Shown here: in pieces, positions 1 through 40,000 of the stretch
Numbering within the stretch: the first letter of the stretch is position 1
How the letters are laid out: each line of letters begins with the position of its first letter
NCBI GenBank assembly: GCA_942490765.1
Contig: CALNYM010000011.1
Location: 36,829 to 76,828, forward strand
Reading direction: 5' to 3'
From: an uncultured Desulfobacterales bacterium
Lineage (GTDB): Bacteria; Desulfobacterota; Desulfobacteria; Desulfobacterales; 4572-123
Length of the DNA: 40,000 bases
Made by a program: the position numbers and the translations under genes
The notes under the pieces: model-generated
Seen by the model: the letters and a program-made list of their open reading frames with translations, nothing else
Told to the model about the DNA's origin: nothing
The model's database searches: none

Positions 1-521
1 ATGATGGGTTTGTCCGTATGCTTGATGGTTTCGTAAAGCATGTACAACGCCCGCTCGGTGTCCGCCACATCATCCGGCGCCACGGGGGTGGCGCCGGTGA
101 GTTTTACAATGTCGCTGGCCTGGGAGAGTTTCTGGAAATTGGCGAAGTCTTCGAGAAGTCCCCGGCGTTTTCCGTTGTCCATATCTTCACAGAACACGCA
201 TCCCACATTGGGGTGGGGGGCAAAACCATCGCCAATGGTTACCGATTGTGCGTCATTTCTTGCCACGTGGCGAAATGTCGTTGGGGCCTGTTCCATGGCG
301 GTTTCCGCCATGGGGCCTGGAATGAATACGGTTTTTCCGTCCACCCTGGCCCCATGGCGTTTAAAAATTTCCAGGGCCGTTTCATGTTCGAAGATAACGC
401 CGCACTGTTCCAAAATTTTGATACTGGCGTCGTGTATCCTGGGCAGGTCGGCACTTTTCACTATTTTGACCCGAGGCAGTTTTCTTGTTGCGGAATTACA
501 GAAAGTATTGGGTGTCATCAT
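1..521 (-). CDS. MttB-superfamily (trimethylamine methyltransferase family) protein, N-terminal 173 codons only; the gene continues beyond the window start
   Basis: Absent from the ORF track because it runs off the edge. Hand translation from ATG 521..519 (AGGAG 7 nt upstream) gives MMTPNTFCNSATRKLPRVKIVKSADLPRIHDASIKILEQCGVIFEHETALEIFKRHGARVDGKTVFIPGPMAETAMEQAPTTFRHVARND... The frame is open to position 1 and colinear with the N-termini of the two complete MttB genes here (e.g. EIHLGSLEILKCTGVFVESEEARQIFGAAGASV...LVEASIRTAPATF). Confidence 0.7.
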   Translation of the reverse strand, partial: MMTPNTFCNSATRKLPRVKIVKSADLPRIHDASIKILEQCGVIFEHETALEIFKRHGARVDGKTVFIPGPMAETAMEQAPTTFRHVARNDAQSVTIGDGFAPHPNVGCVFCEDMDNGKRRGLLEDFANFQKLSQASDIVKLTGATPVAPDDVADTERALYMLYETIKHTDKPI

Positions 522-536
522 ACATCATCTCCTAAG

Positions 537-1055
537 TTACCCTCTTGCCAGGGCCAGCAGGTTAGCACCCAGTTGGTGGCGTTTTTCAGCCGGACTGCCG
601 TTTTCGATGCGCTGTTTCATCTGCAGCCCGTTGAGTTTGCGCATCTGCTTGTCTCCCTCGACAAAGACGATGGCCCCGGGTTCGCATTCCTTGACGCAGG
701 CCGGGTCTCCGCCGCAATAATCACATTTGAAGGCGATATGGTCGCTGCTCATCTGGATCATGCCGTAGGTACAGGCGTTCACGCAGTCGCCGCAGCCGTT
801 GCATTTTTCGGCATTGACCAGCACAACCCCGTCGGCATCTTTGGTGATAGCCCCCTCCGGGCAGGCCTTCATGCAGTCGGGCTTCGGGCAATGAAAGCAG
901 ATGCTGGGTACCGAATATCCCCTGAGGGGGAAATTGTTGATATGAATTCTGGCTTTGGTGGGCTGGAACAGGCCTTGTTTGACGGCGGAGCAGACATAGA
1001 CGCAGCGATTGCATCCGGTGCAGAGTTCGGGATTGGCAAATATATGTTTTTCCAT
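537..1055 (-). CDS. Poly-[4Fe-4S] ferredoxin-type electron-transfer protein, likely partner of the upstream AOR
   Basis: 172-aa ORF with four Cys-cluster motifs (CTGCNRCVYVC, CFHCPKPDCMKACP, CNGCGDCVNAC, CDYCGGDPACVKEC). It starts 24 nt after the AOR stop. Confidence 0.85.
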   Translation of the reverse strand: MEKHIFANPELCTGCNRCVYVCSAVKQGLFQPTKARIHINNFPLRGYSVPSICFHCPKPDCMKACPEGAITKDADGVVLVNAEKCNGCGDCVNACTYGMIQMSSDHIAFKCDYCGGDPACVKECEPGAIVFVEGDKQMRKLNGLQMKQRIENGSPAEKRHQLGANLLALARG

Positions 1056-1078
1056 GAGTTGTATTCCTCCTGGGGCTT

Positions 1079-2842
1079 TTAGAATTGGTCAAGACCTAGC
1101 TGGGCCAGTTTTTCCGGGGTGGGAACGCCATTTTCATCCCATCCGCGCTTTTTGTAGTACAAGGCCAGGCAGTGGTTGAAATCTTCCGGTGCAAACACCC
1201 GTCCGGCGTGTTCGCCCTTTTGGAGCTGCTGTGTCATCTGCTTGATCGGCAGATAATCGTCCGCACGGGTGAGACCGGCCCTGAGGTTGAACAGGCGCAG
1301 AATATTCCAGATCTTCTCCCCGGCATGTTCAAGTTCCTTTGCCGTGACCGTTTCCCCCGTGGCCACGGAGAGAATGTCGGCAATGATGGGCGCTGTGATC
1401 GAGCCCCAGAAATCGCAAAAGCCCATGGACCATTTGATGGTCGCAAAGTTCTGGCCGTCAACCACATCCTGGGCCATGGCCTCCAGGTCAAAGGGGGTTT
1501 CGCTGAACATGGGAAAGGCGCGCATGTGGCAGCCCCCGCGTTCGCTGGTGGCATACGCCAGCCCCATGCCGTAATTGGAGCGGGGGTCATAGGCCGGGAA
1601 TTCAAGGCCCTTGGCTTCGGAGGTCAAATCCTGGCTGTCATACTTGGCAGCCAGCTTTTTGGCCCCCAGGGCCAGGTCTTTGCCGCGATGGGTGGAAAGG
1701 GTGGCGATTTCCGTGACCGCCTTGAGGTATTCGACGGGTTCACCGAATTTCAGATTGAAGTCGTGGCGGCCTTTTTCGGTCATGTCCATGGCCAGGCCGA
1801 TGATGTTGCCGCAGCTGATGGTATCCAGACCCAGATCGTCGCACAGGCGATTGAAGCGGATGACCTGCTCCAGGTCGTTGATTTCGCAGTTGCTGCCCGC
1901 CAGGCAGAGGGTTTCGTATTCCGGCCCCTCCATCTCGGCACCATTGATGTGGGTGAATTTGCCGCAGGCCAGGGGGCAGGTGGAACAGGCCCGGTTCCCC
2001 AGTTTGGCGGCCTTGATGGCATCGGTGTTGAGCCCCTCCTTGGCGTCGTTGACGCCATAGCTGAAATTACGGGTGGGATGGCCCCCCATGTCACTGATGA
2101 CATCCACCAGCATCGCAGTGCCGTCGGTTTTGGCCCACAGGTTCGCCTCGGTCAACAGGTCGGCTTTTTTGTGTTTGTTGACCGTCTCGATGAAGGCGGG
2201 CACGTCCGCCACTTTGATACCGCCGGTACCGCGCACCACAATGGCTTTTAACTTCTTGCTGCCCAGGATGGCGCCGCCGCCGCCGCGGCCCATCTGGCGG
2301 TAGGCCTCGGTGCCGATGCAGGCATGGGATACCATATTCTCACCGGCGGGCCCGATGGCCAGCACCTTGGCTTCGGGGGTTCCCACAGCCGCCTGCAGTC
2401 GTTCTTCGGTTTCGAAAATGCCCTTACCGGCCAGGAATTGGGCACTCTCCAGACTCACCTGGTCATCCATGATCTTAAGATAGGTGGGCTTTTTGGCTGC
2501 GCCTTTGATGATGATGCCGTCATAGCCGGCAAATTTGAGTTCAGGCCCGAAGGCGCCGCCGGTATTGGAAGAAAAAATAGTGCCGCTATGGGGCGACTTG
2601 GACACCAGGTTGAACCGGGCGGTCATGGGGGCTGAAGTGCCGCCCAAGGGTCCGGTCATGATGATCACCGGATTTTCAGGGGAAAGGGGATCGACTTGGG
2701 GATCAACCAGATCCCAGTAGTAACGGACCGCCAGCCCCCAGCAACCCCAATACGCCTTGATCCAGTCTTTCCGCAGCGGCTCTTCTGAAATTTGCCCGGT
2801 GCTGAGATCAACAACGAGTAATTTACCTGCATAAAGATTCAT
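1079..2842 (-). CDS. aor: Tungsten/molybdopterin aldehyde:ferredoxin oxidoreductase (AOR family)
   Basis: Track ORF 1079..2854. AOR hallmarks include the N-terminus MNLYAGKLLVVDLSTG, GPEYETL, and the [4Fe-4S] motif CSTCPLACGK. I prefer ATG 2842 (GGAGG 4 nt upstream) over ATG 2854, which has no SD. Confidence 0.9.
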   Translation of the reverse strand: MNLYAGKLLVVDLSTGQISEEPLRKDWIKAYWGCWGLAVRYYWDLVDPQVDPLSPENPVIIMTGPLGGTSAPMTARFNLVSKSPHSGTIFSSNTGGAFGPELKFAGYDGIIIKGAAKKPTYLKIMDDQVSLESAQFLAGKGIFETEERLQAAVGTPEAKVLAIGPAGENMVSHACIGTEAYRQMGRGGGGAILGSKKLKAIVVRGTGGIKVADVPAFIETVNKHKKADLLTEANLWAKTDGTAMLVDVISDMGGHPTRNFSYGVNDAKEGLNTDAIKAAKLGNRACSTCPLACGKFTHINGAEMEGPEYETLCLAGSNCEINDLEQVIRFNRLCDDLGLDTISCGNIIGLAMDMTEKGRHDFNLKFGEPVEYLKAVTEIATLSTHRGKDLALGAKKLAAKYDSQDLTSEAKGLEFPAYDPRSNYGMGLAYATSERGGCHMRAFPMFSETPFDLEAMAQDVVDGQNFATIKWSMGFCDFWGSITAPIIADILSVATGETVTAKELEHAGEKIWNILRLFNLRAGLTRADDYLPIKQMTQQLQKGEHAGRVFAPEDFNHCLALYYKKRGWDENGVPTPEKLAQLGLDQF

Positions 2843-2916
2843 ATTCCCTCCCATTATCCATATTTGTTAATGAAAACTATCCACAGGCCCCTGGGGGCCG
2901 GTAAAACCAAAAGTTC

Positions 2917-2985
2917 AGGTTGATAAATAGGTTGATAGGTAGAAGGTTGTTAGACACAAAACCTTCTACCTTCAGCCTTCAACCT
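2917..2985. promoter_or_regulatory. Repeat array and hairpin in the intergenic region upstream of aor
   Basis: Direct copies of AGGTTGATA at 2917..2925 and 2929..2937, AGGTTGTTA at 2944..2952, and an inverted AGGTTGAAG copy at 2977..2985. An 11-bp perfect stem GGTAGAAGGTT/AACCTTCTACC lies at 2938..2948 / 2960..2970. The function is not established. Confidence 0.3.
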
Positions 2986-3054
2986 GTATAAACTTAGCCA
3001 TCTGAAAGAACGTTTACGAGAGCATCACCCCTGACATGGATGAATACCGTCAGA

Positions 3055-3969
3055 TTATTCGGCGACCAGTGTTTCCGGAAATCCCGGTGCCCGCAAAGGC
3101 TGCCGGCAGGCATCTTCCAGCATTTTAACCACTTTGGGCGACCACGCATCACCGCCGAACAAATTGCGGGCCCTTTCAAAAATCTGGCGCGTCATACCGC
3201 CCAGTTCCAGGGGAACATTGAGTTTTTCCGCGATTTTACCTGCAAATCGCAGGTCCTTGCAGGCCAGGTCCATGGTGAAATTTACGTTATAGCTGCCGCT
3301 GAGAATAAGTTGAGATTCGGTTTCATGGACAAAACTGTTACCCGAACTGGCCCGAATCGCTTTGTATGCAGCCCCCAGGTCCACCCCCTGTCTGGCTGCC
3401 AGCATCATGCCTTCCCCGGCGGCCACCAGATGAATAAACGCCAGCATGTTGGTGACCACTTTGACAACGCTGGCATTGCCGACGACACCCAGGTGGATCA
3501 CCTCTTTGCCCATTACTTCGAGGATGGGTTTAAACCGTTCATACACAGTGATGTCACCGCCGACGAGCACGGTGATGTCGCCGGTATGGGCCAGGTGCAC
3601 GCCGCCTGTCACCGGACATTCAAGCACGTCTAAGCCTTTCTCCCGGGCAATTTGTGCCAGACGCTGGATATCTTCAAAATCGGTGGTGCTCATTTCGATC
3701 CAGCAGCTGCCCTGCATCAGGTGGTCAAAAACACCCCCCGCACGCTCCACCACGGCCCGGGAAGCCTCGGGTGAGGGCAATGCCGTTATCACCACCGCTG
3801 CTGCATGGCATACCCCGGCGATATCATCAGACCATCTGGCGCCGGCTTCGATCAGACCGACACCGACTTCAGGGTGAAGGTCGCTGACGGTCACATCGTG
3901 GCCGGCCCTGACCAGGTTCAAGGCCAGGGGATACCCCAGATTGCCCAATCCGATAAATCCGATTTTCAT
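3055..3969 (-). CDS. NAD(P)-dependent beta-hydroxyacid dehydrogenase (3-hydroxyisobutyrate dehydrogenase / 6-PGDH-like family)
   Basis: 304-aa ORF with the N-terminal Rossmann fold MKIGFIGLGNLGYPLALNLVRAGHDVTV. The overall layout is typical of the HIBADH family. Confidence 0.85.
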   Translation of the reverse strand: MKIGFIGLGNLGYPLALNLVRAGHDVTVSDLHPEVGVGLIEAGARWSDDIAGVCHAAAVVITALPSPEASRAVVERAGGVFDHLMQGSCWIEMSTTDFEDIQRLAQIAREKGLDVLECPVTGGVHLAHTGDITVLVGGDITVYERFKPILEVMGKEVIHLGVVGNASVVKVVTNMLAFIHLVAAGEGMMLAARQGVDLGAAYKAIRASSGNSFVHETESQLILSGSYNVNFTMDLACKDLRFAGKIAEKLNVPLELGGMTRQIFERARNLFGGDAWSPKVVKMLEDACRQPLRAPGFPETLVAE

Positions 3970-4276
3970 ATTTTCTCCTTTTTATTATTGTTCCAGTGGT
4001 CATAATCTAACCCCAACTCCGCTAAAAGCATGAATACTACTGTCTTTAAGGGGATTCAAGAAAAAATCGATCAAAATTTTATAAACATTCGTATTTCTCA
4101 AATCATATTTTTTTTAAATATCTGTACGGGATAAAACAATTACCGTCAGGCCACCGGACTTGATACCCACAGATATCCTTCAAGGCTCGTTAAAGGTTGA
4201 CGTTTCCGGGTAACCATGATAGTCTATATGGACTATAATTTGGAAAATTGCCGTATATCCATATGGTAAAATTTGT

Positions 4277-4313
4277 GTATGCCTTGATTTTGAACGAAAA
4301 CCGTTTTTTCTGG
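4277..4313 (+). repeat. Copy A of a 37-nt conserved intergenic element (second copy at 36507..36543)
   Basis: GTATGCCTTGATTTTGAACGAAAACCGTTTTTTCTGG versus GTATGCCTTGACTTTGAACAAAAGGTCTCGTTTCTGG: 28/37 identical ungapped, 18/19 in the first 19 nt. Both copies are preceded by TATGGTA. Copy A lies 26 nt upstream of the usp start codon. Confidence 0.4.
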
Positions 4314-4338
4314 ATAGACGCAAGTTAAGGGGACAGAT

Positions 4339-4734
4339 ATGAAATTTATGGTATGTTATGACGGTTCGAAGAGAGCGAAAAAGGCCCTTGAGCTTGCCAG
4401 GGAGCACGCAAAAGTCTGGGGTGCTTCATTAGAGGTGGTCAGCTCGATTGAGCGGGAACTGTCGCTGAAACGGTCGTTTATTGAAAAAAAAGAACAGGAT
4501 TTGGAAAATGAGGTCAAAGCGGTTTTAAGCGGAAGCGGCATTTCCTATGAAATTGATCTGCTCATCGATACGCTGAGTCCGGAAGAACAAATGGTTCGGT
4601 TTGCTGAAAAAGAAGCGATCGATCAGATATTTATCGGGATCGAAAAACAATCCAAGGTTGGAAAACTGGTTTTCGGGTCCATCGCCCAGTATATGTTATT
4701 AAGAGCCCCGTGTCCGGTGGTCACGGTAAAATAA
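4339..4734 (+). CDS. Universal stress protein (UspA family)
   Basis: 131-aa ORF, MKFMVCYDGSKRAKKALELA...GSIAQYMLLRAPCPVVTVK, with typical Usp N- and C-terminal motifs. An AAGGGGA sequence lies upstream of the ATG. Confidence 0.8.
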   Translation: MKFMVCYDGSKRAKKALELAREHAKVWGASLEVVSSIERELSLKRSFIEKKEQDLENEVKAVLSGSGISYEIDLLIDTLSPEEQMVRFAEKEAIDQIFIGIEKQSKVGKLVFGSIAQYMLLRAPCPVVTVK

Positions 4735-4781
4735 TGCGGTGGCAATCCACCGCTCCATTGCCCACAGAATTCTCACAGATT

Positions 4782-4932
4782 GATCCTCTCGTAAAACGTC
4801 GGATTTAGACGGCCTCGTAAAAAGTTCAAAGTCAAGGCGTGCAAATTTTACAATCATGAGGTGTACCTATAGTACGTTGAATGATTGTGAAATGCAGCGC
4901 AACGCAGGATTTGGGCTTTTTACGAGATCGTC
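4782..4932. repeat. Long imperfect palindrome, a MITE/REP-like element
   Basis: Inverted repeats GACGGCCTCGTAAAAAG (4808..4824) and CTTTTTACGAGATCGTC (4916..4932) match 15/17, with an 11-bp perfect core. An inner IR ACAATCAT/ATGATTGT lies at 4849..4856 / 4881..4888. There is an extra CTCGTAAAA copy at 4788..4796. The element is flanked by the direct repeat TCACAGATT at 4773..4781 and 4931..4939. Confidence 0.5.
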
Positions 4933-4937
4933 ACAGA

Positions 4938-6602
4938 TTAAACCACTGACGCCTCTTTTATCTCCTTGAGTCCAATGCCTCTTTCTTTTCTCATTTTCAA
5001 TACATTATCAAGCCAATCCGGATCCATTTCAGGAACCGAAGAGAGCAACAGTTCCGTGTATTCATGGTATGGCGGATCAAGGACTTTCTTTTTGATGCCC
5101 TGTTCGACAATTCTGCCCTGCAGCATGACCACGATCTCATCGGATATGGCCTTTACCGTTGCCAGGTCGTGGGTAATAAAGAGATAGGACACCTGTAATT
5201 CGTTTTGCAGATCCTGCAGCAATTTCAGAATCCCTTCGGCCACCAACTGGTCCAGGGCCGACGTTACTTCATCACAGATAATCAGATCCGGTTTTGCCGC
5301 CAGGGCCCGGGCGATACAGATCCGCTGCTTTTCACCCCCTGACATTTCACCGGGGAAGCGATCGATATATTTTTTAGGCTTCAGTTCAATCATTTCCAGA
5401 AGTTCTCGGATTCTGTCTTCCTTTTCCTTGCCATGAAGATTAAAATAAAATGTAAGGGGACGTCCGATGACATCCCTCACTTTTTGCCGGGGGTTAAGGG
5501 CCGTGTCCGGCATTTGATAAATCATCTGCATGATCCTCAGTGTTTCCCGGGCCCGCGCCTTTAAGGCCGGGGGCAACACTTTGCCGCCGTACGTAATTTC
5601 CCCCTCAAGGGGCGGCAGCAGACCGGTGATGACCCGCGCCAGGGTGCTTTTACCGCTGCCCGATTCACCCACCAATGCCACGGTCCTGGCGCGTCTGACG
5701 ACAAGGTTGATGTCTTCAAGCACCTTTTCACTGGCCTTGCCCGTGTAGCTGGCCGATATATTGTCAACTTTCAGAACAATATCGTGTTCAGTGGCGGAAA
5801 GATCCCTCTCTTCCCTGAGAGACCGGACTGACAGCAGGGCCCGGGTATAGTCCTCTTTGGGATTGGCCATCAATTCCCTGGCATTATTTTCTTCGATGAG
5901 ATCACCGTATCTGAGGACCATGATGCGATCGGCCAATTGAGCCACTACGGCCAGGTCGTGGGTGATGTAAATCGCTGCCGTTTTAAATTCCCGGGTTATT
6001 TTCTTGATGGCGGCCAGGACCTCGATCTGCGTTGTCACGTCCAATGCGGTTGTGGGCTCATCAAAAATGATGAGGTCCGGTGTGCAGGCCATGGCCATGG
6101 CCACCATGGCCCGCTGGAGCTGCCCTCCCGAAACCTGATGGGGATAGCGGTAACCGATCCCTTCAGGATCCGGCAGCAGAAGGCGCCGATATATGTCCAC
6201 GGCTTTTTCTTCCGCTTTTTGGAAATTCATCAGGCCGTGCTGAATCGGCGCTTCCGCATATTGTTTGATGAGCCGGTGCGCCGGATTAAACGAGGCGGCT
6301 GCGCTTTGTGCGACATAGGAGATACGAACGCCTCTGATTTTTTTTAACTCATTTCTCGGTGCGCCCACCAGTTCCATGCCGTCAAAGACAATTGATCCGG
6401 AGGAGATACGACAGCCCCCCCGGGTGTAGGCCATGGAGGCGAGCCCGAAGGTGGATTTCCCCGCCCCGGATTCTCCTATCAGACCGAGAACTTCACCTCT
6501 GTCCAGCGTGAGGTCAAGGCTCTTTATGATCGGCATCCATTTCTCTTCATCTGAACTGTAACCGTCTATCACTATTTTTTTCATTTCAAGCAGATGGGTC
6601 AT
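4938..6602 (-). CDS. ABC transporter ATP-binding protein with two fused nucleotide-binding domains (Dpp/Opp D-F type)
   Basis: 554 aa. It has two Walker A motifs (GESGAGKST, GESGSGKST) and two ABC signatures (VSGGQLQR, MSGGEKQR). Confidence 0.9.
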   Translation of the reverse strand: MTHLLEMKKIVIDGYSSDEEKWMPIIKSLDLTLDRGEVLGLIGESGAGKSTFGLASMAYTRGGCRISSGSIVFDGMELVGAPRNELKKIRGVRISYVAQSAAASFNPAHRLIKQYAEAPIQHGLMNFQKAEEKAVDIYRRLLLPDPEGIGYRYPHQVSGGQLQRAMVAMAMACTPDLIIFDEPTTALDVTTQIEVLAAIKKITREFKTAAIYITHDLAVVAQLADRIMVLRYGDLIEENNARELMANPKEDYTRALLSVRSLREERDLSATEHDIVLKVDNISASYTGKASEKVLEDINLVVRRARTVALVGESGSGKSTLARVITGLLPPLEGEITYGGKVLPPALKARARETLRIMQMIYQMPDTALNPRQKVRDVIGRPLTFYFNLHGKEKEDRIRELLEMIELKPKKYIDRFPGEMSGGEKQRICIARALAAKPDLIICDEVTSALDQLVAEGILKLLQDLQNELQVSYLFITHDLATVKAISDEIVVMLQGRIVEQGIKKKVLDPPYHEYTELLLSSVPEMDPDWLDNVLKMRKERGIGLKEIKEASVV

Positions 6603-6631
6603 CGTTAAGTTACCTCACAGAAGCATTGCTG

Positions 6632-7456
6632 TTAATCTTTCAATCCGCTGGCGATCTTTAAAAACCAGTCGACAATCAGATTGACACCCACCGTCAAAAA
6701 TGCAATGGCGCCGGCGGGCCATAACGGTGTCAGAATGCCGAAGGTAATGGCCCCGGCATTCTCCCGAACCATGCCGCCCCAATCCGCTGTGGGCGGCTGG
6801 ATGCCAAGCCCCAGAAAACTGAGGGCCGCGATGAATAAAAATACGAAACAGAACCGCAGGCCGAATTCCGCAACCAGCGGCGGCATGGCATTGGGCAGAA
6901 TTTCTTTACGCATGACCCAGAAGATGCCCTCCCCACGAAGCCTCGCCGCTTCAACGAACTCCATGACATTAATATCCATGGCAACGGCCCTTGAGAGGCG
7001 AAAAACCCGGGTGGAATCAAGCACCGCGATGACCAATATTAATGCGGGCACGGATGTCCCCACCACCGACAGGGCCATCAAGGCAAAAATAAGCGTTGGA
7101 AACGCCATCAGGATGTCGACAATACGGCTGATGATCAATTCGGGCCAGCCCCCGATGACCGCCGCGAAAAAGCCTATCAGCGCACCGAAAAAAAACGAAA
7201 GCAGTGTGGTGACAAATGCGATGACGATGGTGTTTCGGGCACCATACAACAACCGTGTGAACATATCACGCCCCAGGTGGTCCGTACCGAGCAGGTGGTC
7301 CGAACTCGAAGGAAGCCAGACGTCCCCCACCATTTCCGTTTCCGAATAGGGGGCGATCACCGGAACAAAAATAGCTGCAAAGATATTGATCAGTATCATT
7401 GCAAGACCAATGCGGGCGCTCAGGGGCGATTGTCTCAGCAATTTTAAAAAACCCAT
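6632..7456 (-). CDS. ABC transporter permease (DppC/OppC type)
   Basis: 274-aa polytopic membrane protein. It belongs to the BPD-transport family and sits in an operon with the other ABC components. Confidence 0.85.
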   Translation of the reverse strand: MGFLKLLRQSPLSARIGLAMILINIFAAIFVPVIAPYSETEMVGDVWLPSSSDHLLGTDHLGRDMFTRLLYGARNTIVIAFVTTLLSFFFGALIGFFAAVIGGWPELIISRIVDILMAFPTLIFALMALSVVGTSVPALILVIAVLDSTRVFRLSRAVAMDINVMEFVEAARLRGEGIFWVMRKEILPNAMPPLVAEFGLRFCFVFLFIAALSFLGLGIQPPTADWGGMVRENAGAITFGILTPLWPAGAIAFLTVGVNLIVDWFLKIASGLKD

Positions 7457-7469
7457 CGAAGCCTTCTCC

Positions 7470-8432
7470 TTATTTTGATCTTGGATGCAGCAACCTGGGG
7501 TTGCTGAGAATTGACAGTATGTCAGCCAGAAGATTCAGTGAAATATAAACGACGGCAAAAATAAGGCCGCTGGCCTGAACAACGGGGATGTCCCGCTTGG
7601 CTACCGAGTCCACCAGAAGCTGGCCCAGCCCCGGATAAACAAATACCACCTCAACAATCACGACACCCACCACCAGATAGGCCAGATTAAGGGCAACGAC
7701 GTTAATGACCGGTGAAAGGGCGTTTGGAAATGCGTGCACAACAATAACCCGCATCCGTTTCAGCCCCTTTAATCTGGCCATCTCCACATAGGAACTGGCA
7801 AGGACATTGATGACGGCCGCACGGGTCTGGCGCATCATGTGGGCGGTAACAATAAATGTAAGGGTCAGGCTGGGAAGAATAATGGCGTCGATTTTCTGCC
7901 AGAACGACATCTGCTCGTTGATATTGGAAATACTGGGGAAAATAACCAGTTTCACAGACAGCAGCGCAATGAGGATATAGGCGACGAAGAATTCGGGAAA
8001 AGAGATCGCGCTGAGGGTGGCTGTGGAAATCGCTTTATCAAACAGGGTGTCGCGATAAAGCGCGGCCAGGAGCCCGAGAATGATGGCAATGGGTATGGAT
8101 ATCACCGCCGCCGAGCTGGCTAGAAATATGGTGTTCTCAAATCGCCAGCCGATCAACTCCGTAATCGGCCGGCCGTTGGCAAGGGAATTTCCTAAATCTC
8201 CCCTGGCAAAACTGCCCAGCCAGCTGAAATAGCGGACATGGGGAGGAAGGTCTAATTTGAGCTCTTTTCTAAACGCCGCAACGGTTTCAGGTGTTGCCTC
8301 CTGCCCCAGGATCGCTTCTGCCAGATCCCCGGGAAGCGCCTCCACGCCGACAAAAATGAGAACAGAGATGACGATGATCGTCATTAGCCCCAGGGCCATT
8401 CGCTTTGCCACCATTATGATGATGTCTTTCAT
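7470..8432 (-). CDS. ABC transporter permease (DppB/OppB type)
   Basis: Track ORF 7470..8540. I prefer the start at ATG 8432 (MKDIIIMVAKRMALGL...), because the upstream 36 codons overlap the end of the preceding gene and look non-native. Confidence 0.85.
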   Translation of the reverse strand: MKDIIIMVAKRMALGLMTIIVISVLIFVGVEALPGDLAEAILGQEATPETVAAFRKELKLDLPPHVRYFSWLGSFARGDLGNSLANGRPITELIGWRFENTIFLASSAAVISIPIAIILGLLAALYRDTLFDKAISTATLSAISFPEFFVAYILIALLSVKLVIFPSISNINEQMSFWQKIDAIILPSLTLTFIVTAHMMRQTRAAVINVLASSYVEMARLKGLKRMRVIVVHAFPNALSPVINVVALNLAYLVVGVVIVEVVFVYPGLGQLLVDSVAKRDIPVVQASGLIFAVVYISLNLLADILSILSNPRLLHPRSK

Positions 8433-8445
8433 TTTTTCACCGTTT

Positions 8446-10356
8446 TTAAGATGTTTGTAACACAGATTTCGGTTGATATTTTTTCGGGAGCGGTGTGTTT
8501 TCCTCAAAAGGTATGGCCAGCTTGAAAACACCCTCATCAAGCCGTGAGAAGACCTTTAATTCGCCTTTTTCAAAAATTCGCAACATGGCTTTATTGTGCT
8601 CCAGAATTTCAGCCACAAACCCCTTCAGACCTTTTTTTTTTGCCAGTTTTATCAACATGCGGTACATGTAGGAGGCAATGCCGATGCCATTATAGGCCTC
8701 ATCGATGAAAAAAGCCAGATCGCCGAATTCCGCTTCGTCTATTTTTGCAAAGCGAGCCTCGGCGATGATGGTTTCCTCCTTAGCATCTCCAAGAATGGCA
8801 ACGATAGAGATATCGGTGCTGTAATCAATGTTGACATATGCCTGCATGTCCTGGTGCTTCATGATTGAAATGGGAAAGAAAAACCGGCTTTGGATACCCT
8901 TTTTTGAAAACCGATAAAACAGGTGCCGCATGGCTGCTTCATCCGATGGTTTGGTTGGCCTGAAACGGACTTTCACCCCCCTAAAGAGATGTTCCCCCAT
9001 GATGTCCAATGGGTAAAATCGGCCTATATTTATGGGATAAGCCTGATCCGAAGAAAGTATCCGTTTCTCTTTTGCGACCCGGATCAATGCCTCTCTGTCA
9101 TCTGGATGGGCGATGTCGATAAGGGATAGTGCCCGTTCTTTGAGGGTGCGCCACTTCAGGTTTGCGATGCCATATTCTGTGACAACCGCATCGATGGATT
9201 CTCTCATATGAAATTGATTGCGCAGGTCCCGAAGCATAGCGACAATATTGGGGGTGCCCCTGTTGTTTCTGCTGGGCAGTCCGACAATTGTCCGCCCCCC
9301 CGCAGAAAGTTCGGCGCCGGTAAAAAGGTCGGCAGACTGCCCCGGGCCTGTTACGAGATTACCCTTGCCCATGGAAAAAGAAATACGCCCCAGCAAATCG
9401 ACTTTGTTGGCCTCTTGTATGACAACAAAGTTGGGATTCCGCCCGATCTGTATCGGGTTTAAGACCTGTTCGATGCTCTGGAATTCCACAACCGGATTAC
9501 GGTCCAGCCATTGCAGCAAACGAGGCGTGCCCAGCGCATAAGAGGTCACTGATTTTCCCCGGAACACCTCTTTGCGATAATTGGAAACGGCGCCGCTTTT
9601 TACCAGATCCATGAGTGCATCCGTAAAATACGCTGTATGAATACCCAGATGCTTTTTGGACATCAGGGTCTGGCTCAACGCATCGAACAAGGCGCCTGTA
9701 TGAAAATTGATACAATCGCCGTCCTGTATGATCTGGGCGATATTTGCGGCCACTTTGTTGATGACAGGTTTGACGGGATACCGTTTAAAATAAAGTGGCG
9801 GCACCGTGGCTTCAACAAAAAGGTCAAAATCAGAAATAGAAACAATCGTATCACCCAGTGTAAAGGGGATCTGGGTATTGATTTCCCCGACAACCAGGGA
9901 CGCCCGATGCATGGCCTCCCTCGCAATATCGATGGCAACCCCCATAGAGCAGTATCCCGCACTGTTGGGCGGCGTAATCTGAACGAATGCCACATCGATG
10001 GGAATCCGGTTGGACTTGATCAGTTCCTGTATCTGGGAAATGCGTCCGGGGATTAAGTCAACATTACCCGCAATAACCGCTTCACTGGAAATCCATGTGG
10101 AAAAAAATGTTTTAAGCCGATATTTCTGGTAATCCAGTTTTTTTAATGAAAAAAAATCACTGTGGCTGGACAGCTGAATCAATTCCAGATCATGAAGATT
10201 TGGATAATCAGAGGCAAACAGCTGTTGCGTGAGTGTTCGGGGCTCTGCAACGCCACTTCCCACAAAAATACTCATCCCGGGTTTGATATACGTTAATATT
10301 TCCTCGGGAGGTACCACCCGTTGTCGCCATTGCATGTGATTCTCGTGATCTCCCAT
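8446..10356 (-). CDS. Fusion protein: acetyl-CoA hydrolase/transferase-family domain plus C-terminal GNAT acetyltransferase domain
   Basis: 636 aa. The N-terminal ~450 aa resemble the acetyl-CoA hydrolase/CoA-transferase family (GSGVAEPRTL...). The C-terminal ~150 aa have GNAT features (YNGIGIASYMYRMLIKLAKKKG). Family assignment is by eye only. Confidence 0.65.
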   Translation of the reverse strand: MGDHENHMQWRQRVVPPEEILTYIKPGMSIFVGSGVAEPRTLTQQLFASDYPNLHDLELIQLSSHSDFFSLKKLDYQKYRLKTFFSTWISSEAVIAGNVDLIPGRISQIQELIKSNRIPIDVAFVQITPPNSAGYCSMGVAIDIAREAMHRASLVVGEINTQIPFTLGDTIVSISDFDLFVEATVPPLYFKRYPVKPVINKVAANIAQIIQDGDCINFHTGALFDALSQTLMSKKHLGIHTAYFTDALMDLVKSGAVSNYRKEVFRGKSVTSYALGTPRLLQWLDRNPVVEFQSIEQVLNPIQIGRNPNFVVIQEANKVDLLGRISFSMGKGNLVTGPGQSADLFTGAELSAGGRTIVGLPSRNNRGTPNIVAMLRDLRNQFHMRESIDAVVTEYGIANLKWRTLKERALSLIDIAHPDDREALIRVAKEKRILSSDQAYPINIGRFYPLDIMGEHLFRGVKVRFRPTKPSDEAAMRHLFYRFSKKGIQSRFFFPISIMKHQDMQAYVNIDYSTDISIVAILGDAKEETIIAEARFAKIDEAEFGDLAFFIDEAYNGIGIASYMYRMLIKLAKKKGLKGFVAEILEHNKAMLRIFEKGELKVFSRLDEGVFKLAIPFEENTPLPKKYQPKSVLQTS

Positions 10357-10597
10357 GGGGCCTTCATCCGGATTTAGTATGGGTCTAAACAGTTGCTTTC
10401 TTGCCCATTACGCAAAACTCAGCATACACAACTTTCATGTAAAAAAGGATAGGGCCTTGACCATCGCCTGGGCCACATTCGCAAAAAGACTGACGCATGA
10501 ACGCCTGCGGAACGAAGGTCTTCGGTCGAAACGATGATCAGGGCCCGGAATCAACAACGTATCAACACCTTTTGATTTGTATGAAGAACGCCGAGGT

Positions 10598-12187
10598 TTA
10601 TTTGAACCACCATCTTTCGGCGTTGTGTTGCCCATCCGCTTCCATGTGGCCTGAAATGGTGTCGTGGCCGACCTTGTCGGACAGTGCCTCGACGATCTGG
10701 GCGAACATGGGAATGATGGTCCCGCCTTCATCTTTGCAGATCTCCTGCATATCCGCATACATCTGTGCCCGCTTTTTCTCGTCGAGTTCCGCCTTGGCTT
10801 CTACGAGCAGTTTGGTGAATTTTTCATTATCCCAGTGCGCATCGTTCCAGGGTGCGCCGGAGGCATATGCCACGGAAAACATCATGTCTTCGGTGGGACG
10901 TCCACTCCAGTAGCACATACAGAACTCTTTCTTTGTCCAGACGTTGCTCCAGTAGCCGTCGGCCGGTTCCCGCACCACATTGACGGTGATGCCTGCTTTT
11001 TTAGCATGCTCCTGAAACAGGATGGCGGCATCGTCAGCACCTGAAAAAGCAGCCTCGGAACTGTGCAGGTTAAATGTGTGGTTCTCCATGCCGGCCTTTT
11101 TCATGTAGAAGCGGGCCTTGTCCGGATCGTAGTGCCGTTGCTTAAGGTTTTTGGCATGATAGCGGTTGATGGGTGCAATGGGGTGATCGTTTCCAACCTC
11201 GCCGTAGCCATTCAGGATTCGTTTCACCATATCATCGCGATCTACGGCATACTTGAGACCCAGACGGACATTATTATCGTCATACGGTTTCATCTTGGTG
11301 TGCATGGGCATGGTGTAGTGAAAGGTAGCGGTCACTGCGTTGATTTCAATGCCCTTTGACCGTTTCAGGAGATGGATGGTTTTCCGTTCACAGCGGTCCA
11401 TGAAGTGAATCTGCCCTGTCTTGACGGCGCTGGTTCTGGCATTGACATCGTTGATGGCAAGGGTTTCTATCTTGTCGAAATGAGCCCGACCCGCTTTCCA
11501 GTAGTTTGGGTTTCGTCTGGTGATGGCGGTGACACCCGGTTCCCATTTCTCAAGTATATACCCCCCCGTACCGATCCCTTTTTCAAAGTCCATTCCCTTT
11601 GTGCCGGCCTTGAACACGGATAGATGGTAATCACCCATGATGAACGGAAAATCGGCAAAGCCGGTGTCAAGTTCAAAAATCACGCGATGTTTGCCATCGG
11701 CCTTGATGTTTGTGACCGGTTTCAGATATTCTTTGGCAGCAGACTTGGAGTCCTCTCCCCGATGGTGGTTCATGGTATAGATCACATCTTCTGCATCCAG
11801 AGACTTTCCGTCGTGAAACTCCACGCCCTTGCGCAGGTTGAAGATCCATTTTTTGGCATCCGGCGAGGATTCCCAGCTTTCGGCCAGCTCCGGAATGGGC
11901 TGAAGGTTGTGGTCGATCTCCGTCAGGCAGTTTCTCAGTTGCCATTCCACATTGATGTTCCAGCTGGATGTGTGGGTGGCCGGATCCAGTGTGTCGCTTG
12001 TGGATCCGCCGGTCTGCGCCTGTATAAAATGTCCCCCTTTTTTGGGCACTGCCGCCGCTGCCCTGCGCGGCAGCAAGGCCGGGGATATCGCCACTGTCAA
12101 CCCCAGGGCCGCCGCCTGGGACAAGAATTGCCTCCTGCTGATTTTGCCTTCCACAAACAGTTTTTCCAGAAAATTTAATGTGCTCAT
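10598..12187 (-). CDS. ABC transporter substrate-binding protein, family 5 (DppA/OppA-like) with a twin-arginine signal peptide
   Basis: 529 aa. The Tat motif is SRRQFLSQAAALGLTVA...AAA. AGGAGG lies 6 nt upstream of ATG 12187. Confidence 0.85.
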   Translation of the reverse strand: MSTLNFLEKLFVEGKISRRQFLSQAAALGLTVAISPALLPRRAAAAVPKKGGHFIQAQTGGSTSDTLDPATHTSSWNINVEWQLRNCLTEIDHNLQPIPELAESWESSPDAKKWIFNLRKGVEFHDGKSLDAEDVIYTMNHHRGEDSKSAAKEYLKPVTNIKADGKHRVIFELDTGFADFPFIMGDYHLSVFKAGTKGMDFEKGIGTGGYILEKWEPGVTAITRRNPNYWKAGRAHFDKIETLAINDVNARTSAVKTGQIHFMDRCERKTIHLLKRSKGIEINAVTATFHYTMPMHTKMKPYDDNNVRLGLKYAVDRDDMVKRILNGYGEVGNDHPIAPINRYHAKNLKQRHYDPDKARFYMKKAGMENHTFNLHSSEAAFSGADDAAILFQEHAKKAGITVNVVREPADGYWSNVWTKKEFCMCYWSGRPTEDMMFSVAYASGAPWNDAHWDNEKFTKLLVEAKAELDEKKRAQMYADMQEICKDEGGTIIPMFAQIVEALSDKVGHDTISGHMEADGQHNAERWWFK

Positions 12188-12519
12188 TGGTTCCTCCTCT
12201 ACTTTTTAGGTTTAACGTTCAATGTGAAATCAACTTGCCGGTTTTTAAAAAAACGCAATTTTGAGTTGTTGATTACTTTTAGCAACATCAGATTTGAATT
12301 GATGGTTTTAGCTCAACTTCTATGGGGCCATAAGATTTTGAATTAATGTCAGATAGTATACAATAGGTTCGATCAAAAGTATATAAATTTTTTATTTAAT
12401 ATAAAATCAATAGCTTGTATCGAAAAGAAGAACTTTCCATTTTTTCGAAAGGCCCTGGCCCGCCGGCGCATCATGGGCGACTGTGGGGCCCTGGCCAGAA
12501 CAGCAAGGAACCAGCCTGT

Positions 12520-13971
12520 CTAATCCACGAGCAGGCTCAGTTTCTTCAGGATCGGATCAAAGTGCTGGTTGACGTGTTTATAGACAGTATCATTGATCCG
12601 GTTATAAAATGCCGTGTTTTCAAGATTCGGGATGAATTCATCATCTTTTCGAACCATCCTTTCCATGGCTTCAGAATAGGAATCAAACGCACCGACAGCC
12701 ATGCCCGCATTGATGACACAGCCGATGGCGGCGGACCCTTTGACCTGATTTCGACTGGTCGGGACACCGAAAATGTCGGCGAAAATCTGCATGAACAGTT
12801 TACTGTTGGCCCCGCCGCCCGAAATGACAAGGCGTCGGACAGGCTCATCCAGGGCCCGACTCATTTTATCCATGTGGTTTTTTACGGTAAACGCGATGCC
12901 TTCCAGAATGGACCGATAGATATGGGCCCGGGTATGGCGCCCGTCAAATCCAAACATCACGCCTTTGCGATACACCGCTTCTACAGGGGGGGCCCAGTCA
13001 TGAACCGTCAACAGGCCTTCGCATCCGGCCGGGACTTTTTCCGCCTCCCGTTCGAACAATTCTTCAATGGTGACGCCCTGTTTCCCGGCTTCATCAACGA
13101 TTTTTTCGCCGAATTGATCACAAAACCAGCTGATGGTCCACATGCCGCGTCGAACGCCAACGCATTCATACAGGTACTGTCCGGGAACAGAAGCCTGAAA
13201 CGACCAGAAGCCTTTTGGGTCTTTGATATGTTCTCGGCCGTTCATCAGCGCGCCGATATAGGTCCCCAGGGAAACAAGTCCGGTGCCCGGCTCAAGGGCT
13301 CCGGCGCCTAACGCTTCCACAGCCTTGTCATGGGCCGTGGCCACAACCGGCAACCCTGGCGGAATGCCGATCATCTTTGCCGCTTCAGTGGTCAGGTACC
13401 CGAGTATCTCCCCGGGTTTCACACAATCGAACAGCATTTCTCGCGGCACATTGCACTGTTTGAACAGGGCGTCGTTATCCGTCCAGGTCAACGTGCAGTC
13501 ATCCATGGGCCACCATCCGATATAATTGGCACAGGTATCTTTGAATTCACCTGTCAGACGGTGGGTGATATATCCCGACGTTGTTGTCACGTACCGGACA
13601 TCGCCATAGGCAGGATGGTATTCGTATGGCGTATTGAGACGTTTGTCCATCCAGTCGATCACCGGATAGGCCAGTTCCCCATTTTCCTTGAGCAATACCC
13701 GGCAGCAACGGATGACGCATACCCCCATGGCCAGAATATCATTACCCTTTCCGCCGGCATCTCCCTTGAATTTTGCCATCACGCGATGAAAGGCGATTTT
13801 AAGGGAATCCCAGAGATCGTCGTCCGGATGTTCCGCCAGCTGGGGTGCCGGTATATTCATTTTGCGTAAAGCCTGCCTGCCTTCGCAGACAATATTGCCA
13901 TACAGATCTGTTATGATCACCTTGGCGCTCTGGGTGCCGACATCCACCCCCATCAGATACTTATTGGTCAT
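12520..13971 (-). CDS. FGGY-family carbohydrate/polyol kinase
   Basis: 483 aa. N-terminal MGVDVGTQSAKV and C-terminal GGGANSKLFMQIFADIFG motifs are present. The start overlaps the upstream stop (ATGA). The gene ends in TAG. Confidence 0.85.
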   Translation of the reverse strand: MTNKYLMGVDVGTQSAKVIITDLYGNIVCEGRQALRKMNIPAPQLAEHPDDDLWDSLKIAFHRVMAKFKGDAGGKGNDILAMGVCVIRCCRVLLKENGELAYPVIDWMDKRLNTPYEYHPAYGDVRYVTTTSGYITHRLTGEFKDTCANYIGWWPMDDCTLTWTDNDALFKQCNVPREMLFDCVKPGEILGYLTTEAAKMIGIPPGLPVVATAHDKAVEALGAGALEPGTGLVSLGTYIGALMNGREHIKDPKGFWSFQASVPGQYLYECVGVRRGMWTISWFCDQFGEKIVDEAGKQGVTIEELFEREAEKVPAGCEGLLTVHDWAPPVEAVYRKGVMFGFDGRHTRAHIYRSILEGIAFTVKNHMDKMSRALDEPVRRLVISGGGANSKLFMQIFADIFGVPTSRNQVKGSAAIGCVINAGMAVGAFDSYSEAMERMVRKDDEFIPNLENTAFYNRINDTVYKHVNQHFDPILKKLSLLVD

Positions 13972-15575
13972 GTTCGGTTTCCGGTGTCAGGGTTTTTGTT
14001 TATTTCCAAGGAATCCGGCATATTCCCCGGATTCCATAATTCCTGAGGATCAAGCTGCCGCTTCAGGCAGCGGATAAGTTTCAAACGGTTGGGCAACGGC
14101 ATGGATCGAAACAGGCCTTTCCTGATTTTGCCGGCCCCGTGTTCTGTAACGACACTGCCTCCCAGGGCATCGATCCGTCTGGCCCAGTTTTCAACAAGTC
14201 GTTGTCCCCGATCAAATTCCCCGTAATCCCGTGGCAGTATATTGACATGCAGGTGTCCATCGGCCGCATGGCCGAAAATGGCGGCCTTGAGTCCGGATGC
14301 CGCTAAATCGGTTTGATACAGGGCTATCAGTTCAGACAGGGAGGTGCCTGCAAGGCGCATGTCCGTTCCGAGTTTGGTTATCCGGGAATCGGTCTGTCTT
14401 GCCGTGTCGATGAGTCGATTGACCGCTTCCGGAGCGCCACGGCGGAACAGGCGCAGCCGCTCGGTCTCCATCTTACCGCAAGCGGCCCAGGTTGCGGCGG
14501 GATCGCAGCCGGATTCGGCGGCCGTTTCCATCAGCCATTCACACAGGGGATCGATCTCCTCAGCGCTGTTGCCGTGGATTTCCATATACACGGCGGTGGT
14601 AACGCTGTGCTGCCAATCCGGCAGGTCTTTCAAACGGGTGTTTACCTGCTTGAATTCCCGGATACTCTCAAGTGTGGTGTGATCCATTAACTCAATGGCC
14701 ACGATGCGGGTGGCGGATTGGGTTTTCGGCCGTTGATTGACGGATTCAACAAACGTTACGGCCCCGGACTGATCGTTGAAAAAAAAGACGATGCCCCACA
14801 GCTCGCTGGGAAGTGGCTTCAGGGCTAACGTCAGCTCGGTGATAACGCCAAGCATGCCCTGACTTCCCAGATACAGATCTAATAGATCCACTGTTGAACC
14901 GGGATCAAGGTCTGTCGGATCCAGAGGCAGTGTGCCGCCCCCCGGCAACGGGCACAGGCCGTCTGAAACAACATACTCACCCCTTGCAATCGAATGGCCG
15001 TGTCCTTTGCCATCAACAACCCGTATGCTTTTTATATGGTCACCGGCCGGCCCGTAATGGTGTGCGCAGATGCCCCTGCTGTTGCTGGCGGCAATGCCGC
15101 CGACAGATGCCGACGATTCGGATGGATCGGGAGGCCAGAACAGCCGGCCCGCCTCCCTGAAAGCCCTAAACGCGGTGAGTGCCTGTATGTCCCAGTCCGC
15201 CGTATCAAACCGGCGGTTTTCAAGCCGGCAATCAAGTTCCGAAAGAAGGATTCCCGGCTCAACCCGTATGGAAACGTTGCCGTCCTGATCCTGTTCCATG
15301 CCCGTTACCCGGGTCATTTTAGACAGATTCATGATATGGCCCCCGGCAGGTACGGCGCCACCCGTGATCCCGGTTCGGCTGCCCTGGACAGTGATCGGGA
15401 TTTGCCGCTCAAACAGGGCGCTGACAATCTCCCGGACCTGGGCTTCGCTCCGGGGAAAGGAGATGCTTTCAGCGTTGCCGGAGGTTCTGGACTCATCTGT
15501 CAGATACTCATTGTAAAGGGCCTCCAACGGTAGGATTAACTTGTCAGATTGGTCTGTCGGCATTGTCTCTTTCAT
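13968..15575 (-). CDS. FAD-binding oxidoreductase (GlcD / D-lactate dehydrogenase-like, FAD_binding_4 family)
   Basis: 535 aa with an FAD-binding PCMH-type N-domain (ITVQGSRTGITGGAVP...). It has ATGA overlaps with both neighbouring genes. Confidence 0.8.
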   Translation of the reverse strand: MKETMPTDQSDKLILPLEALYNEYLTDESRTSGNAESISFPRSEAQVREIVSALFERQIPITVQGSRTGITGGAVPAGGHIMNLSKMTRVTGMEQDQDGNVSIRVEPGILLSELDCRLENRRFDTADWDIQALTAFRAFREAGRLFWPPDPSESSASVGGIAASNSRGICAHHYGPAGDHIKSIRVVDGKGHGHSIARGEYVVSDGLCPLPGGGTLPLDPTDLDPGSTVDLLDLYLGSQGMLGVITELTLALKPLPSELWGIVFFFNDQSGAVTFVESVNQRPKTQSATRIVAIELMDHTTLESIREFKQVNTRLKDLPDWQHSVTTAVYMEIHGNSAEEIDPLCEWLMETAAESGCDPAATWAACGKMETERLRLFRRGAPEAVNRLIDTARQTDSRITKLGTDMRLAGTSLSELIALYQTDLAASGLKAAIFGHAADGHLHVNILPRDYGEFDRGQRLVENWARRIDALGGSVVTEHGAGKIRKGLFRSMPLPNRLKLIRCLKRQLDPQELWNPGNMPDSLEINKNPDTGNRT

Positions 15576-16579
15576 CCATCCGTTCCGGATCCAGGGTGGG
15601 TGGGAAGGGTCTTGCCGGTTTTTTCCGCCAGGATGACCTTTTCCAGTTCCATGAGGATCGGCAGCATCTCCCCGACAAGGCCGACATGGGCAATCTGAAA
15701 GATCGGGGCTTTGGGGTCTGTATTGATGGCCACGATAAAGTCACTGGCGCTGATTCCGGCAGTGAAAACAGCGCTGCCGGAAACACCGGCTATAATACAG
15801 AGCCTTGGTGACAGGATCAAGCCGGAAGCACCGATCAGGCGGTTCATGTCGGTCCAGGCGTTCATCACCACCGGACGGCTGGCGCCCAACCCAGCTCCGA
15901 TACGGGCGGCAATCCCTTTGATACGTTCCACGGTTGCTTTATCGCTTGCCCCCTGACCCACGACAATCACCAGATCCGCATCTGCCAGACCGGTATTGGA
16001 TTGGTCCGGAATGGTCACGGTTGTCTTCAGCCAATCGCATTGCGCCTCGTTCAGTGTGATGATTTCCGTGTGGTGATCTTGCAGCGGGACCATTCGCATC
16101 GGCCGGCACGGCTGTTTTGCCATTGCCAGACAATAGGGGGGCTGGGTCAGTATAAATGTCGCTCTTAAATTGTTTCCATACACCGGTTTTGTGACCTTGA
16201 CCGTATCACGTGCCGGACAATAGGATAGGGTCTGAAGACAGGCGCTTCCGTTGAGCCGATGGGCCAGACGCGTGGCCAGTTCCTGGCCCAGTCCACCACT
16301 GGGAAACAGGATCAGGTCCATGGGAAAGCGGTCTGTTAATTGTAACAGTAATTGCAGATACGATTCGGGTAAAGGGGCATCATGCTTGACGGCCACCAGC
16401 TTGACGGCTGACAGTGAACAGTCTAACTCGGGAAGAGATACGGGCGGTGGCCCCTTGTAAAAGAGCCACAGGGCCACACTGTGAAAACGGGGGGCACTGT
16501 CCTTGAGGCGTGCATTGATATCACCGGTCTGCTGCTGTATGGAGGCACTGTCCAGGAACATCACAATGGCGGCTTTCAT
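15572..16579 (-). CDS. etfA: Electron transfer flavoprotein alpha subunit (EtfA/FixB-like)
   Basis: 335 aa. The C-terminal ETF-alpha FAD-binding signature region is PRLCIIAGVSGSAVFTAGISASDFIVAINTDPKAPIFQIAHVGLVGE. Confidence 0.75.
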   Translation of the reverse strand: MKAAIVMFLDSASIQQQTGDINARLKDSAPRFHSVALWLFYKGPPPVSLPELDCSLSAVKLVAVKHDAPLPESYLQLLLQLTDRFPMDLILFPSGGLGQELATRLAHRLNGSACLQTLSYCPARDTVKVTKPVYGNNLRATFILTQPPYCLAMAKQPCRPMRMVPLQDHHTEIITLNEAQCDWLKTTVTIPDQSNTGLADADLVIVVGQGASDKATVERIKGIAARIGAGLGASRPVVMNAWTDMNRLIGASGLILSPRLCIIAGVSGSAVFTAGISASDFIVAINTDPKAPIFQIAHVGLVGEMLPILMELEKVILAEKTGKTLPTHPGSGTDG

Positions 16580-17400
16580 CGGTTCAACCTGTTTTTAAGA
16601 TAGTGATCATAGAGGTGCCGGACCATCTGATGGGGGTTCTGGCCGTCGATAAAAACACAGGCCTGTTTTGTCTTGGGGCGCTCGAGATCCACAAGGGTTT
16701 TCCCTTTTGGGCGTATGCTGTTGTCGCCGACGGTCAGGTCCCTGCCTGGCACGATGGTTACCTGCCTTTTTTTCGCAGCCAGTTTCTGTTTCAGTGTGGG
16801 AAGGCGCAGACAGGGTGCGTCCAGGGACTGGCCGATGGTCAGCACCAGCGGCAGCCTGACGGTTTGCACCAGAACCGCGCCGTCAATCCGGCTCTCTACT
16901 GTCAACCGGTCCGGTTCGTCTGTCCTGATCACCCGGGTCACTTCGCGAATACAGGGCCACCCAAGCTGTTCTGCAATCAACAGCCCGGTCTGCCAGTTGT
17001 CGCCATCCCCGCCCTGGATGCCTGAAAAAACAAGCTCGTGGCCGTTTCGCCGGATATATTCGGCTATCAGAAAGGAGATACCGGATGGATTGAACCTCAG
17101 GTCCAGGTCCGCGCTGCACTGAATTCTTACGGCATGGTCATACCCGATGGCCATCAGGTGCCTGAGGAACAGGTCTCCCTGCGGGTCATCCACGGTCAGG
17201 GCGGTAAGGTCTGCCGTGTCCGGCAGGTGTCCTGATGGCTGTGAGAGGGTGAGCGCCATTTCCAATGCACTTTCGTCAAAGCAGTTGAATATCCGCCTGA
17301 CAAAACCGGTATCGACACAATGACGCTCATCCCAGGTCCAGTCCTTTTCGGACAACCTTGCGTAATCGGCTATGATCTTGAAACAAACGATGATTTTCAT
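16576..17400 (-). CDS. etfB: Electron transfer flavoprotein beta subunit (EtfB/FixA-like), divergent
   Basis: 274 aa. It has the MKIIVCFKIIAD N-terminus typical of ETF-beta and is adjacent to and coupled with etfA. Confidence 0.7.
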   Translation of the reverse strand: MKIIVCFKIIADYARLSEKDWTWDERHCVDTGFVRRIFNCFDESALEMALTLSQPSGHLPDTADLTALTVDDPQGDLFLRHLMAIGYDHAVRIQCSADLDLRFNPSGISFLIAEYIRRNGHELVFSGIQGGDGDNWQTGLLIAEQLGWPCIREVTRVIRTDEPDRLTVESRIDGAVLVQTVRLPLVLTIGQSLDAPCLRLPTLKQKLAAKKRQVTIVPGRDLTVGDNSIRPKGKTLVDLERPKTKQACVFIDGQNPHQMVRHLYDHYLKNRLNR

Positions 17401-18854
17401 TTGTCCATGGGATAGATGGTTCCTGCGTTCATGATGCCGTTGGGATCAAATTGATCCTTTAACCCTTTCAAAATATAATAGGCTGATCCGTGCTCAATTT
17501 TAGTCCAGGGGGTCCGGTATTTGCCGATGCCATGGTGGTGCACCATCGAGCCCCCGACCTTCAGGGTTTCCTCCACAATCAACGCATTTAACGGAATGTG
17601 GTACTTGGTGATCTCTTCCTCCGGTTTGCAGTCTTTGACATCGTAGTCATAGACAAAGTACAGATTGGTACCGGTCTGGTAGCTGTGGGAAGAATGTCCG
17701 CCCAGCATGGTCAGATCGTCCGCATGGGGGAAATCCGACCGGATCCGTTGGATGGCGTTTTCATAGATGGTGTTGATCGTATCCCAGTTGCCCGAGACTT
17801 CCGTGGTGAACCCGATGTGATGGTTTTTGCGGATGAGTTCACGTTCTTCGGCAATTTTATCCGGTCCCCAGCACAGATGGTTGAACCAGTTCTCGACAAT
17901 TCGACTGTCAATGCGCCGGCATTCCGCGTAGTTGTCGACAATCTCTTCGATTCCCCGGGCCGTGGCCTCGGCCAGGTGTTTATTGCCCTCTGCCAGGAAC
18001 ATCAGAACGCACTGGTCGGGTGCAAACTGATCGAAACTGTGCTGGGTGCCGTCTTCCGCATCGTAAAGGCGCGCCATCGAAGGGCGATACCCATGGACCA
18101 TGACTTCCCGCAGGATCTCAAACCCTTTTTCCATGGAATCCAGCCGCCAGGCCAGGAACTGGTTGTTTTCCGGGAAATACTTGAAAATTTTAACGGTGAC
18201 TTCGGTAATAAAGCACAGTGCCCCTTCATTGCCGATGATCACGTGGCGGATATCCGGGCCGCATGAACGGCGGGGAACGTTTTTAATCCGGGTGATCTCA
18301 CCGTTGGGGAACACGGCTTCCAGTCCGACGACCATATCTTCGATGGCGCCATAGAGGGTGGAAAACTGCCCGATGCTGCGGGTGGCCACCAGGCCGCCCA
18401 TATGGGCCAACGGTTTTGACTGGGGAGAATGGCCGGTGGTATACCCCTGTTCCCGGAGCCGGTCTTCCAGATCACCTAAAACCACACCGCACTGGGTCGT
18501 TGCCAACATATTGGTGGGATCGATCTTGATGATCTGGTTCATCTGTGACCCGTCAAGCACCACGGAATTTTCAACGATGGTTTCCAGGCCCCCCTCCGTG
18601 GCGGTGCCCCCGGTGCGGGCCACGGAATTGATTTGATTCTGGTTCAGGAAGGTCAACACATCTGCGACCTGCTTCGCGTCTGCCAGCTTGACCACGGCCG
18701 CAGGGATCGGGGTGGTATAAACACCGAATATTGTTTCGTATTTTTTATACCGATCATGGCTGTTTTCCTCTAGCACCCTGGCATCGGTGATCACGCGCTG
18801 CTCACCGACAATGGTTTTGAGCTGATCGACAATCGCTTCACGGGTCAATGTCAT
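17397..18854 (-). CDS. FAD-linked oxidase resembling the alkyl-DHAP-synthase-like branch of the GlcD superfamily
   Basis: 485 aa. GHSPQSKPLAHMGGLVATRSIGQFSTLYGAIEDMVVGLEAVFPNGE resembles the AGPS-type motif GH.P.S....GG.v.TR..G....YG.IED.V. Confidence 0.8.
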   Translation of the reverse strand: MTLTREAIVDQLKTIVGEQRVITDARVLEENSHDRYKKYETIFGVYTTPIPAAVVKLADAKQVADVLTFLNQNQINSVARTGGTATEGGLETIVENSVVLDGSQMNQIIKIDPTNMLATTQCGVVLGDLEDRLREQGYTTGHSPQSKPLAHMGGLVATRSIGQFSTLYGAIEDMVVGLEAVFPNGEITRIKNVPRRSCGPDIRHVIIGNEGALCFITEVTVKIFKYFPENNQFLAWRLDSMEKGFEILREVMVHGYRPSMARLYDAEDGTQHSFDQFAPDQCVLMFLAEGNKHLAEATARGIEEIVDNYAECRRIDSRIVENWFNHLCWGPDKIAEERELIRKNHHIGFTTEVSGNWDTINTIYENAIQRIRSDFPHADDLTMLGGHSSHSYQTGTNLYFVYDYDVKDCKPEEEITKYHIPLNALIVEETLKVGGSMVHHHGIGKYRTPWTKIEHGSAYYILKGLKDQFDPNGIMNAGTIYPMDK

Positions 18855-18913
18855 GATAAATCCTTTTTTACGTATGATTGGTAAATAAACCTGTTTTTAT
18901 CCGTTCATTCTTT

Positions 18914-19690
18914 TTATCGTACCATATAGCCTCCGTCAACAATGAGCACCTGGCCATTCAAATAGTCGGAGGCCCGGCTGGCCAGAAACACGACCGTTCC
19001 CATCAGGTCCTGGCGTTCACCCCAGCGATTGGCGGGGATACGATCGAGGACCCGTTGATTGGTTACCGGATTGCTCCTGGTCCGGGTTGTCATGTCGGTG
19101 GCATAATAGCCCGGTGCAATGCCGTTTACCTGGATATCGTATTGTGCCAGTTCATCGCCGTAGGACTTGGTCAGCCCTGCGAGGCCATGTTTTGTCGCCG
19201 CATAGGCCGGACCGTCCCGTCCTCCCAGGTAAGAATAGAGGCTGCAGATATTGATTATCTTACCGCTTTTCTGGGGGATCATTATCTTGGCCGCTTCATG
19301 ACTCAGCTCGAATGCGGCTGTCAGGTTGACGGCCACCATGGGATCCCAGTCAGCTCGGCCAAATTCCAATACAGGCTTCAACCGGCTGATACCGGCATTG
19401 TTGACCAGAATGTCCAGGCTGCCGAGTTTTTCCAGGCAGGTTTCAATGATCTGCTTCGGTGCGCCGTTCCCCGTGATGTCAATTTCCATCAATTCAACGG
19501 CCACACCCTGTTTTTCAATTAATTGCCGGGTTTCGCCATTATCCGTGACATAACTGGGAATGAAAAGATTGGCGCCGGCTTTTGCCAGGGCAGCTGAAAA
19601 CGCCAGCCCCAATCCTCTGTTGCCGCCTGTCACAATGGCTGTTTTCCCTTTCAGGGAAAAAAAATCCAATGAAAAATCATCTATTTCCAA
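18914..19690 (-). CDS. Short-chain dehydrogenase/reductase (KduD / gluconate-5-dehydrogenase-like)
   Basis: 258 aa with TGGNRGLG cofactor motif and YAATKHG catalytic YxxxK. It has a TTG start with GAGGAG 9 nt upstream. Confidence 0.85.
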   Translation of the reverse strand: MEIDDFSLDFFSLKGKTAIVTGGNRGLGLAFSAALAKAGANLFIPSYVTDNGETRQLIEKQGVAVELMEIDITGNGAPKQIIETCLEKLGSLDILVNNAGISRLKPVLEFGRADWDPMVAVNLTAAFELSHEAAKIMIPQKSGKIINICSLYSYLGGRDGPAYAATKHGLAGLTKSYGDELAQYDIQVNGIAPGYYATDMTTRTRSNPVTNQRVLDRIPANRWGERQDLMGTVVFLASRASDYLNGQVLIVDGGYMVR

Positions 19691-19767
19691 TGGCTTGAAC
19701 TCCTCTTAAAAGGTTTTTAAGGGTAACCGACACGATCATCAGCCCCATCATTATGTCCTGCATGGTG

Positions 19768-19929
19768 TCATACCACGCCCGGATAATCGATCTCTTTAGC
19801 GACGCCTGCATCACTGATCAGGACGACGTTCCTGGATTCCGTTAATGCAGAAATTTCATCTCCCATCTGTTCGACGCGATCAATCCCGAAGGAGATGTTG
19901 CCAACCCCTGGAAAAGTAAATGGAAGCAT
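19768..19929 (-). pseudogene. Remnant of an iron-containing alcohol dehydrogenase (N-terminal 53 codons only)
   Basis: Below the ORF-track size cutoff. Hand translation gives MLPFTFPGVGNISFGIDRVEQMGDEISALTESRNVVLISDAGVAKEIDYPGVV*, which matches the Fe-ADH N-terminal pattern (F.P..I.FG.g....g.e......v.lv.D.gv.k). Full-length family members are much longer, so this is truncated. Confidence 0.45.
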
Positions 19930-20185
19930 CACAATCCTTTCAAAATGAGCAGGCCCGCCTTTGGCGATTATCCATCCGAAAACGAGAACTTTCGTTCAAT
20001 ATCAGGGTGTACACAAGTTTTATCAGAAATAAATAATTGATATTAAACAGCTATTCTTTGATGAACGCGCAAAAAGTATTTGAGATGGCTAAGTAGAAAT
20101 CGTATATGCAAGGCATAGGGATTTACCAGGGGCGAAGGCAACCATATGGCATGTCGAGTCTCTGGAAAATCCCTAAAACGCAGTA

Positions 20186-20210
20186 GATGGCGATTTTTTA
20201 CGACGCCATC
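20186..20210 (-). terminator. Hairpin overlapping the mttB stop codon (weak terminator candidate)
   Basis: Minus strand reads GATGGCG-TCGTAAAAAAT-CGCCATC (7-bp stem) followed by TACTGCGTTTTAGGGATTTT. The T-tract is not immediately adjacent to the stem. Confidence 0.3.
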
Positions 20211-21681
20211 ATTCTTTGATGCCCAGTTCTTTTTCGGCGCCGTCAACAATGTCACGCACTTGTTTGAGGACAGCGTCTGAAAGTTTCGGCGGTTCATATG
20301 TCTCAAGGATGTGACGAACCGCTTCGCCGGCCCGCTCGTATGCGTCTTTTGAACCGTTTTCTTCCCAGCGGAATCTCATCTGCCGGTTCAGCAGCTTCGG
20401 ACTTGTGGTCAGCCGCATGTGCTTGAAGGTGGATTCGTGGGCGAGATAATCCTTGAAAGGGCCGACCTCCTTGATCGTATCGATGGACAGGGTTTCTTCA
20501 TTGACCTCAATGCCGTTTACCGTCCGTTTGATCATACCGGCCACTTCGTTATCCAATACCAGTTGTGCCAGATCGAAAGTGATGCCCATTTCCAGCATTC
20601 CCAAGCCGTAAATTACGTTGCACCCTGACAACGCAGGCAAGATACCGGTGATGGTCTTTTCATGGCCGGACTGGTAGTCAACCACTTTGCTGTCGCCCTA
20701 TCCACCGGCGGCGAAACTGGGCAACCCATAGTAGCGGGCAAGCCGGGCCACCGCCGCATTGATCATGGCCGTCTCAGGGGCACCCACCGTTGCCGTGGCA
20801 TACTTCAGGTCCAGAGGGCAGGTGGAACTGGCATAAATGAACGGCGTCCCTTTTTGAACCAGTTGGCCCAGAACAAGACTTGCCAGATTTTCGCTGTTTT
20901 GCTGTACCAATGTGCCGGCAATGTGGATGGGGGAAGAGCCGCCGGTCATGGCCATGCCGATACAGTTTAACCCAATGCCGTTTCGGGCCGCTTCGATAAT
21001 GATGTCACAATGGTGGGACGACAGCTTCAAGGGGCTGATGGGACAGGTCACAAAGGTCAGAAACGGTCTTTCCCTGAATTTATCCATACCCCCGGCGATG
21101 GCAGCGCACATTTCAAGAATTTTTCCGCACTGATACCGATCCACCGGACCCAGCCAGTGATGCTTGGTCGTATTGGTGAGTGACGCCTCGGCATTATGCA
21201 GTGCCTGCACCCTGGGGTCTTTGTCATGGGAAAGCATGCAGCGTTCATAGGTTTCCACATGTTCCAGAGAATCGATGAGCCGGGCGGCCATCTCGATATC
21301 GGCCTTGGTGGTTTTGCGATGTTCTCCCGTATAAGGATCGACAAACATGATGCCTTCACCAAAATTGGTGAACGTCACCCGGTTGGCTTCCAGAACCACA
21401 TCGCTCTCCGGTATGCGGCCGTAGGCATGAAACGTAGCCGGCGCCGTCCGGATCGACGCTTCCACCAGGTAGGGTGGCAGGGTAACGACTTTTGTTTTTT
21501 CATTCACACTGGCGCCGGCAGCACCGAAGATCTGCCTTGCCTCTTCGCTTTCCACAAAAACACCGGTGCATTTCAGGATTTCAAGGGAACCCAGGTGTAT
21601 TTCATGCACTTCGTCGTCGGTGAGTGTGTTTAGACTGAAGCCGCCGCTGGACAATTTCCCGGATTTGGTTGGTCGCTTCAT
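20209..21681 (-). CDS. mttB: Trimethylamine:corrinoid methyltransferase MttB with an in-frame UAG (pyrrolysine) codon, 490 codons
   Basis: Track ORFs 20698..21681 and 20209..20685 are in the same frame, and only TAG (20700..20698) interrupts it: ...[50 protein letters not shown]... AGGAGG lies 5 nt upstream of ATG 21681. The product has MttB family layout throughout. Confidence 0.85.
20698..20700 (-). other. UAG recoding site (predicted pyrrolysine, codon 328 of mttB copy 1)
   Basis: The plus strand reads CTA, which is TAG on the minus strand, in the context GGT GGA TAG GGC GAC AGC AAA. Confidence 0.8.
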
Positions 21682-21703
21682 TTTTTCCTCCTGTAGAAGT
21701 CAG

Positions 21704-23098
21704 TTAACTATTTTTTTCGATGGCGTTTTTGACGGCGGTTAGTATTTGATCCATCTGTTCTTTAGTGGCGACAAGGGCCGGCGCAAAGAGCATCATGGTG
21801 TTCATACCCGGCAGGCTGGAGTTGGTTCTGCCCACCAGCACGCCCTGGGCGGCCACATCCGCCACCAGTTTACCCATAAACGCTTCGGAAACAGGCGTTT
21901 TGGATGCCTTGTCCGTCACGAACTCCACCCCACAGAAAAGACCTTTGCCGCGGACGTCTCCAACAATGGGAAAATCCAAAAACGCTTTCAGGCCATTGAG
22001 CAGATATTCGCCTACCACCCTGCTGTTTTCCACAAGGTTTTCATCATCAATGATGCGGGCCGTCTCAAGACCCGCGGCCATGGCGCCGGTACACCCGCCA
22101 TAGGTGCTGATATCCCGGAAATAATTCAACCGTTTTTCCGGTGTCCCGGTATCGAGGAACAGGTTAAAAATGTCATCGCTTATGGCGGTAACCGATAATG
22201 GCTCATAGCAACTGGCAACGCCCTTGGCCATGGTCACCATGTCCGGCGTTACATCATAGTGTTCATGGCCCCAGAATTTTCCGGTACGACCGAACCCGCA
22301 GACCACCTCGTCAAAGATCAGGTAGGCCCCATATTTTTTGCAGATCTGCTGGAGTATGGGATAGTATTCCTGGACGGGCACCAGGATGCCGCCGCCAGCG
22401 ACAATGGGTTCCACGATCACCCCCCCCACGGTGTCCGGGCCCTCTTTTAAAATGACATCTTCCAGGGCGCGGGCGCATTCGATGTTACAATCCGGATAGG
22501 TCTTGCCAAAGGCGCACCGGTAGCAAAGCGGGTGGGGAAACTCGGCAAACCCTTCAGCCATGGGTCCGAAATGCGCTTTTCGTTCACTCTGTCCCCCGGC
22601 GCTCAATGCACCGATGGTGGTACCGTGATAGTCCCGGTCACGGTAGATCACCTTGAATTTACCTTTACGGTCATCGTTGATTTTCGCAAGCTGCCGGATG
22701 ACCTTAAAGGCCTTCTCATTGGCTTCGGAACCGGAATTTGAAAAAAATATTTTCTTTTGATGGGGAAGTTTCTCTGCGAGTTTTTTAGCAAATTTAATGG
22801 CGGGGACTGTGCCGACCGCACCGGCGTAGTAGCACAGTTTTGTCAACTGTTCAGCCACCGCCTCGGCAATACTCCTGCGACCGTAACCCACCACCACGCC
22901 CCACACACCACCGGAGACCGCATCAAGATATTCCCGGCCCCGGATATCTTTTACCACAAGGCCGTTGCCTTCCACAATAACCATCTGTTCCTTGTCTGCA
23001 AAGACACTATGGTCCTTGAGATGATGCCATAAAAAATCCTTGTCCGCCGCAACCATCTCTTCCACATCGTAATCAAGCCAGTTTGTTTTCGGATCCAT
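21704..23098 (-). CDS. Class-III PLP-dependent aminotransferase (omega-amino acid / beta-alanine / taurine:pyruvate type)
   Basis: 464 aa with the DEVVCGFGRTGKFW motif and the PLP-lysine context VTMAKGV. The stop lies 22 nt before the mttB start. Confidence 0.85.
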   Translation of the reverse strand: MDPKTNWLDYDVEEMVAADKDFLWHHLKDHSVFADKEQMVIVEGNGLVVKDIRGREYLDAVSGGVWGVVVGYGRRSIAEAVAEQLTKLCYYAGAVGTVPAIKFAKKLAEKLPHQKKIFFSNSGSEANEKAFKVIRQLAKINDDRKGKFKVIYRDRDYHGTTIGALSAGGQSERKAHFGPMAEGFAEFPHPLCYRCAFGKTYPDCNIECARALEDVILKEGPDTVGGVIVEPIVAGGGILVPVQEYYPILQQICKKYGAYLIFDEVVCGFGRTGKFWGHEHYDVTPDMVTMAKGVASCYEPLSVTAISDDIFNLFLDTGTPEKRLNYFRDISTYGGCTGAMAAGLETARIIDDENLVENSRVVGEYLLNGLKAFLDFPIVGDVRGKGLFCGVEFVTDKASKTPVSEAFMGKLVADVAAQGVLVGRTNSSLPGMNTMMLFAPALVATKEQMDQILTAVKNAIEKNS

Positions 23099-23205
23099 AT
23101 TTCAATCTCCTTATTTTAATTCCTATGTTGAGCGATTAGCTTTACAAACAAGGTTTTTGTTCAGACGCAGGCGCATATCGCTTACCCCATGCTTACCTGG
23201 TGTGA

Positions 23206-24780
23206 TTATTTTGCATCCGGCATGGAAGAGATTGTTCCATCCCAGGTATCCACGAGACCGCAGGCTTCCTGGTCTTCGGGAAACCAGGTGGCGGTGACGC
23301 ATTTGGATTCGGTAAAGAAACTGATACCATCTTTGCCCATCACATGCAGATCTCCAAAAAAGGATTGTTTATGACCGGTAAAACCGAAAATACCCAGTGG
23401 TACCGGGATGCCGACATTGACACCCACCATGCCGGCATCGGTCCGTTTGGAAAATTCCCGCGCGTAATGGCCGTTCTGGGTATAAATGACCGAACCGTTG
23501 GCGAAACGGCTGCTGTTCATCAAGGCCAGTCCTTCCTCAAAATTTTGGACCCGTTTGACGCAGAGTACCGGGCCAAAGACTTCCTCCCAGCCGATGGTCA
23601 TTTCCGGTGTCACATGGTCAAAGATGCAGGGCGCCAGATAAAAACCGCCCTCATGACCCGCTACCTTGGGATTACGGCCGTCCACGATCAGTTCGGCGCC
23701 CTCTTCGATTCCTTTTTCGATCCAGTCGGTGATAAACTTCAGATGGCCCGCGTTCAAGATGGGCCCCATGCCGGTGTCCGGGTCATAGGCAGGGCCAAGG
23801 TTCATTTCGGCTACAAATTTTTTCAGCAGCGCAATCAGTTCATCCGCAATGCACTCTTCCACAACGATCACCGGGCAGGCCATACACCGGGCACCGGCAC
23901 AGCCGCAATAGGCATTGATAATACCCCTGGCGGTTCGCTCCAGTTTTGCATCCCGCATGACCAGCGCATGGTTTTTGGCTTCGGTGAGGGCCTGCACGCG
24001 CTTACCGTTGGCAGCGGCGGTGGCATAGATGTGCTTGCCGGTTTTGGTGGACCCCACAAAAGACACCCCGGCAATATCGGGATGGCTAAGGAGAATCTCG
24101 GCCTCATTACGGCCTGCGGTGACCAGATTGAGTACCCCCTCGGGCAGTCCGGCCTCATGCCAGAGTTCCAGGAGTCGCATGGACGTCTGGGGCACAAAAC
24201 TGGCGGCTTTCAGCACCATGGTATTGCCCGTGGCGATACACAGCGGTGCCATCCAGCCATGGGGAATCATGGCGGGGAAATTCCAGGGTGCAATACCGGC
24301 GAAAACGCCGACGGGGTGTCTGTAGAGAACCGTGTCATATCCGGCGGAAGCGTTCATCAGGGATTCTCCCTTCATCAGGTGGGGGGTCCCGCAGGCAAAT
24401 TCGACCACTTCGTTGACTTTCAGCACATCGCCCATGCTTTCCCGCCAGTTTTTACCTTCTTCCTGGCACAAAAGATGGGTCAGTTCTTCCAGATGTTCAT
24501 CCACCAGCGCCTTCATACGATACAACACCTGAACCCGTTTACTGACCGGGGTGTCGGCCCAGGCCGGAAACGCCGCCTTAGCGGAATGAATGGCCGATTC
24601 GACTTCTTCGGATGTGCACTGCGGCGCCATGGCGATCACTTCGCCGGTGGACGGATTATAGCAATCCATGTATTTTGTTGTTTTTGATTCAAGCCACTGC
24701 CCGTTGACGCAGTATTTCAGTTTTTTGACCGAATTTTTTGAAGACGATCCACTCTCCATAAAATATCTTGATTTCTGCAA
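23206..24780 (-). CDS. mmsA: CoA-acylating methylmalonate/malonate-semialdehyde dehydrogenase (ALDH family)
   Basis: 524 aa. It is colinear with MMSDH/IolA-type enzymes as recalled: GIAPWNFPAMIP, GARCMACPV (catalytic Cys), AGMVGVNVGIPVPLGIFGFTGHKQSFFGDLHVMGKDGISFFT. The start is ambiguous between TTG 24780 and ATG 24759. Confidence 0.85.
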   Translation of the reverse strand: MQKSRYFMESGSSSKNSVKKLKYCVNGQWLESKTTKYMDCYNPSTGEVIAMAPQCTSEEVESAIHSAKAAFPAWADTPVSKRVQVLYRMKALVDEHLEELTHLLCQEEGKNWRESMGDVLKVNEVVEFACGTPHLMKGESLMNASAGYDTVLYRHPVGVFAGIAPWNFPAMIPHGWMAPLCIATGNTMVLKAASFVPQTSMRLLELWHEAGLPEGVLNLVTAGRNEAEILLSHPDIAGVSFVGSTKTGKHIYATAAANGKRVQALTEAKNHALVMRDAKLERTARGIINAYCGCAGARCMACPVIVVEECIADELIALLKKFVAEMNLGPAYDPDTGMGPILNAGHLKFITDWIEKGIEEGAELIVDGRNPKVAGHEGGFYLAPCIFDHVTPEMTIGWEEVFGPVLCVKRVQNFEEGLALMNSSRFANGSVIYTQNGHYAREFSKRTDAGMVGVNVGIPVPLGIFGFTGHKQSFFGDLHVMGKDGISFFTESKCVTATWFPEDQEACGLVDTWDGTISSMPDAK

Positions 24781-25121
24781 AATGTTATATCCCCTTTATT
24801 TTTAAGGTTTTTGTTAAATTTTTAGTTGATCTGTACGGAAGAATGTAAAAAACATGTTTGAATTTTTTTTGTCGAAGATATTGTCTGCATCATTAGGCGT
24901 TGTTAACTACGATGTCAAGTAAAAAATAACCTCAAGCTTACTTTTTCAGTTCATTGTTTTTATTTTTTCTACGTTTTTAGCTTTTTTTGTTTGTATTTTT
25001 ATGATAGATAATTTCAATCTGTTCCATAACAGGCATTTTAAACCAACCTGTGCATCGGCTTGAACCATCTCCGCGGTGGGGAAACAGGTCTCTGTTCAAA
25101 CACTAAAAAATGAGGATTTTT

Positions 25122-25634
25122 ATGGAAAACCGAAAATCAAAAAAAAATATCAAACCACCGGATCTGGTTGATTGCGAAATTATTAATTTATTGCAAAAGG
25201 ACGGCAGAATTTCAAATACCGATATTGCAAAAGAAATCGGCATTTCGGAGGGAACCGTTCGTACCCGCTTGAACCGGTTGATTAAAAACGAGGTCATTCA
25301 GATTGTCGCCGTCAGCAACCCCATCAAACTCGGCTTTAATATCGTCGGGCAAATCAGAATTCAGATAGATGTTGGCAAGATGGAGAATATTGTAACAAAA
25401 TTGAAAAAATTAAAAGCCCTGTGGTTTATCGTTCAGACCACCGGGGGAACCACCGGTCTTGAAGCTGAATTTAACGTCAAGTCTCTGGATGAACTCAATA
25501 CATTGATTTTTGAATACATCAACAAGATAGACGGTGTCATCAAAACCGAGGTCTCCCTGATAATGGATTTTATCAAGCGACGATATGATTGGGGCACCGC
25601 CATGGATGAAAAACAGGGATCCACGGACAAATAA
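25122..25634 (+). CDS. AsnC/Lrp-family transcriptional regulator
   Basis: Track ORF 25110..25634. GAGGA lies 5 nt upstream of ATG 25122. HTH motif: ISNTDIAKEIGISEGTVRTRLNRL. It has a C-terminal RAM-like domain and is divergent from the mmsA operon. Confidence 0.85.
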   Translation: MENRKSKKNIKPPDLVDCEIINLLQKDGRISNTDIAKEIGISEGTVRTRLNRLIKNEVIQIVAVSNPIKLGFNIVGQIRIQIDVGKMENIVTKLKKLKALWFIVQTTGGTTGLEAEFNVKSLDELNTLIFEYINKIDGVIKTEVSLIMDFIKRRYDWGTAMDEKQGSTDK

Positions 25635-25780
25635 TTTTAACCGACCACATATCGCGGAGCGTACCTGCTTTTGTTTATAAGCCAACTCTCGGCGAGACAC
25701 CGTGCTATTCTGATAAAACGATGGAATTATCATAATTTCGTTTTTTTTTAGTTTATTTTTATTAAATTTCGTTTTTATCG

Positions 25781-25809
25781 TTGACATATTAACGCTTGTT
25801 CGTTATATC
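25781..25809 (+). promoter_or_regulatory. Sigma-70-like promoter candidate for mtbB
   Basis: TTGACA (25781..25786), 17-nt spacer, then TATATC (25804..25809). It is preceded by about 40 nt of A/T-rich sequence (UP-like). This implies a leader of roughly 300 nt before ATG 26124. Confidence 0.4.
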
Positions 25810-26123
25810 TCGCCGAGCCTTCAGATATTGATTCACATTGAATAACTTTTGTTAATTTACGGTGGTGGCCACTGATGGTACACAATATCATTTCAGCTCA
25901 TAACCCGTAAACGCCGTGTTCCGGGCTTATACCCAAGCCGTCCCTGTCGGGTCGGATTTCTACCGTCTTAATACGGTGCCTAACTTACCTGAACAAAGGT
26001 CTGCAAAGTATGCCTTTCTTTTGCATAACAGATCGATTCCGTCTAATCGGTTACATGTAATCCCTTCTCACGGATTTTCATGTTATGCGAAAAACAAAAA
26101 ACGCTCTTAAAAAGGAGGAAAGC

Positions 26124-27515
26124 ATGGGAAAAATTAAAACCCGAATGGGCGATGGCTTCAAGGTCGAAATGACCGAAAGCGAAGTCCGAAAAGCCCTGGA
26201 AGAAGGGACTCAGGATGCGGCAGAACGCGCCCGGGTCGAACCGCTGACCCCGGACGATTTACAACAGATTTTTGAAATTTTTGCCTGTCCTTATCGAATC
26301 GTTGGTGTTGAGGAAGGCAATGAAGTCGTTCTTACCTACGACAGCCTTAACACCAAAATCAAGCGGGCCCAGATTTCAGCCAGCAAGATCCAGTCCCTGC
26401 AGATTTGTGAAAGGGCCCTGGGGGCAGACACCCTGGAGCTTGCCCATATCGACTATAGCTATAAACCCGTAAAACCGATCATTCCCTTTGAAAAACCGAT
26501 TATGGAGCAGGCTGTCCTGATCACAATCCCGGCATTGCTCTATGGCGCCATGCCCAACCTGGGGCTCTACAGCCAGCCGGACGGTCCATGCCCCAATCCT
26601 GCGGATCTTCTTCCCCATGGGAAAATTGCCGAAGCCAGGGCATCCTATGAAGAGGCTGCCGAATATGCCATAGCCGACATGGTTTATGTGGGCAGTGAGA
26701 TGTACGAAGCCGGCGCAGACGGCATCAATTTTGATACCACGGCAGCAGCCGGGGATGCGGAATTTTATGCAACCCTCAAGGCGGTGGAGATTCTCAGAAA
26801 AAAATATCCCGCCATGGGCATCCAGATGGGTATGGCCGCGGAATTTGTATTGGGAATGCACGGAGAGATTGAATATAACGGGGTCCGTCTGGCCGGGCTC
26901 TACCCCCACCAGCAGGTCAAACTCGCCGAGGAGGCGGGTGTAAACATTTTTGGACCGGCCGTCAATATCGTCACCAACGAATCGTTGCCCTGGAATATTG
27001 CCCGCTCGGTTACCTGGACCAAAGCCTGTACGGATGTTGCCAAGATTCCGGTGCACGCATGTCTGGGTATGGGGGTCGGCGGTGTCCCCCTGGCCCTTAC
27101 GCCACCCATCGATGCCCTTTCACGGGCATCAAAGGCCCATGTCGAGATTTGCAGGCTGGACGGGTTGTAGGTGGGTGTCGGAGACCCGTGCGGGATGCAC
27201 GCTGCACATGCAATAGTATCGGGAATGGGTGGAATACGCACTGCCGGAGATCTGGTAGCGCGTATGCAACTCAATGGCTCGATGAAAATTGATGCAGCAA
27301 AAAAACATGTCGCAGATAAGTTGAACATTTCTGTAGCGGATATTGCGGATCCGGTGGTGATGAACGAACTCCGGGAAGATCTGGATATCGGCCGCGTCAA
27401 TGAGGCCCCCGGTGTGGCCAAGGGTATTGATGCGAAGTTTCGGATCGCCAGGCTTCTGGACATTAACATCAACTCGGTGAACATATTCAAGGAGAAAATA
27501 GAACGCGACATATGA
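26124..27515 (+). CDS. mtbB: Dimethylamine:corrinoid methyltransferase MtbB with an in-frame UAG (pyrrolysine) codon, 463 codons
   Basis: Track ORFs 26085..27170 and 27171..27515 abut in the same frame and are separated only by TAG: ...[47 protein letters not shown]... AAGGAGG lies 6 nt upstream of ATG 26124. MtbB-family blocks are present (DYSYKPVKP, LYGAMPNLGLYSQPDGP, GADGINFDTT, GMHGEIEYNGVRLAGLYPHQQ). Confidence 0.9.
27168..27170 (+). other. UAG recoding site (predicted pyrrolysine, codon 349 of mtbB)
   Basis: Context is GAC GGG TTG TAG GTG GGT GTC GGA GAC. The downstream frame stays open for 115 codons with no RBS of its own. Confidence 0.85.
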
Positions 27516-27564
27516 TCTTACATCACGGGGCGTTCGTATATTGCACCTGAAAATTGTTTAAATG

Positions 27565-27594
27565 CCGCGGCTTCTCGAAGACCGGAAGCCGCGG
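27565..27594 (+). other. Stable GC-rich intercistronic hairpin between mtbB and the corrinoid protein gene
   Basis: The perfect 10-bp stem CCGCGGCTTC / GAAGCCGCGG has a 10-nt loop. It is followed by A6 rather than a T-tract, so it is not a canonical terminator. Confidence 0.4.
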
Positions 27595-27659
27595 AAAAAA
27601 TATCCGGCAGTTACCCCAAACCAAAGATCGGAGAGTTGTCTTTTAAAAGGAGATGAACG

Positions 27660-28313
27660 ATGACGACAATTGAAGTACGCTTTGAAGAAGCCAAAAAAGC
27701 CATCGTAGCGTGTGACGCTGAAAATGCATCGCTGGTGGCGACACAGGGTTTAGCAGATGGAATTGACCCTGTTGAATTTTTGAACAAGGGTTTCATTCCC
27801 GGAATAAATGAGGTCGGAGAGCTTTTCGGTAAAGGCCGGTTGTTTCTTCCCGAATTGATTATCGCTGCAGAAGCCATGCGTCAGGTAACCGATATTATTA
27901 ATGGTGCACTTGAAGCCGCCGGAACGATTTCAAAAAAGGCAGGGAAAATTCTCATGGCCACTGTTCAGGGTGATGTCCATGATATCGGTAAAACCATTGT
28001 GGTGTCACTTTTCAAAGCCAACGGATTTGAGGTGCTGGATTTGGGTCGAGATATTTCCAATGAAAAAATTATTGAAGAAGCTGTGCGGTTTGAAGCCGAT
28101 ATTATCGGTACCAGCGCGCTTCTCACCACAACAATGCCAGCCCAGCAAAAACTTGAAAAAGAACTGAAGAAAGCCGGCCTGAAGGGAAAAATCAAGACGA
28201 TTGTCGGTGGGGCGCCCGTAACACAGAGATGGGCCCAGCGCATCGGCGCAGATGCTTACGCCCAGGATGCGTCAGATGGCGTTCAGAAAGCAAAGCTGAT
28301 GTTAGGCATCTGA
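27660..28313 (+). CDS. mtbC: Methyltransferase-cognate corrinoid protein (B12-binding; MtbC-like by position)
   Basis: 217 aa. It has an N-terminal helical cap domain plus a Rossmann B12-binding domain with the DxHxxG motif (GDVHDIGK). AAGGAG lies 7 nt upstream. Confidence 0.8.
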   Translation: MTTIEVRFEEAKKAIVACDAENASLVATQGLADGIDPVEFLNKGFIPGINEVGELFGKGRLFLPELIIAAEAMRQVTDIINGALEAAGTISKKAGKILMATVQGDVHDIGKTIVVSLFKANGFEVLDLGRDISNEKIIEEAVRFEADIIGTSALLTTTMPAQQKLEKELKKAGLKGKIKTIVGGAPVTQRWAQRIGADAYAQDASDGVQKAKLMLGI

Positions 28314-28463
28314 ACGCAATGGCAATAACCGATTTTAACCGGGGAACCGTACCTGCCGAAAGGCACACGAACGGTTCGGGGAGGAGAATCAGGAGCAAGC
28401 GGTATTTTATTATTTCATTTGTCATTTTTAACCCCCTATTGAACAAAAGTAAGGAGGATGCAA

Positions 28464-29729
28464 ATGCTCAACTTAAAGAAATTAATGGTTTTCTCGCTAG
28501 TCGTTTTTTCTGTAATCTCATTTACGGCCATGAATTCGCTGGCGGCTGACAAGGTGTTTACCCTTGGGGTTCTCGGACCGTTTACCGGACCGGCTGCTGA
28601 GACGGGACAAGACATGAAAAACGCCGCCCAGATGGCGTTTGATGAAATTGGCAACAAGATTGGCGATTACACTGTAAAGTTGGTTTACATCGATGACCAG
28701 TCATCCCCTGATAAAGGCGCCAATGCCTATGCCGAGGCCATTGAAAGAAAGGGCGTCCAGGCCGGAATTCTCAACTGGAATACCTCGGTGACCGTAGCTT
28801 GTCAGCCGGTGTGGGGTAAGTACAAGGTTCCCCATTTTTTCTGCATGGGGGCAGGCTCAGCCGGAAATGAGAAGTGGGCATCTTTAGCCCCGGAAGACCG
28901 TTACCTGATCATGAAGGGGTGGCCGATCCCTCAAAAATTAGTGGTTGCTTATTCGGATTGTTTCCGGAATTACATTGCCAATGATACTTGGAAACCTGAA
29001 AAAAAACTGGTGGCCTTCTGGGGTGAGGATACCGATTGGGGAAGAAGTCTGATCGGTGGTTTGGCCAAATATTTGAAAGCTGACGGCTGGGAAGTGTTTA
29101 CCGAAGAGTATTTTGCCCTGACACAGACCAATTTTTATCCGTTTATCAGCAAGTGCAAAAAGGCAGGCGTCACCGCCATGTGTGGTTCCAGCACCGGTGC
29201 CGGCTCTATTTCTGCCATGATCAAGCAATCGGACGAACTGGGATTTAAGGCCATGCAGGTTGCCGACGGTTTAGGCTGGATCGGTGATTGGTATAAGTTG
29301 ACCGGACGGGCATCCGATGGCGTAATGGACCTGGTACCCCAAATCGTTACGCCGACGCAAAAGGCCTGGGCGGAAAGCTACAAAAAGAAATTTAACAAGA
29401 ACCCCAGTCCGGCCTCTGCCGGCATGAGTTATGACTATGCTAAATTTATGGCCAAAATTGCAAAACGGGCCCTGGAAAAATACGGTGCCATCAACAGCGA
29501 AACCATAACCAAAGTCGGCCGGGAAGAGGTAGCCACCGGTAAAATGAGTTACGGACGTGAAGATGGCGCACTGTTCCATGCCAGATACGGCACCGACGCT
29601 GAAAATGCTCCGGATCCCAAAATCGGTACGGAAGATTTTTATTTCCCGCTGGTTCAGTATGAAAAAGGTGTTGGTTATTGTATATTCCCGGAAAGCATGA
29701 AAACACGTGAGATGAAGGTAAAAAAATAA
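28464..29729 (+). CDS. ABC transporter substrate-binding protein, type-1 periplasmic binding fold (LivK/amide-urea family)
   Basis: Track ORF 28458..29729. AAGGAGG lies 6 nt before ATG 28464. The signal peptide is MLNLKKLMVFSLVVFSVISFTAMNSLAADK. Confidence 0.8.
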   Translation: MLNLKKLMVFSLVVFSVISFTAMNSLAADKVFTLGVLGPFTGPAAETGQDMKNAAQMAFDEIGNKIGDYTVKLVYIDDQSSPDKGANAYAEAIERKGVQAGILNWNTSVTVACQPVWGKYKVPHFFCMGAGSAGNEKWASLAPEDRYLIMKGWPIPQKLVVAYSDCFRNYIANDTWKPEKKLVAFWGEDTDWGRSLIGGLAKYLKADGWEVFTEEYFALTQTNFYPFISKCKKAGVTAMCGSSTGAGSISAMIKQSDELGFKAMQVADGLGWIGDWYKLTGRASDGVMDLVPQIVTPTQKAWAESYKKKFNKNPSPASAGMSYDYAKFMAKIAKRALEKYGAINSETITKVGREEVATGKMSYGREDGALFHARYGTDAENAPDPKIGTEDFYFPLVQYEKGVGYCIFPESMKTREMKVKK

Positions 29730-29739
29730 TGGTGTAATA

Positions 29740-29766
29740 AATGAGGCCACCTTGTGTGGCCTCATT
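29740..29766 (+). terminator. Intrinsic terminator candidate after the binding-protein gene
   Basis: The 11-bp perfect stem AATGAGGCCAC / GTGGCCTCATT has the 5-nt loop CTTGT and begins 11 nt after the stop. It is followed by GTTGCGCTTTTCC. Confidence 0.6.
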
Positions 29767-30158
29767 GTTGCGCTTTTCCATTGGAATTTATCAAAAAACA
29801 GTGGATCTGGGGAATTGCTTTCCAACGTTTCTTGTGAATGTGGGGCATGTCGTAACACGTTTCTTCAAAGGTGCCGGGATCGCCACCATAGTCGTTCAGA
29901 CCCTTTTTAAAGCGCTTGAACGCCAAGTCTCTTTGCCATCTGTTGCAAACAGAACCTCTCGGTCCGAGAAAGTTCGCGGACAGATTTACCCGTCTGTCGC
30001 CTCGTCGACGGCAGTTTTTATCCATCTTTTTCATAATAAGAAAAAATACTTTTTTTATCCCAAGGAAAGCGACTGATTGCTCGTCATTAGCGTTTCGCTC
30101 TACAAACAACGAGGATTCCTCATACCCAGTCTTAGTAACTACTGACCCATGGTGAATT

Positions 30159-30890
30159 ATGAATATTTTAGAAACAAAGGATTTGACCAAACAATTCGGC
30201 GGCTTAATTGCCAACAATAAAATATCCATGCATTGCAAACAAGGGGAAATCCTGGGGCTGATCGGCCCCAACGGTGCCGGCAAGACCACTTTTCTCAATG
30301 CCATCGCTGGCTTGAGCGGCCCTACGTCCGGAAAGGTCTATTTTAAGGGTGAGGAATGTACCGGTTACCCTTCCCAAAAAATGTGCCGCAGAGGATTGTC
30401 GCGAACGTTCCAGATTCCCCAGCCGTTCCCGAGAATGACGGCTGTACAAAATGTTATGGTGGCAGCGGTTTTCGGCCGCAGGAAGCAATTCAGTGAAAAA
30501 GAATATTTGGACGTCTGCCGGGAAAAACTTGATTTTGTCGAATTTCCGGTGCAGGAAGACATCATATCCGGAACGTTGAATACCGTTCAGTTAAAACGTC
30601 TCGATCTGGCCCGGGCACTTGCTTCCAATCCTAAGCTGATACTTCTGGATGAGATCGCTTCCGGGCTTACAGAAGGAGAGCTGGGTGACCTGATGAAAAT
30701 CATCAGTAAAATAAGGGATATTGGGGTTACCATTATCATGGTCGAGCATATCATGCAGGTCATCATGGGGTTATGCGAACGCCTGGTGGTCATTCAGTTC
30801 GGCAATAAAATCGCCGAAGGGCCAACAAAAGCGGTTGCCCAGGACCCTAAGGTCGCTGAAGCTTATCTGGGTGCTTCGGAAGAACAGTAA
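30159..30890 (+). CDS. ABC transporter ATP-binding protein (LivG type)
   Basis: 243 aa with Walker A GPNGAGKTT and Walker B LILLDE. A LivG-style C-terminal extension is present. Confidence 0.85.
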   Translation: MNILETKDLTKQFGGLIANNKISMHCKQGEILGLIGPNGAGKTTFLNAIAGLSGPTSGKVYFKGEECTGYPSQKMCRRGLSRTFQIPQPFPRMTAVQNVMVAAVFGRRKQFSEKEYLDVCREKLDFVEFPVQEDIISGTLNTVQLKRLDLARALASNPKLILLDEIASGLTEGELGDLMKIISKIRDIGVTIIMVEHIMQVIMGLCERLVVIQFGNKIAEGPTKAVAQDPKVAEAYLGASEEQ

Positions 30891-30938
30891 AGCAGTATAC
30901 TTGGAAAATGGTAAATCAAGCCATAAAGGGAGGCGCAA

Positions 30939-31646
30939 TTGCTGCTCGAAGTAAACAATATCAACGCCGGGTACGATTTTTTACAGATTTTACGGAACCT
31001 TTCCTTAAACGTTGACAAAGGTGAATATGTTTGCCTGGTGGGACCAAACGGTGCCGGGAAAAGTACGATACTGAAATCCATTGCCGGTTTATTAAAACCC
31101 ATGTCCGGCGTTATCACATTTAACGAAGAACAAATTGACGGGTTGCCCGGGCATGTGATTCATAAAAAAGGAATCAGTTATATCTCTGAAGACCTGGATC
31201 TTTTTACCGCGATGTCGGTAAAGGAAAATCTGGCAATGGGCGCCTATACAATCAATGATAAAAAAAATATTAGCGAACTGTTTGGTTTTGTTTATGCCCT
31301 TTTCCCCAGGTTAAAGGAAAGAGAAAAACAACTGGCCGGAACCATGAGCGGCGGCGAGCGTAAAATGCTGGCCATCGGCCGGGGCATGATGTCCAATCCG
31401 AAGTTGATGCTGTTTGATGAACCATCAATGGGATTATCTCCGGAAATGACCAACGCTGTTTTTAAGGCCTTGGGTGTTTTAAACTCAAAAGGGGTGACCA
31501 TTTTGCTGGTGGAGCAGAATGTGACCAAAAGTTTCAAAGTAAGTACGCGGGGATACGTTCTGGAGCATGGTGAAATCGTACTGCAGGGGCCTTGCTCGGA
31601 TTTGGCCCGGAATGAACACGTACGAAAAGTATTTCTCGGGATTTAG
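30939..31646 (+). CDS. ABC transporter ATP-binding protein (LivF type)
   Basis: 235 aa with Walker A GPNGAGKST and signature MSGGERKM. It has a TTG start with GGGAGG 5 nt upstream. It ends in TAG, with an in-frame TAA 5 codons later. Confidence 0.85.
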   Translation: MLLEVNNINAGYDFLQILRNLSLNVDKGEYVCLVGPNGAGKSTILKSIAGLLKPMSGVITFNEEQIDGLPGHVIHKKGISYISEDLDLFTAMSVKENLAMGAYTINDKKNISELFGFVYALFPRLKEREKQLAGTMSGGERKMLAIGRGMMSNPKLMLFDEPSMGLSPEMTNAVFKALGVLNSKGVTILLVEQNVTKSFKVSTRGYVLEHGEIVLQGPCSDLARNEHVRKVFLGI

Positions 31647-31682
31647 CAAACAATTAATGAATAACGGCAGGGGAAAGTATCT

Positions 31683-32720
31683 ATGGCAAACCCAAAAACC
31701 GAATTGATAGTGAACCGTCTGGGCCGCTGGCTAAAGTCGGCCGGCGGAATAACCGTTACCTTGACAATCGTTGCGGCCTGTCTCGCAGCAATGGATAAGG
31801 GCAGTTATATCATTGTTCAAACCATCGTCACGGGGGGAATGTGGGCATTGGTGGCCATGGGATTGGCCCTGATTTTCGGTGTGATGAATATTACCAGTTT
31901 TGTTCATGGCGAATTTTTTATGATCGGCAGTCTGGTGGCCTATTTTGTCATCACGCCTTTTGTCGACACAATAGCCGACAATCCGGATACGCTTTGGGCT
32001 GCGGTAATGCCTTTGGCAACCATGTTCATCGCTTTGGTGGTCGGTGCCATTGCCGGGGCGATTAGCGAGCATGTGGTCTTTCGACCCATGCGTAAACGCA
32101 GTAAAAAAGATTGGTTGATGAACTCCTTTGTTCTTACTCTGGGCCTGTCTGTCATACTGATAAACAGCCATCAGGTATTTTTAGGGGCTAGTTTCAAGGG
32201 AGTTGTAAAATACTGGCATTATCCATCAATATCCATCTTTGGTGCCTATATTTCCTTTGACCGGGTAATGGTCTTCATCATTGCCATGTTTTCAATCTCT
32301 GGCTTTTGGGTACTGATGAGACTGACCAAAGTCGGCAGGGCCATCCGAGCCGTTTCCCAGAGTGAAAACGGGGCCATTATCACCGGTGTTAACATTGACG
32401 CCATTCAGACCCTTACCCTGGCTTTGAGCTGCGGTATGGCTGCTCTGGCCGGTGCCGCACTTCTTTTTATGTATCCGGCATATCCGACAGTTGGGTTGGG
32501 ACCGCTTTACAATTCGTGGTTCATTGTTATCGTCGCCGGCCTGGGAAACGTGGCCGGTGCGGCTTTCGGAGGATTTCTCGTAGCATTACTCCAGGTTTTG
32601 ACTACCGTCTATATAGGTGAAGGATGGGACTATACGGTTCCGGTTGCCTTTTTGATGCTCGTTCTGGTTTTTAAGCCTTCAGGCATATTTGGAAGTGAAG
32701 TCAGAGGAAAACTTGAATAA
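31683..32720 (+). CDS. ABC transporter permease (LivH type)
   Basis: 345-aa polytopic membrane protein in the branched-chain amino-acid permease family. Confidence 0.8.
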   Translation: MANPKTELIVNRLGRWLKSAGGITVTLTIVAACLAAMDKGSYIIVQTIVTGGMWALVAMGLALIFGVMNITSFVHGEFFMIGSLVAYFVITPFVDTIADNPDTLWAAVMPLATMFIALVVGAIAGAISEHVVFRPMRKRSKKDWLMNSFVLTLGLSVILINSHQVFLGASFKGVVKYWHYPSISIFGAYISFDRVMVFIIAMFSISGFWVLMRLTKVGRAIRAVSQSENGAIITGVNIDAIQTLTLALSCGMAALAGAALLFMYPAYPTVGLGPLYNSWFIVIVAGLGNVAGAAFGGFLVALLQVLTTVYIGEGWDYTVPVAFLMLVLVFKPSGIFGSEVRGKLE

Positions 32721-32745
32721 TCAGCAAGAATAAACAGGAGCAGCC

Positions 32746-33780
32746 GTGAAAAGTATTCAAGCAAATAATAAAAATGATGGTATTGATCGTTTATCAAAAT
32801 ATACCGGCATGACCCCGATGGGTCTCCTGGGCCTGGCGGTCATCGCCATATTGCCCTTTATTCCCCCTTTTAACCAGGAGTATCTGATACGATGGCTGGT
32901 TTTTGGCCTGTTCATGGCAGCCCAGGCTGTGGTTTTCAATTTTACCAATGGTTACATCAATATCGTTAACTTCGGTTTTGCCGCCTTTGTCGGTTTAGGT
33001 GCCTATACCTCTGGCATTCTGTCTGTAAAACTGGGTCTTTCTCCCTGGATCACAATTTTTCTGGGGATTATTCCGGCCGCATTCGTGGGCTTTATTACCG
33101 GGGTATTAACCCTCCGGTTGCGGGGTATTTATGCGGCCATCATGGCCTGGTTTGTCGGGTTGGCCCTGATGGGGCTGGCCACCAAAATGGTTTGGCTGAC
33201 CGAAGGCCCTCTTGGATTGAATTGTCCGGCGCTTTTTAAGACCTCATCAAACATTCCCTATTTCTACACCATATTGGTTATGTTGCTGGTATCCTATATT
33301 GTATTGAATCGAATCGTAAAATCTCATGCCGGCCTGGCATTTATCGCCATTGGTCAAAACATGGATGCGGCCATGACCTCGGGGATCAACCCTACTTTTT
33401 ACCGGGTATTTAATTTTACGGTTTCCTGCGCGTTTGCCGGTTGGCTGGGAGGATTCTATGCACATTATTACGGAATCCTGATGCCGGAATCAATGCACAC
33501 CTCTAAAACGGTGGAAGTCCTGGTAGTGGGTTATCTTGGTGGACGGGCCACTCTCTGGGGCGGTGCTGCAGCCGCTATTCCCTTTGTTTTTTGCATGGAA
33601 ATGATCAGGTCCGCAACATCAAATTATCCAGGTGTTAATTTAATTTTTTATGGATTATCTTTGGTTCTGCTGATGATGTTCTATCCCGGTGGCCTTGCCT
33701 ATCTTTACCAGAACATAGTTGAACGTGTCAAAAATCCCTGGCTGAAACGATTGTTCGGTTTAAAGGTCATAACAAAATAA
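32746..33780 (+). CDS. ABC transporter permease (LivM type)
   Basis: 344-aa polytopic membrane protein. It has a GTG start with AGGAG 5-6 nt upstream. Confidence 0.8.
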   Translation: MKSIQANNKNDGIDRLSKYTGMTPMGLLGLAVIAILPFIPPFNQEYLIRWLVFGLFMAAQAVVFNFTNGYINIVNFGFAAFVGLGAYTSGILSVKLGLSPWITIFLGIIPAAFVGFITGVLTLRLRGIYAAIMAWFVGLALMGLATKMVWLTEGPLGLNCPALFKTSSNIPYFYTILVMLLVSYIVLNRIVKSHAGLAFIAIGQNMDAAMTSGINPTFYRVFNFTVSCAFAGWLGGFYAHYYGILMPESMHTSKTVEVLVVGYLGGRATLWGGAAAAIPFVFCMEMIRSATSNYPGVNLIFYGLSLVLLMMFYPGGLAYLYQNIVERVKNPWLKRLFGLKVITK

Positions 33781-33835
33781 AAACAGAAATACGGCGCGAA
33801 AGTTTGTCCGAAGCGCTTACAGATGCCGGAAACAA

Positions 33836-33890
33836 AAAACCCGGCCCCTCGGGAACTGCATAAGGCAGTAAACCGGTGGGACCGGGTTTT
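33836..33890. terminator. Bidirectional terminator candidate between convergent genes
   Basis: AAAACCCGG (33836..33844) pairs with CCGGGTTTT (33882..33890), plus 3 further GC pairs and an inner ACTGC/GCAGT hairpin. The A-tract on the left and T-tract on the right fit termination on both strands. Confidence 0.5.
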
Positions 33891-33920
33891 AAAACAAATC
33901 CTCTATAAAAAGGTCGGTGA

Positions 33921-34550
33921 TTATACCAGAGATTTGGCCAGCTTGGTGGCTGAACCGGCATCTGCGGCATATCCGTCGGCACCGATTTCATCGGCATACT
34001 TCTGATTTACCGGGGCACCGCCGATGATGACCTTGACCTTGTCGCGGTATCCGGCTTCAACCAGGGCGTCGATGGTTGTTTTCATCATACCCATGGTGGT
34101 GGTGAGCAGGGCAGAGATGGCAACGATGGTGGCGCCCTGGTCTTTTACGGCGGCCACAAAGGTTTCCGGGGCCACGTCAACACCCAGGTTGATCACCTCA
34201 AAACCGGCGCTTTCCAGCATCATGGCCACCAGGTTTTTACCGATGTCATGCAGGTCGCCCTTGGCCGTACCCATGGCAACCTTGCCGGCGGCTTTGGCAT
34301 CTTCTACGGACAGCAGGGGTTTAAGGATTTCCACTGCTGCGGCCATGGCCTTGGCGGACATGAGCACTTCGGGGATAAACATATCGCCGTTCTGCATTTT
34401 TTCGCCGACAATATCCATGCCTTTGATCAATCCGTTATTGAGAATATCTTTTGCTTCCATTCCCTCGTTTACGGCGGCCTGTACAAGCGTTTTCAATGTT
34501 GCTGCATCGCCGGCTATCAGTGTGTTCGAAAGTGCGTTTAAATCTGCCAT
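33921..34550 (-). CDS. mttC: Methyltransferase-cognate corrinoid protein (B12-binding; MttC-like by position)
   Basis: 209 aa with a cap domain plus a B12-binding domain carrying DxHxxG (GDLHDIGK). It starts 47 nt downstream of the mttB copy 2 stop. Confidence 0.8.
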   Translation of the reverse strand: MADLNALSNTLIAGDAATLKTLVQAAVNEGMEAKDILNNGLIKGMDIVGEKMQNGDMFIPEVLMSAKAMAAAVEILKPLLSVEDAKAAGKVAMGTAKGDLHDIGKNLVAMMLESAGFEVINLGVDVAPETFVAAVKDQGATIVAISALLTTTMGMMKTTIDALVEAGYRDKVKVIIGGAPVNQKYADEIGADGYAADAGSATKLAKSLV

Positions 34551-34597
34551 TGTCTTTGTCTCCTTTGTTGATAATTGATAATAAGTTTTTTACCGGG

Positions 34598-36091
34598 TTA
34601 TTTTTTTAAAACCGCGGCCCGTTTTTCTTTTGCTTCGGCCTCGGCATCTTCAAATATTGTGTTTAACTGGGCCTGAATGTTTTCAGGCAACGCTTCTACC
34701 TTGTGACTGGCAATGATGTGGGTTGCCCTGGCATAGGCTTTTTCCACAACATCCTTTGATCCATCTGCAATCCATCCGTCACGGCTTTTTCTGTCAAAAA
34801 GGTCGCCCTGGGACTGCCGCCGCATGTTTTTAAAGGTATGCGGATGGGTGATGAATTCACCGCCGTGGCCCACCTCTTTGATGACGTCAAAAGCAATGGC
34901 TTCATCGGTAATGGTAAATCCTTCGACGGCCTTCATGATCATTCTCAGCATTTCATTGTGTAAAACCGCCTGGGCGTAATCCCAGGTCAAACCGCTGTCA
35001 AGCATCCCGAGGCCGTAAATCAGGTTGGCACCTGCCAACGCCGTTAAAGTGGCCGTTAAAGTATATTCATGGGCTGCCTGAGCATCGGGCATTTTGCTGT
35101 CCACCTATCCACCGGCGACCCAGGAGGGCAGCCGGTAAAATTTGGCCAGTTTGGCGATGGCCGCGCTGAACATGCCCATTTCCGGGGTCCCCATGGCCGC
35201 CAGGCCGGTTTTCAGATCCATAATACTGGTGGAACTGCCGTACACCATGGGATGTCCTTTGCGAACGGCCTGTCCCAGAACGATCATGCTCAAATTTTCA
35301 GCATTATGGGTGACAAGGCTGCTGGCCAGGTTGATGCAGGTGGTGCCACCCGCCAGCCCAAGGGGGTTTATTTTCAGGGGAACCCCCAGTCGACAGGCTT
35401 CAATCAGAACGTCGCAGGCATCTTTTGAATGCAGCAACGGGCTGATGGGATCACAGGTTGTGGAGAAAATCGGTCTTTCACGGAATTTGTCATCACCGCC
35501 GGCCACAACGGAGGCCATCTTAAAACAGGTCCTCAGGTTTTCAACCGAGTTGATGCCGATATAGCCATGTTTGGTGCAGGAATTCAAAAAACTTTTGATG
35601 TTGTAAAGGCAGCAGATATCCTGGTCCATATCGCAGGGGGTTAACGGTCTTTCAAACACAATGACCTGGTCCAGTGCGTCCAGAAACAACGTGGCATCAT
35701 CAACGTCAGCTTTTGTGGGGGTTCTTAATTTTCTGGTTTTGGGGTCGATCATCATGGGGGCTTCGCCAAAATTGACAAATCCCGAACGACCGTTTTCACA
35801 AACATAATCCTTTTCAGGATCACGGGCGCAAGCCTTAAAAGTGGAAGGGCAGGACCTGATGGCATCTTCAACCAGATGGGCTGGGATTTTGACTATTTTG
35901 GTTCTATTATTGACAATACAACCAATTCCGTCAAAAATTTCAAGGGCCTGGGAGCTTTCCACTTTGACCCCCATTTCCCAGAGAATTTCCAGAGTAGCCA
36001 GATGAATTTTTTCCAATTCGTCATCGGAAAACATGTTCAGACCGATACCACTGGTCAGAACGGTTCCCGGCTGCAAATTTCTTACCGCCAT
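34598..36091 (-). CDS. mttB: Trimethylamine:corrinoid methyltransferase MttB (second, divergent copy) with an in-frame UAG (pyrrolysine) codon, 497 codons
   Basis: Track ORFs 35105..36091 and 34598..35104 abut in the same frame and are separated only by TAG: ...[50 protein letters not shown]... The TAG is in the same position and GG-TAG context as copy 1. Confidence 0.85.
35105..35107 (-). other. UAG recoding site (predicted pyrrolysine, codon 329 of mttB copy 2)
   Basis: The plus strand reads CTA, which is TAG on the minus strand, in the context GGT GGA TAG GTG GAC AGC AAA. Confidence 0.8.
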
Positions 36092-36506
36092 AATTGGTTT
36101 CCTTCATTTTCATAGAAAGACGATAAAATTTCGGTTTTTTACCGGAGGCTGCCAATAATGGTATGTTTTTTCCGGTAATGAAAGACTCTCCTTGTGTGCT
36201 GCAACAGCTTTTAATTATAGATATTTTTTTGTTGAATACCTCCTTAATTTATTAAATAAAAATTCAAAATAATGGACCATTTGATCGCCTATAAACCCTT
36301 AAGGGCGCGGTATAATGACTCTGGGTCAAAAAGTCAATCATAATCATCACAAAAGGGTGTATTTTTATGAATTCGCCTGAAAAGATATCCTTTGGGTGGC
36401 TGAAATCACATCGTGCCATCCGAAGATGGTGTTTCCGTTCAATCTCTGCGGTCTGTTCAAAAAATAATCCTCGGAATATCAAACAGATGCCTCCGGTTAT
36501 GGTATC

Positions 36507-36543
36507 GTATGCCTTGACTTTGAACAAAAGGTCTCGTTTCTGG
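36507..36543 (+). repeat. Copy B of the 37-nt conserved intergenic element (first copy at 4277..4313)
   Basis: 28/37 identity to copy A, ungapped. It lies in the 650-nt intergenic region between mttB copy 2 and the HAD gene, 65 nt upstream of a terminator-like hairpin. Confidence 0.4.
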
Positions 36544-36607
36544 GCGGACATTATCGATTACAGGGTAAAGAAAAATTGACAATAGTTTTCAGTATGGTTT
36601 AATCAGC

Positions 36608-36646
36608 CACTGACAAACAGGCAGGGTCAGTGCGGTCGGTTTTTTT
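36608..36646 (+). terminator. Terminator-like hairpin plus T7 tract
   Basis: The stem CACTGAC (36608..36614) / GTCAGTG (36626..36632) has an 11-nt loop. It is followed by CGGTCGG and then TTTTTTT (36640..36646). The 7-nt spacer between stem and T-tract weakens the call. Confidence 0.35.
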
Positions 36647-36739
36647 CTTGAAAAGGGGAAAATGTTCTTCACGAGGACTTATCTGTTTTCACTATTCAAT
36701 TTAATTCCGGCTTGTCCGGGTTAGGAATATAAGGCAAAT

Positions 36740-37495
36740 ATGATTAAAGCGATTTTGTTCGACCTGGATAATACGCTTATATTATTCAATGAAAATGAAT
36801 TTTATGATCGATATTTTAAATGTATAACGGATATTTTCAGCGATGTTATGCCCGCGGAACAGTTTCAGAAAACATTGAAGGCTGCCACCATAAGCCTGCT
36901 GCAGAATCAGGGAGATATTTCTAATGCGCAGTATTTTATGAATGTATTTGCAGCCGACATCCCACACCACCGGGAGGCCTTGTGGCAGCGGTTTTTGCAT
37001 TTTTATAAAACTGAATTCAACCGTCTGGAGCGGATTGTTTCTCAGCCCGAATCCCTGCATGAGGTGTTCGACTATCTGGTTAAAACGAACATTAAACTGG
37101 TGCTGGCGTCAAACCCGATTTTTCCCTTGGACGTTCAGCGTCAGCGTCTTGGCTGGGCCGGACTGGCACATGTACCGTTTGATTTTATCACCCATATCGA
37201 GAATATGTCATTTTGCAAGCCGCGGTTCGAGTATTATCAACAGATTTGTCGACAAATCGATGAGCCGCCTGAAGCCTGCATGATGGTCGGCAATGATCCG
37301 GTCAACGACATGGTCGCGGCCAGGGCCGGCTTGATCACCTATCTTACAACTGATGTCAAGGATGACGACAGTGCTTCTTTGACCGTCAGCCAGGACCTGC
37401 GGGCAGATTGGACTGAAGATTCGATTGTGCCGGACTATACGGGGCCGCTGGCCGGATTGAAAAATGTCGTGGATCGGCTGGGGAACAAGCCATAA
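36740..37495 (+). CDS. HAD-superfamily hydrolase (subfamily IA-like)
   Basis: 251 aa with motif I FDLDNTL at the N-terminus and GNDPVNDM near the C-terminal motif IV. Confidence 0.8.
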   Translation: MIKAILFDLDNTLILFNENEFYDRYFKCITDIFSDVMPAEQFQKTLKAATISLLQNQGDISNAQYFMNVFAADIPHHREALWQRFLHFYKTEFNRLERIVSQPESLHEVFDYLVKTNIKLVLASNPIFPLDVQRQRLGWAGLAHVPFDFITHIENMSFCKPRFEYYQQICRQIDEPPEACMMVGNDPVNDMVAARAGLITYLTTDVKDDDSASLTVSQDLRADWTEDSIVPDYTGPLAGLKNVVDRLGNKP

Positions 37496-37522
37496 ACATA
37501 TGATAAGGTAAAGGAGCCGGGA

Positions 37523-39193
37523 ATGCTTTCTGTAGTTATTCAAACCATGGGTGGCCTGGGGCTTTTTATTCTGGGAATGAAGTTGATGACCGACGGCCTG
37601 CAGATGTCCGCCGGAAAACGGATTAAAAAAATTCTGGGGGCTGTTTCCGGCAACCGGGTGATCGGGTGCCTGACCGGTGCCGGCGTAACCGCCATGGTGC
37701 AATCGTCATCGGCCACAACAGTGATGCTCATCGGGTTTGTCAGTGCCGGGTTGATGACCCTGCCCCAGGCTGTTGGGATGATTCTGGGGGCCAATGTGGG
37801 AACCACCATGACGGCCCAGTTGATCGCCTTCAAGCTCACCAGCGCGGCCCTGCCGGCCATAGCCATTGGCGTGGGATTGAAATTTTTCAGTCGGAAAAAG
37901 AAATACCGTTATTTAGGGGATGTTATTTTGGGGTTCGGCCTGCTTTTTTTCGGTATGACGGTGATGAAGCAGGGGCTGTCACCCATCCGCAGTGATCCCG
38001 GGTTTATTGATTTTTTTACCCGGTTTGATGCGGCCAGTATCAGTGGCCGATTGCTTTGTGTGCTCGTGGGTGCCGTGTTGACGATTCTGGTGCAGTCTTC
38101 ATCGGCCACCATCGGTTTGACCATGACCCTGGCCAGTCAGGGGTTGCTGACCTTTCCGGCCGCCATGGCCCTGGTGCTGGGGGAAAACATCGGCACCACC
38201 ATTACGGCCGAATTGGCCACCATCGGCTCCACCAATATAAATGCGCATCGGACGGCAAGGGCTCATACCATGTTCAATGTCATTGGCGTGAGCCTTATGA
38301 TTTTATGTTTCCCCTGGTTTATCAAGTTGATTGAATTTTTTACGCTCTGGATGGGAAGCGGCCCGGCAGACCAGGCGGTTAATGGTGAAATGATGAATAT
38401 ATCTCGCTATATTGCCAATGGCCACACCGTTTTTAACGTGCTCAATGCCATGTTTTTTTTGACTATCTTGCCCTGGCTGATCAAAGTGGCTATTTTTCTC
38501 TCCCCCAGGCGGGATGAAGAGAGCGAAGATATGTTTCGGTTGCCCAATTTTGGTGACCGGTTTATCGATACCCCCATTGCGGCTTTGGCAAAGGCCCGCA
38601 GCGAGATTATCCGGATGGCCCAGGCCGGTATCCTGACCTTTGACGAAACACTTGTCCGTATTGAAGACCGGGATTTAAAAAAACTTGGCAGATGGAAACG
38701 GATCGAAAATTTTATCGATGACATGCAGCGGGAACTTACCGTGTATCTGACCAAGCTGTATCAAGGCGATGTGAGTGAAACCGAGGCCCGGGAAATTTCC
38801 AGTATGATGCGGATGACCAACAATATCGAACGCATCGGCGATTCTGTGGAAAATATCGCCCAGGCAACCGAAGGCATAATTGAAGAGCGGATCCAATTTT
38901 CCGCCATCGCCATCAGCGATATCCGAAAAATTTCAGGCTGTGTCGATGAATTCCTCAATCATGTTACCCGGGGCATTAAAACCTATGAAAAAGATTTTAT
39001 GGAAAGGTCCGAATACCTCGAAAATGCAATTGATGCCATGCGTGAAAGTATGCGTCAGGGACATATGGATCGCCTTCGCAGTGGTGAATGCACCATAGAT
39101 CAGGGAATGGTCTATATAAACCTTCTGACCCATTTTGAAAAAATAGGGGATTACTGCTATAATATTGCCGAAGCCGTGGTGGGGCTGAAATAA
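37523..39193 (+). CDS. Na+/phosphate cotransporter family protein with a C-terminal PhoU-like domain
   Basis: 556 aa. It has two NptA-type membrane repeats (GAGVTAMVQSSSATTVM / LVQSSSATIGLTM) followed by a soluble helical PhoU-like region. Confidence 0.8.
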   Translation: MLSVVIQTMGGLGLFILGMKLMTDGLQMSAGKRIKKILGAVSGNRVIGCLTGAGVTAMVQSSSATTVMLIGFVSAGLMTLPQAVGMILGANVGTTMTAQLIAFKLTSAALPAIAIGVGLKFFSRKKKYRYLGDVILGFGLLFFGMTVMKQGLSPIRSDPGFIDFFTRFDAASISGRLLCVLVGAVLTILVQSSSATIGLTMTLASQGLLTFPAAMALVLGENIGTTITAELATIGSTNINAHRTARAHTMFNVIGVSLMILCFPWFIKLIEFFTLWMGSGPADQAVNGEMMNISRYIANGHTVFNVLNAMFFLTILPWLIKVAIFLSPRRDEESEDMFRLPNFGDRFIDTPIAALAKARSEIIRMAQAGILTFDETLVRIEDRDLKKLGRWKRIENFIDDMQRELTVYLTKLYQGDVSETEAREISSMMRMTNNIERIGDSVENIAQATEGIIEERIQFSAIAISDIRKISGCVDEFLNHVTRGIKTYEKDFMERSEYLENAIDAMRESMRQGHMDRLRSGECTIDQGMVYINLLTHFEKIGDYCYNIAEAVVGLK

Positions 39194-39217
39194 AGGATGC
39201 CGATGGTTGGATTGATA

Positions 39218-40000
39218 TCAATTAACCGTAGTGGCGACGATTATTGCGCCTGATACCGCCAGGAGAGTGGCCGTCAGTCGGGGAAGCGTTATGGGTTCTT
39301 TTAGAAATATGGCGGCCAGAATGAAGATGAAGATGGCAGATAGCTGGTTCAAAACCGCTGCTACGGAGACCAGTATGTATTTGATGCCCGCCAGCCATGC
39401 CATCATGGCCATATAGTTGCCGATGATGGAGGCGGGCAGGGCTGTTTTCCAGCTTTTTGACGGATAAAGCTCGGCCATAAGGCTTTTTTTGTCGGAATGC
39501 AGGAGGGCCAGCAGATAAAGCCCGATGGTGCCGGCCAGCAGTCTCACAAAAGAAGCCCACAGGAAGTGGACCTCTTTTAATCGGTATTTGATCATGACAA
39601 TGCTGCCGGCCAGAAACGAGACGGCCAGGAGACCCAGAACAAGTCCCTGGATAAGATTTTTCCGGGTAATGGGGACCACCGGTCTGGCCGCCGAACTGAT
39701 GGTGATGGCGCCGATGACCAGGCATGCACCGCAAAGACCTTTTATGCCCAGAATTTCATCGAGAAAAATAAAAGAAAAAAACAAAATCAGCGGAAGGTAA
39801 AGGCAGTCGATCACGGCTGTCATTCCGGCCCCGAGACGGCCCAGGGCCATAAAGAAAAACGTATCGGCAAGGGTGATTCCAAAAATACCGGACAGACTGA
39901 AAATAATCCAGTCGGACAAGGGCCGGTCCGGGAACAGTTCGATGTTGAACAGCAGAAGTGTCAGTACGAAAAGTGGCAGCGTTACCGTGCATTTAAAAAT
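39218..40000 (-). CDS. EamA/DMT-family transporter, 5' end outside the window
   Basis: The track lists 39218..39919 from an internal TTG. By hand translation the frame stays open with no stop to position 40000 (IFKCTVTLPLFVLTLLLFNIELFPDRPLSDWIIF...). The hydrophobic multi-helix pattern is typical of EamA. Confidence 0.75.
   Translation of the reverse strand: MFKCTVTLPLFVLTLLLFNIELFPDRPLSDWIIFSLSGIFGITLADTFFFMALGRLGAGMTAVIDCLYLPLILFFSFIFLDEILGIKGLCGACLVIGAITISSAARPVVPITRKNLIQGLVLGLLAVSFLAGSIVMIKYRLKEVHFLWASFVRLLAGTIGLYLLALLHSDKKSLMAELYPSKSWKTALPASIIGNYMAMMAWLAGIKYILVSVAAVLNQLSAIFIFILAAIFLKEPITLPRLTATLLAVSGAIIVATTVN

What the first reader, a model, noticed from the sequence alone, without database searches (positions are those of the whole stretch)
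20209..36091. A 16-kb island holds three Pyl-codon methyltransferases but no decoding or downstream methyl-transfer genes
Within 16 kb there are mttB (x2), mtbB, two corrinoid proteins, an AsnC/Lrp regulator and an ABC importer. A fourth MttB-family gene lies at 1..521. I did not find the following in the window: pylT/pylSBCD, a monomethylamine methyltransferase, a corrinoid reductive activase (RamA-like), or a methylcorrinoid:THF/CoM methyltransferase. The gene neighbourhood (ETF, AOR, Tat-dependent binding protein, AsnC regulator) looks bacterial rather than methanogen-like. Bacterial Pyl users are few. The island therefore predicts a conditional genetic-code expansion whose remaining parts must be encoded elsewhere in the genome.
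Basis: partly seen in the sequence, partly recalled or inferred. Interest (0 to 1): 0.7.

Follow-up and report, generated by a model that had tools for sequence, protein, structure and literature searches.

The report
Pyrrolysine methylamine methyltransferase cluster, sulfate reducer
This stretch from an uncultured sulfate-reducing bacterium (Desulfobacterales) really does carry three methylamine methyltransferase genes that need the 22nd amino acid pyrrolysine while lacking the decoding genes, but this arrangement is already documented for this bacterial group, so it is a sound but largely ordinary finding with one intriguing side lead.

Summary
Window 20209-36091 holds two mttB genes and one mtbB gene, each with one in-frame TAG at the known pyrrolysine position. 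It also holds two corrinoid proteins, an AsnC regulator and a Liv-type ABC importer. A fourth, non-Pyl MttB gene starts at 521. No pylT, pylSBCD, MtmB, RamA/RACo or MT2 gene lies in the window or in about 5 kb (left) and 9 kb (right) of flank.

The contig is bacterial: a Desulfobacterales MAG at about 96% nt identity, and Desulfocicer vacuolatum is the closest cultured relative. The TAGs are conserved, and the codons after them are under purifying selection (dN/dS 0.05-0.16). Read-through is therefore functional, and decoding genes must lie elsewhere. I could not locate them. More distant relatives carry pylSc-pylBCD-pylT-pylSn directly beside mtbB.

Kivenson et al. 2021 already described Desulfobacterales with a pyl cassette, several Pyl-mttB copies and Pyl-mtbB. 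This is a new member of a known kind. "Few bacterial users" is outdated, and "conditional" is untested.

Side lead: these Pyl genes recurrently sit in operons with non-Pyl MttB, BCCT transporters, aminotransferases and DMGDH/ETF genes. That suggests stepwise demethylation of betaines rather than only of free TMA and DMA.

The parts
20209..21681 (-). mttB1: Pyl-type trimethylamine-family methyltransferase (490 codons). The in-frame TAG is at 20698-20700.
   Evidence: Translation and codon check. Pfam MTTB 304 bits. TIGR02369 672 bits against a cutoff of 525. Rfam PYLIS_3 at 20601-20700. Gly110, Met249 and Tyr364 equivalents are kept. dN/dS after the TAG is 0.054.
21704..23098 (-). Class III omega-aminotransferase, 22 bp upstream of mttB1 on the same strand.
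   Evidence: Pfam Aminotran_3 296 bits. NCBIfam PRK07678 480 bits against a cutoff of 488. The adjacency is conserved in L003 and L027, and the neighbourhood is conserved in L036 and L037.
23206..24780 (-). CoA-acylating (methyl)malonate-semialdehyde dehydrogenase, the first gene of the Aldedh-AT-mttB1 operon.
   Evidence: Pfam Aldedh 467 bits. TIGR01722 MMSDH 536 bits against a cutoff of 448.5.
25110..25634 (+). AsnC/Lrp-type transcriptional regulator. It is divergent from the Aldedh-AT-mttB1 operon and upstream of mtbB.
   Evidence: Pfam HTH_24, HTH_AsnC-type and AsnC_trans_reg. It is conserved next to Aldedh and mtbB in L003, L004, L027 and L036.
25635..26123 (+). AT-rich spacer upstream of mtbB (GC 0.40). 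Most of it (25614-26088) is missing in the sister genome L003. It contains a TTGACA -35-like hexamer near 25782.
   Evidence: blastn of the window against L003, sequence, GC content. No Rfam family reaches gathering score.
26124..27515 (+). mtbB: Pyl-type dimethylamine-family methyltransferase, with the in-frame TAG at 27168-27170. The likely start is MGKIKTRMGDG at 26124; the longest ORF starts at 26085.
   Evidence: Pfam Dimeth_Pyl 668 bits. TIGR02368 517 bits against a cutoff of 369. Rfam PYLIS_2 at 27168-27267. The TAG is present in 51 of 53 full-length family ORFs in the loci. dN/dS after the TAG is 0.06.
27660..28313 (+). Corrinoid protein 1 (MtbC-like), 144 bp after mtbB.
   Evidence: Pfam B12-binding_2 and B12-binding. 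TIGR02370 224 bits against a cutoff of 215. DVHDIG motif.
28458..33780 (+). Liv/Urt-type ABC importer. The binding protein is at 28458-29729, the ATPases at 30159-30890 and 30939-31646, and the permeases at 31683-32720 and 32746-33780. The doubtful 111-aa ORF at 29741-30076 also lies here. The whole block 28315-33821 is absent in the sister genome.
   Evidence: Pfam Peripla_BP_6, ABC_tran x2 and BPD_transp_2 x2. Absence in L003. Homologous Liv-type systems sit next to MttB1-type genes in L046, L048, L054, L074, L091 and L096.
33921..34550 (-). Corrinoid protein 2, 47 bp downstream of mttB2.
   Evidence: Pfam B12-binding_2 and B12-binding. TIGR02370 199 bits, below the cutoff of 215; the best match is MtgC_2 at 213 bits. 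DLHDIG motif.
34598..36091 (-). mttB2: a divergent Pyl-type MttB (497 codons) with the in-frame TAG at 35105-35107. It belongs to a rare lineage.
   Evidence: Pfam 311 bits. TIGR02369 624 bits. The TAG aligns with the Pyl position of PDB 7XCL. It is 43% identical to MttB1 and 37% to M. barkeri MttB, with Met249 replaced by Leu. Among 1.84 billion representatives, one is 70% identical and the next is 46%.
36371..36556 (.). Site where the sister genome carries a 12.8-kb transposase-flanked module: sigma54 activator, non-Pyl MttB, Pyl MttB', Pyl MtbB', BCCT and GABA transaminase. The window has 186 bp here.
   Evidence: blastn of the window against L110. Gene table of L110 and L111. Pfam BCCT and DDE_Tnp_1. 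TIGR00700 532 bits against a cutoff of 507.
3..521 (-). N-terminal 173 codons of a non-Pyl MttB-superfamily gene that runs off the window start.
   Evidence: Pfam MTTB 123 bits. The full 485-aa orthologue at L022:10535-11992 has no TAG. TIGR02369 312 bits, below the cutoff of 525. Met at the Pyl column and Glu at position 364.
4938..12187 (-). Opp/Dpp-type ABC transporter. It comprises a fused ATPase (4938-6602), two permeases (6632-8540) and a Tat-signal family-5 binding protein (10598-12187), with a CoA-transferase/GNAT gene (8446-10356) in between.
   Evidence: Pfam. SRRQFL twin-arginine motif. Orthologues at 56-94% identity lie directly next to mtbB or mttB in L008, L010, L011, L012, L045, L072, L075, L076, L077 and L081.

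Best explanation
The interval is the substrate-activation half of a corrinoid-dependent methylated-amine demethylation system in an uncultured Desulfobacterales sulfate reducer.

**Shown**
- Three methyltransferase-I genes are present: two deeply divergent mttB paralogues and one mtbB.
- Each needs UAG read as pyrrolysine at the catalytic position.
- Two cognate corrinoid proteins are encoded, one next to mtbB and one next to mttB2.
- The decoding, activase and MT2 genes are not in the window.

**Inferred mechanism**
- Each enzyme would methylate the Co(I) form of its corrinoid partner.
- An AsnC/Lrp regulator and three transporter systems supply control and uptake.
- mttB1 is co-oriented and almost contiguous with an omega-aminotransferase and a CoA-acylating semialdehyde dehydrogenase.

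**Inferred missing parts**
- Pyrrolysine synthesis and decoding (pylTSBCD), the reductive activase (RACo/RamA type) and the methylcorrinoid:THF methyltransferase are encoded elsewhere in the genome.
- The methyl groups are then probably oxidised through a reversed Wood-Ljungdahl pathway coupled to sulfate reduction, as proposed for related Desulfobacterales.
- The substrates are assumed to be TMA and DMA.
For: - **Gene identity:** gene identities and TAG positions come.
- **Functional read-through:** the TAG is kept in window, L003 and L004 orthologues. dN/dS downstream of the TAG is 0.054 (mttB1), 0.16 (mttB2) and 0.064/0.057 (mtbB), similar to upstream. 51 of 53 MtbB-family ORFs and all 73 MttB1-type ORFs in 113 loci keep the TAG.
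- **Taxonomy:**
- **Missing parts seen next to the same genes in more distant relatives:**
  - L008/L066: mtbB-pylSc-corrinoid-pylB-pylC-pylD-tRNAPyl-pylSn.
  - L023: a RACo/AcsV-like activase directly before mtbB-pylSc.
  - L107: URO-D-family MT2 candidates and a pyl cassette.
  - L054: pylT-pylSc beside an MttB1 orthologue.
- **Literature:** the same genotype is described in PMC8318568.
- **Selenocysteine:** a SelD gene with in-frame TGA lies about 1 kb beyond the right window edge. This matches the dual code expansion described in that paper.
Against: - **Cassette not found:** the pyl cassette, activase and MT2 of this organism were not located. They are absent from the window and from about 5 kb (left) and 9 kb (right) of flank.
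- **No matching PylSc:** none of the top 120 PylSc homologues came from the sister MAG or from D. vacuolatum. The three I looked up were other organisms.
- **Substrate not tested:** a non-Pyl MttB from L107 also passes the TIGR02369 cutoff at 617 bits. The family score therefore does not prove TMA specificity.
- **PYLIS hits:** the three PYLIS regions fold no better than shuffled sequence (z = -1.0, -0.1, +1.1). The Rfam hits probably reflect coding homology only.
- **Operon context:** mttB1 has no adjacent corrinoid gene, and its operon partners are not explained by TMA use.
Confidence: 0.8

Rival explanations
1. **Stepwise betaine demethylation.** This refines the substrate rather than denying the system. 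The Pyl enzymes here would not be, or not only be, free TMA and DMA methyltransferases.

Proposed sequence:
1. A non-Pyl MttB removes the first methyl from a quaternary omega-amino-acid betaine.
2. A Pyl-MttB demethylates the resulting tertiary amine.
3. A Pyl-MtbB, or a DMGDH-like flavoprotein with ETF, demethylates the secondary amine.
4. A class III aminotransferase deaminates the primary amine, and an aldehyde dehydrogenase oxidises the product.

This would explain why no MtmB is found in the window.

For the window operon the fitting substrate would be beta-alanine betaine:
beta-alanine betaine -> beta-alanine -> malonate semialdehyde -> acetyl-CoA.

For the sister-strain and D. vacuolatum module it would be gamma-butyrobetaine:
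gamma-butyrobetaine -> GABA.
For: - **Window operon:** Aldedh(MMSDH)-AT-mttB1 lie on one strand with a 22-bp AT-mttB1 gap.
- **Module in the sister strain and in cultured D. vacuolatum DSM 3385:** non-Pyl MttB, Pyl MttB', Pyl MtbB', BCCT and an aminotransferase lie on one strand with gaps of 46, 10, 59 and 63 bp. The aminotransferase passes the GABA-transaminase equivalog (532 bits against 507).
- **Tandem pairing:** 24 of 24 members of one non-Pyl MttB clade lie directly upstream of an MttB1-type Pyl gene.
- **DMGDH link:** a DMGDH/sarcosine-dehydrogenase-family gene lies directly upstream of the MttB1 orthologue in 13 of 20 closest loci. ETF genes and a non-Pyl MttBx often follow.
- **Aminotransferase enrichment:** at least 10 distinct class III aminotransferase genes in 4 families lie next to Pyl methyltransferase genes in 1.23 Mb of loci.
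- **Paralogue divergence:** the Pyl paralogues are 43-60% identical. From my own knowledge, methanogen isozymes are far closer to each other.
- **Known chemistry:** corrinoid betaine demethylation in E. limosum stops at the tertiary amine, and the Pyl adduct chemistry is described as making a quaternary amine from a tertiary one (PMC12155760).
Against: - Every biochemically characterised Pyl MttB or MtbB uses TMA or DMA (family knowledge).
- Gly110 and Tyr364 are conserved in both window MttBs, and Met249 is conserved in MttB1.
- In L004 the MMSDH/aminotransferase pair sits beside a dihydropyrimidinase-like gene. This suggests ordinary pyrimidine/beta-alanine catabolism that merely neighbours mtbB.
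- Islands often gather separate pathways for related substrates.
- MtmB absence was screened only in the window and loosely in the loci, not genome-wide.
- No experiment was possible.
Confidence: 0.25
2. **Decaying or untranslated remnants.** The organism no longer decodes UAG as pyrrolysine. The three genes would be truncated pseudogenes, or would be expressed as two separate polypeptides from the upstream and downstream ORFs.
For: - No pyl gene could be found for this organism or its closest named relatives.
- A GTG codon follows the TAG immediately in mttB2 and mtbB.
- Some relatives' cassettes lack an intact pylB (L010, L011, L023-L026).
Against: - Purifying selection downstream of the TAG is as strong as upstream, in three genes and two genome pairs.
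- The TAG and the reading frame are conserved across dozens of homologues.
- There are no frameshifts or extra stops.
- Pyrrolysine is the catalytic residue, so a split protein without it should be inactive on tertiary and secondary amines.
Confidence: 0.05
3. **Methanogen or recent archaeal transfer.** The contig would be archaeal, or the genes would be recent imports from methanogens. That would make the cluster an ordinary methanogen mtt/mtb locus.
For: The gene families were first described in Methanosarcina. Rfam PYLIS models built on those genes match here.
Against: - The nearest loci are all Desulfobacterales/Thermodesulfobacteriota, followed by Bacillota at 52-55%.
- MttB1 and MttB2 are only 40% and 37% identical to M. 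barkeri MttB.
- The neighbours are bacterial in type: a Tat binding protein, an Opp system, ETF, and a sigma54 activator in relatives.
- The split pylSc/pylSn seen in relatives is the bacterial form.
Confidence: 0.01

Closest known systems
Deltaproteobacteria-bbl and related Desulfobacterales genomes with dual genetic-code expansion (Kivenson, Paul and Valentine 2021, PMC8318568)
   Same: Both belong to the same order. Both have multiple Pyl-type mttB copies plus Pyl-type mtbB, cognate TIGR02370-type corrinoid proteins, a nearby transcriptional regulator, ABC transporters and non-Pyl MttB genes. No MtbA or Mcr was reported there. A Sec-type SelD lies in the flank here. In both cases the MT2 is unidentified.
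   Different: In that work the pyl genes, ramA and a metH-family MT2 candidate lie close to mttB; here none is within reach. The transporters differ: Liv-type, Opp-type and (in the sister strain) BCCT here, against LAO/Ehu-type there. The aminotransferase/MMSDH operon partner, the DMGDH/ETF link and the rare MttB2 lineage are not described there.
Methanosarcina mttBC / mtbBC operons with pylTSBCD, RamA and MtbA
   Same: The MT1 families are the same, the UAG is at the same catalytic position, the MT1-corrinoid gene pairing is the same, and the catalytic Gly and Tyr are the same.
   Different: The host is bacterial. Identity is only 37-40%. There is no MtmB, MttP, MtbA or RamA nearby. The acceptor is presumably THF rather than coenzyme M. 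The paralogues are deeply divergent rather than near-identical isozymes.
Acetohalobium arabaticum carbon-source-dependent Pyl decoding (Prat et al. 2012; cited in PMC8318568; details from my own knowledge)
   Same: It is a bacterial Pyl user with Pyl-type mttB. TAG is still used as a stop in some genes here (5 of 44).
   Different: It is a Firmicute in which the methyltransferase genes lie beside the pyl cassette. Conditional expression was measured there and is untested here.
Non-Pyl MttB-superfamily quaternary-amine systems: MtgB (D. hafniense) and MtyB, MtcB, MthB (Eubacterium limosum) (PMC8604678, PMC12155760)
   Same: The fourth MttB gene of the window and the non-Pyl MttBs of the related modules belong to this superfamily. 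They sit with corrinoid proteins and transporters.
   Different: Those systems remove one methyl and stop at the tertiary amine, in organisms without Pyl. Here non-Pyl and Pyl members are tandem partners.

Membership tests
Pyl-dependent trimethylamine methyltransferase MttB (PF06253 / TIGR02369) | In-frame UAG at the position of Pyl334 of M. barkeri MttB | tested here: met
   The mttB2 TAG aligns with the X of PDB 7XCL. Both window genes have the TAG at the Pyl column of a 139-sequence alignment.
Pyl-dependent trimethylamine methyltransferase MttB (PF06253 / TIGR02369) | Catalytic Gly110 and Tyr364 (PMC9842639) | tested here: met
   Both residues are conserved in MttB1 and MttB2. Thr111 is Glu in both. 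Met249 is kept in MttB1 and is Leu in MttB2.
Pyl-dependent trimethylamine methyltransferase MttB (PF06253 / TIGR02369) | Score above the curated equivalog cutoff | tested here: met
   672 and 624 bits against a cutoff of 525. Caveat: a non-Pyl homologue also passes at 617 bits.
Pyl-dependent trimethylamine methyltransferase MttB (PF06253 / TIGR02369) | Adjacent cognate corrinoid protein gene | tested here: inconclusive
   mttB2 has one 47 bp downstream. mttB1 has none adjacent; the nearest is about 6 kb away.
Pyl-dependent trimethylamine methyltransferase MttB (PF06253 / TIGR02369) | TMA-dependent methylation of the Co(I) corrinoid protein | not testable with these tools
   This needs enzyme assays.
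Pyl-dependent dimethylamine methyltransferase MtbB (PF09505 / TIGR02368) | Family score and conserved in-frame UAG | tested here: met
   Pfam 668 bits. TIGR02368 517 bits against a cutoff of 369. The TAG is shared by 51 of 53 full-length family ORFs. Rfam PYLIS_2 starts at the TAG.
Pyl-dependent dimethylamine methyltransferase MtbB (PF09505 / TIGR02368) | Adjacent corrinoid protein with the DxHxxG cobalamin-binding motif | tested here: met
   Corrinoid 1 lies 144 bp downstream. TIGR02370 224 bits against a cutoff of 215. DVHDIG motif.
Complete pyrrolysine system (pylT, pylS or pylSc+pylSn, pylB, pylC, pylD) | pylT and pyl protein genes present in the window | tested here: not met
   No tRNA. 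No Rfam tRNA. No Pfam or NCBIfam hit. No tblastn/blastp hit with the L008 Pyl proteins.
Complete pyrrolysine system (pylT, pylS or pylSc+pylSn, pylB, pylC, pylD) | pyl genes present elsewhere in the same genome | not testable with these tools
   I attempted this through PylSc searches and look-ups without success. Genome-wide scanning was capped. Indirect support comes from dN/dS.
Full methylamine:THF/CoM methyl-transfer system (MT1 + corrinoid + MT2 + reductive activase) | MT2 (URO-D/MtbA-like or MtrH/MetH-like) and RamA/RACo activase in the locus | tested here: not met
   Neither is in the window or its flanks. Both are present next to homologous genes in L023, L014, L107, L045, L061 and L088.
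Mobile genomic island | Integrase or transposase, tRNA target, or flanking repeats in the window | tested here: not met
   None of the annotated window ORFs has a transposase or integrase Pfam domain, and there is no tRNA. Flanking repeats were not searched.
Mobile genomic island | Strain-variable content with mobile-element scars | tested here: met
   Relative to the 96% nt sister genome, the window has extra blocks at 12486-19793, 25614-26088 and 28315-33821. It lacks a 12.8-kb module flanked by ISL3 and Y1/DDE transposase genes. GC ranges from 0.40 to 0.54 between blocks.

The most novel reading that the evidence does not exclude
In Desulfobacteraceae, the pyrrolysine-dependent MttB and MtbB paralogues would be the second and third steps of a complete, corrinoid-dependent N-demethylation of betaine-type quaternary amines.

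1. A non-Pyl MttB takes the quaternary amine.
2. A Pyl-MttB takes the tertiary amine.
3. A Pyl-MtbB, or a DMGDH-like/ETF enzyme, takes the secondary amine.
4. A dedicated aminotransferase and aldehyde dehydrogenase consume the primary amino acid.

Pyrrolysine would then serve a wider substrate range than TMA, DMA and MMA. The window operon (MMSDH, omega-aminotransferase, mttB1) would be the beta-alanine-betaine version. The BCCT/GABA-transaminase module of the sister strain and of Desulfocicer vacuolatum would be the gamma-butyrobetaine version.
Probability: 0.22. Interest if true: 0.8.

Novelty: new member of a known kind. Interest (0 to 1): 0.42.

Why it matters
As stated, the finding adds one more Desulfobacterales genome to a genotype described in 2021: sulfate reducers that carry Pyl-type TMA and DMA methyltransferases and so may compete with methanogens for methylamines. 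This bears on the "non-competitive substrate" assumption in sediment methane budgets.

Three further points add value:
- **Dispersal.** In this lineage the methyltransferase genes are physically uncoupled from the pyl cassette. They sit in a rearrangement hot spot where whole methyltransferase modules come and go between strains at 96% nt identity.
- **Experimental access.** A cultured type strain, Desulfocicer vacuolatum DSM 3385, carries a homologous Pyl module, so the question can be tested at the bench.
- **Substrate range.** The conserved operon partners are a non-Pyl MttB, BCCT, a GABA transaminase or omega-aminotransferase with MMSDH, and DMGDH with ETF. They make a substrate range beyond free methylamines directly testable. 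If confirmed, this would be the first new catalytic role for pyrrolysine since its discovery.

Tried and rejected
**Hunt for this organism's pyl cassette**
- A PylSc query from L008 returned 4123 hits, but only the best 120 are listed. None came from a contig of the sister MAG.
- Look-ups of P0052, P0002 and P0011 all hit other organisms. They were still useful as synteny examples.
- A search with the partial divergent PylSc of L054 found only 3 short hits.
- The listing of cluster members gave no accession numbers.

**Walking outward from the window**
- The right flank (+9 kb) and left flank (about 5 kb) hold no pyl, RACo or MT2 genes.
- Looking up the sister strain's second MtbB revealed the 12.8-kb module but again no pyl genes.

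**Structure and regulatory signals**
- The three PYLIS regions fold no better than shuffles, so I do not claim a PYLIS structure.
- A sigma54 promoter consensus gave 4 one-mismatch hits against 3.95 expected, none in a relevant spacer.
- The sigma70 and terminator scans were near background and are not used as evidence.

**MtmB and stop-codon usage**
- A screen for MtmB-like genes through other ORFs with internal TAG found only fusions of adjacent housekeeping genes or antisense ORFs. No MtmB query sequence was available, so this is a weak negative.
- TAG is the stop of 2 of 32 window genes and 5 of 44 with flanks. The sample is too small and uncalibrated to argue for or against conditional decoding.

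**Rejected explanations**
- Methanogen origin is rejected.
- An assembly chimera is rejected.
- I treat the 111-aa ORF at 29741-30076 and the 95-aa ORF at 36264-36551 as probably spurious: they have no family hit and odd composition.

Full report
**1. Observation**

The window has 33 plausible genes. Three genes inside 20209-36091 are interrupted by a single in-frame TAG and otherwise read through cleanly:

| Gene | Coordinates | TAG |
|---|---|---|
| mttB1 | 20209-21681(-) | codon 328 |
| mtbB | 26085-27515(+) | codon 362; the real start is probably 26124 |
| mttB2 | 34598-36091(-) | codon 329 |

- Pfam assigns the genes to MTTB and Dimeth_Pyl. NCBIfam equivalogs are passed: TIGR02369 at 672 and 624 bits (cutoff 525), and TIGR02368 at 517 bits (cutoff 369).
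- Rfam PYLIS_3 (twice) and PYLIS_2 (once) begin exactly at the TAGs.
- The mttB2 TAG aligns with the pyrrolysine of M. barkeri MttB, PDB 7XCL. The catalytic Gly110 and Tyr364 named in PMC9842639 are conserved in both MttBs.
- Two corrinoid proteins with DxHxxG motifs follow mtbB and mttB2.
The full orthologue of that fourth gene has 485 aa, no TAG, and Met at the Pyl column.
- The Tat signal on the family-5 binding protein is real (SRRQFL).
- The same gene order is found in a 281-kb ENA contig and in an independent short-read assembly. The arrangement is therefore not an assembly artefact.

**2. Whose DNA it is**

- A scan of species-representative genomes with the MtbB N-part returned only Desulfobacterales/Thermodesulfobacteriota MAGs at 71-98% identity, then Bacillota at 52-55%.
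- The best hit, CAXXLK010000002.1 (a 2.58-Mb contig), is about 96% identical in DNA over the shared parts.
- A second MtbB of that genome is 90% identical to a protein of Desulfocicer vacuolatum DSM 3385 and 78% identical to one of Desulforhopalus singaporensis.
- A methanogen origin is excluded.

**3. Is the UAG really read?**

- The TAG is conserved in the orthologues of L003 and L004. The codons after it evolve under purifying selection as strong as those before it. dN/dS is 0.054 for mttB1, 0.16 for mttB2, and 0.064 and 0.057 for mtbB.
- Across 113 fetched loci (1.23 Mb), 51 of 53 full-length MtbB-family ORFs and all 73 MttB1-type ORFs keep the TAG.
- This is strong indirect evidence that the lineage translates through the codon.
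- The three PYLIS regions fold no better than shuffled sequence. I read the Rfam hits as coding-sequence homology, not as evidence of an insertion element.

**4. Where the missing parts are**

- I could not find them for this organism. The window and about 5 kb (left) and 9 kb (right) of flank hold none.
- In more distant relatives they sit right beside the same genes.
  - L008/L066 read SBP5-OppBC-ATPase-SBP5-mtbB-pylSc-corrinoid-pylB-pylC-pylD-tRNAPyl-pylSn-mtbB'-mttB x3-aminotransferase.
  - L023 has a RACo/AcsV-like activase before mtbB-pylSc.
  - L107 has a URO-D-family gene, a pyl cassette and tRNAPyl.
  - L054 has pylT-pylSc next to an MttB1 orthologue.
The uncoupling from the cassette is the unusual point in this lineage.
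- A PylSc search returned 4123 homologues. None of the listed 120 came from the sister MAG or D. vacuolatum, and three look-ups hit other organisms.

**5. A mosaic rather than an island**

- The window has no integrase, transposase or tRNA.
- Against the sister genome it has three extra blocks:
  - 12486-19793, carrying an FGGY kinase, two GlcD-like oxidases, ETF and an SDR;
  - 25614-26088, the mtbB upstream spacer;
  - 28315-33821, the whole Liv-type importer, which sits between the two corrinoid genes.
- The window lacks a 12.8-kb module that the sister genome carries between mttB2 and the HAD gene. That module is flanked by ISL3 and Y1/DDE transposase genes.
- The same module, with a 100% identical MtbB', is on a separate 8.7-kb contig in a sample that also holds window-type contigs.
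- Orthologues of the SDR and oxidase genes are linked to MttB1 and MttBx in L043. The first block is therefore more likely a deletion in the sister genome than an insertion here.

**6. Comparison with what is known**

- Kivenson, Paul and Valentine 2021 (PMC8318568) described Desulfobacterales genomes with the pyl cassette, tRNAPyl and ramA. They also reported Pyl-type mttB (Pyl at 327 of 485), up to five mttB copies, Pyl-type mtbB, non-Pyl MttB genes, nearby transporters and a regulator. The MT2 was unidentified, the Wood-Ljungdahl pathway was proposed to run in reverse, and selenocysteine was used.
- The present locus fits that description. It includes a Sec-type SelD just beyond the right edge, with TGA at L001:13433.
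- It is therefore a new member of a known kind. "Bacterial Pyl users are few" is outdated. "Conditional" expansion is an analogy with Acetohalobium and is untested. TAG ends 5 of 44 genes counted here, which settles nothing.

**7. What does not fit the simple TMA/DMA story**

- mttB1 is the last gene of an operon-like row: CoA-acylating (methyl)malonate-semialdehyde dehydrogenase, omega-aminotransferase, then mttB1, with a 22-bp gap before mttB1. The row is conserved in L003 and L027, and in rearranged form in L036 and L037.
- In 13 of the 20 next-closest loci, the gene directly upstream of the MttB1 orthologue is a DMGDH/sarcosine-dehydrogenase-family flavoprotein. It is usually followed by ETF genes, an orthologue of the window's non-Pyl MttB, and a sigma54 activator.
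- One clade of non-Pyl MttB (24 members) always lies directly upstream of an MttB1-type gene.
- The 12.8-kb module of the sister strain reads non-Pyl MttB, Pyl MttB', Pyl MtbB', BCCT and aminotransferase, with gaps of 10-63 bp. The same gene order occurs in D. vacuolatum. Its aminotransferase passes the GABA-transaminase equivalog.
- At least ten distinct class III aminotransferase genes from four families lie beside Pyl methyltransferase genes in the loci.
- The Pyl paralogues are old. MttB1 and MttB2 share 43% identity, about as much as either shares with the archaeal enzyme. MttB2 belongs to a rare lineage: one representative at 70%, the next at 46%, among 1.84 billion.
- Known corrinoid betaine demethylation in Eubacterium limosum stops at the tertiary amine (PMC12155760). 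The proposed role of Pyl is to turn a tertiary amine into a quaternary adduct.
- Together these points allow a reading in which three demethylases act in series on one betaine and an aminotransferase takes the product. This would also explain the missing MtmB.
- Against this reading:
  - all characterised Pyl enzymes use TMA, DMA or MMA;
  - the active-site residues are conserved;
  - in L004 the MMSDH/aminotransferase pair sits with a dihydropyrimidinase-like gene, as in ordinary beta-alanine catabolism.
- I give this reading about 0.2-0.25.

**8. Verdict**

- The main explanation is a Pyl-dependent MT1/corrinoid gene set of a Desulfobacterales sulfate reducer, with decoding, activation and MT2 genes encoded elsewhere. 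I hold it at about 0.8.
- Novelty is low for the finding as written. The operon context gives a concrete hypothesis that can be tested in a cultured strain.

Noticed in passing
L110:2908-15728 (sister genome CAXXLK010000002.1); insertion point corresponds to window 36371-36556; also L111 and L112: A 12.8-kb module sits between mttB2 and the HAD gene in the sister strain. It is flanked by ISL3 and Y1/DDE transposase genes. It encodes a sigma54 activator, a non-Pyl MttB, a Pyl MttB, a Pyl MtbB, a BCCT transporter and a GABA transaminase. The same gene order, without transposases and with a corrinoid gene, is in cultured Desulfocicer vacuolatum DSM 3385.
   Followed up: yes
L028-L030, L033, L034, L036, L037, L039, L041-L044, L054 (e.g. 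L054:983-3430): A DMGDH/sarcosine-dehydrogenase-family gene (DAO+FAO_M+GCV_T) lies directly upstream of the Pyl-type MttB1 orthologue in 13 of 20 close loci. ETF beta/alpha genes, a non-Pyl MttB and a sigma54 activator often follow. I found no paper that links these with pyrrolysine.
   Followed up: partly
L001:13433 (about 1 kb beyond window position 40000): The SelD-like gene (AIRS/AIRS_C) has an in-frame TGA in a GSG-U-ASK motif. The organism probably also uses selenocysteine, giving dual code expansion as in PMC8318568.
   Followed up: partly
L010:4983-6839, L011:9175-11057, L023:10879-11655 (and L024-L026): Several relatives' pyl cassettes read pylSc-corrinoid-pylC-pylD with no pylB, or with only short pylB remnants, whereas L008 and L107 have an intact pylB. 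Either pylB is elsewhere or these cassettes cannot make methylornithine.
   Followed up: partly
L022:11989-13638 (just left of the window start): A 549-aa protein with no Pfam or NCBIfam match overlaps the stop of the non-Pyl MttB gene by 4 bases. An acyl-CoA dehydrogenase follows it. It is a candidate unknown partner of that methyltransferase.
   Followed up: partly
window 12520-13971 (FGGY kinase) and 30939-31646 (ABC ATPase): The only two window genes that end in TAG both lie inside blocks that are absent from the sister genome.
   Followed up: partly
L107:4582-6066; cluster of 24 genes such as L098:8444-9970: Some non-Pyl MttB proteins have Met, Ala or Thr at the Pyl column and Phe at position 364. 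They are close relatives of the Pyl type (40-57% identity). One scores 617 bits on the TIGR02369 "trimethylamine" equivalog, above its cutoff. Annotation pipelines would misname them.
   Followed up: partly
window 20601-20700, 27168-27267, 35008-35107: Rfam PYLIS matches are strong (60-82 bits), but the regions are not thermodynamically more stable than shuffled sequence.
   Followed up: yes
L009:7879-10719 and L007: A 946-aa DUF1638 + hydantoinase/ASKHA fusion protein lies next to mtbB in two Desulfobacterales MAGs. It may be an alternative corrinoid activase.
   Followed up: no
L114:15699-16524 and 19129-20581 (ENA ERZ21869602:ctg94241l): The ETF beta and FGGY kinase genes are split in the ENA long-read contig but intact in the window. 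These are probably sequencing frameshifts in that assembly.
   Followed up: no

What the first reader, a model, noticed from the sequence alone, without database searches (positions are those of the whole stretch)
20209..24780. Pyl-type mttB is co-transcribed with an omega-aminotransferase and a semialdehyde dehydrogenase and has no corrinoid partner of its own
The order on the minus strand is mmsA-like ALDH, then class-III aminotransferase, then mttB copy 1. The gaps are 107 and 22 nt, and an AsnC/Lrp regulator is divergent. An aminotransferase plus a CoA-acylating semialdehyde dehydrogenase is the classic route for beta-alanine-type omega-amino acids (amine to semialdehyde to acyl-CoA). A beta-hydroxyacid dehydrogenase (3055..3969) and an AOR are also nearby. 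One hypothesis, which is inference only, is that this MttB demethylates an N-methylated amino compound whose carbon skeleton is then deaminated and oxidised, rather than free trimethylamine. If so, that would be a new substrate class for a Pyl-dependent enzyme.
Basis: inference. Interest (0 to 1): 0.6.

Follow-up and report, generated by a model that had tools for sequence, protein, structure and literature searches.

The report
Pyrrolysine methyltransferase joined to amine-breakdown genes
An uncultured sulfate-reducer-type bacterium has a pyrrolysine-containing "trimethylamine" methyltransferase gene directly behind two beta-alanine/taurine-type amine-degrading genes; similar pairings recur in related bacteria, hinting (unproven) that such enzymes also demethylate methylated amino compounds.

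Summary
On the minus strand lie a CoA-acylating (methyl)malonate-semialdehyde dehydrogenase (23206-24780), a class-III aminotransferase (21704-23098) and an intact Pyl-type mttB (20209-21681, TAG at 20698-20700). The gaps are 107 and 22 nt with no terminator, an AsnC/Lrp gene is divergent, and no corrinoid gene is adjacent.

The exact trio recurs only in one 99%-identical genome. 76 orthologues of the aminotransferase elsewhere have no mttB nearby. Most are paired with alanine dehydrogenase (taurine/beta-alanine:pyruvate type). A few form an MMSDH-aminotransferase module, one with an AsnC gene.

MttB1 keeps every known catalytic residue of TMA methyltransferase and lacks a carboxylate-binding Arg, so plain TMA use is not excluded.

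An independent aminotransferase-MMSDH-Pyl-mttB trio exists in two other families, and its MttB carries Arg at the MtgB carboxylate-binding position. GABA transaminase sits between Pyl-mttB and Pyl-mtbB in three families. No MtmB homologue was found in this genome, and relatives have only TAG-free MtmB homologues.

RNA data could not be consulted. The scan reached the same reading on other DNA (e1-2478626, e1-1164635, e1-908474, e1-1164633).

The parts
23206..24780 (-). CoA-acylating (methyl)malonate-semialdehyde dehydrogenase (MMSDH/MmsA-type ALDH), first gene of the unit. The start is TTG at 24780 or ATG at 24759.
   Evidence: TIGR01722 536 bits (cut-off 448.5) and PF00171 467 bits. Translation.
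21704..23098 (-). Class-III omega-amine:pyruvate-type aminotransferase. It is orthologous to the Tpa-like aminotransferases that other Desulfobacterota pair with alanine dehydrogenase.
   Evidence: PF00202 296 bits. NF005812 480 bits, just under its 488 cut-off. Best solved structure is 3N5M. Orthologues of 64-70% identity are followed by AlaDH in 32 of 76 loci. In Desulforhopalus singaporensis the orthologue lies in a taurine-type cluster.
20209..21681 (-). Pyl-type MttB copy 1 (490 aa), a corrinoid-dependent N-methyltransferase and the last gene of the unit.
   Evidence: TIGR02369 672 bits (cut-off 525). 368 bits to M. barkeri MttB 7XCM, with Gly110, Met249, Pyl334, Tyr364 and Gly372 conserved and Thr111 replaced by Glu.
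20698..20700 (-). In-frame TAG read as pyrrolysine (residue 328, equivalent to Pyl334 of M. barkeri MttB).
   Evidence: PylS (C21:157088-157819) and PylD (C21:160259-161068) are present in the genome. The same TAG is kept in all 55 Pyl-type homologues aligned.
24889..24918 (-). Sigma-70-like promoter candidate (TTGACA-18-AATGAT) in the 329-nt divergent region shared with the AsnC gene.
   Evidence: Consensus scan (10 of 12 matches). Sequence. Pattern match only.
25110..25634 (+). Divergent AsnC/Lrp-family regulator, the likely controller of the unit.
   Evidence: PF13412, PF13404 and PF01037. A 64%-identical AsnC sits divergent to the MMSDH-aminotransferase pair in Desulfamplus (L086).
20180..20207 (-). 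Hairpin (GAUGGCG...CGCCAUC) directly after the mttB1 stop codon, with a U-run a few bases downstream. It is a possible end of the transcript.
   Evidence: Sequence. The fold of 20060-20215 has z -2.26. The terminator scan did not call it.
26085..27515 (+). Pyl-type MtbB (dimethylamine-type methyltransferase, TAG at 27168-27170). It is the candidate second demethylation step, transcribed away from the same regulatory region.
   Evidence: PF09505 489 bits on the N-terminal ORF. Whole-gene match 665 bits with 1 TAG.
27660..28313 (+). MtbC-type corrinoid protein, the nearest candidate methyl acceptor that MttB1 could share.
   Evidence: TIGR02370 224 bits (cut-off 215.3), plus PF02310 and PF02607.

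Best explanation
The three genes form one AsnC/Lrp-controlled transcription unit. Two of them are an older, self-standing module. An omega-amine:pyruvate aminotransferase of the taurine/beta-alanine type makes a semialdehyde. A CoA-acylating MMSDH-type dehydrogenase oxidises that semialdehyde to an acyl-CoA.

In this species a catalytically intact pyrrolysine-dependent MttB has been appended 22 nt downstream. MttB1 is proposed to remove a methyl group from a tertiary N,N-dimethyl omega-amino compound (beta-alanine- or taurine-like) through the Pyl imine adduct. It would pass the methyl group to a shared corrinoid protein (MtbC or MttC2) and on to tetrahydrofolate.

The divergently transcribed Pyl-MtbB would remove the second methyl group. 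The resulting primary amine would then be deaminated and oxidised by the two upstream enzymes.

Shown: gene identities, layout, intact catalytic residues, the Pyl machinery and the comparative contexts. Inferred: co-transcription, corrinoid sharing and, above all, the substrate.
For: - Same strand, gaps of 22 and 107 nt, each gene with its own ribosome-binding site, and no terminator between genes.
- The trio stays intact in G004 (99% identity) although both flanks differ. G000 has a roughly 7-kb ETF/FAD-oxidase operon inserted downstream and a Liv transporter inserted between mtbC and mttC2.
- A non-orthologous trio is conserved in two other families, in G040 (L060, L061) and G113 (L178). It consists of a PRK06062-type aminotransferase (35% identity), an MMSDH (TIGR01722 510 bits, 40% identity) and a Pyl-mttB (48% identity). 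Its MttB has Arg exactly at the carboxylate-binding R312 position of MtgB (PMC13080624).
- A GABA transaminase equivalog lies between Pyl-mttB and Pyl-mtbB in G002, G139 and G088, and directly after Pyl-mttB in G143, whose locus ends there. These genomes span three families.
- In G004 the order is non-Pyl MttB, Pyl MttB, Pyl MtbB, BCCT transporter, GabT.
- In Desulfamplus and Desulfocicer the MMSDH-aminotransferase module lies beside a DMGDH-like N-demethylase instead of mttB, and in Desulfamplus an AsnC gene is divergent to it.
- Pyl MttB paralogues form at least 8 deep orthogroups kept across genera.
- No MtmB homologue was found in G000 (95.6% complete), and the MtmB homologues of relatives lack the TAG.
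- No CutC above its cut-off and no GrdB match were found, although the GrdB model also matched none of the control genomes, so that search says little.
Against: - MttB1 scores well above the cut-off of the TMA-methyltransferase equivalog model. It keeps Gly110, Met249, Tyr364 and Gly372.
- At the MtgB R312 position it has Phe (M. barkeri has Tyr), so no carboxylate site is evident.
- The 36 lineage-specific substitutions relative to its orthologues are conservative, and none adds a charged residue in the active-site segments examined.
- Its orthologues (65-70% identity) sit in varied contexts.
- None of 76 other loci with an orthologue of this aminotransferase has an MttB or MtbB gene within 6 kb.
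- The exact trio is seen in one species only.
- All biochemically characterised Pyl-MttBs use TMA, and the papers found still treat Pyl-MttB as TMA-specific (PMC9842639, PMC13044021, PMC9768040).
- No transcript data could be consulted.
Confidence: 0.42

Rival explanations
1. MttB1 is an ordinary TMA:corrinoid methyltransferase. TMA is converted to DMA by MttB1 and MttB2, and DMA to monomethylamine by MtbB, using shared corrinoid proteins. Its position behind the MMSDH-aminotransferase pair is a recent, species-specific juxtaposition within an island of amine and osmolyte catabolic genes. The two pathways share regulation at most, not a substrate.
For: - TIGR02369 equivalog at 672 bits, with all catalytic residues described for M. 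barkeri MttB conserved and an aromatic residue rather than Arg at position 329.
- The exact trio occurs only in a 99%-identical genome, and 0 of 76 loci with an aminotransferase orthologue have an mttB.
- The MMSDH-aminotransferase pair stands alone in Desulfamplus, Desulfocicer and L070.
- The flanks of the locus are visibly rearranged between G000 and G004.
- Published readings of marine Deltaproteobacteria with multiple Pyl-mttB and Pyl-mtbB genes assume TMA use (PMC8318568).
Against: - It does not explain the independent aminotransferase-MMSDH-Pyl-mttB trio in G040 and G113 with Arg at the MtgB R312 position.
- It does not explain GabT conserved between Pyl-mttB and Pyl-mtbB in three families.
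- Seven Pyl MttB paralogues only 40-55% identical to one another are each conserved across genera.
- No MtmB homologue was found, so no known enzyme would demethylate the monomethylamine end product.
Confidence: 0.4
2. The aminotransferase and an aldehyde-oxidising enzyme substitute for the missing MtmB. TMA is demethylated to DMA and then to monomethylamine. Monomethylamine is then transaminated with pyruvate to formaldehyde, which is oxidised.
For: No Pyl MtmB was found in G000 or its relatives. Class-III aminotransferases and AOR or ALDH genes recur next to Pyl-mttB and Pyl-mtbB. AOR-family enzymes include formaldehyde oxidoreductases (general knowledge).
Against: The ALDH here is an MMSDH-type enzyme specialised for 3-oxo-acids (TIGR01722). 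The aminotransferase orthologues sit in taurine/beta-alanine-type clusters. The embedded GabT enzymes pass the GABA transaminase equivalog model. No methylamine:pyruvate transaminase is known to me.
Confidence: 0.06
3. The TAG is a true stop codon. mttB1 would then be a truncated or decaying gene (327-aa product) of no functional relevance to the operon.
For: TAG is a stop codon in table 11. No proteomic or ribosome data are available here.
Against: The 162 codons after the TAG stay open and align with the C-terminal part of M. barkeri MttB, including Tyr364 and Gly372. The same TAG position is kept in 55 homologues. PylS and PylD are present.
Confidence: 0.02

Closest known systems
Methanosarcina barkeri MttB/MttC trimethylamine:corrinoid methyltransferase (PDB 7XCL/7XCM/7XCN; Li et al. 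2023, PMC9842639)
   Same: Same fold family (368 bits). The Pyl codon is at the same position. Gly110, Met249, Tyr364 and Gly372 are conserved. The protein passes the TIGR02369 equivalog cut-off.
   Different: It is bacterial. Thr111 is replaced by Glu. No cognate mttC is adjacent. The gene is embedded behind an aminotransferase and an MMSDH. The genome has 7 deeply diverged Pyl paralogues and no MtmB homologue. The methyl acceptor is presumably THF rather than CoM.
Beta-alanine / 3-aminoisobutyrate catabolic pair: beta-alanine:pyruvate transaminase plus malonate/methylmalonate-semialdehyde dehydrogenase (BauA/BauC and MmsA type). Also the taurine:pyruvate aminotransferase-alanine dehydrogenase (Tpa-Ald) pair of taurine degraders.
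   Same: The ALDH is in the MMSDH subfamily. The aminotransferase is class III. Its orthologues are paired with AlaDH, and in D. singaporensis with an Xsc-like ThDP enzyme, a GntR regulator and a TRAP transporter.
   Different: No AlaDH or Xsc is adjacent here, and a Pyl-mttB follows the pair. Identity to solved beta-alanine:pyruvate transaminases is low (173 bits to 4B98 and 3A8U). That Tpa also uses beta-alanine and hypotaurine is from my memory of the Bilophila literature and was not checked here.
Non-Pyl MttB-superfamily quaternary-amine methyltransferases: MtgB (glycine betaine, PDB 2QNE/9YCE, PMC13080624), MtyB (gamma-butyrobetaine, PMC8604678), MtcB, MtpB
   Same: Same superfamily (225 bits to MtgB). 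The substrates are N-methylated amino acids, and the methyl group goes via a corrinoid protein to THF. As I recall, one corrinoid protein serves several of these methyltransferases in E. limosum (not checked here).
   Different: Those enzymes lack Pyl, act on quaternary amines and stop after one demethylation. MttB1 has Pyl where MtgB has Leu317, Phe where MtgB has Arg312, and Tyr where MtgB has His348.
Pyl-mttB / Pyl-mtbB loci of marine Deltaproteobacteria and the Olavius delta-1 symbiont (Kivenson et al. 2021, PMC8318568; Zhang and Gladyshev 2007, PMC1976440)
   Same: The lineage and gene inventory match: several Pyl MttB and MtbB copies, no MtmB, and a corrinoid protein within about 10 genes.
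   Different: Those papers read the genes as TMA and DMA utilisation. In the passages I searched they do not mention linkage to aminotransferases or semialdehyde dehydrogenases.

Membership tests
Pyl-dependent trimethylamine methyltransferase MttB (TIGR02369 / PF06253) | Profile score above the curated equivalog cut-off | tested here: met
   672 bits against a cut-off of 525; PF06253 304 bits.
Pyl-dependent trimethylamine methyltransferase MttB (TIGR02369 / PF06253) | In-frame UAG at the Pyl334 position, with an open and conserved C-terminal part | tested here: met
   TAG at codon 328 aligns with Pyl334 of 7XCM.
Pyl-dependent trimethylamine methyltransferase MttB (TIGR02369 / PF06253) | Catalytic and environment residues Gly110, Tyr364, Met249 and Gly372 (Li et al. 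2023) | tested here: met
   Gly108, Tyr358, Met243 and Gly366 align with them. Thr111 is Glu109.
Pyl-dependent trimethylamine methyltransferase MttB (TIGR02369 / PF06253) | Pyl synthesis and decoding genes in the genome | tested here: met
   PylS C-terminal domain 337 bits and PylD 244 bits on contig C21. pylT, pylB and pylC were not checked.
Pyl-dependent trimethylamine methyltransferase MttB (TIGR02369 / PF06253) | Adjacent cognate corrinoid protein (mttC) | tested here: not met
   Nearest corrinoid genes are at 27660-28313 and 33921-34550. The genome has about 6 such proteins for 21 MttB-superfamily matches and 6 MtbB genes.
Pyl-dependent trimethylamine methyltransferase MttB (TIGR02369 / PF06253) | Trimethylamine is the physiological methyl donor | not testable with these tools
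   Needs an enzyme assay. Context argues for and against (see the report).
CoA-acylating methylmalonate/malonate-semialdehyde dehydrogenase (TIGR01722) | Subfamily profile above its cut-off | tested here: met
   536 bits against 448.5. The next best ALDH models score 330 bits or less and are far below their own cut-offs.
CoA-acylating methylmalonate/malonate-semialdehyde dehydrogenase (TIGR01722) | CoA-dependent oxidative decarboxylation of a 3-oxo-acid semialdehyde | not testable with these tools
   Activity is inferred from subfamily membership only.
Omega-amine:pyruvate class-III aminotransferase (Tpa / beta-alanine:pyruvate type) | Class-III fold-type I PLP aminotransferase | tested here: met
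   PF00202 296 bits. 358 bits to 3N5M.
Omega-amine:pyruvate class-III aminotransferase (Tpa / beta-alanine:pyruvate type) | Named NCBIfam subfamily above its cut-off | tested here: not met
   The best model, NF005812, scores 480 bits against a cut-off of 488.
Omega-amine:pyruvate class-III aminotransferase (Tpa / beta-alanine:pyruvate type) | Orthologues coupled to alanine dehydrogenase (pyruvate as amino acceptor) | tested here: met
   32 of 76 orthologue loci have an AlaDH of 61-65% identity to this genome's own AlaDH next to the aminotransferase gene. The D. singaporensis locus is taurine-type. No AlaDH is adjacent in the window itself.
Single operon (MMSDH - aminotransferase - mttB) | Same strand, short gaps, no internal terminator | tested here: met
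Single operon (MMSDH - aminotransferase - mttB) | One transcript spanning all three genes | not testable with these tools
MtgB-like binding site for an acidic N-methyl substrate | Arg at the MtgB R312 position (carboxylate contact; PMC13080624) | tested here: not met
   MttB1 has Phe323 and MttB2 has Trp. Arg is present in the G040 and G113 trio clade and in the L035/L044/L055/L059 clade.

The most novel reading that the evidence does not exclude
In Desulfobacterales the pyrrolysine-dependent MttB and MtbB families are proposed to have diversified into paralogous lineages. These would demethylate N,N-dimethyl and N-monomethyl derivatives of omega-amino compounds (GABA-, beta-alanine/taurine- and lysine-type), not only free TMA and DMA.

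Together with non-Pyl MttB enzymes they would strip all three methyl groups from betaines. The primary amine would be handed to an operon-encoded aminotransferase or dehydrogenase. The window's MMSDH-aminotransferase-mttB1 unit, with the divergent mtbB-mtbC, would be the beta-alanine/taurine-type instance.

This would be a new substrate class for the 22nd amino acid.
Probability: 0.45. Interest if true: 0.85.

Novelty: new variant of a known kind. Interest (0 to 1): 0.62.

Why it matters
Pyrrolysine is known from only three enzyme families, all assigned to free mono-, di- and trimethylamine. If Pyl-MttB and Pyl-MtbB paralogues act on methylated amino compounds, several things change:
- The chemistry attributed to the 22nd amino acid widens.
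- The long-noted excess of Pyl MttB and MtbB copies without MtmB in marine sulfate reducers and in the Olavius symbiont is explained.
- A complete anaerobic route from betaine osmolytes to central metabolism that releases no TMA is revealed. This is relevant to marine methane precursors and to gut TMA/TMAO budgets.
- Automatic "TMA methyltransferase" annotations used in such budgets need revision.

The hypothesis becomes directly testable with a handful of recombinant proteins.

Tried and rejected
- Exact-trio conservation: it was found only in G004 (99% identity) among 41 relatives. A scan of GTDB species genomes with the aminotransferase gave 76 orthologue loci, none with an mttB. "The trio is widely conserved" is therefore rejected.
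- Remodelled pocket in MttB1: the 36 lineage-specific substitutions are conservative. The MtgB carboxylate residues are not present. Rejected as evidence.
- Enrichment of class-III aminotransferases near MttB-superfamily and MtbB genes in G000 alone: my hand count gives 3 of 12 within about 7 kb, against roughly 0.8 expected. This is too weak and too post hoc to rely on.
- TMA-producing enzymes in the genome: no CutC above its cut-off and no GrdB match. The GrdB model matched no control genome either, so that negative result is weak.
- Literature: five full-text searches found no paper showing a non-TMA substrate for a Pyl-MttB. PMC9768040 only raises the possibility.
- Structure prediction and fold search were not run. 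The tools return no coordinates, so they would not have resolved the pocket question.


Full report
**What is there.**
The window comes from contig C11 of a 4.47-Mb, 95.6%-complete MAG. Its closest relative, G004 (99% protein identity), is labelled "MAG: Desulfobacterales bacterium".

Three genes lie head to tail on the minus strand:
- 23206-24780 is an ALDH of the CoA-acylating methylmalonate-semialdehyde dehydrogenase subfamily (TIGR01722, 536 bits, cut-off 448.5).
- 21704-23098 is a class-III aminotransferase (PF00202, 296 bits; best NCBIfam model NF005812 at 480 bits, just under its 488 cut-off).
- 20209-21681 is an mttB interrupted only by TAG at 20698-20700.

The spacers are exactly 107 and 22 nt. 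Both downstream genes have good Shine-Dalgarno sequences. No terminator-like site lies between the genes, and the 107-nt spacer is unstructured (z -0.12). A hairpin follows the mttB stop codon.

A divergent AsnC/Lrp gene (25110-25634) shares a 329-nt A/T-rich region that holds a TTGACA-18-AATGAT promoter-like site.

**Is MttB1 a real Pyl enzyme?**
Yes. Read with TAG as Pyl, the 490-aa product scores 672 bits on the TMA-methyltransferase equivalog TIGR02369 (cut-off 525). It aligns end to end with M. barkeri MttB (7XCM, 368 bits), with the TAG on Pyl334.

Li et al. 2023 (PMC9842639) single out Gly110, Tyr364, Met249 and Gly372. All four are conserved. Thr111 is Glu here and in most bacterial paralogues examined. 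PylS and PylD are encoded on contig C21 next to a pterin-binding methyltransferase, and four RamA-like activases are present.

**The missing corrinoid partner.**
This is true, but it is not special in this genome. There are 21 MttB-superfamily matches (7 with a TAG) and 6 Pyl-mtbB genes, yet only about six MtbC/MttC-type corrinoid proteins. Sharing must therefore be the rule. From memory, E. limosum also uses one corrinoid protein for several MttB-family enzymes.

**What the two upstream genes are.**
A scan of GTDB species genomes with the aminotransferase returned 76 orthologue loci of 52-79% identity besides G004. They come from Desulfobacterales, Desulfobulbales and Gemmatimonadota.
- In 32 of them the gene is followed by an alanine dehydrogenase, the signature of an amine:pyruvate aminotransferase.
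- In Desulforhopalus singaporensis the neighbourhood is: sarcosine-oxidase-like pair, Xsc-like ThDP enzyme, the aminotransferase, AlaDH, GntR regulator, TRAP transporter. This is a taurine-type cluster.
- In Desulfamplus (L086) and Desulfocicer vacuolatum (L105) the aminotransferase is preceded by an MMSDH (TIGR01722, 520 and 528 bits). In Desulfamplus a 64%-identical divergent AsnC is also present. In L070 the MMSDH follows the aminotransferase.

The MMSDH-aminotransferase pair is therefore an older, self-standing omega-amine catabolic module of the beta-alanine, 3-aminoisobutyrate or taurine type, in Desulfamplus with the same kind of divergent AsnC regulator. None of the 76 loci has an MttB or MtbB gene within 6 kb.

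**Conservation of the trio.**
Among 40 relatives, the exact trio occurs only in G004. There both flanks differ: G004 has no ETF/FAD-oxidase operon between mttB1 and the SBP5 transporter gene, and no Liv transporter between mtbC and mttC2.

Orthologues of MttB1 (65-70% identity; G035, G040, G006, G003, G002) have other neighbours:
- a class-III aminotransferase plus a sarcosine-oxidase-like pair;
- a DMGDH-like gene plus a corrinoid protein (also seen in G130);
- a non-Pyl MttB upstream and an ALDH downstream;
- Liv permeases.

MttB1 of G000/G004 sits on a long branch (0.37) within this clade. Its 36 private substitutions are conservative, and none adds a charged residue in the active-site segments I examined.

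**Why the idea is nevertheless not dismissed.**
1. A second trio built from non-orthologous parts is conserved in two other families, in G040 (L060, L061) and G113 (L178). It consists of a PRK06062-type aminotransferase (35% identity to the window's), an MMSDH (TIGR01722, 510 bits; 40% identity) and a Pyl-mttB (48% identity). The MMSDH is broken by masked bases in L060 and split between two frames in L178. Its MttB has Gln for Met249. It also has Arg at the position that aligns with R312 of MtgB. R312 is the carboxylate-binding arginine that PMC13080624 reports as conserved in all characterised MttB-family enzymes acting on acidic quaternary amines. A Pyl residue together with a carboxylate-binding Arg is what an N,N-dimethyl amino acid methyltransferase would be expected to have. 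A second Pyl clade (L035, L044, L055, L059) lies next to a non-Pyl MttB in each of the four loci and also has this Arg.
2. A GABA transaminase passing the TIGR00700 equivalog cut-off lies between Pyl-mttB and Pyl-mtbB in G002 (L052), G139 (L184) and G088 (L185). In G143 (L167) it lies directly after Pyl-mttB, where the locus ends. These genomes span three families. In G139 the run is: non-Pyl MttB, MttC, Pyl MttB, GabT, Pyl MtbB, MtbC, URO-D-type methyltransferase, AOR. G004 has: non-Pyl MttB, Pyl MttB, Pyl MtbB, BCCT transporter, GabT.
3. In this genus another cluster runs: non-Pyl MttB, saccharopine dehydrogenase, LYS1-like dehydrogenase, Pyl MttB, Pyl MtbB. A further one runs: GntR, TAL-like, AlaDH, class-I/II aminotransferase, Pyl MttB, transketolase-like.
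4. In Desulfamplus and Desulfocicer the MMSDH-aminotransferase module lies beside a DMGDH-like oxidative N-demethylase. The module therefore keeps company with N-demethylation even where mttB is absent.
5. The seven Pyl MttB paralogues of G000 are only 40-55% identical to one another, and each has orthologues in other genera. This is unlike the near-identical isozymes of Methanosarcina (from memory).
6. No MtmB homologue was found in G000. The MtmB homologues of relatives have no in-frame stop. Such non-Pyl homologues were recently shown to be quaternary-amine enzymes (PMC13044021). The Olavius delta-1 symbiont shows the same pattern of 6 MtbB, 2 MttB and 0 MtmB (PMC1976440).
7. No choline TMA-lyase above its cut-off was found. 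No GrdB match was found either, but that model matched none of the control genomes, so the negative result is weak.

If TMA were split off a betaine, the remaining carbon skeleton would carry no nitrogen and would need no aminotransferase. Stepwise demethylation that keeps the nitrogen on the skeleton explains these operons directly.

**Weighing.**
For the lineage as a whole, I consider the demethylate-then-deaminate reading about as likely as not.

For MttB1 itself the evidence is mixed. Its position in the unit and the divergent mtbB-mtbC fit the model. Its sequence gives no sign of a non-TMA pocket, and the arrangement is young.

I therefore give 0.42 to a shared-substrate operon and 0.40 to an ordinary TMA enzyme that landed next to a beta-alanine/taurine module. 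Small weights go to transamination of monomethylamine and to a dead gene.

**Known versus new.**
The papers I found still treat Pyl-MttB as TMA-specific (PMC9842639, PMC13044021). Holland et al. (PMC9768040) only remark that Pyl-MttB proteins might have a novel role. Kivenson et al. (PMC8318568) read the multiple copies as TMA use.

Five full-text searches found no demonstration of another substrate. The finding is thus a new variant of a known kind, resting on genomic context.

Earlier notes of this scan on other genomes reached the same reading. I treat these as agreement, not as evidence.

Noticed in passing
L061:3735-5201 (G040), L060:5406-6845 (G040), L178:4876-6342 (G113): This Pyl-MttB clade carries Arg at the position of MtgB R312 (motif LLPCRVAGG-TAG) and Gln at the Met249 position. 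In all three loci it lies behind a class-III aminotransferase and an MMSDH.
   Followed up: yes
G000:C23:557346-558809 (L024), with L033, L036, L053, L056, L062, L064, L065, L048: The Pyl-MttB clade whose same-genus members sit beside saccharopine-pathway dehydrogenases has Ser (FSEG) where Li et al. 2023 report Gly110 as 100% conserved among Pyl-MttBs. In G000-G004 the gene order is: non-Pyl MttB, Sacchrp_dh, LYS1-like dehydrogenase, Pyl MttB, Pyl MtbB. This would fit stepwise demethylation of trimethyllysine to lysine.
   Followed up: partly
L184:5350-15652 (G139), L185 (G088), L167 (G143), L052 (G002): Conserved run: non-Pyl MttB, MttC, Pyl MttB, GabT (TIGR00700 above its cut-off), Pyl MtbB, MtbC, URO-D-type methyltransferase, AOR. 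It is a candidate complete route from gamma-butyrobetaine to GABA.
   Followed up: partly
window 12520-19929 compared with L013 (G004): G000 carries a six-gene FGGY kinase / FAD-oxidase / EtfAB / SDR block and an Fe-ADH remnant between mttB1 and the SBP5 gene. G004 lacks this block. G000 also has the Liv ABC transporter (28458-33780) between mtbC and mttC2, where G004 has none. The locus is a rearrangement hot spot.
   Followed up: partly
G000:C23:555925-557302 (L024): A Pyl-mtbB is split into two frames with a TGA at the junction. The cause may be a frameshift, a pseudogene or an assembly error. The G004 copy (L033) also appears as two ORFs, but those are split at the expected Pyl TAG.
   Followed up: no
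window 10598-12187 and 4938-8540; L015, L017, L037, L040, L068: An Opp/Dpp-type ABC transporter (SBP_bac_5 binding protein, 52-57% identical copies) recurs next to Pyl and non-Pyl MttB genes in several genomes. It may import the methylated substrates.
   Followed up: no
window 3-521 (minus strand, runs off the left edge; G000:C11:35910-37328): The N-terminal part of a non-Pyl MttB-superfamily gene lies at the window's left edge. It is a candidate quaternary-amine methyltransferase of the same island.
   Followed up: partly
L083 (Desulforhopalus singaporensis DSM 12130) 631-13118: A taurine-type cluster: sarcosine-oxidase-like alpha and beta subunits, a 752-aa Xsc-like ThDP enzyme, an orthologue of the window's aminotransferase, AlaDH, a GntR regulator and a TRAP transporter. 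The sarcosine-oxidase-like pair hints at use of N-methyltaurine.
   Followed up: partly
G001-G004, G006, G007, G038, G039: Relatives carry 1-6 matches to MtmB-superfamily genes without an in-frame stop. These non-Pyl MtmB homologues are possibly MtqB-like quaternary-amine methyltransferases. None was found in G000.
   Followed up: no

What the first reader, a model, noticed from the sequence alone, without database searches (positions are those of the whole stretch)
20698..20700. In-frame amber codon in mttB copy 1 at the GG-UAG position
ORFs 20698..21681 and 20209..20685 share a frame, and the only break is TAG ([22 protein letters not shown]). The joined product is 490 codons, the normal size for MttB. 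The TAG sits at codon 328, close to the Pyl position I recall for archaeal MttB (about 334). The same GGT GGA TAG context recurs independently in the second, divergent mttB copy. Random nonsense mutations would not be expected to produce that.
Basis: partly seen in the sequence, partly recalled or inferred. Interest (0 to 1): 0.8.

Follow-up and report, generated by a model that had tools for sequence, protein, structure and literature searches.

The report
Pyrrolysine codon in bacterial trimethylamine methyltransferase
The in-frame TAG is real and sits exactly where archaeal trimethylamine methyltransferase carries pyrrolysine, so this sulfate-reducer-type bacterium almost certainly reads it as the 22nd amino acid; this is a correct catch of a phenomenon already described in this bacterial order.

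Summary
The minus-strand gene 21681..20209 has one internal stop, TAG at 20700..20698 (codon 328 of 490).

- **Family and position.** The joined protein passes the NCBIfam equivalog for Pyl-type MttB (670 bits, cut-off 525). Its codon 328 aligns with Pyl334 of Methanosarcina barkeri MttB (PDB 7XCL).
- **Conservation.** All 83 Pyl-type homologues found in 78 genome loci carry TAG at this column, never TAA or TGA. The flanking Gly codons vary synonymously.
- **Selection.** dN/dS downstream of the TAG is 0.05-0.15, as low as upstream. This also holds against a relative about 97% identical in DNA.
- **Other recoded genes.** A second mttB (43% identical) and an mtbB in the window have TAG at their Pyl positions. 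Only 2 of 31 window genes end in TAG.
- **Origin.** The window comes from an uncultured Desulfobacterales bacterium.

Two caveats apply. No pylT/S/B/C/D genes lie in the window or in 9.7 kb of flanks, and I could not read the rest of the genome. Relatives do carry them. The Rfam "PYLIS" hit reflects coding-sequence similarity and has no structural support.

Pyl-MttB in marine Desulfobacterales is already published, so this is a new member of a known kind.

The parts
20209..21681 (-). mttB copy 1: 490-codon Pyl-type trimethylamine:corrinoid methyltransferase gene. It reads through the TAG and ends with TGA at 20209..20211.
   Evidence: Translation. Pfam MTTB covers residues 17-486, E = 9e-91. 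NCBIfam TIGR02369 scores 669.9 bits against a cut-off of 525, covering model positions 1-469 of 469. Against M. barkeri MttB (7XCL), E = 2e-108.
20698..20700 (-). In-frame TAG, codon 328: the inferred pyrrolysine codon.
   Evidence: It aligns with Pyl334 of 7XCL. TAG is present in 83 of 83 homologues.
20212..20697 (-). 162 codons downstream of the TAG, coding for the end of the TIM barrel, the dimerisation loop and the C-terminal helices.
   Evidence: dN/dS is 0.05-0.15 against 13 orthologues, with dS above 0.8 for the twelve distant orthologues and 0.17 for L005. It is 0.054 against the ~97%-identical MAG. Identity to M. barkeri MttB is 42.7% here and 40.5% upstream. Domain limits come from PMC9842639.
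20601..20700 (-). Rfam PYLIS_3 (RF02510) match. I read it as conserved coding sequence, not a folded element.
   Evidence: Score 60.5 bits against a gathering score of 38. Folding z-score is +1.14. Covariation is not above shuffles: 413 of 500 shuffles reach the observed value. The alifold consensus energy is -1.46 kcal/mol.
21687..21692 (-). Shine-Dalgarno AGGAGG, 5 nt upstream of the mttB1 ATG.
   Evidence: Read directly from the sequence.
21704..23098 (-). Class III aminotransferase gene, ending 22 nt upstream of mttB1 on the same strand; probably the same operon.
   Evidence: NCBIfam NF005812 scores 480 bits, just below its cut-off of 488.
23206..24780 (-). CoA-acylating methylmalonate-semialdehyde dehydrogenase gene, the first gene of the putative operon.
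   Evidence: TIGR01722 scores 535.7 bits against a cut-off of 448.5. A promoter-like site lies at 24918..24889, but such sites are not enriched over shuffles.
34598..36091 (-). mttB copy 2: 497 codons, TAG at 35105..35107 (codon 329), 43% identical to copy 1.
   Evidence: TIGR02369 scores 622.1 bits. Its X aligns with residue 334 of 7XCM/7XCL. Rfam PYLIS_3 scores 81.6 bits.
33921..34550 (-). Corrinoid protein gene (MttC-like) directly downstream of mttB copy 2. It is the nearest candidate methyl acceptor for an MttB.
   Evidence: TIGR02370 scores 199 bits against a cut-off of 215, and Pfam finds B12-binding_2 plus B12-binding.
26124..27515 (+). mtbB, Pyl-type dimethylamine methyltransferase gene, with in-frame TAG at 27168..27170. 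The probable start is 26124; the mechanical ORF starts at 26085.
   Evidence: TIGR02368 scores 513.4 bits against a cut-off of 369.1. Rfam PYLIS_2 starts on the TAG. AAGGAGG precedes position 26124.
27660..28313 (+). Corrinoid protein gene (MtbC-like).
   Evidence: TIGR02370 scores 224.2 bits against a cut-off of 215.3.
1..521 (-). First 173 codons of a third, non-Pyl MttB-superfamily gene that runs off the left edge of the window. It serves as an internal negative control.
   Evidence: The full gene is L004:10535-11992: 485 aa, no TAG, Met at the Pyl column, 27% identical to mttB1.

Best explanation
The TAG at 20698..20700 is a sense codon for pyrrolysine.

**Proposed mechanism**
- A tRNA-Pyl with anticodon CUA, charged by a split bacterial PylS (PylSc plus PylSn) with pyrrolysine made by PylB/C/D, competes with release factor at this UAG. 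These genes are inferred to lie elsewhere in the genome.
- The ribosome continues for 162 more codons and makes a 490-residue MttB.
- The full-length protein is a TIM-barrel methyltransferase. The electrophilic imine of Pyl328 binds trimethylamine as a quaternary adduct, so that one methyl group can be passed to the Co(I) corrinoid of a partner protein such as the MttC-like or MtbC-like proteins in this window.
- In a Desulfobacterales sulfate reducer the methyl group would then go to tetrahydrofolate and be oxidised.
- Termination at the UAG would give a 327-residue fragment. That fragment lacks Pyl, the catalytic Tyr, the last part of the barrel and the dimerisation region, so it would be inactive.

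**What is shown and what is inferred**
- Shown: the TAG and its exact homology to Pyl334; family membership; conservation of the TAG; and selection on the downstream codons, which implies translation past the TAG.
- Inferred: that the inserted residue is Pyl, that the pyl genes exist elsewhere in this genome, that the substrate is trimethylamine, and the fate of the methyl group.
- No dedicated RNA element appears to be needed.
For: - **Single interruption.** TAG at codon 328 is the only interruption of a 490-codon frame.
- **Family membership.** TIGR02369 'trimeth_pyl' equivalog scores 669.9 bits against a cut-off of 525, matched end to end across the TAG. Pfam MTTB covers residues 17-486.
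- **Pyl column.** Codon 328 falls on the X of M. barkeri MttB 7XCL, which is Pyl334 (PMC9842639).
- **Active site.** Three other active-site positions named in that paper are conserved in the alignment: Gly110 = Gly108, Met249 = Met243 and Tyr364 = Tyr358.
- **TAG conservation.** It is TAG in 83 of 83 Pyl-type homologues at 44-99% identity. The two preceding Gly codons use all four synonyms.
- **Selection against distant orthologues.** NG86 dN/dS downstream of the TAG is 0.05-0.15, against 0.03-0.08 upstream, over 13 orthologues. dS exceeds 0.8 for the twelve distant ones (above 1 for eleven) and is 0.17 for L005.
- **Selection against the close relative.** Against the ~97%-identical MAG, the three downstream segments (mttB1, mttB2, mtbB) together have 35.5 synonymous and 9.5 non-synonymous changes. 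All three TAGs are kept and there are no frameshifts.
- **Recoding at organism level.** mttB2 and mtbB in the same window have TAG at their own Pyl positions.
- **TAG avoided as a terminator.** Stop codon use is TAA 21, TGA 8, TAG 2.
- **Machinery in relatives.** tRNA-Pyl(CUA) with pylB, pylC, pylD and pylSn lies next to mttB/mtbB in related loci L026 and L032, pylB/C/D/Sn also in L037, and tRNA-Pyl in L070. Complete pylSc-B-C-D-Sn clusters lie in methylamine islands of related metagenome contigs.
- **Genome-level co-occurrence in a relative.** PylB P0157 sits on a 6,969,660-bp NCBI record, the same length as CP070746.1. That chromosome also carries TAG-containing mttB.
- **Published precedent.** Pyl-MttB with its machinery has been reported in marine Desulfobacterales MAGs (PMC8318568).
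Against: - No pylT, pylS, pylB, pylC or pylD is present in the window, in the 4.5-kb right flank, in the 5.2-kb left flank, or in the 21-kb stretch of the closely related MAG.
- Ten look-ups of PylD or PylB homologues all led to other samples. Presence of the machinery in this genome is therefore inferred, not shown.
- mttB1 has no corrinoid-protein gene next to it. The nearest are 6 kb and 13 kb away.
- TAG still ends two genes in the window, so decoding must be ambiguous.
- No protein-level evidence exists.
Confidence: 0.88

Rival explanations
1. Pseudogene: the TAG is a nonsense mutation and the gene is dead.
For: The gene is split into two ORFs, and public gene callers report such genes as two fragments. 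No pyl genes are in view.
Against: TAG sits at exactly the same column in 83 of 83 homologues and is never TAA or TGA. dN/dS downstream is 0.05-0.15. There are no further stops or frameshifts. The same pattern appears in two other genes of the window.
Confidence: 0.01
2. Split gene: translation stops at the TAG and restarts at GTG 20685, giving a 327-residue and a 158-residue polypeptide that assemble into an enzyme without pyrrolysine.
For: A GTG lies five codons after the TAG.
Against: Across homologues, the first possible start codon after the TAG lies 1, 5, 6, 16, 19, 20, 23 or 32 codons away, so no restart site is conserved. The residues between the TAG and that GTG (G-D-S-K) are among the most conserved of the protein, with D and K invariant, and they would not be translated. 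No Shine-Dalgarno sequence precedes the GTG. In M. barkeri the residue at this column is the catalytic one.
Confidence: 0.02
3. Read-through without pyrrolysine: the UAG is suppressed by a near-cognate or other suppressor tRNA that inserts a canonical amino acid such as Gln, Tyr, Lys or Trp.
For: The pyl machinery was not found for this genome. One paralogue elsewhere (L064:15243) carries TAT (Tyr) at this column.
Against: If a canonical residue sufficed, sense codons should be common at this column. Instead 83 of 84 Pyl-type sequences keep TAG. Non-Pyl relatives form distinct, distant families at 27% identity. Relatives encode tRNA-Pyl and pylBCD. In MttB, Pyl is the substrate-binding residue.
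Confidence: 0.04
4. Pyl is inserted, but the copy 1 lineage is not a trimethylamine enzyme. It would act on another non-quaternary methylated amine linked to betaine breakdown.
For: Copy 1 is only 43% identical to copy 2 and 41% identical to archaeal MttB. It has no adjacent corrinoid gene. In 9 of 13 orthologous loci from other genera, a dimethylglycine-dehydrogenase-like gene lies immediately upstream. ETF-beta/alpha genes follow in 9 loci (7 of them also have the dehydrogenase-like gene), usually with a non-Pyl MttB gene and, in 4 loci, a BCCT transporter gene further on. None of the 13 has a corrinoid gene within 10 kb.
Against: The TIGR02369 equivalog score is far above its cut-off. The equivalents of Gly110, Met249 and Tyr364 are conserved. 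The position equivalent to Thr111 is Glu, which would not favour an anionic substrate. Methylamine genes of all kinds cluster together in these bacteria.
Confidence: 0.1

Closest known systems
MttB of Methanosarcina barkeri (Pyl334; PDB 7XCL/7XCM/7XCN; Paul et al. 2000; Li et al. 2023, PMC9842639)
   Same: Same family (PF06253, TIGR02369). UAG at the homologous column. The equivalents of Gly110, Met249 and Tyr364 are conserved. Same length class (490 against 495 residues). E = 2e-108.
   Different: The host is bacterial, and identity is only 41%. Thr111 is replaced by Glu. There is no adjacent mttC. The methyl group presumably goes to tetrahydrofolate rather than coenzyme M (inference).
Pyl-containing MttB of marine Desulfobacterales MAGs (Kivenson et al. 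2021, PMC8318568) and of the Olavius algarvensis delta-1 symbiont (Zhang and Gladyshev 2007, PMC1976440)
   Same: Same bacterial order. TAG-containing mttB with a corrinoid protein gene within a few genes and non-Pyl MttB paralogues in the locus. The organism also appears to use selenocysteine: a selD with in-frame TGA lies just outside the window.
   Different: In those genomes the pyl genes and tRNA-Pyl were identified; here they were not located. This window holds two deeply divergent Pyl-mttB genes plus a Pyl-mtbB. Copy 1 sits in an operon with an aminotransferase gene and a semialdehyde dehydrogenase gene.
Non-Pyl MttB superfamily, e.g. glycine betaine methyltransferase MtgB of Desulfitobacterium hafniense (PDB 2QNE, 9YCE)
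   Same: Same fold and Pfam family. Also a corrinoid-dependent methyl transferase.
   Different: MtgB has a sense codon (Leu) at the Pyl column and acts on quaternary amines. Its score against mttB1 is 226 bits, against 366 bits for true MttB. The window's own non-Pyl paralogue has Met there.
PYLIS_3, Rfam RF02510 (proposed pyrrolysine insertion sequence of mttB)
   Same: The 100 nt starting at the TAG score 60.5 bits, above the gathering score of 38.
   Different: The model has only 8 base pairs and the match is by primary sequence. There is no excess folding stability (z = +1.14). There is no covariation in 83 sequences.

Membership tests
Pyl-type trimethylamine:corrinoid methyltransferase MttB (TIGR02369 / PF06253) | MTTB domain spanning the whole protein, on both sides of the TAG | tested here: met
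   PF06253 covers residues 17-486, E = 9e-91.
Pyl-type trimethylamine:corrinoid methyltransferase MttB (TIGR02369 / PF06253) | Score above the curated equivalog cut-off of TIGR02369 | tested here: met
   669.9 bits against 525, covering model positions 1-469 of 469. Copy 2 scores 622.1 bits.
Pyl-type trimethylamine:corrinoid methyltransferase MttB (TIGR02369 / PF06253) | In-frame UAG at the column of Pyl334 of M. barkeri MttB | tested here: met
   AGGXGDSKV aligns with AGSXSDAKV of 7XCL. The position is Pyl334 per PMC9842639. Copy 2 aligns likewise.
Pyl-type trimethylamine:corrinoid methyltransferase MttB (TIGR02369 / PF06253) | Active-site residues that accompany Pyl (Gly110, Met249, Tyr364) | tested here: met
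   Gly108, Met243 and Tyr358 in the alignment. Thr111 is Glu109, but only its backbone is implicated. Copy 2 has Leu for Met249.
Pyl-type trimethylamine:corrinoid methyltransferase MttB (TIGR02369 / PF06253) | Codons after the UAG are translated (selection on the protein sequence) | tested here: met
   dN/dS is 0.05-0.15 downstream and 0.054 against the close relative.
Pyl-type trimethylamine:corrinoid methyltransferase MttB (TIGR02369 / PF06253) | Cognate corrinoid protein (MttC) encoded nearby | tested here: inconclusive
   None is adjacent to copy 1. An MtbC-like gene lies 6 kb away and an MttC-like gene 13 kb away, next to copy 2. Orthologues of copy 1 elsewhere also lack one within 10 kb.
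Pyl-type trimethylamine:corrinoid methyltransferase MttB (TIGR02369 / PF06253) | pylT, pylS and pylBCD present in the same genome | not testable with these tools
   They are absent from the window and from 9.7 kb of flanks. The rest of the 281-kb contig and of MAG CAXXLK01 could not be read. Ten look-ups reached other samples only. They are present in relatives.
Pyl-type trimethylamine:corrinoid methyltransferase MttB (TIGR02369 / PF06253) | Pyrrolysine found in the protein; trimethylamine-dependent corrinoid methylation | not testable with these tools
   Needs mass spectrometry and an enzyme assay.
PYLIS_3 cis-regulatory RNA (RF02510) | Score at or above the Rfam gathering score | tested here: met
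   60.5 bits against 38.
PYLIS_3 cis-regulatory RNA (RF02510) | Conserved secondary structure supported by stability or covariation | tested here: not met
   Folding z = +1.14. 77.7% of cells are paired against 78.1% in shuffles, and 413 of 500 shuffles reach the observed covariation score. The alifold consensus has 3 pairs at -1.46 kcal/mol.
Non-Pyl MttB superfamily (MtgB-type quaternary amine methyltransferases) | Sense codon at the Pyl column | tested here: not met
   TAG here. MtgB has Leu, and the window's own non-Pyl paralogue has Met.

The most novel reading that the evidence does not exclude
The copy 1 lineage of Pyl-MttB may use pyrrolysine on a substrate other than trimethylamine, perhaps a tertiary or secondary amine intermediate of betaine catabolism.

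- It has the signature FAAGG-Pyl-GDSK..DYQS.
- It is 43% identical to copy 2 and 41% identical to archaeal MttB.
- It has no adjacent corrinoid gene.
- In other genera a dimethylglycine-dehydrogenase-like gene lies just upstream and ETF genes usually follow, often with a non-Pyl MttB gene and sometimes a BCCT transporter gene.

If correct, this would be the first pyrrolysine enzyme outside the mono-, di- and trimethylamine trio.
Probability: 0.1. Interest if true: 0.7.

Novelty: new member of a known kind. Interest (0 to 1): 0.3.

Why it matters
**Annotation.** Standard gene callers cut these genes in two. The public assemblies of this very locus list mttB2 as 289- and 164-residue fragments and mtbB as 361 + 96 or 348 + 106. 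The organism's capacity to use tri- and dimethylamine is therefore invisible unless the TAG is recognised.

**Ecology.** Pyl-dependent methylamine use by sulfate-reducing Desulfobacterales diverts trimethylamine away from methanogens in sediments. This argument is made in PMC8318568. The present locus adds one more genome with three Pyl genes and, probably, selenocysteine as well.

**Limits.** It does not change what is known about the mechanism.

Tried and rejected
**1. Hunt for the pyl machinery of this organism.**
- ARAGORN found no tRNA in the window or in L001-L005.
- tblastn with PylB, PylC, PylD, PylSn and PylSc from relatives found nothing in the window or flanks.
- I ran database searches with PylD and PylB and two cluster listings.
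- Ten contig look-ups (P0064, P0030, P0174, P0151, P0251, P0269, P0258, P0140 and others) all landed in other samples.
- Only 3 of 77 related loci have pyl genes within 10 kb of mttB (a fourth, L070, has tRNA-Pyl). Their absence from this window therefore says little.

**2. PYLIS as a structural read-through element: rejected**.

**3. Pseudogene and split-gene readings: rejected**.

**4. The shared GGT GGA context as a signal: rejected.** The two Gly codons vary among homologues: GGT 58, GGC 22, GGG 2 and GGA 1 at the first; GGA 29, GGC 23, GGG 23 and GGT 8 at the second. The only strongly conserved neighbour is G at +4 (82 of 83), which is forced by the following Gly, Val or Ala codon.

**5. 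Promoter and terminator scan around the operon.** Counts were no higher than in shuffled sequence, so it is used only as a weak hint.

**6. Look-up of the AOR gene product.** It failed because the start codon is called differently in the public records.
Full report
**1. The observation**

On the minus strand, an ATG at 21681 is preceded by AGGAGG five nucleotides upstream. It opens a frame that runs to TGA at 20209 with one interruption, TAG at 20700..20698. The joined frame has 490 sense positions and the TAG is codon 328. The local sequence is GCC GCC GGT GGA TAG GGC GAC AGC AAA, translating as A-A-G-G-*-G-D-S-K.

A second gene, 36091..34598 on the minus strand, has TAG at 35107..35105 (codon 329 of 497) with the same GGT GGA TAG.

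Across all six frames of the window, only three places have two stop-free stretches of at least 100 codons separated by a single TAG. They are these two genes and a dimethylamine methyltransferase gene.

The TAG is not an assembly artefact. It is present in ENA and Logan assemblies at 99.0-99.8% identity and in a GTDB MAG at 95-97% identity.

**2. What the gene is**

- With X at codon 328, the protein matches Pfam MTTB over residues 17-486.
- It passes the NCBIfam equivalog model for the pyrrolysine-type enzyme, TIGR02369, at 669.9 bits against a cut-off of 525, end to end.
- Against all PDB sequences, the best hit is M. barkeri trimethylamine methyltransferase (7XCL, E = 2e-108). Codon 328 falls exactly on the X of that chain, AGGXGDSKV against AGSXSDAKV. 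The structure paper names that residue Pyl334 (PMC9842639).
- Three further active-site positions named in that paper are conserved in the same alignment: Gly110, Met249 and Tyr364 correspond to Gly108, Met243 and Tyr358. Thr111 is Glu, but only its backbone is implicated.
- The non-Pyl glycine betaine enzyme MtgB scores much lower (226 bits) and has Leu at the column.
- A third MttB-family gene runs off the left edge of the window (1..521, minus strand; full length in L004). It has no TAG, has Met at the column, and is 27% identical to copy 1. It serves as an internal control for what a non-Pyl relative looks like.

**3. Is the TAG read through?**

A scan of one genome per GTDB species returned 78 loci, nearly all Desulfobacterales or other Thermodesulfobacteriota.

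- *Codon conservation.* In these loci, 83 Pyl-type MttB sequences (44-99% identical to copy 1) carry TAG at this column. None carries TAA or TGA. The two Gly codons before it use all four synonyms, and the alignment of the next 100 nt varies with codon periodicity.
- *Selection against orthologues.* Over 13 orthologues of copy 1, NG86 dN/dS is 0.03-0.08 upstream of the TAG and 0.05-0.15 downstream. Downstream dS exceeds 0.8 for the twelve distant orthologues (above 1 for eleven of them) and is 0.17 for the close relative L005.
- *Selection in the recent lineage.* Against the ~97%-identical MAG (L005), the segments downstream of the TAG in mttB1, mttB2 and mtbB together show 35.5 synonymous and 9.5 non-synonymous changes. 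All three TAGs are retained and there are no frameshifts. Selection on the downstream protein sequence is therefore acting in this lineage now.
- *Deep conservation.* Identity to the archaeal enzyme is as high after the TAG (42.7%) as before it (40.5%).
- *No restart.* A restart model fails. The first possible start codon after the TAG lies at eight different distances among homologues, whereas the G-D-S-K directly after the TAG is nearly invariant.

**4. The wider locus and organism**

The window is a methylamine island of an uncultured Desulfobacterales bacterium. The closest genome is MAG CAXXLK01.

It holds the following genes:

| Gene | Coordinates | Note |
|---|---|---|
| mttB1 | 20209..21681 (-) | TAG at codon 328 |
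| mttB2 | 34598..36091 (-) | MttC-like gene directly downstream |
| mtbB | probable start 26124, to 27515 (+) | TAG at 27168..27170; MtbC-like gene follows |
| LIV-type ABC transporter | between the two corrinoid-protein genes (28458..33780) | absent from the MAG L005 |
| non-Pyl MttB paralogue | 1..521 (-) | runs off the left edge |

mttB1 itself follows a methylmalonate-semialdehyde dehydrogenase gene and a class III aminotransferase gene, with a 22-nt gap to the latter. It is probably co-transcribed with them.

Of 31 genes in the window, 21 end in TAA, 8 in TGA and 2 in TAG. Both TAG-terminated genes lie in blocks that the related MAG lacks. So TAG is rare as a terminator but still used, as expected for ambiguous UAG decoding.

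About 950 bp beyond the right edge, a selD-like gene has an in-frame TGA in AGSG-U-ASK. The organism therefore probably decodes selenocysteine too. This matches the 'dual genetic code expansion' described for marine Desulfobacterales (PMC8318568).

**5. The machinery**

This is the one test I could not complete. No tRNA and no pyl gene is in the window, in the 4.5 kb to its right, in the 5.2 kb to its left, or in the 21-kb stretch of the related MAG.

What these searches did show:
- Related loci L026 and L032 carry tRNA-Pyl(CUA) with pylB/pylSn or pylBCD/pylSn next to mttB and mtbB. L037 also has pylB/C/D/Sn within 10 kb of mttB, and L070 has tRNA-Pyl.
- Related metagenome contigs carry the full order mttC-mttB-mtbB-mtbC-pylSc-pylB-pylC-pylD-pylSn.
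- A complete Desulfobacterales chromosome (CP070746.1) that has TAG-containing mttB also appears to hold PylB. The evidence is a matching record length of 6,969,660 bp.
- Only 3 of 77 related loci have pyl genes within 10 kb of mttB, so their absence from this window is uninformative.

**6. Is there a read-through element?**

Rfam reports PYLIS_3 at both mttB TAGs and PYLIS_2 at the mtbB TAG, all above gathering scores. However:
- The PYLIS_3 model has only eight base pairs, and the match is by primary sequence.
- The 100 nt after the TAG fold no better than shuffles: z = +1.14 for mttB1, -0.12 for mttB2 and -1.0 for mtbB.
- On 83 aligned sequences, the Rfam pairs are no better kept than in shuffles (77.7% against 78.1% paired), and 413 of 500 shuffles reach the observed covariation score.
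- RNAalifold finds only a 3-pair hairpin at -1.46 kcal/mol.

I therefore treat the hits as conserved coding sequence. I infer that insertion works by simple competition between Pyl-tRNA and release factor.

**7. Mechanism, and how it compares with what is known**

*Shown:* a Pyl-type MttB gene whose UAG is homologous to Pyl334 and whose downstream codons are under protein-level selection.

*Inferred from the archaeal enzyme:*
- Pyl's imine adds trimethylamine to give a quaternary adduct.
- A methyl group passes to Co(I) of a corrinoid protein.
- Termination at the UAG would remove Pyl, Tyr358, the end of the barrel (barrel residues 82-395 in M. barkeri numbering) and the dimerisation loop.

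The closest described cases are M. barkeri MttB and the Pyl-MttB of marine Desulfobacterales MAGs and the Olavius delta-1 symbiont (PMC8318568, PMC1976440). This gene meets every sequence-level criterion of that family. It is a new member of a known kind.

**8. A loose end worth noting**

Copy 1 and copy 2 are as far from each other (43% identity) as each is from the archaeal enzyme. Orthologues of copy 1 in Desulfocicer, Desulfamplus, Desulfobacula, Desulfobacter and Desulforhopalus share a recurring neighbourhood:
- A dimethylglycine-dehydrogenase-like gene lies immediately upstream in 9 of 13 loci.
- ETF-beta/alpha genes follow in 9 of 13 loci; 7 loci have both features.
- A non-Pyl MttB gene usually lies further on, and a BCCT transporter gene in 4 loci.
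- None of the 13 has a corrinoid-protein gene within 10 kb.

That neighbourhood is for betaine catabolism, not obviously for trimethylamine. The equivalog score and the conserved active site argue for trimethylamine. A different non-quaternary amine substrate is not excluded, and I put it at about 10%.

**Verdict**

Novelty is low and interest is modest, at 0.3.

Noticed in passing
window 26085..27515 (+); TAG at 27168..27170: A dimethylamine methyltransferase gene (mtbB) also has an in-frame TAG. TIGR02368 scores 513 bits against a cut-off of 369, and Rfam PYLIS_2 starts on the TAG. The probable true start is 26124 (AAGGAGG upstream), which makes the TAG codon 349. The TAG is kept in the related MAG, with dN/dS 0.06 downstream.
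   Followed up: partly
window 34598..36091 (-); TAG at 35105..35107: The second mttB is only 43% identical to copy 1. It still has TAG at the Pyl334 column and passes TIGR02369 (622 bits). An MttC-like corrinoid gene follows at 33921..34550. It has Leu where M. barkeri MttB has Met249.
   Followed up: yes
window 1..521 (-), continuing in L004:10535-11992: A third MttB-superfamily gene (485 aa) without TAG has Met at the Pyl column. It lies next to a ferredoxin gene and an aldehyde:ferredoxin oxidoreductase gene. It is probably a quaternary-amine methyltransferase of unknown substrate.
   Followed up: partly
L001 2600..3670 (-), TGA at L001 3596..3598; about 950 bp beyond window position 40000: A selD-like gene has an in-frame TGA in the motif AGSG-U-ASK, that is, a selenocysteine codon. 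The organism probably decodes both Sec and Pyl.
   Followed up: partly
window 12486..19793 and 28307..33821: Two blocks are absent from the 95-97%-identical MAG CAXXLK01 (L005). The first holds an FGGY kinase, two GlcD-like FAD oxidases, ETF alpha/beta and an SDR. The second is a five-gene LIV-type ABC transporter between the two corrinoid-protein genes. The only two genes in the window that end in TAG (12520..13971 and 30939..31646) lie in these blocks.
   Followed up: partly
L002 1138..2493 (ENA ERZ21831104): In another sample, a DDE transposase gene sits between the MttC-like gene and the ABC permease gene of this same locus. The island is structurally plastic.
   Followed up: no
L064:15243: One Pyl-type MttB paralogue in an uncultured Desulfobacteraceae MAG has TAT (Tyr) instead of TAG in an otherwise typical CFVAGG-x-GDSK context. 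This is a single-base change away from the Pyl codon.
   Followed up: no
L006, L007, L009, L010, L011, L013, L015, L068, L080 (around the mttB1 orthologue): A recurring neighbourhood surrounds the mttB1 orthologue in other genera. A dimethylglycine-dehydrogenase-like gene (DAO + GCV_T, ~820 aa) lies immediately upstream in these nine loci. ETF-beta/alpha genes follow in seven of them, usually with a non-Pyl MttB gene and, in four loci, a BCCT transporter gene. No corrinoid-protein gene lies within 10 kb. The window species has a different upstream context.
   Followed up: partly
window 8446..10356 (-); L026 13301..15178; L101 11583..13472: A fused acetyl-CoA hydrolase/transferase + GNAT protein (about 630 aa) recurs in these methylamine islands. 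In two relatives it lies directly next to pylB-pylSn-tRNA-Pyl. Its role is unknown.
   Followed up: no
L001 8577..9953 and 17035..18465 (public gene calls): Public gene calls split the Pyl genes into fragments: mttB2 as 289 + 164 aa and mtbB as 361 + 96 aa. These genes are therefore mis-annotated in the source assemblies.
   Followed up: yes

What the first reader, a model, noticed from the sequence alone, without database searches (positions are those of the whole stretch)
27168..27170. In-frame amber codon at the expected catalytic position of mtbB points to pyrrolysine recoding
Two track ORFs (26085..27170 and 27171..27515) are contiguous in one frame, and a single TAG is the only interruption. 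The joined 463-codon product is colinear from end to end with dimethylamine methyltransferases. In methanogens these carry UAG-encoded pyrrolysine about three quarters of the way along (near residue 356, from memory); here it is codon 349. The 115 codons after the TAG have no RBS or ATG of their own and continue family-typical sequence (VGVGDP...[12 protein letters not shown]). A cognate corrinoid protein gene follows. This argues for programmed read-through rather than two genes or a dead gene.
Basis: partly seen in the sequence, partly recalled or inferred. Interest (0 to 1): 0.8.

Follow-up and report, generated by a model that had tools for sequence, protein, structure and literature searches.

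The report
Pyrrolysine-encoding TAG in bacterial mtbB gene
The in-frame TAG sits exactly where dimethylamine methyltransferases carry the 22nd amino acid pyrrolysine, so this is one recoded gene in an uncultured sulfate-reducer-type bacterium (order Desulfobacterales), a kind of recoding already described for this group.

Summary
One TAG (27168-27170) is the only interruption of a 463-codon mtbB reading frame (ATG 26124 to TGA 27515), and it is codon 349. In NCBIfam's archaeal-type MtbB model, the part before the TAG covers profile positions 7-355 and the part after covers 357-465. The TAG is therefore position 356, the pyrrolysine column.

In 77 of 78 related genome loci (59-98% identity, several phyla) the same single TAG sits in the same context, LDGL*[VIA]G. 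No locus has a sense codon there. The post-TAG segment is under the same purifying selection as the rest of the gene (dN/dS about 0.06).

Two mttB genes in the window carry the equivalent TAG. A corrinoid protein gene follows mtbB. In 34 of the 78 related loci, pylT, pylS, pylB or pylC lie within 10 kb of mtbB.

The window itself has no pyl genes. I could not scan the same-species closed genome, so that test remains open.

Pyl-containing MtbB in Deltaproteobacteria has been published since 2007, so this is a new member of a known kind.

One extra result: synonymous sites are unusually constrained around the TAG, and a 13-bp hairpin 66-97 nt downstream shows covariation.

The parts
26124..27515 (+). 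mtbB, dimethylamine:corrinoid methyltransferase; 463 codons including the UAG; stop TGA 27513-27515
   Evidence: PF09505 scores 665 bits, protein residues 4-457 against profile 3-462 of 463. TIGR02368 equivalog scores 514 bits against a cut-off of 369.1. The first 348 residues alone score 365.9, below the cut-off.
26112..26118 (+). Shine-Dalgarno sequence AAGGAGG, 5 nt before ATG 26124
   Evidence: Read directly from the sequence. Homologues start at the same methionine.
27168..27170 (+). In-frame UAG, codon 349, read as pyrrolysine
   Evidence: It corresponds to profile position 356 of TIGR02368. UAG is position 1-3 of Rfam PYLIS_2. A TAG sits in the same column in all 74 aligned genes and in 77 of 78 loci.
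27171..27512 (+). Post-UAG segment, 114 codons, translated as the C-terminal quarter of MtbB
   Evidence: It matches TIGR02368 positions 357-465. dN/dS is 0.06 against L007 and L008, the same as before the TAG. Amino-acid identity is equal before and after the TAG in 15 comparisons.
27168..27267 (+). Match to Rfam RF02509 PYLIS_2 (pyrrolysine insertion sequence, mtbB)
Evidence: 69.4 bits against a gathering score of 36.
27234..27265 (+). Conserved 13-bp hairpin: AUACGC-A-CUGCCGG, loop AGAU, CUGGUAG-C-GCGUAU; 66-97 nt after the UAG
   Evidence: Across 74 bacterial mtbB genes 91.5% of cells are paired, against 29-45% when the partners are slid. 64 cells changed on both sides, against 16.9 +/- 6.2 in shuffles (0 of 500) and 4-26 in slid controls. 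It overlaps the second hairpin of PYLIS_2. The window stretch 27150-27290 folds with z = -4.07.
27660..28313 (+). Corrinoid protein of the methylamine-methyltransferase type (MtbC-like)
   Evidence: PF02607 plus PF02310. TIGR02370 pyl_corrinoid scores 224.2 against a cut-off of 215.3. The MtbC equivalog scores 202.5, below its cut-off of 350.
25110..25634 (+). AsnC/Lrp-type regulator upstream of mtbB; candidate regulator, context only
   Evidence: Pfam HTH_24, HTH_AsnC-type and AsnC_trans_reg. The gene sits in the same place in L001, L002, L090 and L091.
20209..21681 (-). mttB copy A with in-frame TAG at 20698-20700 (context AAGG*GDSK)
   Evidence: Translation. TIGR02369 scores 669.9 against a cut-off of 525. 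Rfam PYLIS_3 scores 60.5 bits at 20601-20700.
34598..36091 (-). mttB copy B with in-frame TAG at 35105-35107 (context VAGG*VDSK)
   Evidence: Translation. TIGR02369 scores 622.1 against a cut-off of 525. Rfam PYLIS_3 scores 81.6 bits at 35008-35107.
33921..34550 (-). Second corrinoid protein, downstream of mttB copy B
   Evidence: PF02607 plus PF02310. TIGR02370 scores 199, just below its cut-off of 215.3.

Best explanation
The region 26124-27515 is one gene, mtbB. It encodes a dimethylamine:corrinoid protein methyltransferase whose codon 349, UAG, is translated as pyrrolysine.

**Proposed mechanism.**
1. A pyrrolysyl-tRNA(CUA), charged by PylS with pyrrolysine made by PylBCD, competes with release factor 1 at this UAG.
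2. When the tRNA wins, the 463-residue enzyme is made, with pyrrolysine in the active site.
3. The enzyme moves a methyl group from dimethylamine to the corrinoid protein encoded at 27660-28313.
4. When release factor wins, a 348-residue fragment results. By analogy with the essential Pyl of MttB, this fragment is presumed inactive.

**Shown here:**
- The TAG is real and sits on the family's pyrrolysine position.
- It is conserved as TAG in essentially all bacterial orthologues.
- The downstream segment evolves as translated protein, including between strains of this species.
- Two mttB genes in the window carry the equivalent TAG.
- Relatives encode pylT, pylS, pylB and pylC beside mtbB.

**Inferred, not shown:**
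- This organism has the pyl genes elsewhere in its genome.
- The inserted residue is pyrrolysine.
- The substrate is dimethylamine.

A conserved codon context (UUG before the UAG) and a covarying hairpin 66-97 nt downstream may modulate the event. Their role is unknown.
For: **Position.** The TIGR02368 fragments cover profile positions 7-355 and 357-465, leaving position 356 for the TAG. The joined protein scores 514 bits against a cut-off of 369.1. PF09505 aligns end to end. Rfam PYLIS_2 starts with its UAG on the window TAG.

**Conservation.** The top 120 database homologues are almost all called at exactly 348 aa. 77 of 78 genome loci at 59-98% identity have a single TAG in LDGL*[VIA]G, and none has a sense codon. 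All 74 aligned genes have it in one column.

**Selection.** dN/dS after the TAG is 0.06 against L007 and L008. Pooled over mtbB and both mttB genes, against the same-species 6.1-Mb genome, the post-TAG segments show 37 synonymous and 12 non-synonymous differences (ratio 0.095, binomial p = 6e-15).

**System context.** The only TAG-interrupted long ORF pairs in the window are in Pyl-type methyltransferase genes. A corrinoid gene follows. tRNA-Pyl(CUA) lies within 10 kb of mtbB in 21 related loci. PylSc, PylC, PylB and PylSn pass their NCBIfam equivalog cut-offs in L041 and L017. 34 of 78 loci carry at least one pyl component.

**Codon usage.** TAG is the rarest terminal stop among 30 window genes, used by 2.

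**Literature.** Pyl-MtbB together with pylTSBCD was reported in the Olavius delta1 symbiont (PMC1976440) and in marine Deltaproteobacteria (PMC8318568). Pyl is essential in MttB: the O334A and O334K mutants are inactive (PMC12626013).
Against: - No pylT (ARAGORN) and no pylS, pylB, pylC or pylSn gene was found in the 40-kb window. None was found in about 9 kb to its right, in about 11 kb of extra sequence in a sister strain, or around the sister strain's second mtbB, L029.
- A search for this species' PylB through the protein database found only PylB from other samples.
- No protein-level evidence is available.
- TAG still ends 2 of 30 genes, so UAG is ambiguous here rather than fully reassigned.
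- The corrinoid protein does not reach the MtbC equivalog cut-off (202.5 against 350).
Confidence: 0.93

Rival explanations
1. Read-through happens, but a canonical amino acid is inserted at the UAG. The source would be a near-cognate tRNA or an ordinary amber suppressor, because this organism lacks the pyl genes.
For: No pyl gene or pylT was found in the window or in the flanks I could reach. Purifying selection on the downstream segment shows translation, not which residue is inserted.
Against: If a canonical residue worked, some lineage would have replaced TAG with a sense codon. None of 78 loci has done so, although MttB-family paralogues without TAG are common in the same loci (24 of 66). 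Relatives encode pylT, pylS, pylB and pylC beside mtbB. Lys or Ala in place of Pyl inactivates MttB (PMC12626013).
Confidence: 0.03
2. The locus is a split gene. Translation stops at TAG and restarts at the adjacent GTG (27171), giving two polypeptides of 348 and 114 residues that assemble into the enzyme.
For: The codon after the TAG is GTG in the window. Gene callers routinely annotate two ORFs here.
Against: In 47 of 74 homologues the codon after the TAG is GTT, GTA, ATA, ATT or GCA, so a restart is not conserved while the TAG is. A split protein would lack the residue at profile position 356, the catalytic Pyl. The N-terminal part alone falls below the equivalog cut-off.
Confidence: 0.02
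3. The gene is a pseudogene inactivated by a nonsense mutation, or the TAG is an assembly error.
For: Standard gene calling truncates the gene at 348 aa. One relative, L055, carries a frameshift, and L085 is fragmented.
Against: The same TAG is in the same column in 77 of 78 loci across phyla and in five independent assemblies of this species. There are no extra stops or frameshifts after it. dN/dS downstream is about 0.06-0.1.
Confidence: 0.01

Closest known systems
Pyl-containing MtbB of Methanosarcina (MtbB1-3; TIGR02368 / PF09505 seed family)
   Same: The protein is colinear with the family model end to end and scores above the equivalog cut-off. Its UAG falls on the same profile position, 356. 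It is followed by a corrinoid protein gene. The 100 nt after the UAG match Rfam PYLIS_2.
   Different: The host is bacterial (Desulfobacterales). The protein has 463 residues with Pyl at 349. No pyl cluster lies nearby. The methyl acceptor downstream of the corrinoid protein is expected to be tetrahydrofolate rather than coenzyme M; this rests on general knowledge of bacterial methylamine pathways and was not tested here.
Pyl-MtbB and Pyl-MttB of Deltaproteobacteria: the Olavius algarvensis delta1 symbiont (PMC1976440) and marine Desulfobacterales genomes (PMC8318568)
   Same: The bacterial group is the same. Each genome has several mttB copies plus mtbB, all with an in-frame TAG. In the window the mttB TAGs are at codons 328 and 329, against 327 of 485 reported in PMC8318568.
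   Different: This is a different, uncultured species. Its nearest genomes are MAG CAXXLK01 and a closed 6.1-Mb contig at about 96% nucleotide identity. The pyl genes were not located for this species.
Rfam RF02509 PYLIS_2 and the mtmB PYLIS element
   Same: The window matches above the gathering score. The second model hairpin is fully formed here, and it covaries among 74 bacterial genes.
   Different: No role in Pyl insertion has been shown for the mtbB element. The hairpin starts 66 nt after the UAG, too far away to touch a ribosome decoding that codon.

Membership tests
Pyl-dependent dimethylamine:corrinoid methyltransferase MtbB (TIGR02368, PF09505) | Full-length similarity above the curated equivalog cut-off | tested here: met
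   The joined protein scores 514 bits against a cut-off of 369.1, residues 6-458 on profile 7-465 of 466. PF09505 scores 665 bits.
Pyl-dependent dimethylamine:corrinoid methyltransferase MtbB (TIGR02368, PF09505) | In-frame UAG at the pyrrolysine column | tested here: met
   The fragments before and after the TAG map to profile positions 7-355 and 357-465, so the TAG is position 356. Rfam PYLIS_2 places its UAG on 27168-27170. That Pyl is residue 356 in M. barkeri MtbB1 is recalled from memory; the paper (PMC111316) was not available.
Pyl-dependent dimethylamine:corrinoid methyltransferase MtbB (TIGR02368, PF09505) | UAG conserved in orthologues, and the sequence after it kept as coding | tested here: met
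   77 of 78 loci keep the TAG. dN/dS after the TAG is 0.06-0.17.
Pyl-dependent dimethylamine:corrinoid methyltransferase MtbB (TIGR02368, PF09505) | Adjacent cognate corrinoid protein | tested here: met
   The gene at 27660-28313 passes TIGR02370 pyl_corrinoid, 224.2 against 215.3. It does not reach the stricter MtbC equivalog cut-off.
Pyl-dependent dimethylamine:corrinoid methyltransferase MtbB (TIGR02368, PF09505) | pylT, pylS and pylBCD in the same genome | tested here: inconclusive
   They are absent from the window and the reachable flanks. They are present beside mtbB in 34 of 78 related loci.
Pyl-dependent dimethylamine:corrinoid methyltransferase MtbB (TIGR02368, PF09505) | Full-length protein containing pyrrolysine; dimethylamine methyltransferase activity | not testable with these tools
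   This needs proteomics and enzymology. No MtbB structure exists in the PDB, and the AlphaFold model was too poor to use (pLDDT 50).
Rfam RF02509 PYLIS_2 | Score at or above the gathering threshold, starting at the UAG | tested here: met
   69.4 bits against 36, model positions 1-100 on 27168-27267.
Rfam RF02509 PYLIS_2 | Both model hairpins supported in this lineage | tested here: inconclusive
   Hairpin 2 is supported by covariation. Hairpin 1 has 7 non-standard pairs in the window, and its equivalent helix is only 74% paired across 74 genes.
Rfam RF02509 PYLIS_2 | The element promotes UAG read-through | not testable with these tools
   This needs reporter assays. PMC12626013 states that no mechanism for targeted Pyl insertion is known.

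The most novel reading that the evidence does not exclude
The UAG may sit in a selected cis context that tunes pyrrolysine insertion or protects the message when termination wins.

- Of 95 conserved four- or six-fold degenerate codon columns in mtbB, the six with the least synonymous variation all lie between -1 and +28 codons of the UAG: Leu-1 UUG 71/74, Gly+26 GGA 74/74, Leu+28 CUG 73/74.
- These sites coincide with a covarying 13-bp hairpin at +66 to +97 nt.
- Bacterial Pyl-mttB genes show a parallel cluster at +20 to +24 codons, but with no detectable structure.

If this context is functional, it would be the first conserved cue for Pyl decoding in bacteria. Current literature says no such cue is known (PMC12626013).
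Probability: 0.25. Interest if true: 0.65.

Novelty: new member of a known kind. Interest (0 to 1): 0.3.

Why it matters
**Annotation.** Standard gene callers split this gene into 348-aa and roughly 105-114-aa ORFs. Nearly all of the top 120 database homologues are truncated this way. As a result, dimethylamine and trimethylamine use by Desulfobacterales is systematically under-annotated.

**Biology.** The window adds an uncultured species with at least three UAG-recoded methyltransferase genes. This fits the published picture of methylamine-using, Pyl-decoding Deltaproteobacteria in anoxic sediments.

**Beyond the known picture.** The synonymous-site constraint and the covarying hairpin downstream of the UAG give a concrete, testable candidate for a cis cue in Pyl decoding.

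Tried and rejected
1. **Pyl machinery in the same organism.**
   - The window has no tRNA. tblastn with PylSc, PylC, PylB and PylSn seeds from relatives found no hit in it or in its flanks.
   - I extended the right flank by about 9 kb. The first left-flank look-up found nothing, and the second added no new flank but identified another MttB-family gene at the window's left edge. I also read an inserted island of about 11 kb in the sister strain. None contained pyl genes.
   - A PylB protein search, five contig look-ups and three cluster listings never reached the contigs of this species (6,107,701, 2,577,672 and 281,079 bp). This route was a dead end.
   - I ran no further search on PylS. Only cluster representatives show their contig, so I put the chance of success at about one in ten.
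2. **Solved structure.** The PDB holds none for MtbB.
3. **AlphaFold model of the joined protein.** Mean pLDDT was 50, and below 50 across residues 313-387, so I discarded it and ran no fold search.
4. **Original M. barkeri paper (PMC111316).** It is not held in the library, so residue number 356 for archaeal MtbB rests on the NCBIfam profile position and on memory.
5. **Promoter and terminator scan around mtbB.** It gave nothing above the shuffled expectation.
6. **RNAalifold consensus for the mtbB region.** It was weak (-9.1 kcal/mol) with no compensatory pairs. The hairpin was recovered only by testing the window's own minimum-energy fold on the alignment. That procedure biases the paired fraction, though less so the double-change counts.
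7. **A common structure downstream of the mttB UAG.** None was found.

Full report
**Observation.** The window has a single TAG at 27168-27170 inside one continuous reading frame. The mechanical ORF begins at 26085, but the real start is most likely ATG 26124. AAGGAGG lies 5 nt upstream of it, and database homologues begin with the same MGKI.TRMGDGF and are 348 aa long up to the TAG. From that start the TAG is codon 349 of 463, and the gene ends at TGA 27513-27515. Among all places in the six frames where one stop separates two open stretches of at least 100 codons, only three use TAG. All three lie in methylamine methyltransferase genes: mtbB here, and two mttB genes on the minus strand.

**What the gene is.** The joined product matches Pfam PF09505 end to end (665 bits). 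It matches NCBIfam's equivalog model for [dimethylamine--corrinoid protein] Co-methyltransferase, TIGR02368, at 514 bits against a cut-off of 369.1. Scanned separately, the 348 residues before the TAG cover profile positions 7-355 and the 114 residues after it cover 357-465. Exactly one profile position, 356, is left for the TAG. That is the pyrrolysine column of the archaeal family. Independently, Rfam's PYLIS_2 model, whose first three positions are the UAG of mtbB, aligns without gaps on 27168-27267 (69.4 bits against a gathering score of 36). The PDB holds no solved MtbB structure. An AlphaFold model from a shallow alignment was too poor to use.

**Conservation.** In the protein database nearly all of the best 120 homologues (71-95% identity) are called at exactly 348 aa, meaning they are cut at the same codon. 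A scan of one genome per species returned 78 loci at 59-98% identity. They come mostly from Desulfobacterales MAGs, and also from two cultured strains (Desulforhopalus singaporensis DSM 12130, Desulfospira joergensenii DSM 10085) and from Spirochaetota, Dehalococcoidia, Acidobacteriota, Chromatiaceae and Eubacteriales MAGs. In 77 of the 78 the matched frame holds one internal stop, always TAG, always in the context LDGL*[VIA]G. The exception, L055, has an early frameshift. No locus has a sense codon at that column. In contrast, 24 of 66 MttB-family genes in the same loci lack the TAG.

**Is the part after the TAG translated?** Amino-acid identity is the same before and after the TAG in 15 comparisons. 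dN/dS after the TAG is 0.06 against the two closest genomes, which equals the upstream value. The window shares about 96% nucleotide identity with a closed 6.1-Mb contig of the same species. Against it, the post-TAG segments of mtbB and both mttB genes together show 37 synonymous and 12 non-synonymous differences. The per-site ratio is 0.095, and the binomial p against neutrality is 6e-15. The UAG is therefore being read through in this very lineage.

**System context.** A corrinoid protein gene follows mtbB at 27660-28313 and passes the 'methyltransferase cognate corrinoid protein' model. The two mttB genes, 20209-21681 and 34598-36091 on the minus strand, carry TAG at AGG*, pass the trimethylamine methyltransferase equivalog, and match Rfam PYLIS_3. 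Of 30 window genes, 20 end in TAA, 8 in TGA and 2 in TAG.

The window has no tRNA gene and no pyl gene. Relatives do. ARAGORN finds tRNA-Pyl(CUA) within 10 kb of mtbB in 21 loci, and almost no other tRNA there. PylSc, PylC, PylB and PylSn pass their equivalog cut-offs in L041 and L017. In all, 34 of 78 loci hold at least one pyl component.

**The open test.** I could not establish that this species has the pyl genes. Extending the window through exact-protein look-ups reached about 9 kb on the right and an island of about 11 kb in a sister strain, with no pyl genes in either. The left-flank look-up added no new flank. The PylB search never landed on this species' contigs. The closed genome that would settle it is ENA ERZ21831104 ctg97548c.

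**Rivals.**
- *Pseudogene or sequencing error.* Excluded by the conservation, the selection data, and the presence of the same TAG in independent assemblies.
- *Split gene restarting at the GTG after the TAG.* It fits the window alone. It does not fit the family, because the next codon is not a start codon in 47 of 74 homologues.
- *Insertion of a canonical amino acid.* It cannot be excluded from this window. It is made unlikely by the total absence of sense codons at this column, by the pyl genes of relatives, and by the published finding that Lys or Ala cannot replace Pyl in MttB (PMC12626013).

**RNA level.** The stretch 27150-27290 folds unusually well (z = -4.07). Across homologues the tendency is weaker: mean z is -1.35, and 22 of 74 fall below -2. 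A codon-level analysis gave a sharper result. Among 95 columns with a conserved four- or six-fold degenerate amino acid, the six with the lowest synonymous variation all lie between codons -1 and +28 relative to the UAG. These are UUG at -1 in 71/74, GGC at +20, GGA at +21, GCC at +25, GGA at +26 in 74/74 and CUG at +28 in 73/74. The median entropy elsewhere is 1.85 bits.

These sites overlap a 13-bp hairpin at 27234-27265. In 74 genes, 91.5% of its cells are paired, against 29-45% when the partners are slid. It has 64 cells changed on both sides, against 16.9 +/- 6.2 in shuffles and 4-26 in slid controls. The hairpin includes the second hairpin of Rfam PYLIS_2. The model's first hairpin is not conserved.

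The hairpin structure was taken from the window's own fold, and the sequences are related, so the support is good but not final. Bacterial Pyl-mttB genes show a similar cluster of constrained synonymous sites at +20 to +24 codons, without detectable structure. The function is unknown. The element starts 66 nt after the UAG, too far away to contact a ribosome decoding it.

**Comparison with what is known.** Pyl-containing MtbB and MttB, together with pylTSBCD, were described in a deltaproteobacterial worm symbiont in 2007 (PMC1976440). [quoted passage not shown] A canonical structure for the mtbB PYLIS region was proposed in 2013 (PMC3639795).

**Verdict.** The finding is a correct identification of a known kind of recoding in a new, uncultured species. 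I put the probability of programmed UAG-to-pyrrolysine decoding at 0.93. Interest is modest (0.3). It rises only if the conserved context proves to be a functional cue.

Noticed in passing
window 20209-21681 (-) and 34598-36091 (-): Two trimethylamine methyltransferase (mttB) genes each carry an in-frame TAG at the known Pyl position (AGG*). The TAGs are at 20698-20700 and 35105-35107. Both genes match Rfam PYLIS_3 and pass TIGR02369. The second is followed by its own corrinoid protein gene at 33921-34550 (-).
   Followed up: yes
window 27165-27254; alignment A2: Synonymous sites are almost frozen around the UAG in 74 bacterial mtbB genes: UUG at -1, GGC at +20, GGA at +21, GCC at +25, GGA at +26 and CUG at +28. 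These are the six least variable of 95 comparable codon columns in the gene.
   Followed up: partly
mttB genes in window and loci; alignment A3: Thirty-three bacterial Pyl-mttB genes show a parallel cluster of constrained synonymous sites at +20 to +24 codons after their UAG. The conserved string is YTTACCNGCGTTGGCAGG. No consensus RNA structure was detected.
   Followed up: partly
window 1-520 (-), seen through L089 4388-5107: A further MttB-family gene starts near the left edge of the window on the minus strand and runs off it. It sits after a ferredoxin gene (537-1055, -) and an aldehyde:ferredoxin oxidoreductase gene (1079-2854, -). Whether it has a TAG is unknown.
   Followed up: no
window 8446-10356 (-); L017 11792-13669; L085 19283-21119; L092 14535-16337; L090 1-1491: A fusion protein of an acetyl-CoA hydrolase/transferase with a GNAT acetyltransferase recurs near mtbB and pyl genes in several related loci. 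In L017 it lies directly beside pylSn. Its role is unknown.
   Followed up: no
window 12485-19794 and 28306-33822, compared with L091: Two blocks are absent from the same-species 6.1-Mb genome at this locus. One holds a sugar kinase, FAD-linked oxidases and electron-transfer flavoprotein genes. The other holds the Liv-type ABC transporter that follows mtbB and its corrinoid gene. In that strain the corrinoid gene after mtbB is cut to 148 aa.
   Followed up: partly
L093 2949-15570 (CAXXLK010000002.1); L001 11676-13031: Mobile elements surround these genes. In the sister strain, an island flanked by ISL3 and Y1 transposase genes carries a sigma-54 activator, a non-Pyl MttB homologue, another Pyl-mttB, another mtbB, a BCCT transporter and an aminotransferase. 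Another strain has a DDE transposase inserted after the ABC transporter.
   Followed up: no
L003 7887-9473 (= L010), L004 52-1638: In a Desulfobacterales MAG at 77% MtbB identity, the gene divergently adjacent to mtbB encodes peptide chain release factor 3 (prfC). This may be coincidence.
   Followed up: no
window 12520-13971 (-) and 30939-31646 (+): These are the only two of 30 window genes that end in TAG. If read through, the second would add 5 codons before the next stop and the first 48 codons.
   Followed up: partly
L055 10001-11380; L085 8590-9976: Two related mtbB genes are broken by frameshifts, in L055 and L085. These may be assembly (sequencing) errors or real decay.
   Followed up: partly
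L028, L037, L081, L029, L090, L092: Many related genomes carry two or more mtbB paralogues, each with the TAG. The sister strain of the window has at least three.
   Followed up: partly
window 27565-27594: A perfect 10-bp inverted repeat (CCGCGGCTTC ... GAAGCCGCGG, 10-nt loop) lies in the spacer between mtbB and the corrinoid gene. It is followed by AAAAAA rather than a T run. The terminator scan did not call it.
   Followed up: no
window 29741-30076 (+): A 111-aa ORF sits between the substrate-binding gene and the first ATPase gene of the ABC transporter. It has no Pfam or NCBIfam match but is called in related contigs.
   Followed up: no

What the first reader, a model, noticed from the sequence alone, without database searches (positions are those of the whole stretch)
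35105..35107. In-frame amber codon in the second, divergent mttB copy
ORFs 35105..36091 and 34598..35104 abut exactly in one frame across a TAG ([23 protein letters not shown]), giving 497 codons in total. By eye the two MttB copies are only moderately similar, at well under two-thirds identity in the C-terminal third, so they are old paralogs. Both still retain the TAG at the homologous codon (328 versus 329). This copy is followed by its own corrinoid protein gene.
Basis: partly seen in the sequence, partly recalled or inferred. Interest (0 to 1): 0.8.

Follow-up and report, generated by a model that had tools for sequence, protein, structure and literature searches.

The report
Pyrrolysine codon in second mttB gene
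The in-frame TAG is real and is almost certainly a pyrrolysine codon in a working trimethylamine methyltransferase gene of a sulfate-reducer-type bacterium. That is a known kind of gene, but it carries a previously undescribed conserved RNA hairpin 66 bases after the TAG.

Summary
Confirmed. Minus-strand gene 34598..36091 has 497 codons and one in-frame TAG (35105..35107, codon 329). That TAG aligns exactly with pyrrolysine-334 of the solved Methanosarcina barkeri MttB. The catalytic partners Gly110 and Tyr364 are kept.

All 97 related loci I fetched (54-99% identity) have TAG at this codon, never TAA, TGA or a sense codon. Wherever the contig reaches far enough, the frame then stays open for about 160-178 more codons, under purifying selection. 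In most loci the codon after TAG cannot serve as a start codon. This rules out a pseudogene or a split gene.

A corrinoid protein gene follows 47 nt downstream. The window also holds mttB copy 1 and an mtbB gene, each with a TAG at its pyrrolysine site.

The source is a Desulfobacterales population, an order already reported to carry several Pyl-mttB copies. The pyl genes are not in the window, and I could not search the source genome for them.

One thing is new. A 6-bp hairpin at 35024..35039, starting 66 nt after the TAG, is kept by repeated compensatory synonymous changes in 72 non-redundant relatives. Three sense-codon sister lineages lack it. Its function is unknown.

The parts
34598..36091 (-). 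mttB copy 2: a trimethylamine:corrinoid methyltransferase gene of 497 codons, including one TAG, ending in TAA
   Evidence: Translation. Pfam MTTB 311.9 bits. PDB 7XCL E 7e-95, aligned over residues 2-484. NCBIfam TIGR02369 622 bits against a cutoff of 525.
35105..35107 (-). In-frame TAG (codon 329), inferred pyrrolysine codon
   Evidence: Aligns with X (Pyl334) of M. barkeri MttB. TAG in 18/18 genome loci and 79/79 metagenome loci.
34598..35104 (-). Post-TAG part of the gene: 168 codons plus the stop. It carries Tyr364-equivalent Tyr359 in the motif NLIYG.
   Evidence: dN/dS is 0.11-0.24 while dS is saturated. Tyr is present in 16/16 orthologs.
35024..35039 (-). Conserved RNA hairpin G-UUGGC-[AGGU]-GCCAA-C, at nt +69..+84 from the U of UAG (codons +22 to +27, peptide ALAGAN)
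   Evidence: 99.3% of cells are paired in 72 sequences. Two pairs switch GC<->AU without intermediates. Covariation score is 0.163 against 0.084 for shuffles, reached by 0/500 shuffles. RNAalifold finds the hairpin independently. The region is a synonymous-site conservation hotspot.
33921..34550 (-). Corrinoid protein gene (mttC-like), 209 aa, with the DxHxxG cobalt-ligand motif (DLHDIG)
   Evidence: Pfam B12-binding and B12-binding_2. NCBIfam best hits are MtgC_2 (213 bits) and pyl_corrinoid TIGR02370 (199 bits, just under its 215.3 cutoff).
33844..33856 (-). Terminator-like hairpin plus T-run after mttC; a possible operon end
   Evidence: Consensus scan only; the number found equals the shuffle expectation.
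20209..21681 (-). mttB copy 1 (490 codons, TAG at 20698..20700), a paralog
   Evidence: TIGR02369 670 bits. It has a variant hairpin at the same codons.
26085..27515 (+). mtbB, a dimethylamine methyltransferase gene with an in-frame TAG at 27168..27170
   Evidence: Pfam Dimeth_Pyl matches model positions 3-353 before the TAG and 355-462 after it. Rfam PYLIS_2 69.4 bits.
27660..28313 (+). mtbC-like corrinoid protein
   Evidence: TIGR02370 pyl_corrinoid 224 bits against a cutoff of 215.
28458..33780 (+). Liv/Urt-type ABC transporter lying between mtbC and mttC: a binding protein, a 111-aa ORF, 2 ATPases and 2 permeases. It is absent from the closest GTDB genome.
   Evidence: Pfam. L006 lacks window 28306-33822.
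25110..25634 (+). AsnC/Lrp-type regulator upstream of mtbB
   Evidence: Pfam HTH_24, HTH_AsnC-type and AsnC_trans_reg.

Best explanation
Gene 34598..36091 encodes a functional pyrrolysine-dependent trimethylamine:corrinoid methyltransferase (MttB).

Proposed mechanism:
- The ribosome reads UAG at codon 329 as pyrrolysine, using tRNA-Pyl and PylRS encoded elsewhere in the genome. This step is inferred.
- The pyrroline ring of Pyl binds trimethylamine (TMA). A methyl group then passes to Co(I) of the corrinoid protein encoded 47 nt downstream.
- Dimethylamine would be handled by the neighbouring Pyl-type MtbB/MtbC.
- In a Desulfobacterales host the methyl group would go on to tetrahydrofolate and be oxidised with sulfate as electron acceptor. 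That last step follows Kivenson et al. 2021 and was not tested here.

The gene is one of at least two old mttB paralogs in this genome. The closest GTDB reference genome (L006) carries three.

A short hairpin 66 nt after the UAG is under selection at the RNA level. Its role is open. It may affect UAG decoding, or the fate of the mRNA while a ribosome waits at UAG.
For: Shown directly:
- The protein is homologous over its full length to solved M. barkeri MttB, and the TAG lies on Pyl334.
- Gly110 and Tyr364, reported as 100% conserved in Pyl-type MttBs (PMC9842639), are present in 16/16 sequences of this clade.
- TAG is invariant in 97/97 related loci at 54-99% identity. The terminal stop of the same genes varies (TAA 7, TGA 6, TAG 2).
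- The frame after the TAG stays open for 157-178 codons wherever the contig extends, with dN/dS 0.11-0.24.
- The codon after TAG is ACN, AGY or TGT in 51/79 metagenome loci, so translation cannot restart there.
- All 67 truncated database products end one residue before the Pyl column.
- A corrinoid protein gene lies directly downstream.
- In 12 Firmicutes-type members of the same clade, pylB, pylC, pylD or pylSn lie within 3 kb of the gene.
- In two other bacterial MAG contigs (L026 is labelled Deltaproteobacteria; the organism of L029 was not identified), pyl clusters sit beside TAG-type mttB or mtbB genes.

From the literature: Desulfobacterales MAGs have the full pyl machinery, up to five Pyl-mttB copies and a Pyl-mtbB (PMC8318568).
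Against: - No pylT, pylS or pylBCD gene lies in the 40-kb window or in about 9 kb beyond its 3' end. The rest of the source genome could not be searched.
- No Desulfobacterales PylS could be tied to any of the 18 orthologous genomes.
- Met249 of M. barkeri MttB is Leu here, and Thr111 is Glu.
- The adjacent corrinoid protein scores slightly below the pyl_corrinoid cutoff, and its best match is MtgC-type.
- In 5 of 18 orthologous loci the neighbour is a dimethylglycine-oxidase-like gene, not mttC. Substrate identity is therefore inferred, not shown.
Confidence: 0.9

Rival explanations
1. It is a pseudogene: the TAG is a nonsense mutation in a decaying second copy.
For: An internal stop codon is present. 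A 99.7%-identical metagenome contig (L004) shows a frameshift near the 5' end of this gene.
Against: TAG is present at the same codon in 97/97 relatives. The downstream frame is intact and dN/dS is 0.11-0.24. The L004 frameshift is absent from the window, L001 and L006, so it is probably a long-read assembly error.
Confidence: 0.02
2. It is a split enzyme: TAG is a true stop, and the 168-residue C-terminal part is translated separately from the GTG that follows the TAG.
For: In the window the codon after TAG is GTG, a possible start, so ORF lists show two abutting ORFs.
Against: The next codon is ACN, AGY or TGT in 51/79 metagenome loci, and ACG, AGC or AGT in 5 of the 18 genome loci. The stop is never TAA or TGA. 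The position coincides with the catalytic Pyl of the solved enzyme.
Confidence: 0.02
3. UAG is read through, but with a canonical amino acid (near-cognate or other suppression), in a host without Pyl machinery.
For: No pyl genes were found in the sequence available for the source organism. Close non-Pyl homologs tolerate A, H, W, L and other residues at this site. One contig carries a TGG copy that is 92.5% identical to a TAG copy.
Against: Three Pyl-family genes with a TAG in one window argue for a dedicated decoding system. If any residue would do, strict TAG retention across about 100 loci would not be expected. Related lineages and published Desulfobacterales MAGs have pyl genes (PMC8318568).
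Confidence: 0.04
4. UAG is Pyl, but this paralog acts on a tertiary amine other than trimethylamine (for example N,N-dimethylglycine or another dimethylated compound).
For: There are at least two deep paralogs per genome (43% identity). Met249 is Leu and Thr111 is Glu. In L008, L013, L016, L020 and L021 the ortholog adjoins a DAO+FAO_M+GCV_T gene, and in L013 and L020 also a distant non-Pyl MttB-family gene. The adjacent corrinoid protein is most like MtgC.
Against: In the window and its closest relatives the gene clusters with mtbB/mtbC, the next step of TMA breakdown; in L006 the two corrinoid genes directly abut. The Firmicutes members of the clade sit beside the pyl operon, like the canonical bacterial mttB. 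Gly110 and Tyr364 are kept.
Confidence: 0.12

Closest known systems
Methanosarcina barkeri MttB (PDB 7XCL/7XCM/7XCN; Li et al. 2023, PMC9842639)
   Same: The two proteins align over their full length (E 7e-95). The UAG lies on Pyl334. Gly110 and Tyr364 are conserved. A cognate corrinoid protein with a His-ligand motif is encoded next to the gene.
   Different: Identity is only 36.7%. The host is bacterial. Thr111 is Glu and Met249 is Leu. The methyl acceptor downstream of the corrinoid protein is presumably tetrahydrofolate, not coenzyme M. The archaeal consensus sequence does not form the hairpin found here (Rfam consensus).
Pyl-containing MttB of marine Desulfobacterales MAGs (Kivenson, Paul & Valentine 2021, PMC8318568)
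   Same: Same order of bacteria. The TAG is at about codon 327-329 of about 485-497. There are several mttB copies plus a Pyl-mtbB per genome, and a corrinoid protein gene nearby.
   Different: In those MAGs the pyl machinery was found. Here it could not be looked for. No RNA element was described there.
Non-Pyl MttB-superfamily enzymes, e.g. Desulfitobacterium hafniense MtgB (PDB 2QNE/9YCE)
   Same: Same fold and same corrinoid-dependent methyl transfer. The DSK motif after the Pyl position is shared.
   Different: MtgB has Leu at the Pyl position and His in place of Tyr364, and is only 30% identical. A much closer non-Pyl group (44-48% identical; A, H or other residues at the Pyl site) also exists and likewise lacks the TAG.
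PYLIS elements (mtmB1 PYLIS RF01982; Rfam PYLIS_3 RF02510 for mttB)
   Same: PYLIS_3 matches the 100 nt from the TAG at 81.6 bits. Like PYLIS, the hairpin found here is a structure inside the coding region downstream of the UAG.
   Different: The PYLIS_3 model has almost no structure, so the match is essentially coding-sequence similarity. The 120 nt after the TAG fold no better than shuffled sequence (z -0.6). The conserved hairpin is small (6 bp), starts 66 nt after the UAG, and is not part of the Rfam structure. Have et al. 2013 reported no common structure for mttB (PMC3639795).

Membership tests
Pyl-dependent trimethylamine methyltransferase MttB | Full-length homology to MttB (PF06253 / TIGR02369) | tested here: met
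   Pfam 311.9 bits. TIGR02369 622 bits against a cutoff of 525. PDB 7XCL E 7e-95. Caveat: non-Pyl homologs also pass TIGR02369 (592-638 bits), so this feature alone does not discriminate.
Pyl-dependent trimethylamine methyltransferase MttB | In-frame UAG at the codon homologous to Pyl334 of M. barkeri MttB | tested here: met
   X aligns with X in the phmmer alignment. The same column holds TAG in copy 1, L026 and 97 loci.
Pyl-dependent trimethylamine methyltransferase MttB | Sequence after the UAG is translated: conserved frame under purifying selection | tested here: met
   157-178 further codons are open wherever the contig extends. dN/dS is 0.11-0.24 with dS saturated.
Pyl-dependent trimethylamine methyltransferase MttB | Active-site Gly110 and Tyr364, invariant in Pyl-type MttBs | tested here: met
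   Gly 16/16 and Tyr 16/16 in the clade. Met249 is Leu in the window copy (residues taken from PMC9842639).
Pyl-dependent trimethylamine methyltransferase MttB | Cognate corrinoid protein encoded nearby | tested here: met
   Gene 33921..34550 lies 47 nt downstream and has B12-binding domains and the DLHDIG motif. Its TIGR02370 score is 199, against a cutoff of 215.
Pyl-dependent trimethylamine methyltransferase MttB | Host genome encodes pylT, pylS and pylBCD | not testable with these tools
   None were found in the window or in about 9 kb beyond it. The genes are present beside relatives' mttB genes and in published Desulfobacterales MAGs.
Pyl-dependent trimethylamine methyltransferase MttB | Pyrrolysine in the protein, and TMA-dependent corrinoid methylation | not testable with these tools
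   This requires mass spectrometry and an enzyme assay.
PYLIS_3 (Rfam RF02510) | Score above the gathering threshold | tested here: met
   81.6 bits against 38, at 35008..35107.
PYLIS_3 (Rfam RF02510) | A conserved secondary structure supports the family assignment | tested here: not met
   The model has few pairs and the hit is carried by sequence. The MFE z-score is -0.6. The structure that is supported by covariation (cols 69-74 with 79-84) is a different one.
Non-Pyl MttB superfamily (MtgB-like and the close sense-codon group) | Sense codon at the Pyl position | tested here: not met
   The window gene has TAG there. The 53 full-length homologs have A, H, T, L, I, N, M, P, V, W or F.

The most novel reading that the evidence does not exclude
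The 6-bp hairpin 66 nt downstream of the UAG (GCR UUR GCA GGN GCY AAY) may be a bacterial cis-element linked to pyrrolysine decoding, a functional counterpart of PYLIS.

Evidence:
- It is maintained by at least six independent compensatory synonymous double changes.
- It is present in 114 of 116 TAG-type mttB genes seen here, including deep paralog lineages.
- It is absent from three sense-codon sister lineages that encode the same ALAGAN-type peptide.

Possible roles:
- It could modulate ribosome traffic at the UAG.
- It could protect or regulate the mRNA while a ribosome waits for Pyl-tRNA.
Probability: 0.3. Interest if true: 0.75.

Novelty: new member of a known kind. Interest (0 to 1): 0.45.

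Why it matters
The gene adds one more Desulfobacterales lineage to the bacteria that can probably take trimethylamine away from methanogens by using the 22nd amino acid. It also shows how standard gene callers cut such genes into 328-aa and ~165-aa pieces: 67 of the 120 listed database homologs are truncated at exactly this codon.

The more useful outcome is the hairpin. Whether bacterial UAG-to-Pyl decoding uses any mRNA signal is unresolved, and mttB was reported to have no common structure. A small, covarying hairpin at a fixed distance from the UAG is a concrete, mutable candidate. It can be tested with synonymous disrupt-and-restore mutants.

Tried and rejected
1. **Pyl machinery of the source organism.**
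   - ARAGORN and Rfam found no tRNA in the window. ARAGORN also found nothing in L026, a locus that holds pylS, pylB, pylC and pylD. The negative result therefore says little about pylT.
   - tblastn with PylS against the window and all loci was negative for the Desulfobacterota loci.
   - Look-ups of window-edge genes extended the view by about 9 kb past the 3' end without finding pyl genes. The 5' edge gene was not on record.
   - PylSc searches with the D. hafniense sequence returned only Firmicutes in the top 120. A search with a profile of four diverse representatives, two of them labelled Deltaproteobacteria, returned mainly Anaerovoracaceae. No hit lay on a contig whose length matched any contig carrying the orthologs.
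   - The PylSc look-ups (P0255, P0265, P0451, P0476) led to unrelated organisms.
2. **TIGR02369 as a discriminator.** Rejected after the control showed that non-Pyl homologs pass it.
3. **A clean Pyl versus non-Pyl split in the NJ tree.** Not recovered (10/100 bootstraps). The tree covers the N-terminal 327 columns only and lacks MtcB, MtpB and MtyB.
4. **Rfam PYLIS_3 as evidence of structure.** Rejected.
5. **An extended three-helix structure around the hairpin.** Only weakly supported: 86% and 94% paired, with no clear covariation.
6. **The hairpin as an intrinsic terminator.** Its U-tract codons show no synonymous constraint (+29 at 0.42, +30 at 0.50), and the promoter/terminator scan showed nothing above the shuffle level.
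7. **The hairpin as a DNA palindrome for a protein.** Considered less likely, because base identity changes while pairing is kept, and because it is conserved across phyla.
Full report
**1. Observation**

Reading the minus strand from ATG at 36091 gives 328 sense codons, then TAG at 35105..35107, then 168 more sense codons and TAA at 34598..34600. The junction reads [23 protein letters not shown]. Copy 1 is at 20209..21681 on the same strand, with TAG at codon 328. The two proteins are 43% identical over 483 residues without gaps. The window has 50.5% G+C. Of 32 ORF termini, 20 are TAA, 9 TGA and 3 TAG. Among 11,304 codons of 30 confident genes, the only internal stops are three TAGs, in mttB copy 1, mttB copy 2 and mtbB.

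**2. Identity of the gene**

- The joined protein matches Pfam MTTB (311.9 bits) and NCBIfam TIGR02369 (622 bits against a cutoff of 525).
- Against solved structures the best match is M. barkeri trimethylamine methyltransferase 7XCL (E 7e-95, residues 2-484 aligned to 2-489). The TAG falls exactly on the X that stands for Pyl334.
- Li et al. 2023 report that Gly110 and Tyr364 are 100% conserved in Pyl-type MttBs and take part in activating Pyl. They also report that Met249 moves to admit trimethylamine (PMC9842639).
- In the window gene and 15 orthologs, Gly and Tyr are invariant. Met249 is Leu in the window copy and five others, and Met in ten. Thr111, whose backbone is what matters, is Glu.
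- Identity to M. barkeri MttB is 36.7% for copy 2 and 40.0% for copy 1.

**3. Is the TAG kept, and is the sequence after it translated?**

*Genome loci.* A scan of one genome per species gave 18 orthologous loci at 70-99% identity. They come from Desulfobacterales, Desulfobacteraceae, Desulfohalobiaceae and Thermodesulfobacteriota MAGs. All 18 have TAG at this codon. The 15 loci that do not run off their contig continue for 160-168 codons. The real stop codon of these same genes varies (TAA 7, TGA 6, TAG 2), so the invariance of the internal TAG is not simply slow evolution.

*Selection.* Pairwise dN/dS against the window copy is 0.02-0.14 before the TAG and 0.11-0.24 after it, with dS mostly above 1.5 or saturated.

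*Metagenome loci.* A metagenome scan with a profile of the clade gave 80 more loci at 54-91% identity. All 79 that reach the codon have TAG. Wherever the contig is long enough, a further 157-178 codons are open.

*No restart.* The codon after TAG is GTG in the window, but it is ACN, AGY or TGT in 51 of these 79 loci. Reinitiation at that codon is therefore not a conserved feature.

*Database products.* All 67 truncated homologs (~328 aa) end one residue before the Pyl column. All 53 full-length homologs carry a sense residue there.

These results exclude a pseudogene and a two-polypeptide enzyme.

**4. Surroundings**

- Forty-seven nucleotides downstream lies a 209-residue corrinoid protein gene with B12-binding and cap domains and the DLHDIG cobalt-ligand motif.
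- By NCBIfam that protein is nearest to MtgC-type proteins and to the pyl_corrinoid family, falling just under the latter's cutoff (199 bits against 215).
- On the other side of a Liv/Urt-type ABC transporter lie an mtbC-like gene and an mtbB gene whose TAG (27168..27170) sits at model position 354 of Pfam Dimeth_Pyl. An AsnC-type regulator precedes them.
- In the closest GTDB reference genome (L006, 94-97% nucleotide identity) the transporter is missing, and mttC directly abuts mtbC. The core cluster is therefore mttB-mttC next to mtbC-mtbB, consistent with stepwise demethylation of TMA and then DMA.
- Copy 1 has no corrinoid gene next to it. It lies with a class-III aminotransferase, a methylmalonate-semialdehyde-dehydrogenase-type enzyme, a short-chain dehydrogenase (SDR), two FAD oxidases and an electron-transfer flavoprotein (ETF).
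- Among the more distant orthologs of copy 2 the neighbourhood differs. In five of 18 loci a DAO+FAO_M+GCV_T protein (dimethylglycine-oxidase architecture) is adjacent. In two of these a distant non-Pyl MttB-family gene is adjacent as well. This keeps open the possibility that some members act on another tertiary amine.

**5. Source organism and the Pyl machinery**

*Source.*
- The window is 99.7% identical to a 281-kb long-read metagenome contig (ENA ERZ21869602 ctg94241l).
- It is 94-97% identical to a 2.58-Mb contig of a Desulfobacterales MAG (CAXXLK010000002.1).

*Pyl genes not found for the source organism.*
- No pyl gene or tRNA lies in the window or in about 9 kb beyond its end.
- I could not query the rest of either genome.
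- Two PylS searches returned mostly Firmicutes. None of the hits could be tied to a genome that carries an ortholog.

*Indirect support.*
- Within the same MttB clade, 12 Firmicutes-type metagenome loci have pylB, pylC, pylD or pylSn within 3 kb of the gene.
- Several PylS hits share contig lengths with MttB hits, for example Formimonas warabiya and Sporomusa acidovorans.
- A Deltaproteobacteria MAG contig (L026) carries mttB(TAG)-pylSc-pylD-pylSn-pylB-pylC.
- Another contig (L029) carries MT2-mtbC-mtbB(TAG)-ramA-pylSc-pylSn-pylD-pylB-pylC.
- Kivenson et al. 2021 found complete pyl machinery, Pyl-MttB with the TAG at codon 327 of 485, up to five mttB copies and a Pyl-mtbB in Desulfobacterales MAGs (PMC8318568).
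- Have et al. 2013 list a Deltaproteobacteria entry, printed as 'Desulfitobacterium autotrophicum' (presumably Desulfobacterium autotrophicum), as having pylS and tRNA-Pyl.

Decoding of this TAG as Pyl in this organism is therefore a strong inference. It is not an observation.

**6. Phylogeny, and a caveat on annotation models**

- An NJ tree of the N-terminal 327 columns (67 sequences) groups copy 2 with its 15 orthologs at 100/100 bootstraps. Their sisters are the Firmicutes TAG-type genes.
- Copy 1, the L026 gene and M. barkeri MttB branch more deeply.
- The close full-length non-Pyl homologs nest among the TAG-type genes and do not form an outgroup. The Pyl versus non-Pyl split is recovered in only 10/100 bootstraps.
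- Those non-Pyl proteins also pass the TIGR02369 'trimeth_pyl' equivalog cutoff (592-638 bits). The TAG itself, not the family model, is what identifies a Pyl-type member.
- D. hafniense MtgB is far more distant (30% identity, Leu at the Pyl site, His at Tyr364).
- I had no MtcB, MtpB or MtyB sequences.

**7. RNA signals**

*The Rfam match.* Rfam PYLIS_3 matches the 100 nt from the TAG (81.6 bits). However, the model is almost unstructured, so the match reflects coding similarity. The 120 nt after the TAG fold no better than shuffled sequence (z -0.6). The Rfam hit is therefore not independent evidence.

*Synonymous-site conservation.* Looking at synonymous sites gave something else.
- Among 14 non-redundant orthologs, 183 columns have an invariant degenerate amino acid, and only 7 of those have an invariant codon.
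- All 7 lie at codons 347-380, that is 18-51 codons after the TAG. The hypergeometric P is 6e-8, with the region chosen after looking at the data.

*The hairpin.*
- In 72 non-redundant sequences spanning the whole clade, codons +22 to +27 read GCG UUG GCA GGN GCC AAC.
- This forms G-UUGGC-[AGGN]-GCCAA-C, at window 35024..35039.
- The pair 23.3-26.3 is G-C in 53 sequences and A-U in 19.
- The pair 22.3-27.3 is G-C in 69 sequences and A-U in 3.
- No G-U or A-C combinations occur at either pair. All of these changes are synonymous.
- On a tree built from the flanking protein, the switches are scattered, implying at least six independent double changes.
- The count of structure pairs gives 99.3% of cells paired, against 25-62% for slid partners. 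The covariation score is 0.163 against 0.084 +/- 0.009 in shuffles, reached by 0/500 shuffles.
- RNAalifold predicts the same hairpin unaided.
- The synonymous loop base A (GCA) is invariant in 72/72 sequences.

*Distribution and controls.*
- The hairpin also occurs in deep paralog lineages: the third mttB of L006, the GDSK-type gene of L112, and a second gene in L089 with the A-U form. Window copy 1 has a variant at the same codons (UGCGUUGU-CAGGGU-GCAACGUA).
- Of 116 TAG-type genes found in all loci, 114 have it. The exceptions are L026 and the TAG copy of L126.
- Three sense-codon lineages encode ALAGAN or ALSGAN with GCC CUG GCG/UCC GGN GCN AAY and lack it. However, such GC-rich codons can form other small hairpins.
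- Flanking helices proposed by RNAalifold are weakly supported.

*Reading.* Have et al. 2013 reported that mttB shows no common structure, so this hairpin appears to be undescribed. That it is selected as a nucleic-acid structure is well supported. That it bears on UAG decoding is only a hypothesis. A hairpin that starts 66 nt after the UAG is well outside a ribosome positioned on the stop codon. The control set of sense-codon genes is small.

**8. Comparison and verdict**

The finding is a correct identification of a pyrrolysine-type mttB paralog, in an order where such genes, in multiple copies, have already been published. As a gene it is a new member of a known kind.

Still unverified:
- the presence of pyl genes in this genome;
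- the substrate.

The added value is twofold. The first is the control showing that annotation models do not separate Pyl from non-Pyl members. The second is the covarying hairpin, which gives a testable candidate for a bacterial mRNA signal associated with Pyl genes.

Scores:
- Confidence that the TAG encodes Pyl in a functional MttB: 0.9.
- Interest: 0.45, of which the gene alone would merit about 0.25.

Noticed in passing
window 26085..27515 (+), TAG at 27168..27170; mtbC 27660..28313: A third Pyl-type gene: a dimethylamine methyltransferase (mtbB) with an in-frame TAG at Pfam Dimeth_Pyl model position 354. It has an Rfam PYLIS_2 hit (69.4 bits) and is followed by its own corrinoid protein.
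   Followed up: partly
window 18914..24780 (-), around mttB copy 1 (20209..21681): Copy 1 has no adjacent corrinoid gene. It sits in a run of same-strand genes: a class-III aminotransferase, a CoA-acylating methylmalonate-semialdehyde-dehydrogenase-type enzyme, an SDR, two FAD-linked oxidases and ETF alpha/beta. This hints at a substrate whose demethylated product is an amino compound degraded via an aldehyde.
   Followed up: partly
window 28306..33822 versus L006 12269..12367; L005 1138..2493: The Liv/Urt-type ABC transporter between mtbC and mttC is absent from the closest GTDB genome (L006). In another metagenome variant (L005) a DDE transposase sits between mttC and the transporter. The locus is therefore structurally variable within the species.
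   Followed up: partly
L006 2544..3980 and 3987..5366: The related Desulfobacterales MAG carries a third TAG-type mttB (FVAGG-TAG-ADSK) followed by a second mtbB. These lie just beyond the region that corresponds to the window's 3' side, so that genome has at least three mttB and two mtbB genes within 21 kb.
   Followed up: partly
proteins P0027-P0120; L112 3001..4485, L122 3001..4491: A group of full-length non-Pyl MttB homologs (A, H, T, L, I and other residues at the Pyl site) is 44-48% identical to copy 2. They pass the NCBIfam 'trimeth_pyl' equivalog cutoff and nest among TAG-type genes in an NJ tree. In L112 one such gene lies directly upstream of a TAG-type mttB and an mttC. Their substrate is unknown.
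   Followed up: partly
L126 2521..3999 and 6496..7974 (JGI 3300032172, Ga0326343_1000534): Two mttB paralogs that are 92.5% identical lie on one contig. One has TGG (Trp) at the pyrrolysine codon and the other has TAG, so a Pyl/Trp exchange by a single base happened recently. Neither copy has the conserved hairpin.
   Followed up: partly
L008, L013, L016, L020, L021 (next to the copy-2 ortholog); L002 11488..13932: In five orthologous loci the Pyl-type mttB adjoins an 814-aa DAO+FAO_M+GCV_T protein (dimethylglycine-oxidase-like architecture). In two of them a distant non-Pyl MttB-family gene is adjacent as well. This suggests a betaine/dimethylglycine-related island.
   Followed up: partly
L026 1..18211: ARAGORN and Rfam found no tRNA in a locus that holds pylSc, pylD, pylSn, pylB and pylC. 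Either pylT lies elsewhere or these tools miss bacterial tRNA-Pyl. The empty tRNA result for the window is therefore uninformative about pylT.
   Followed up: no
L004 8460..9953 (ENA ERZ21869602 ctg94241l): The 99.7%-identical long-read contig has a frameshift near the 5' end of this mttB, so its gene call is 289 aa. The frameshift is absent from the window, L001 and L006 and is probably an assembly error.
   Followed up: partly
window 18..1082 (+), 29741..30076 (+), 36264..36551 (-): Three ORFs (354, 111 and 95 aa) have no Pfam or NCBIfam match. The 111-aa ORF is conserved in position inside the ABC transporter operon in L004 and L005.
   Followed up: no
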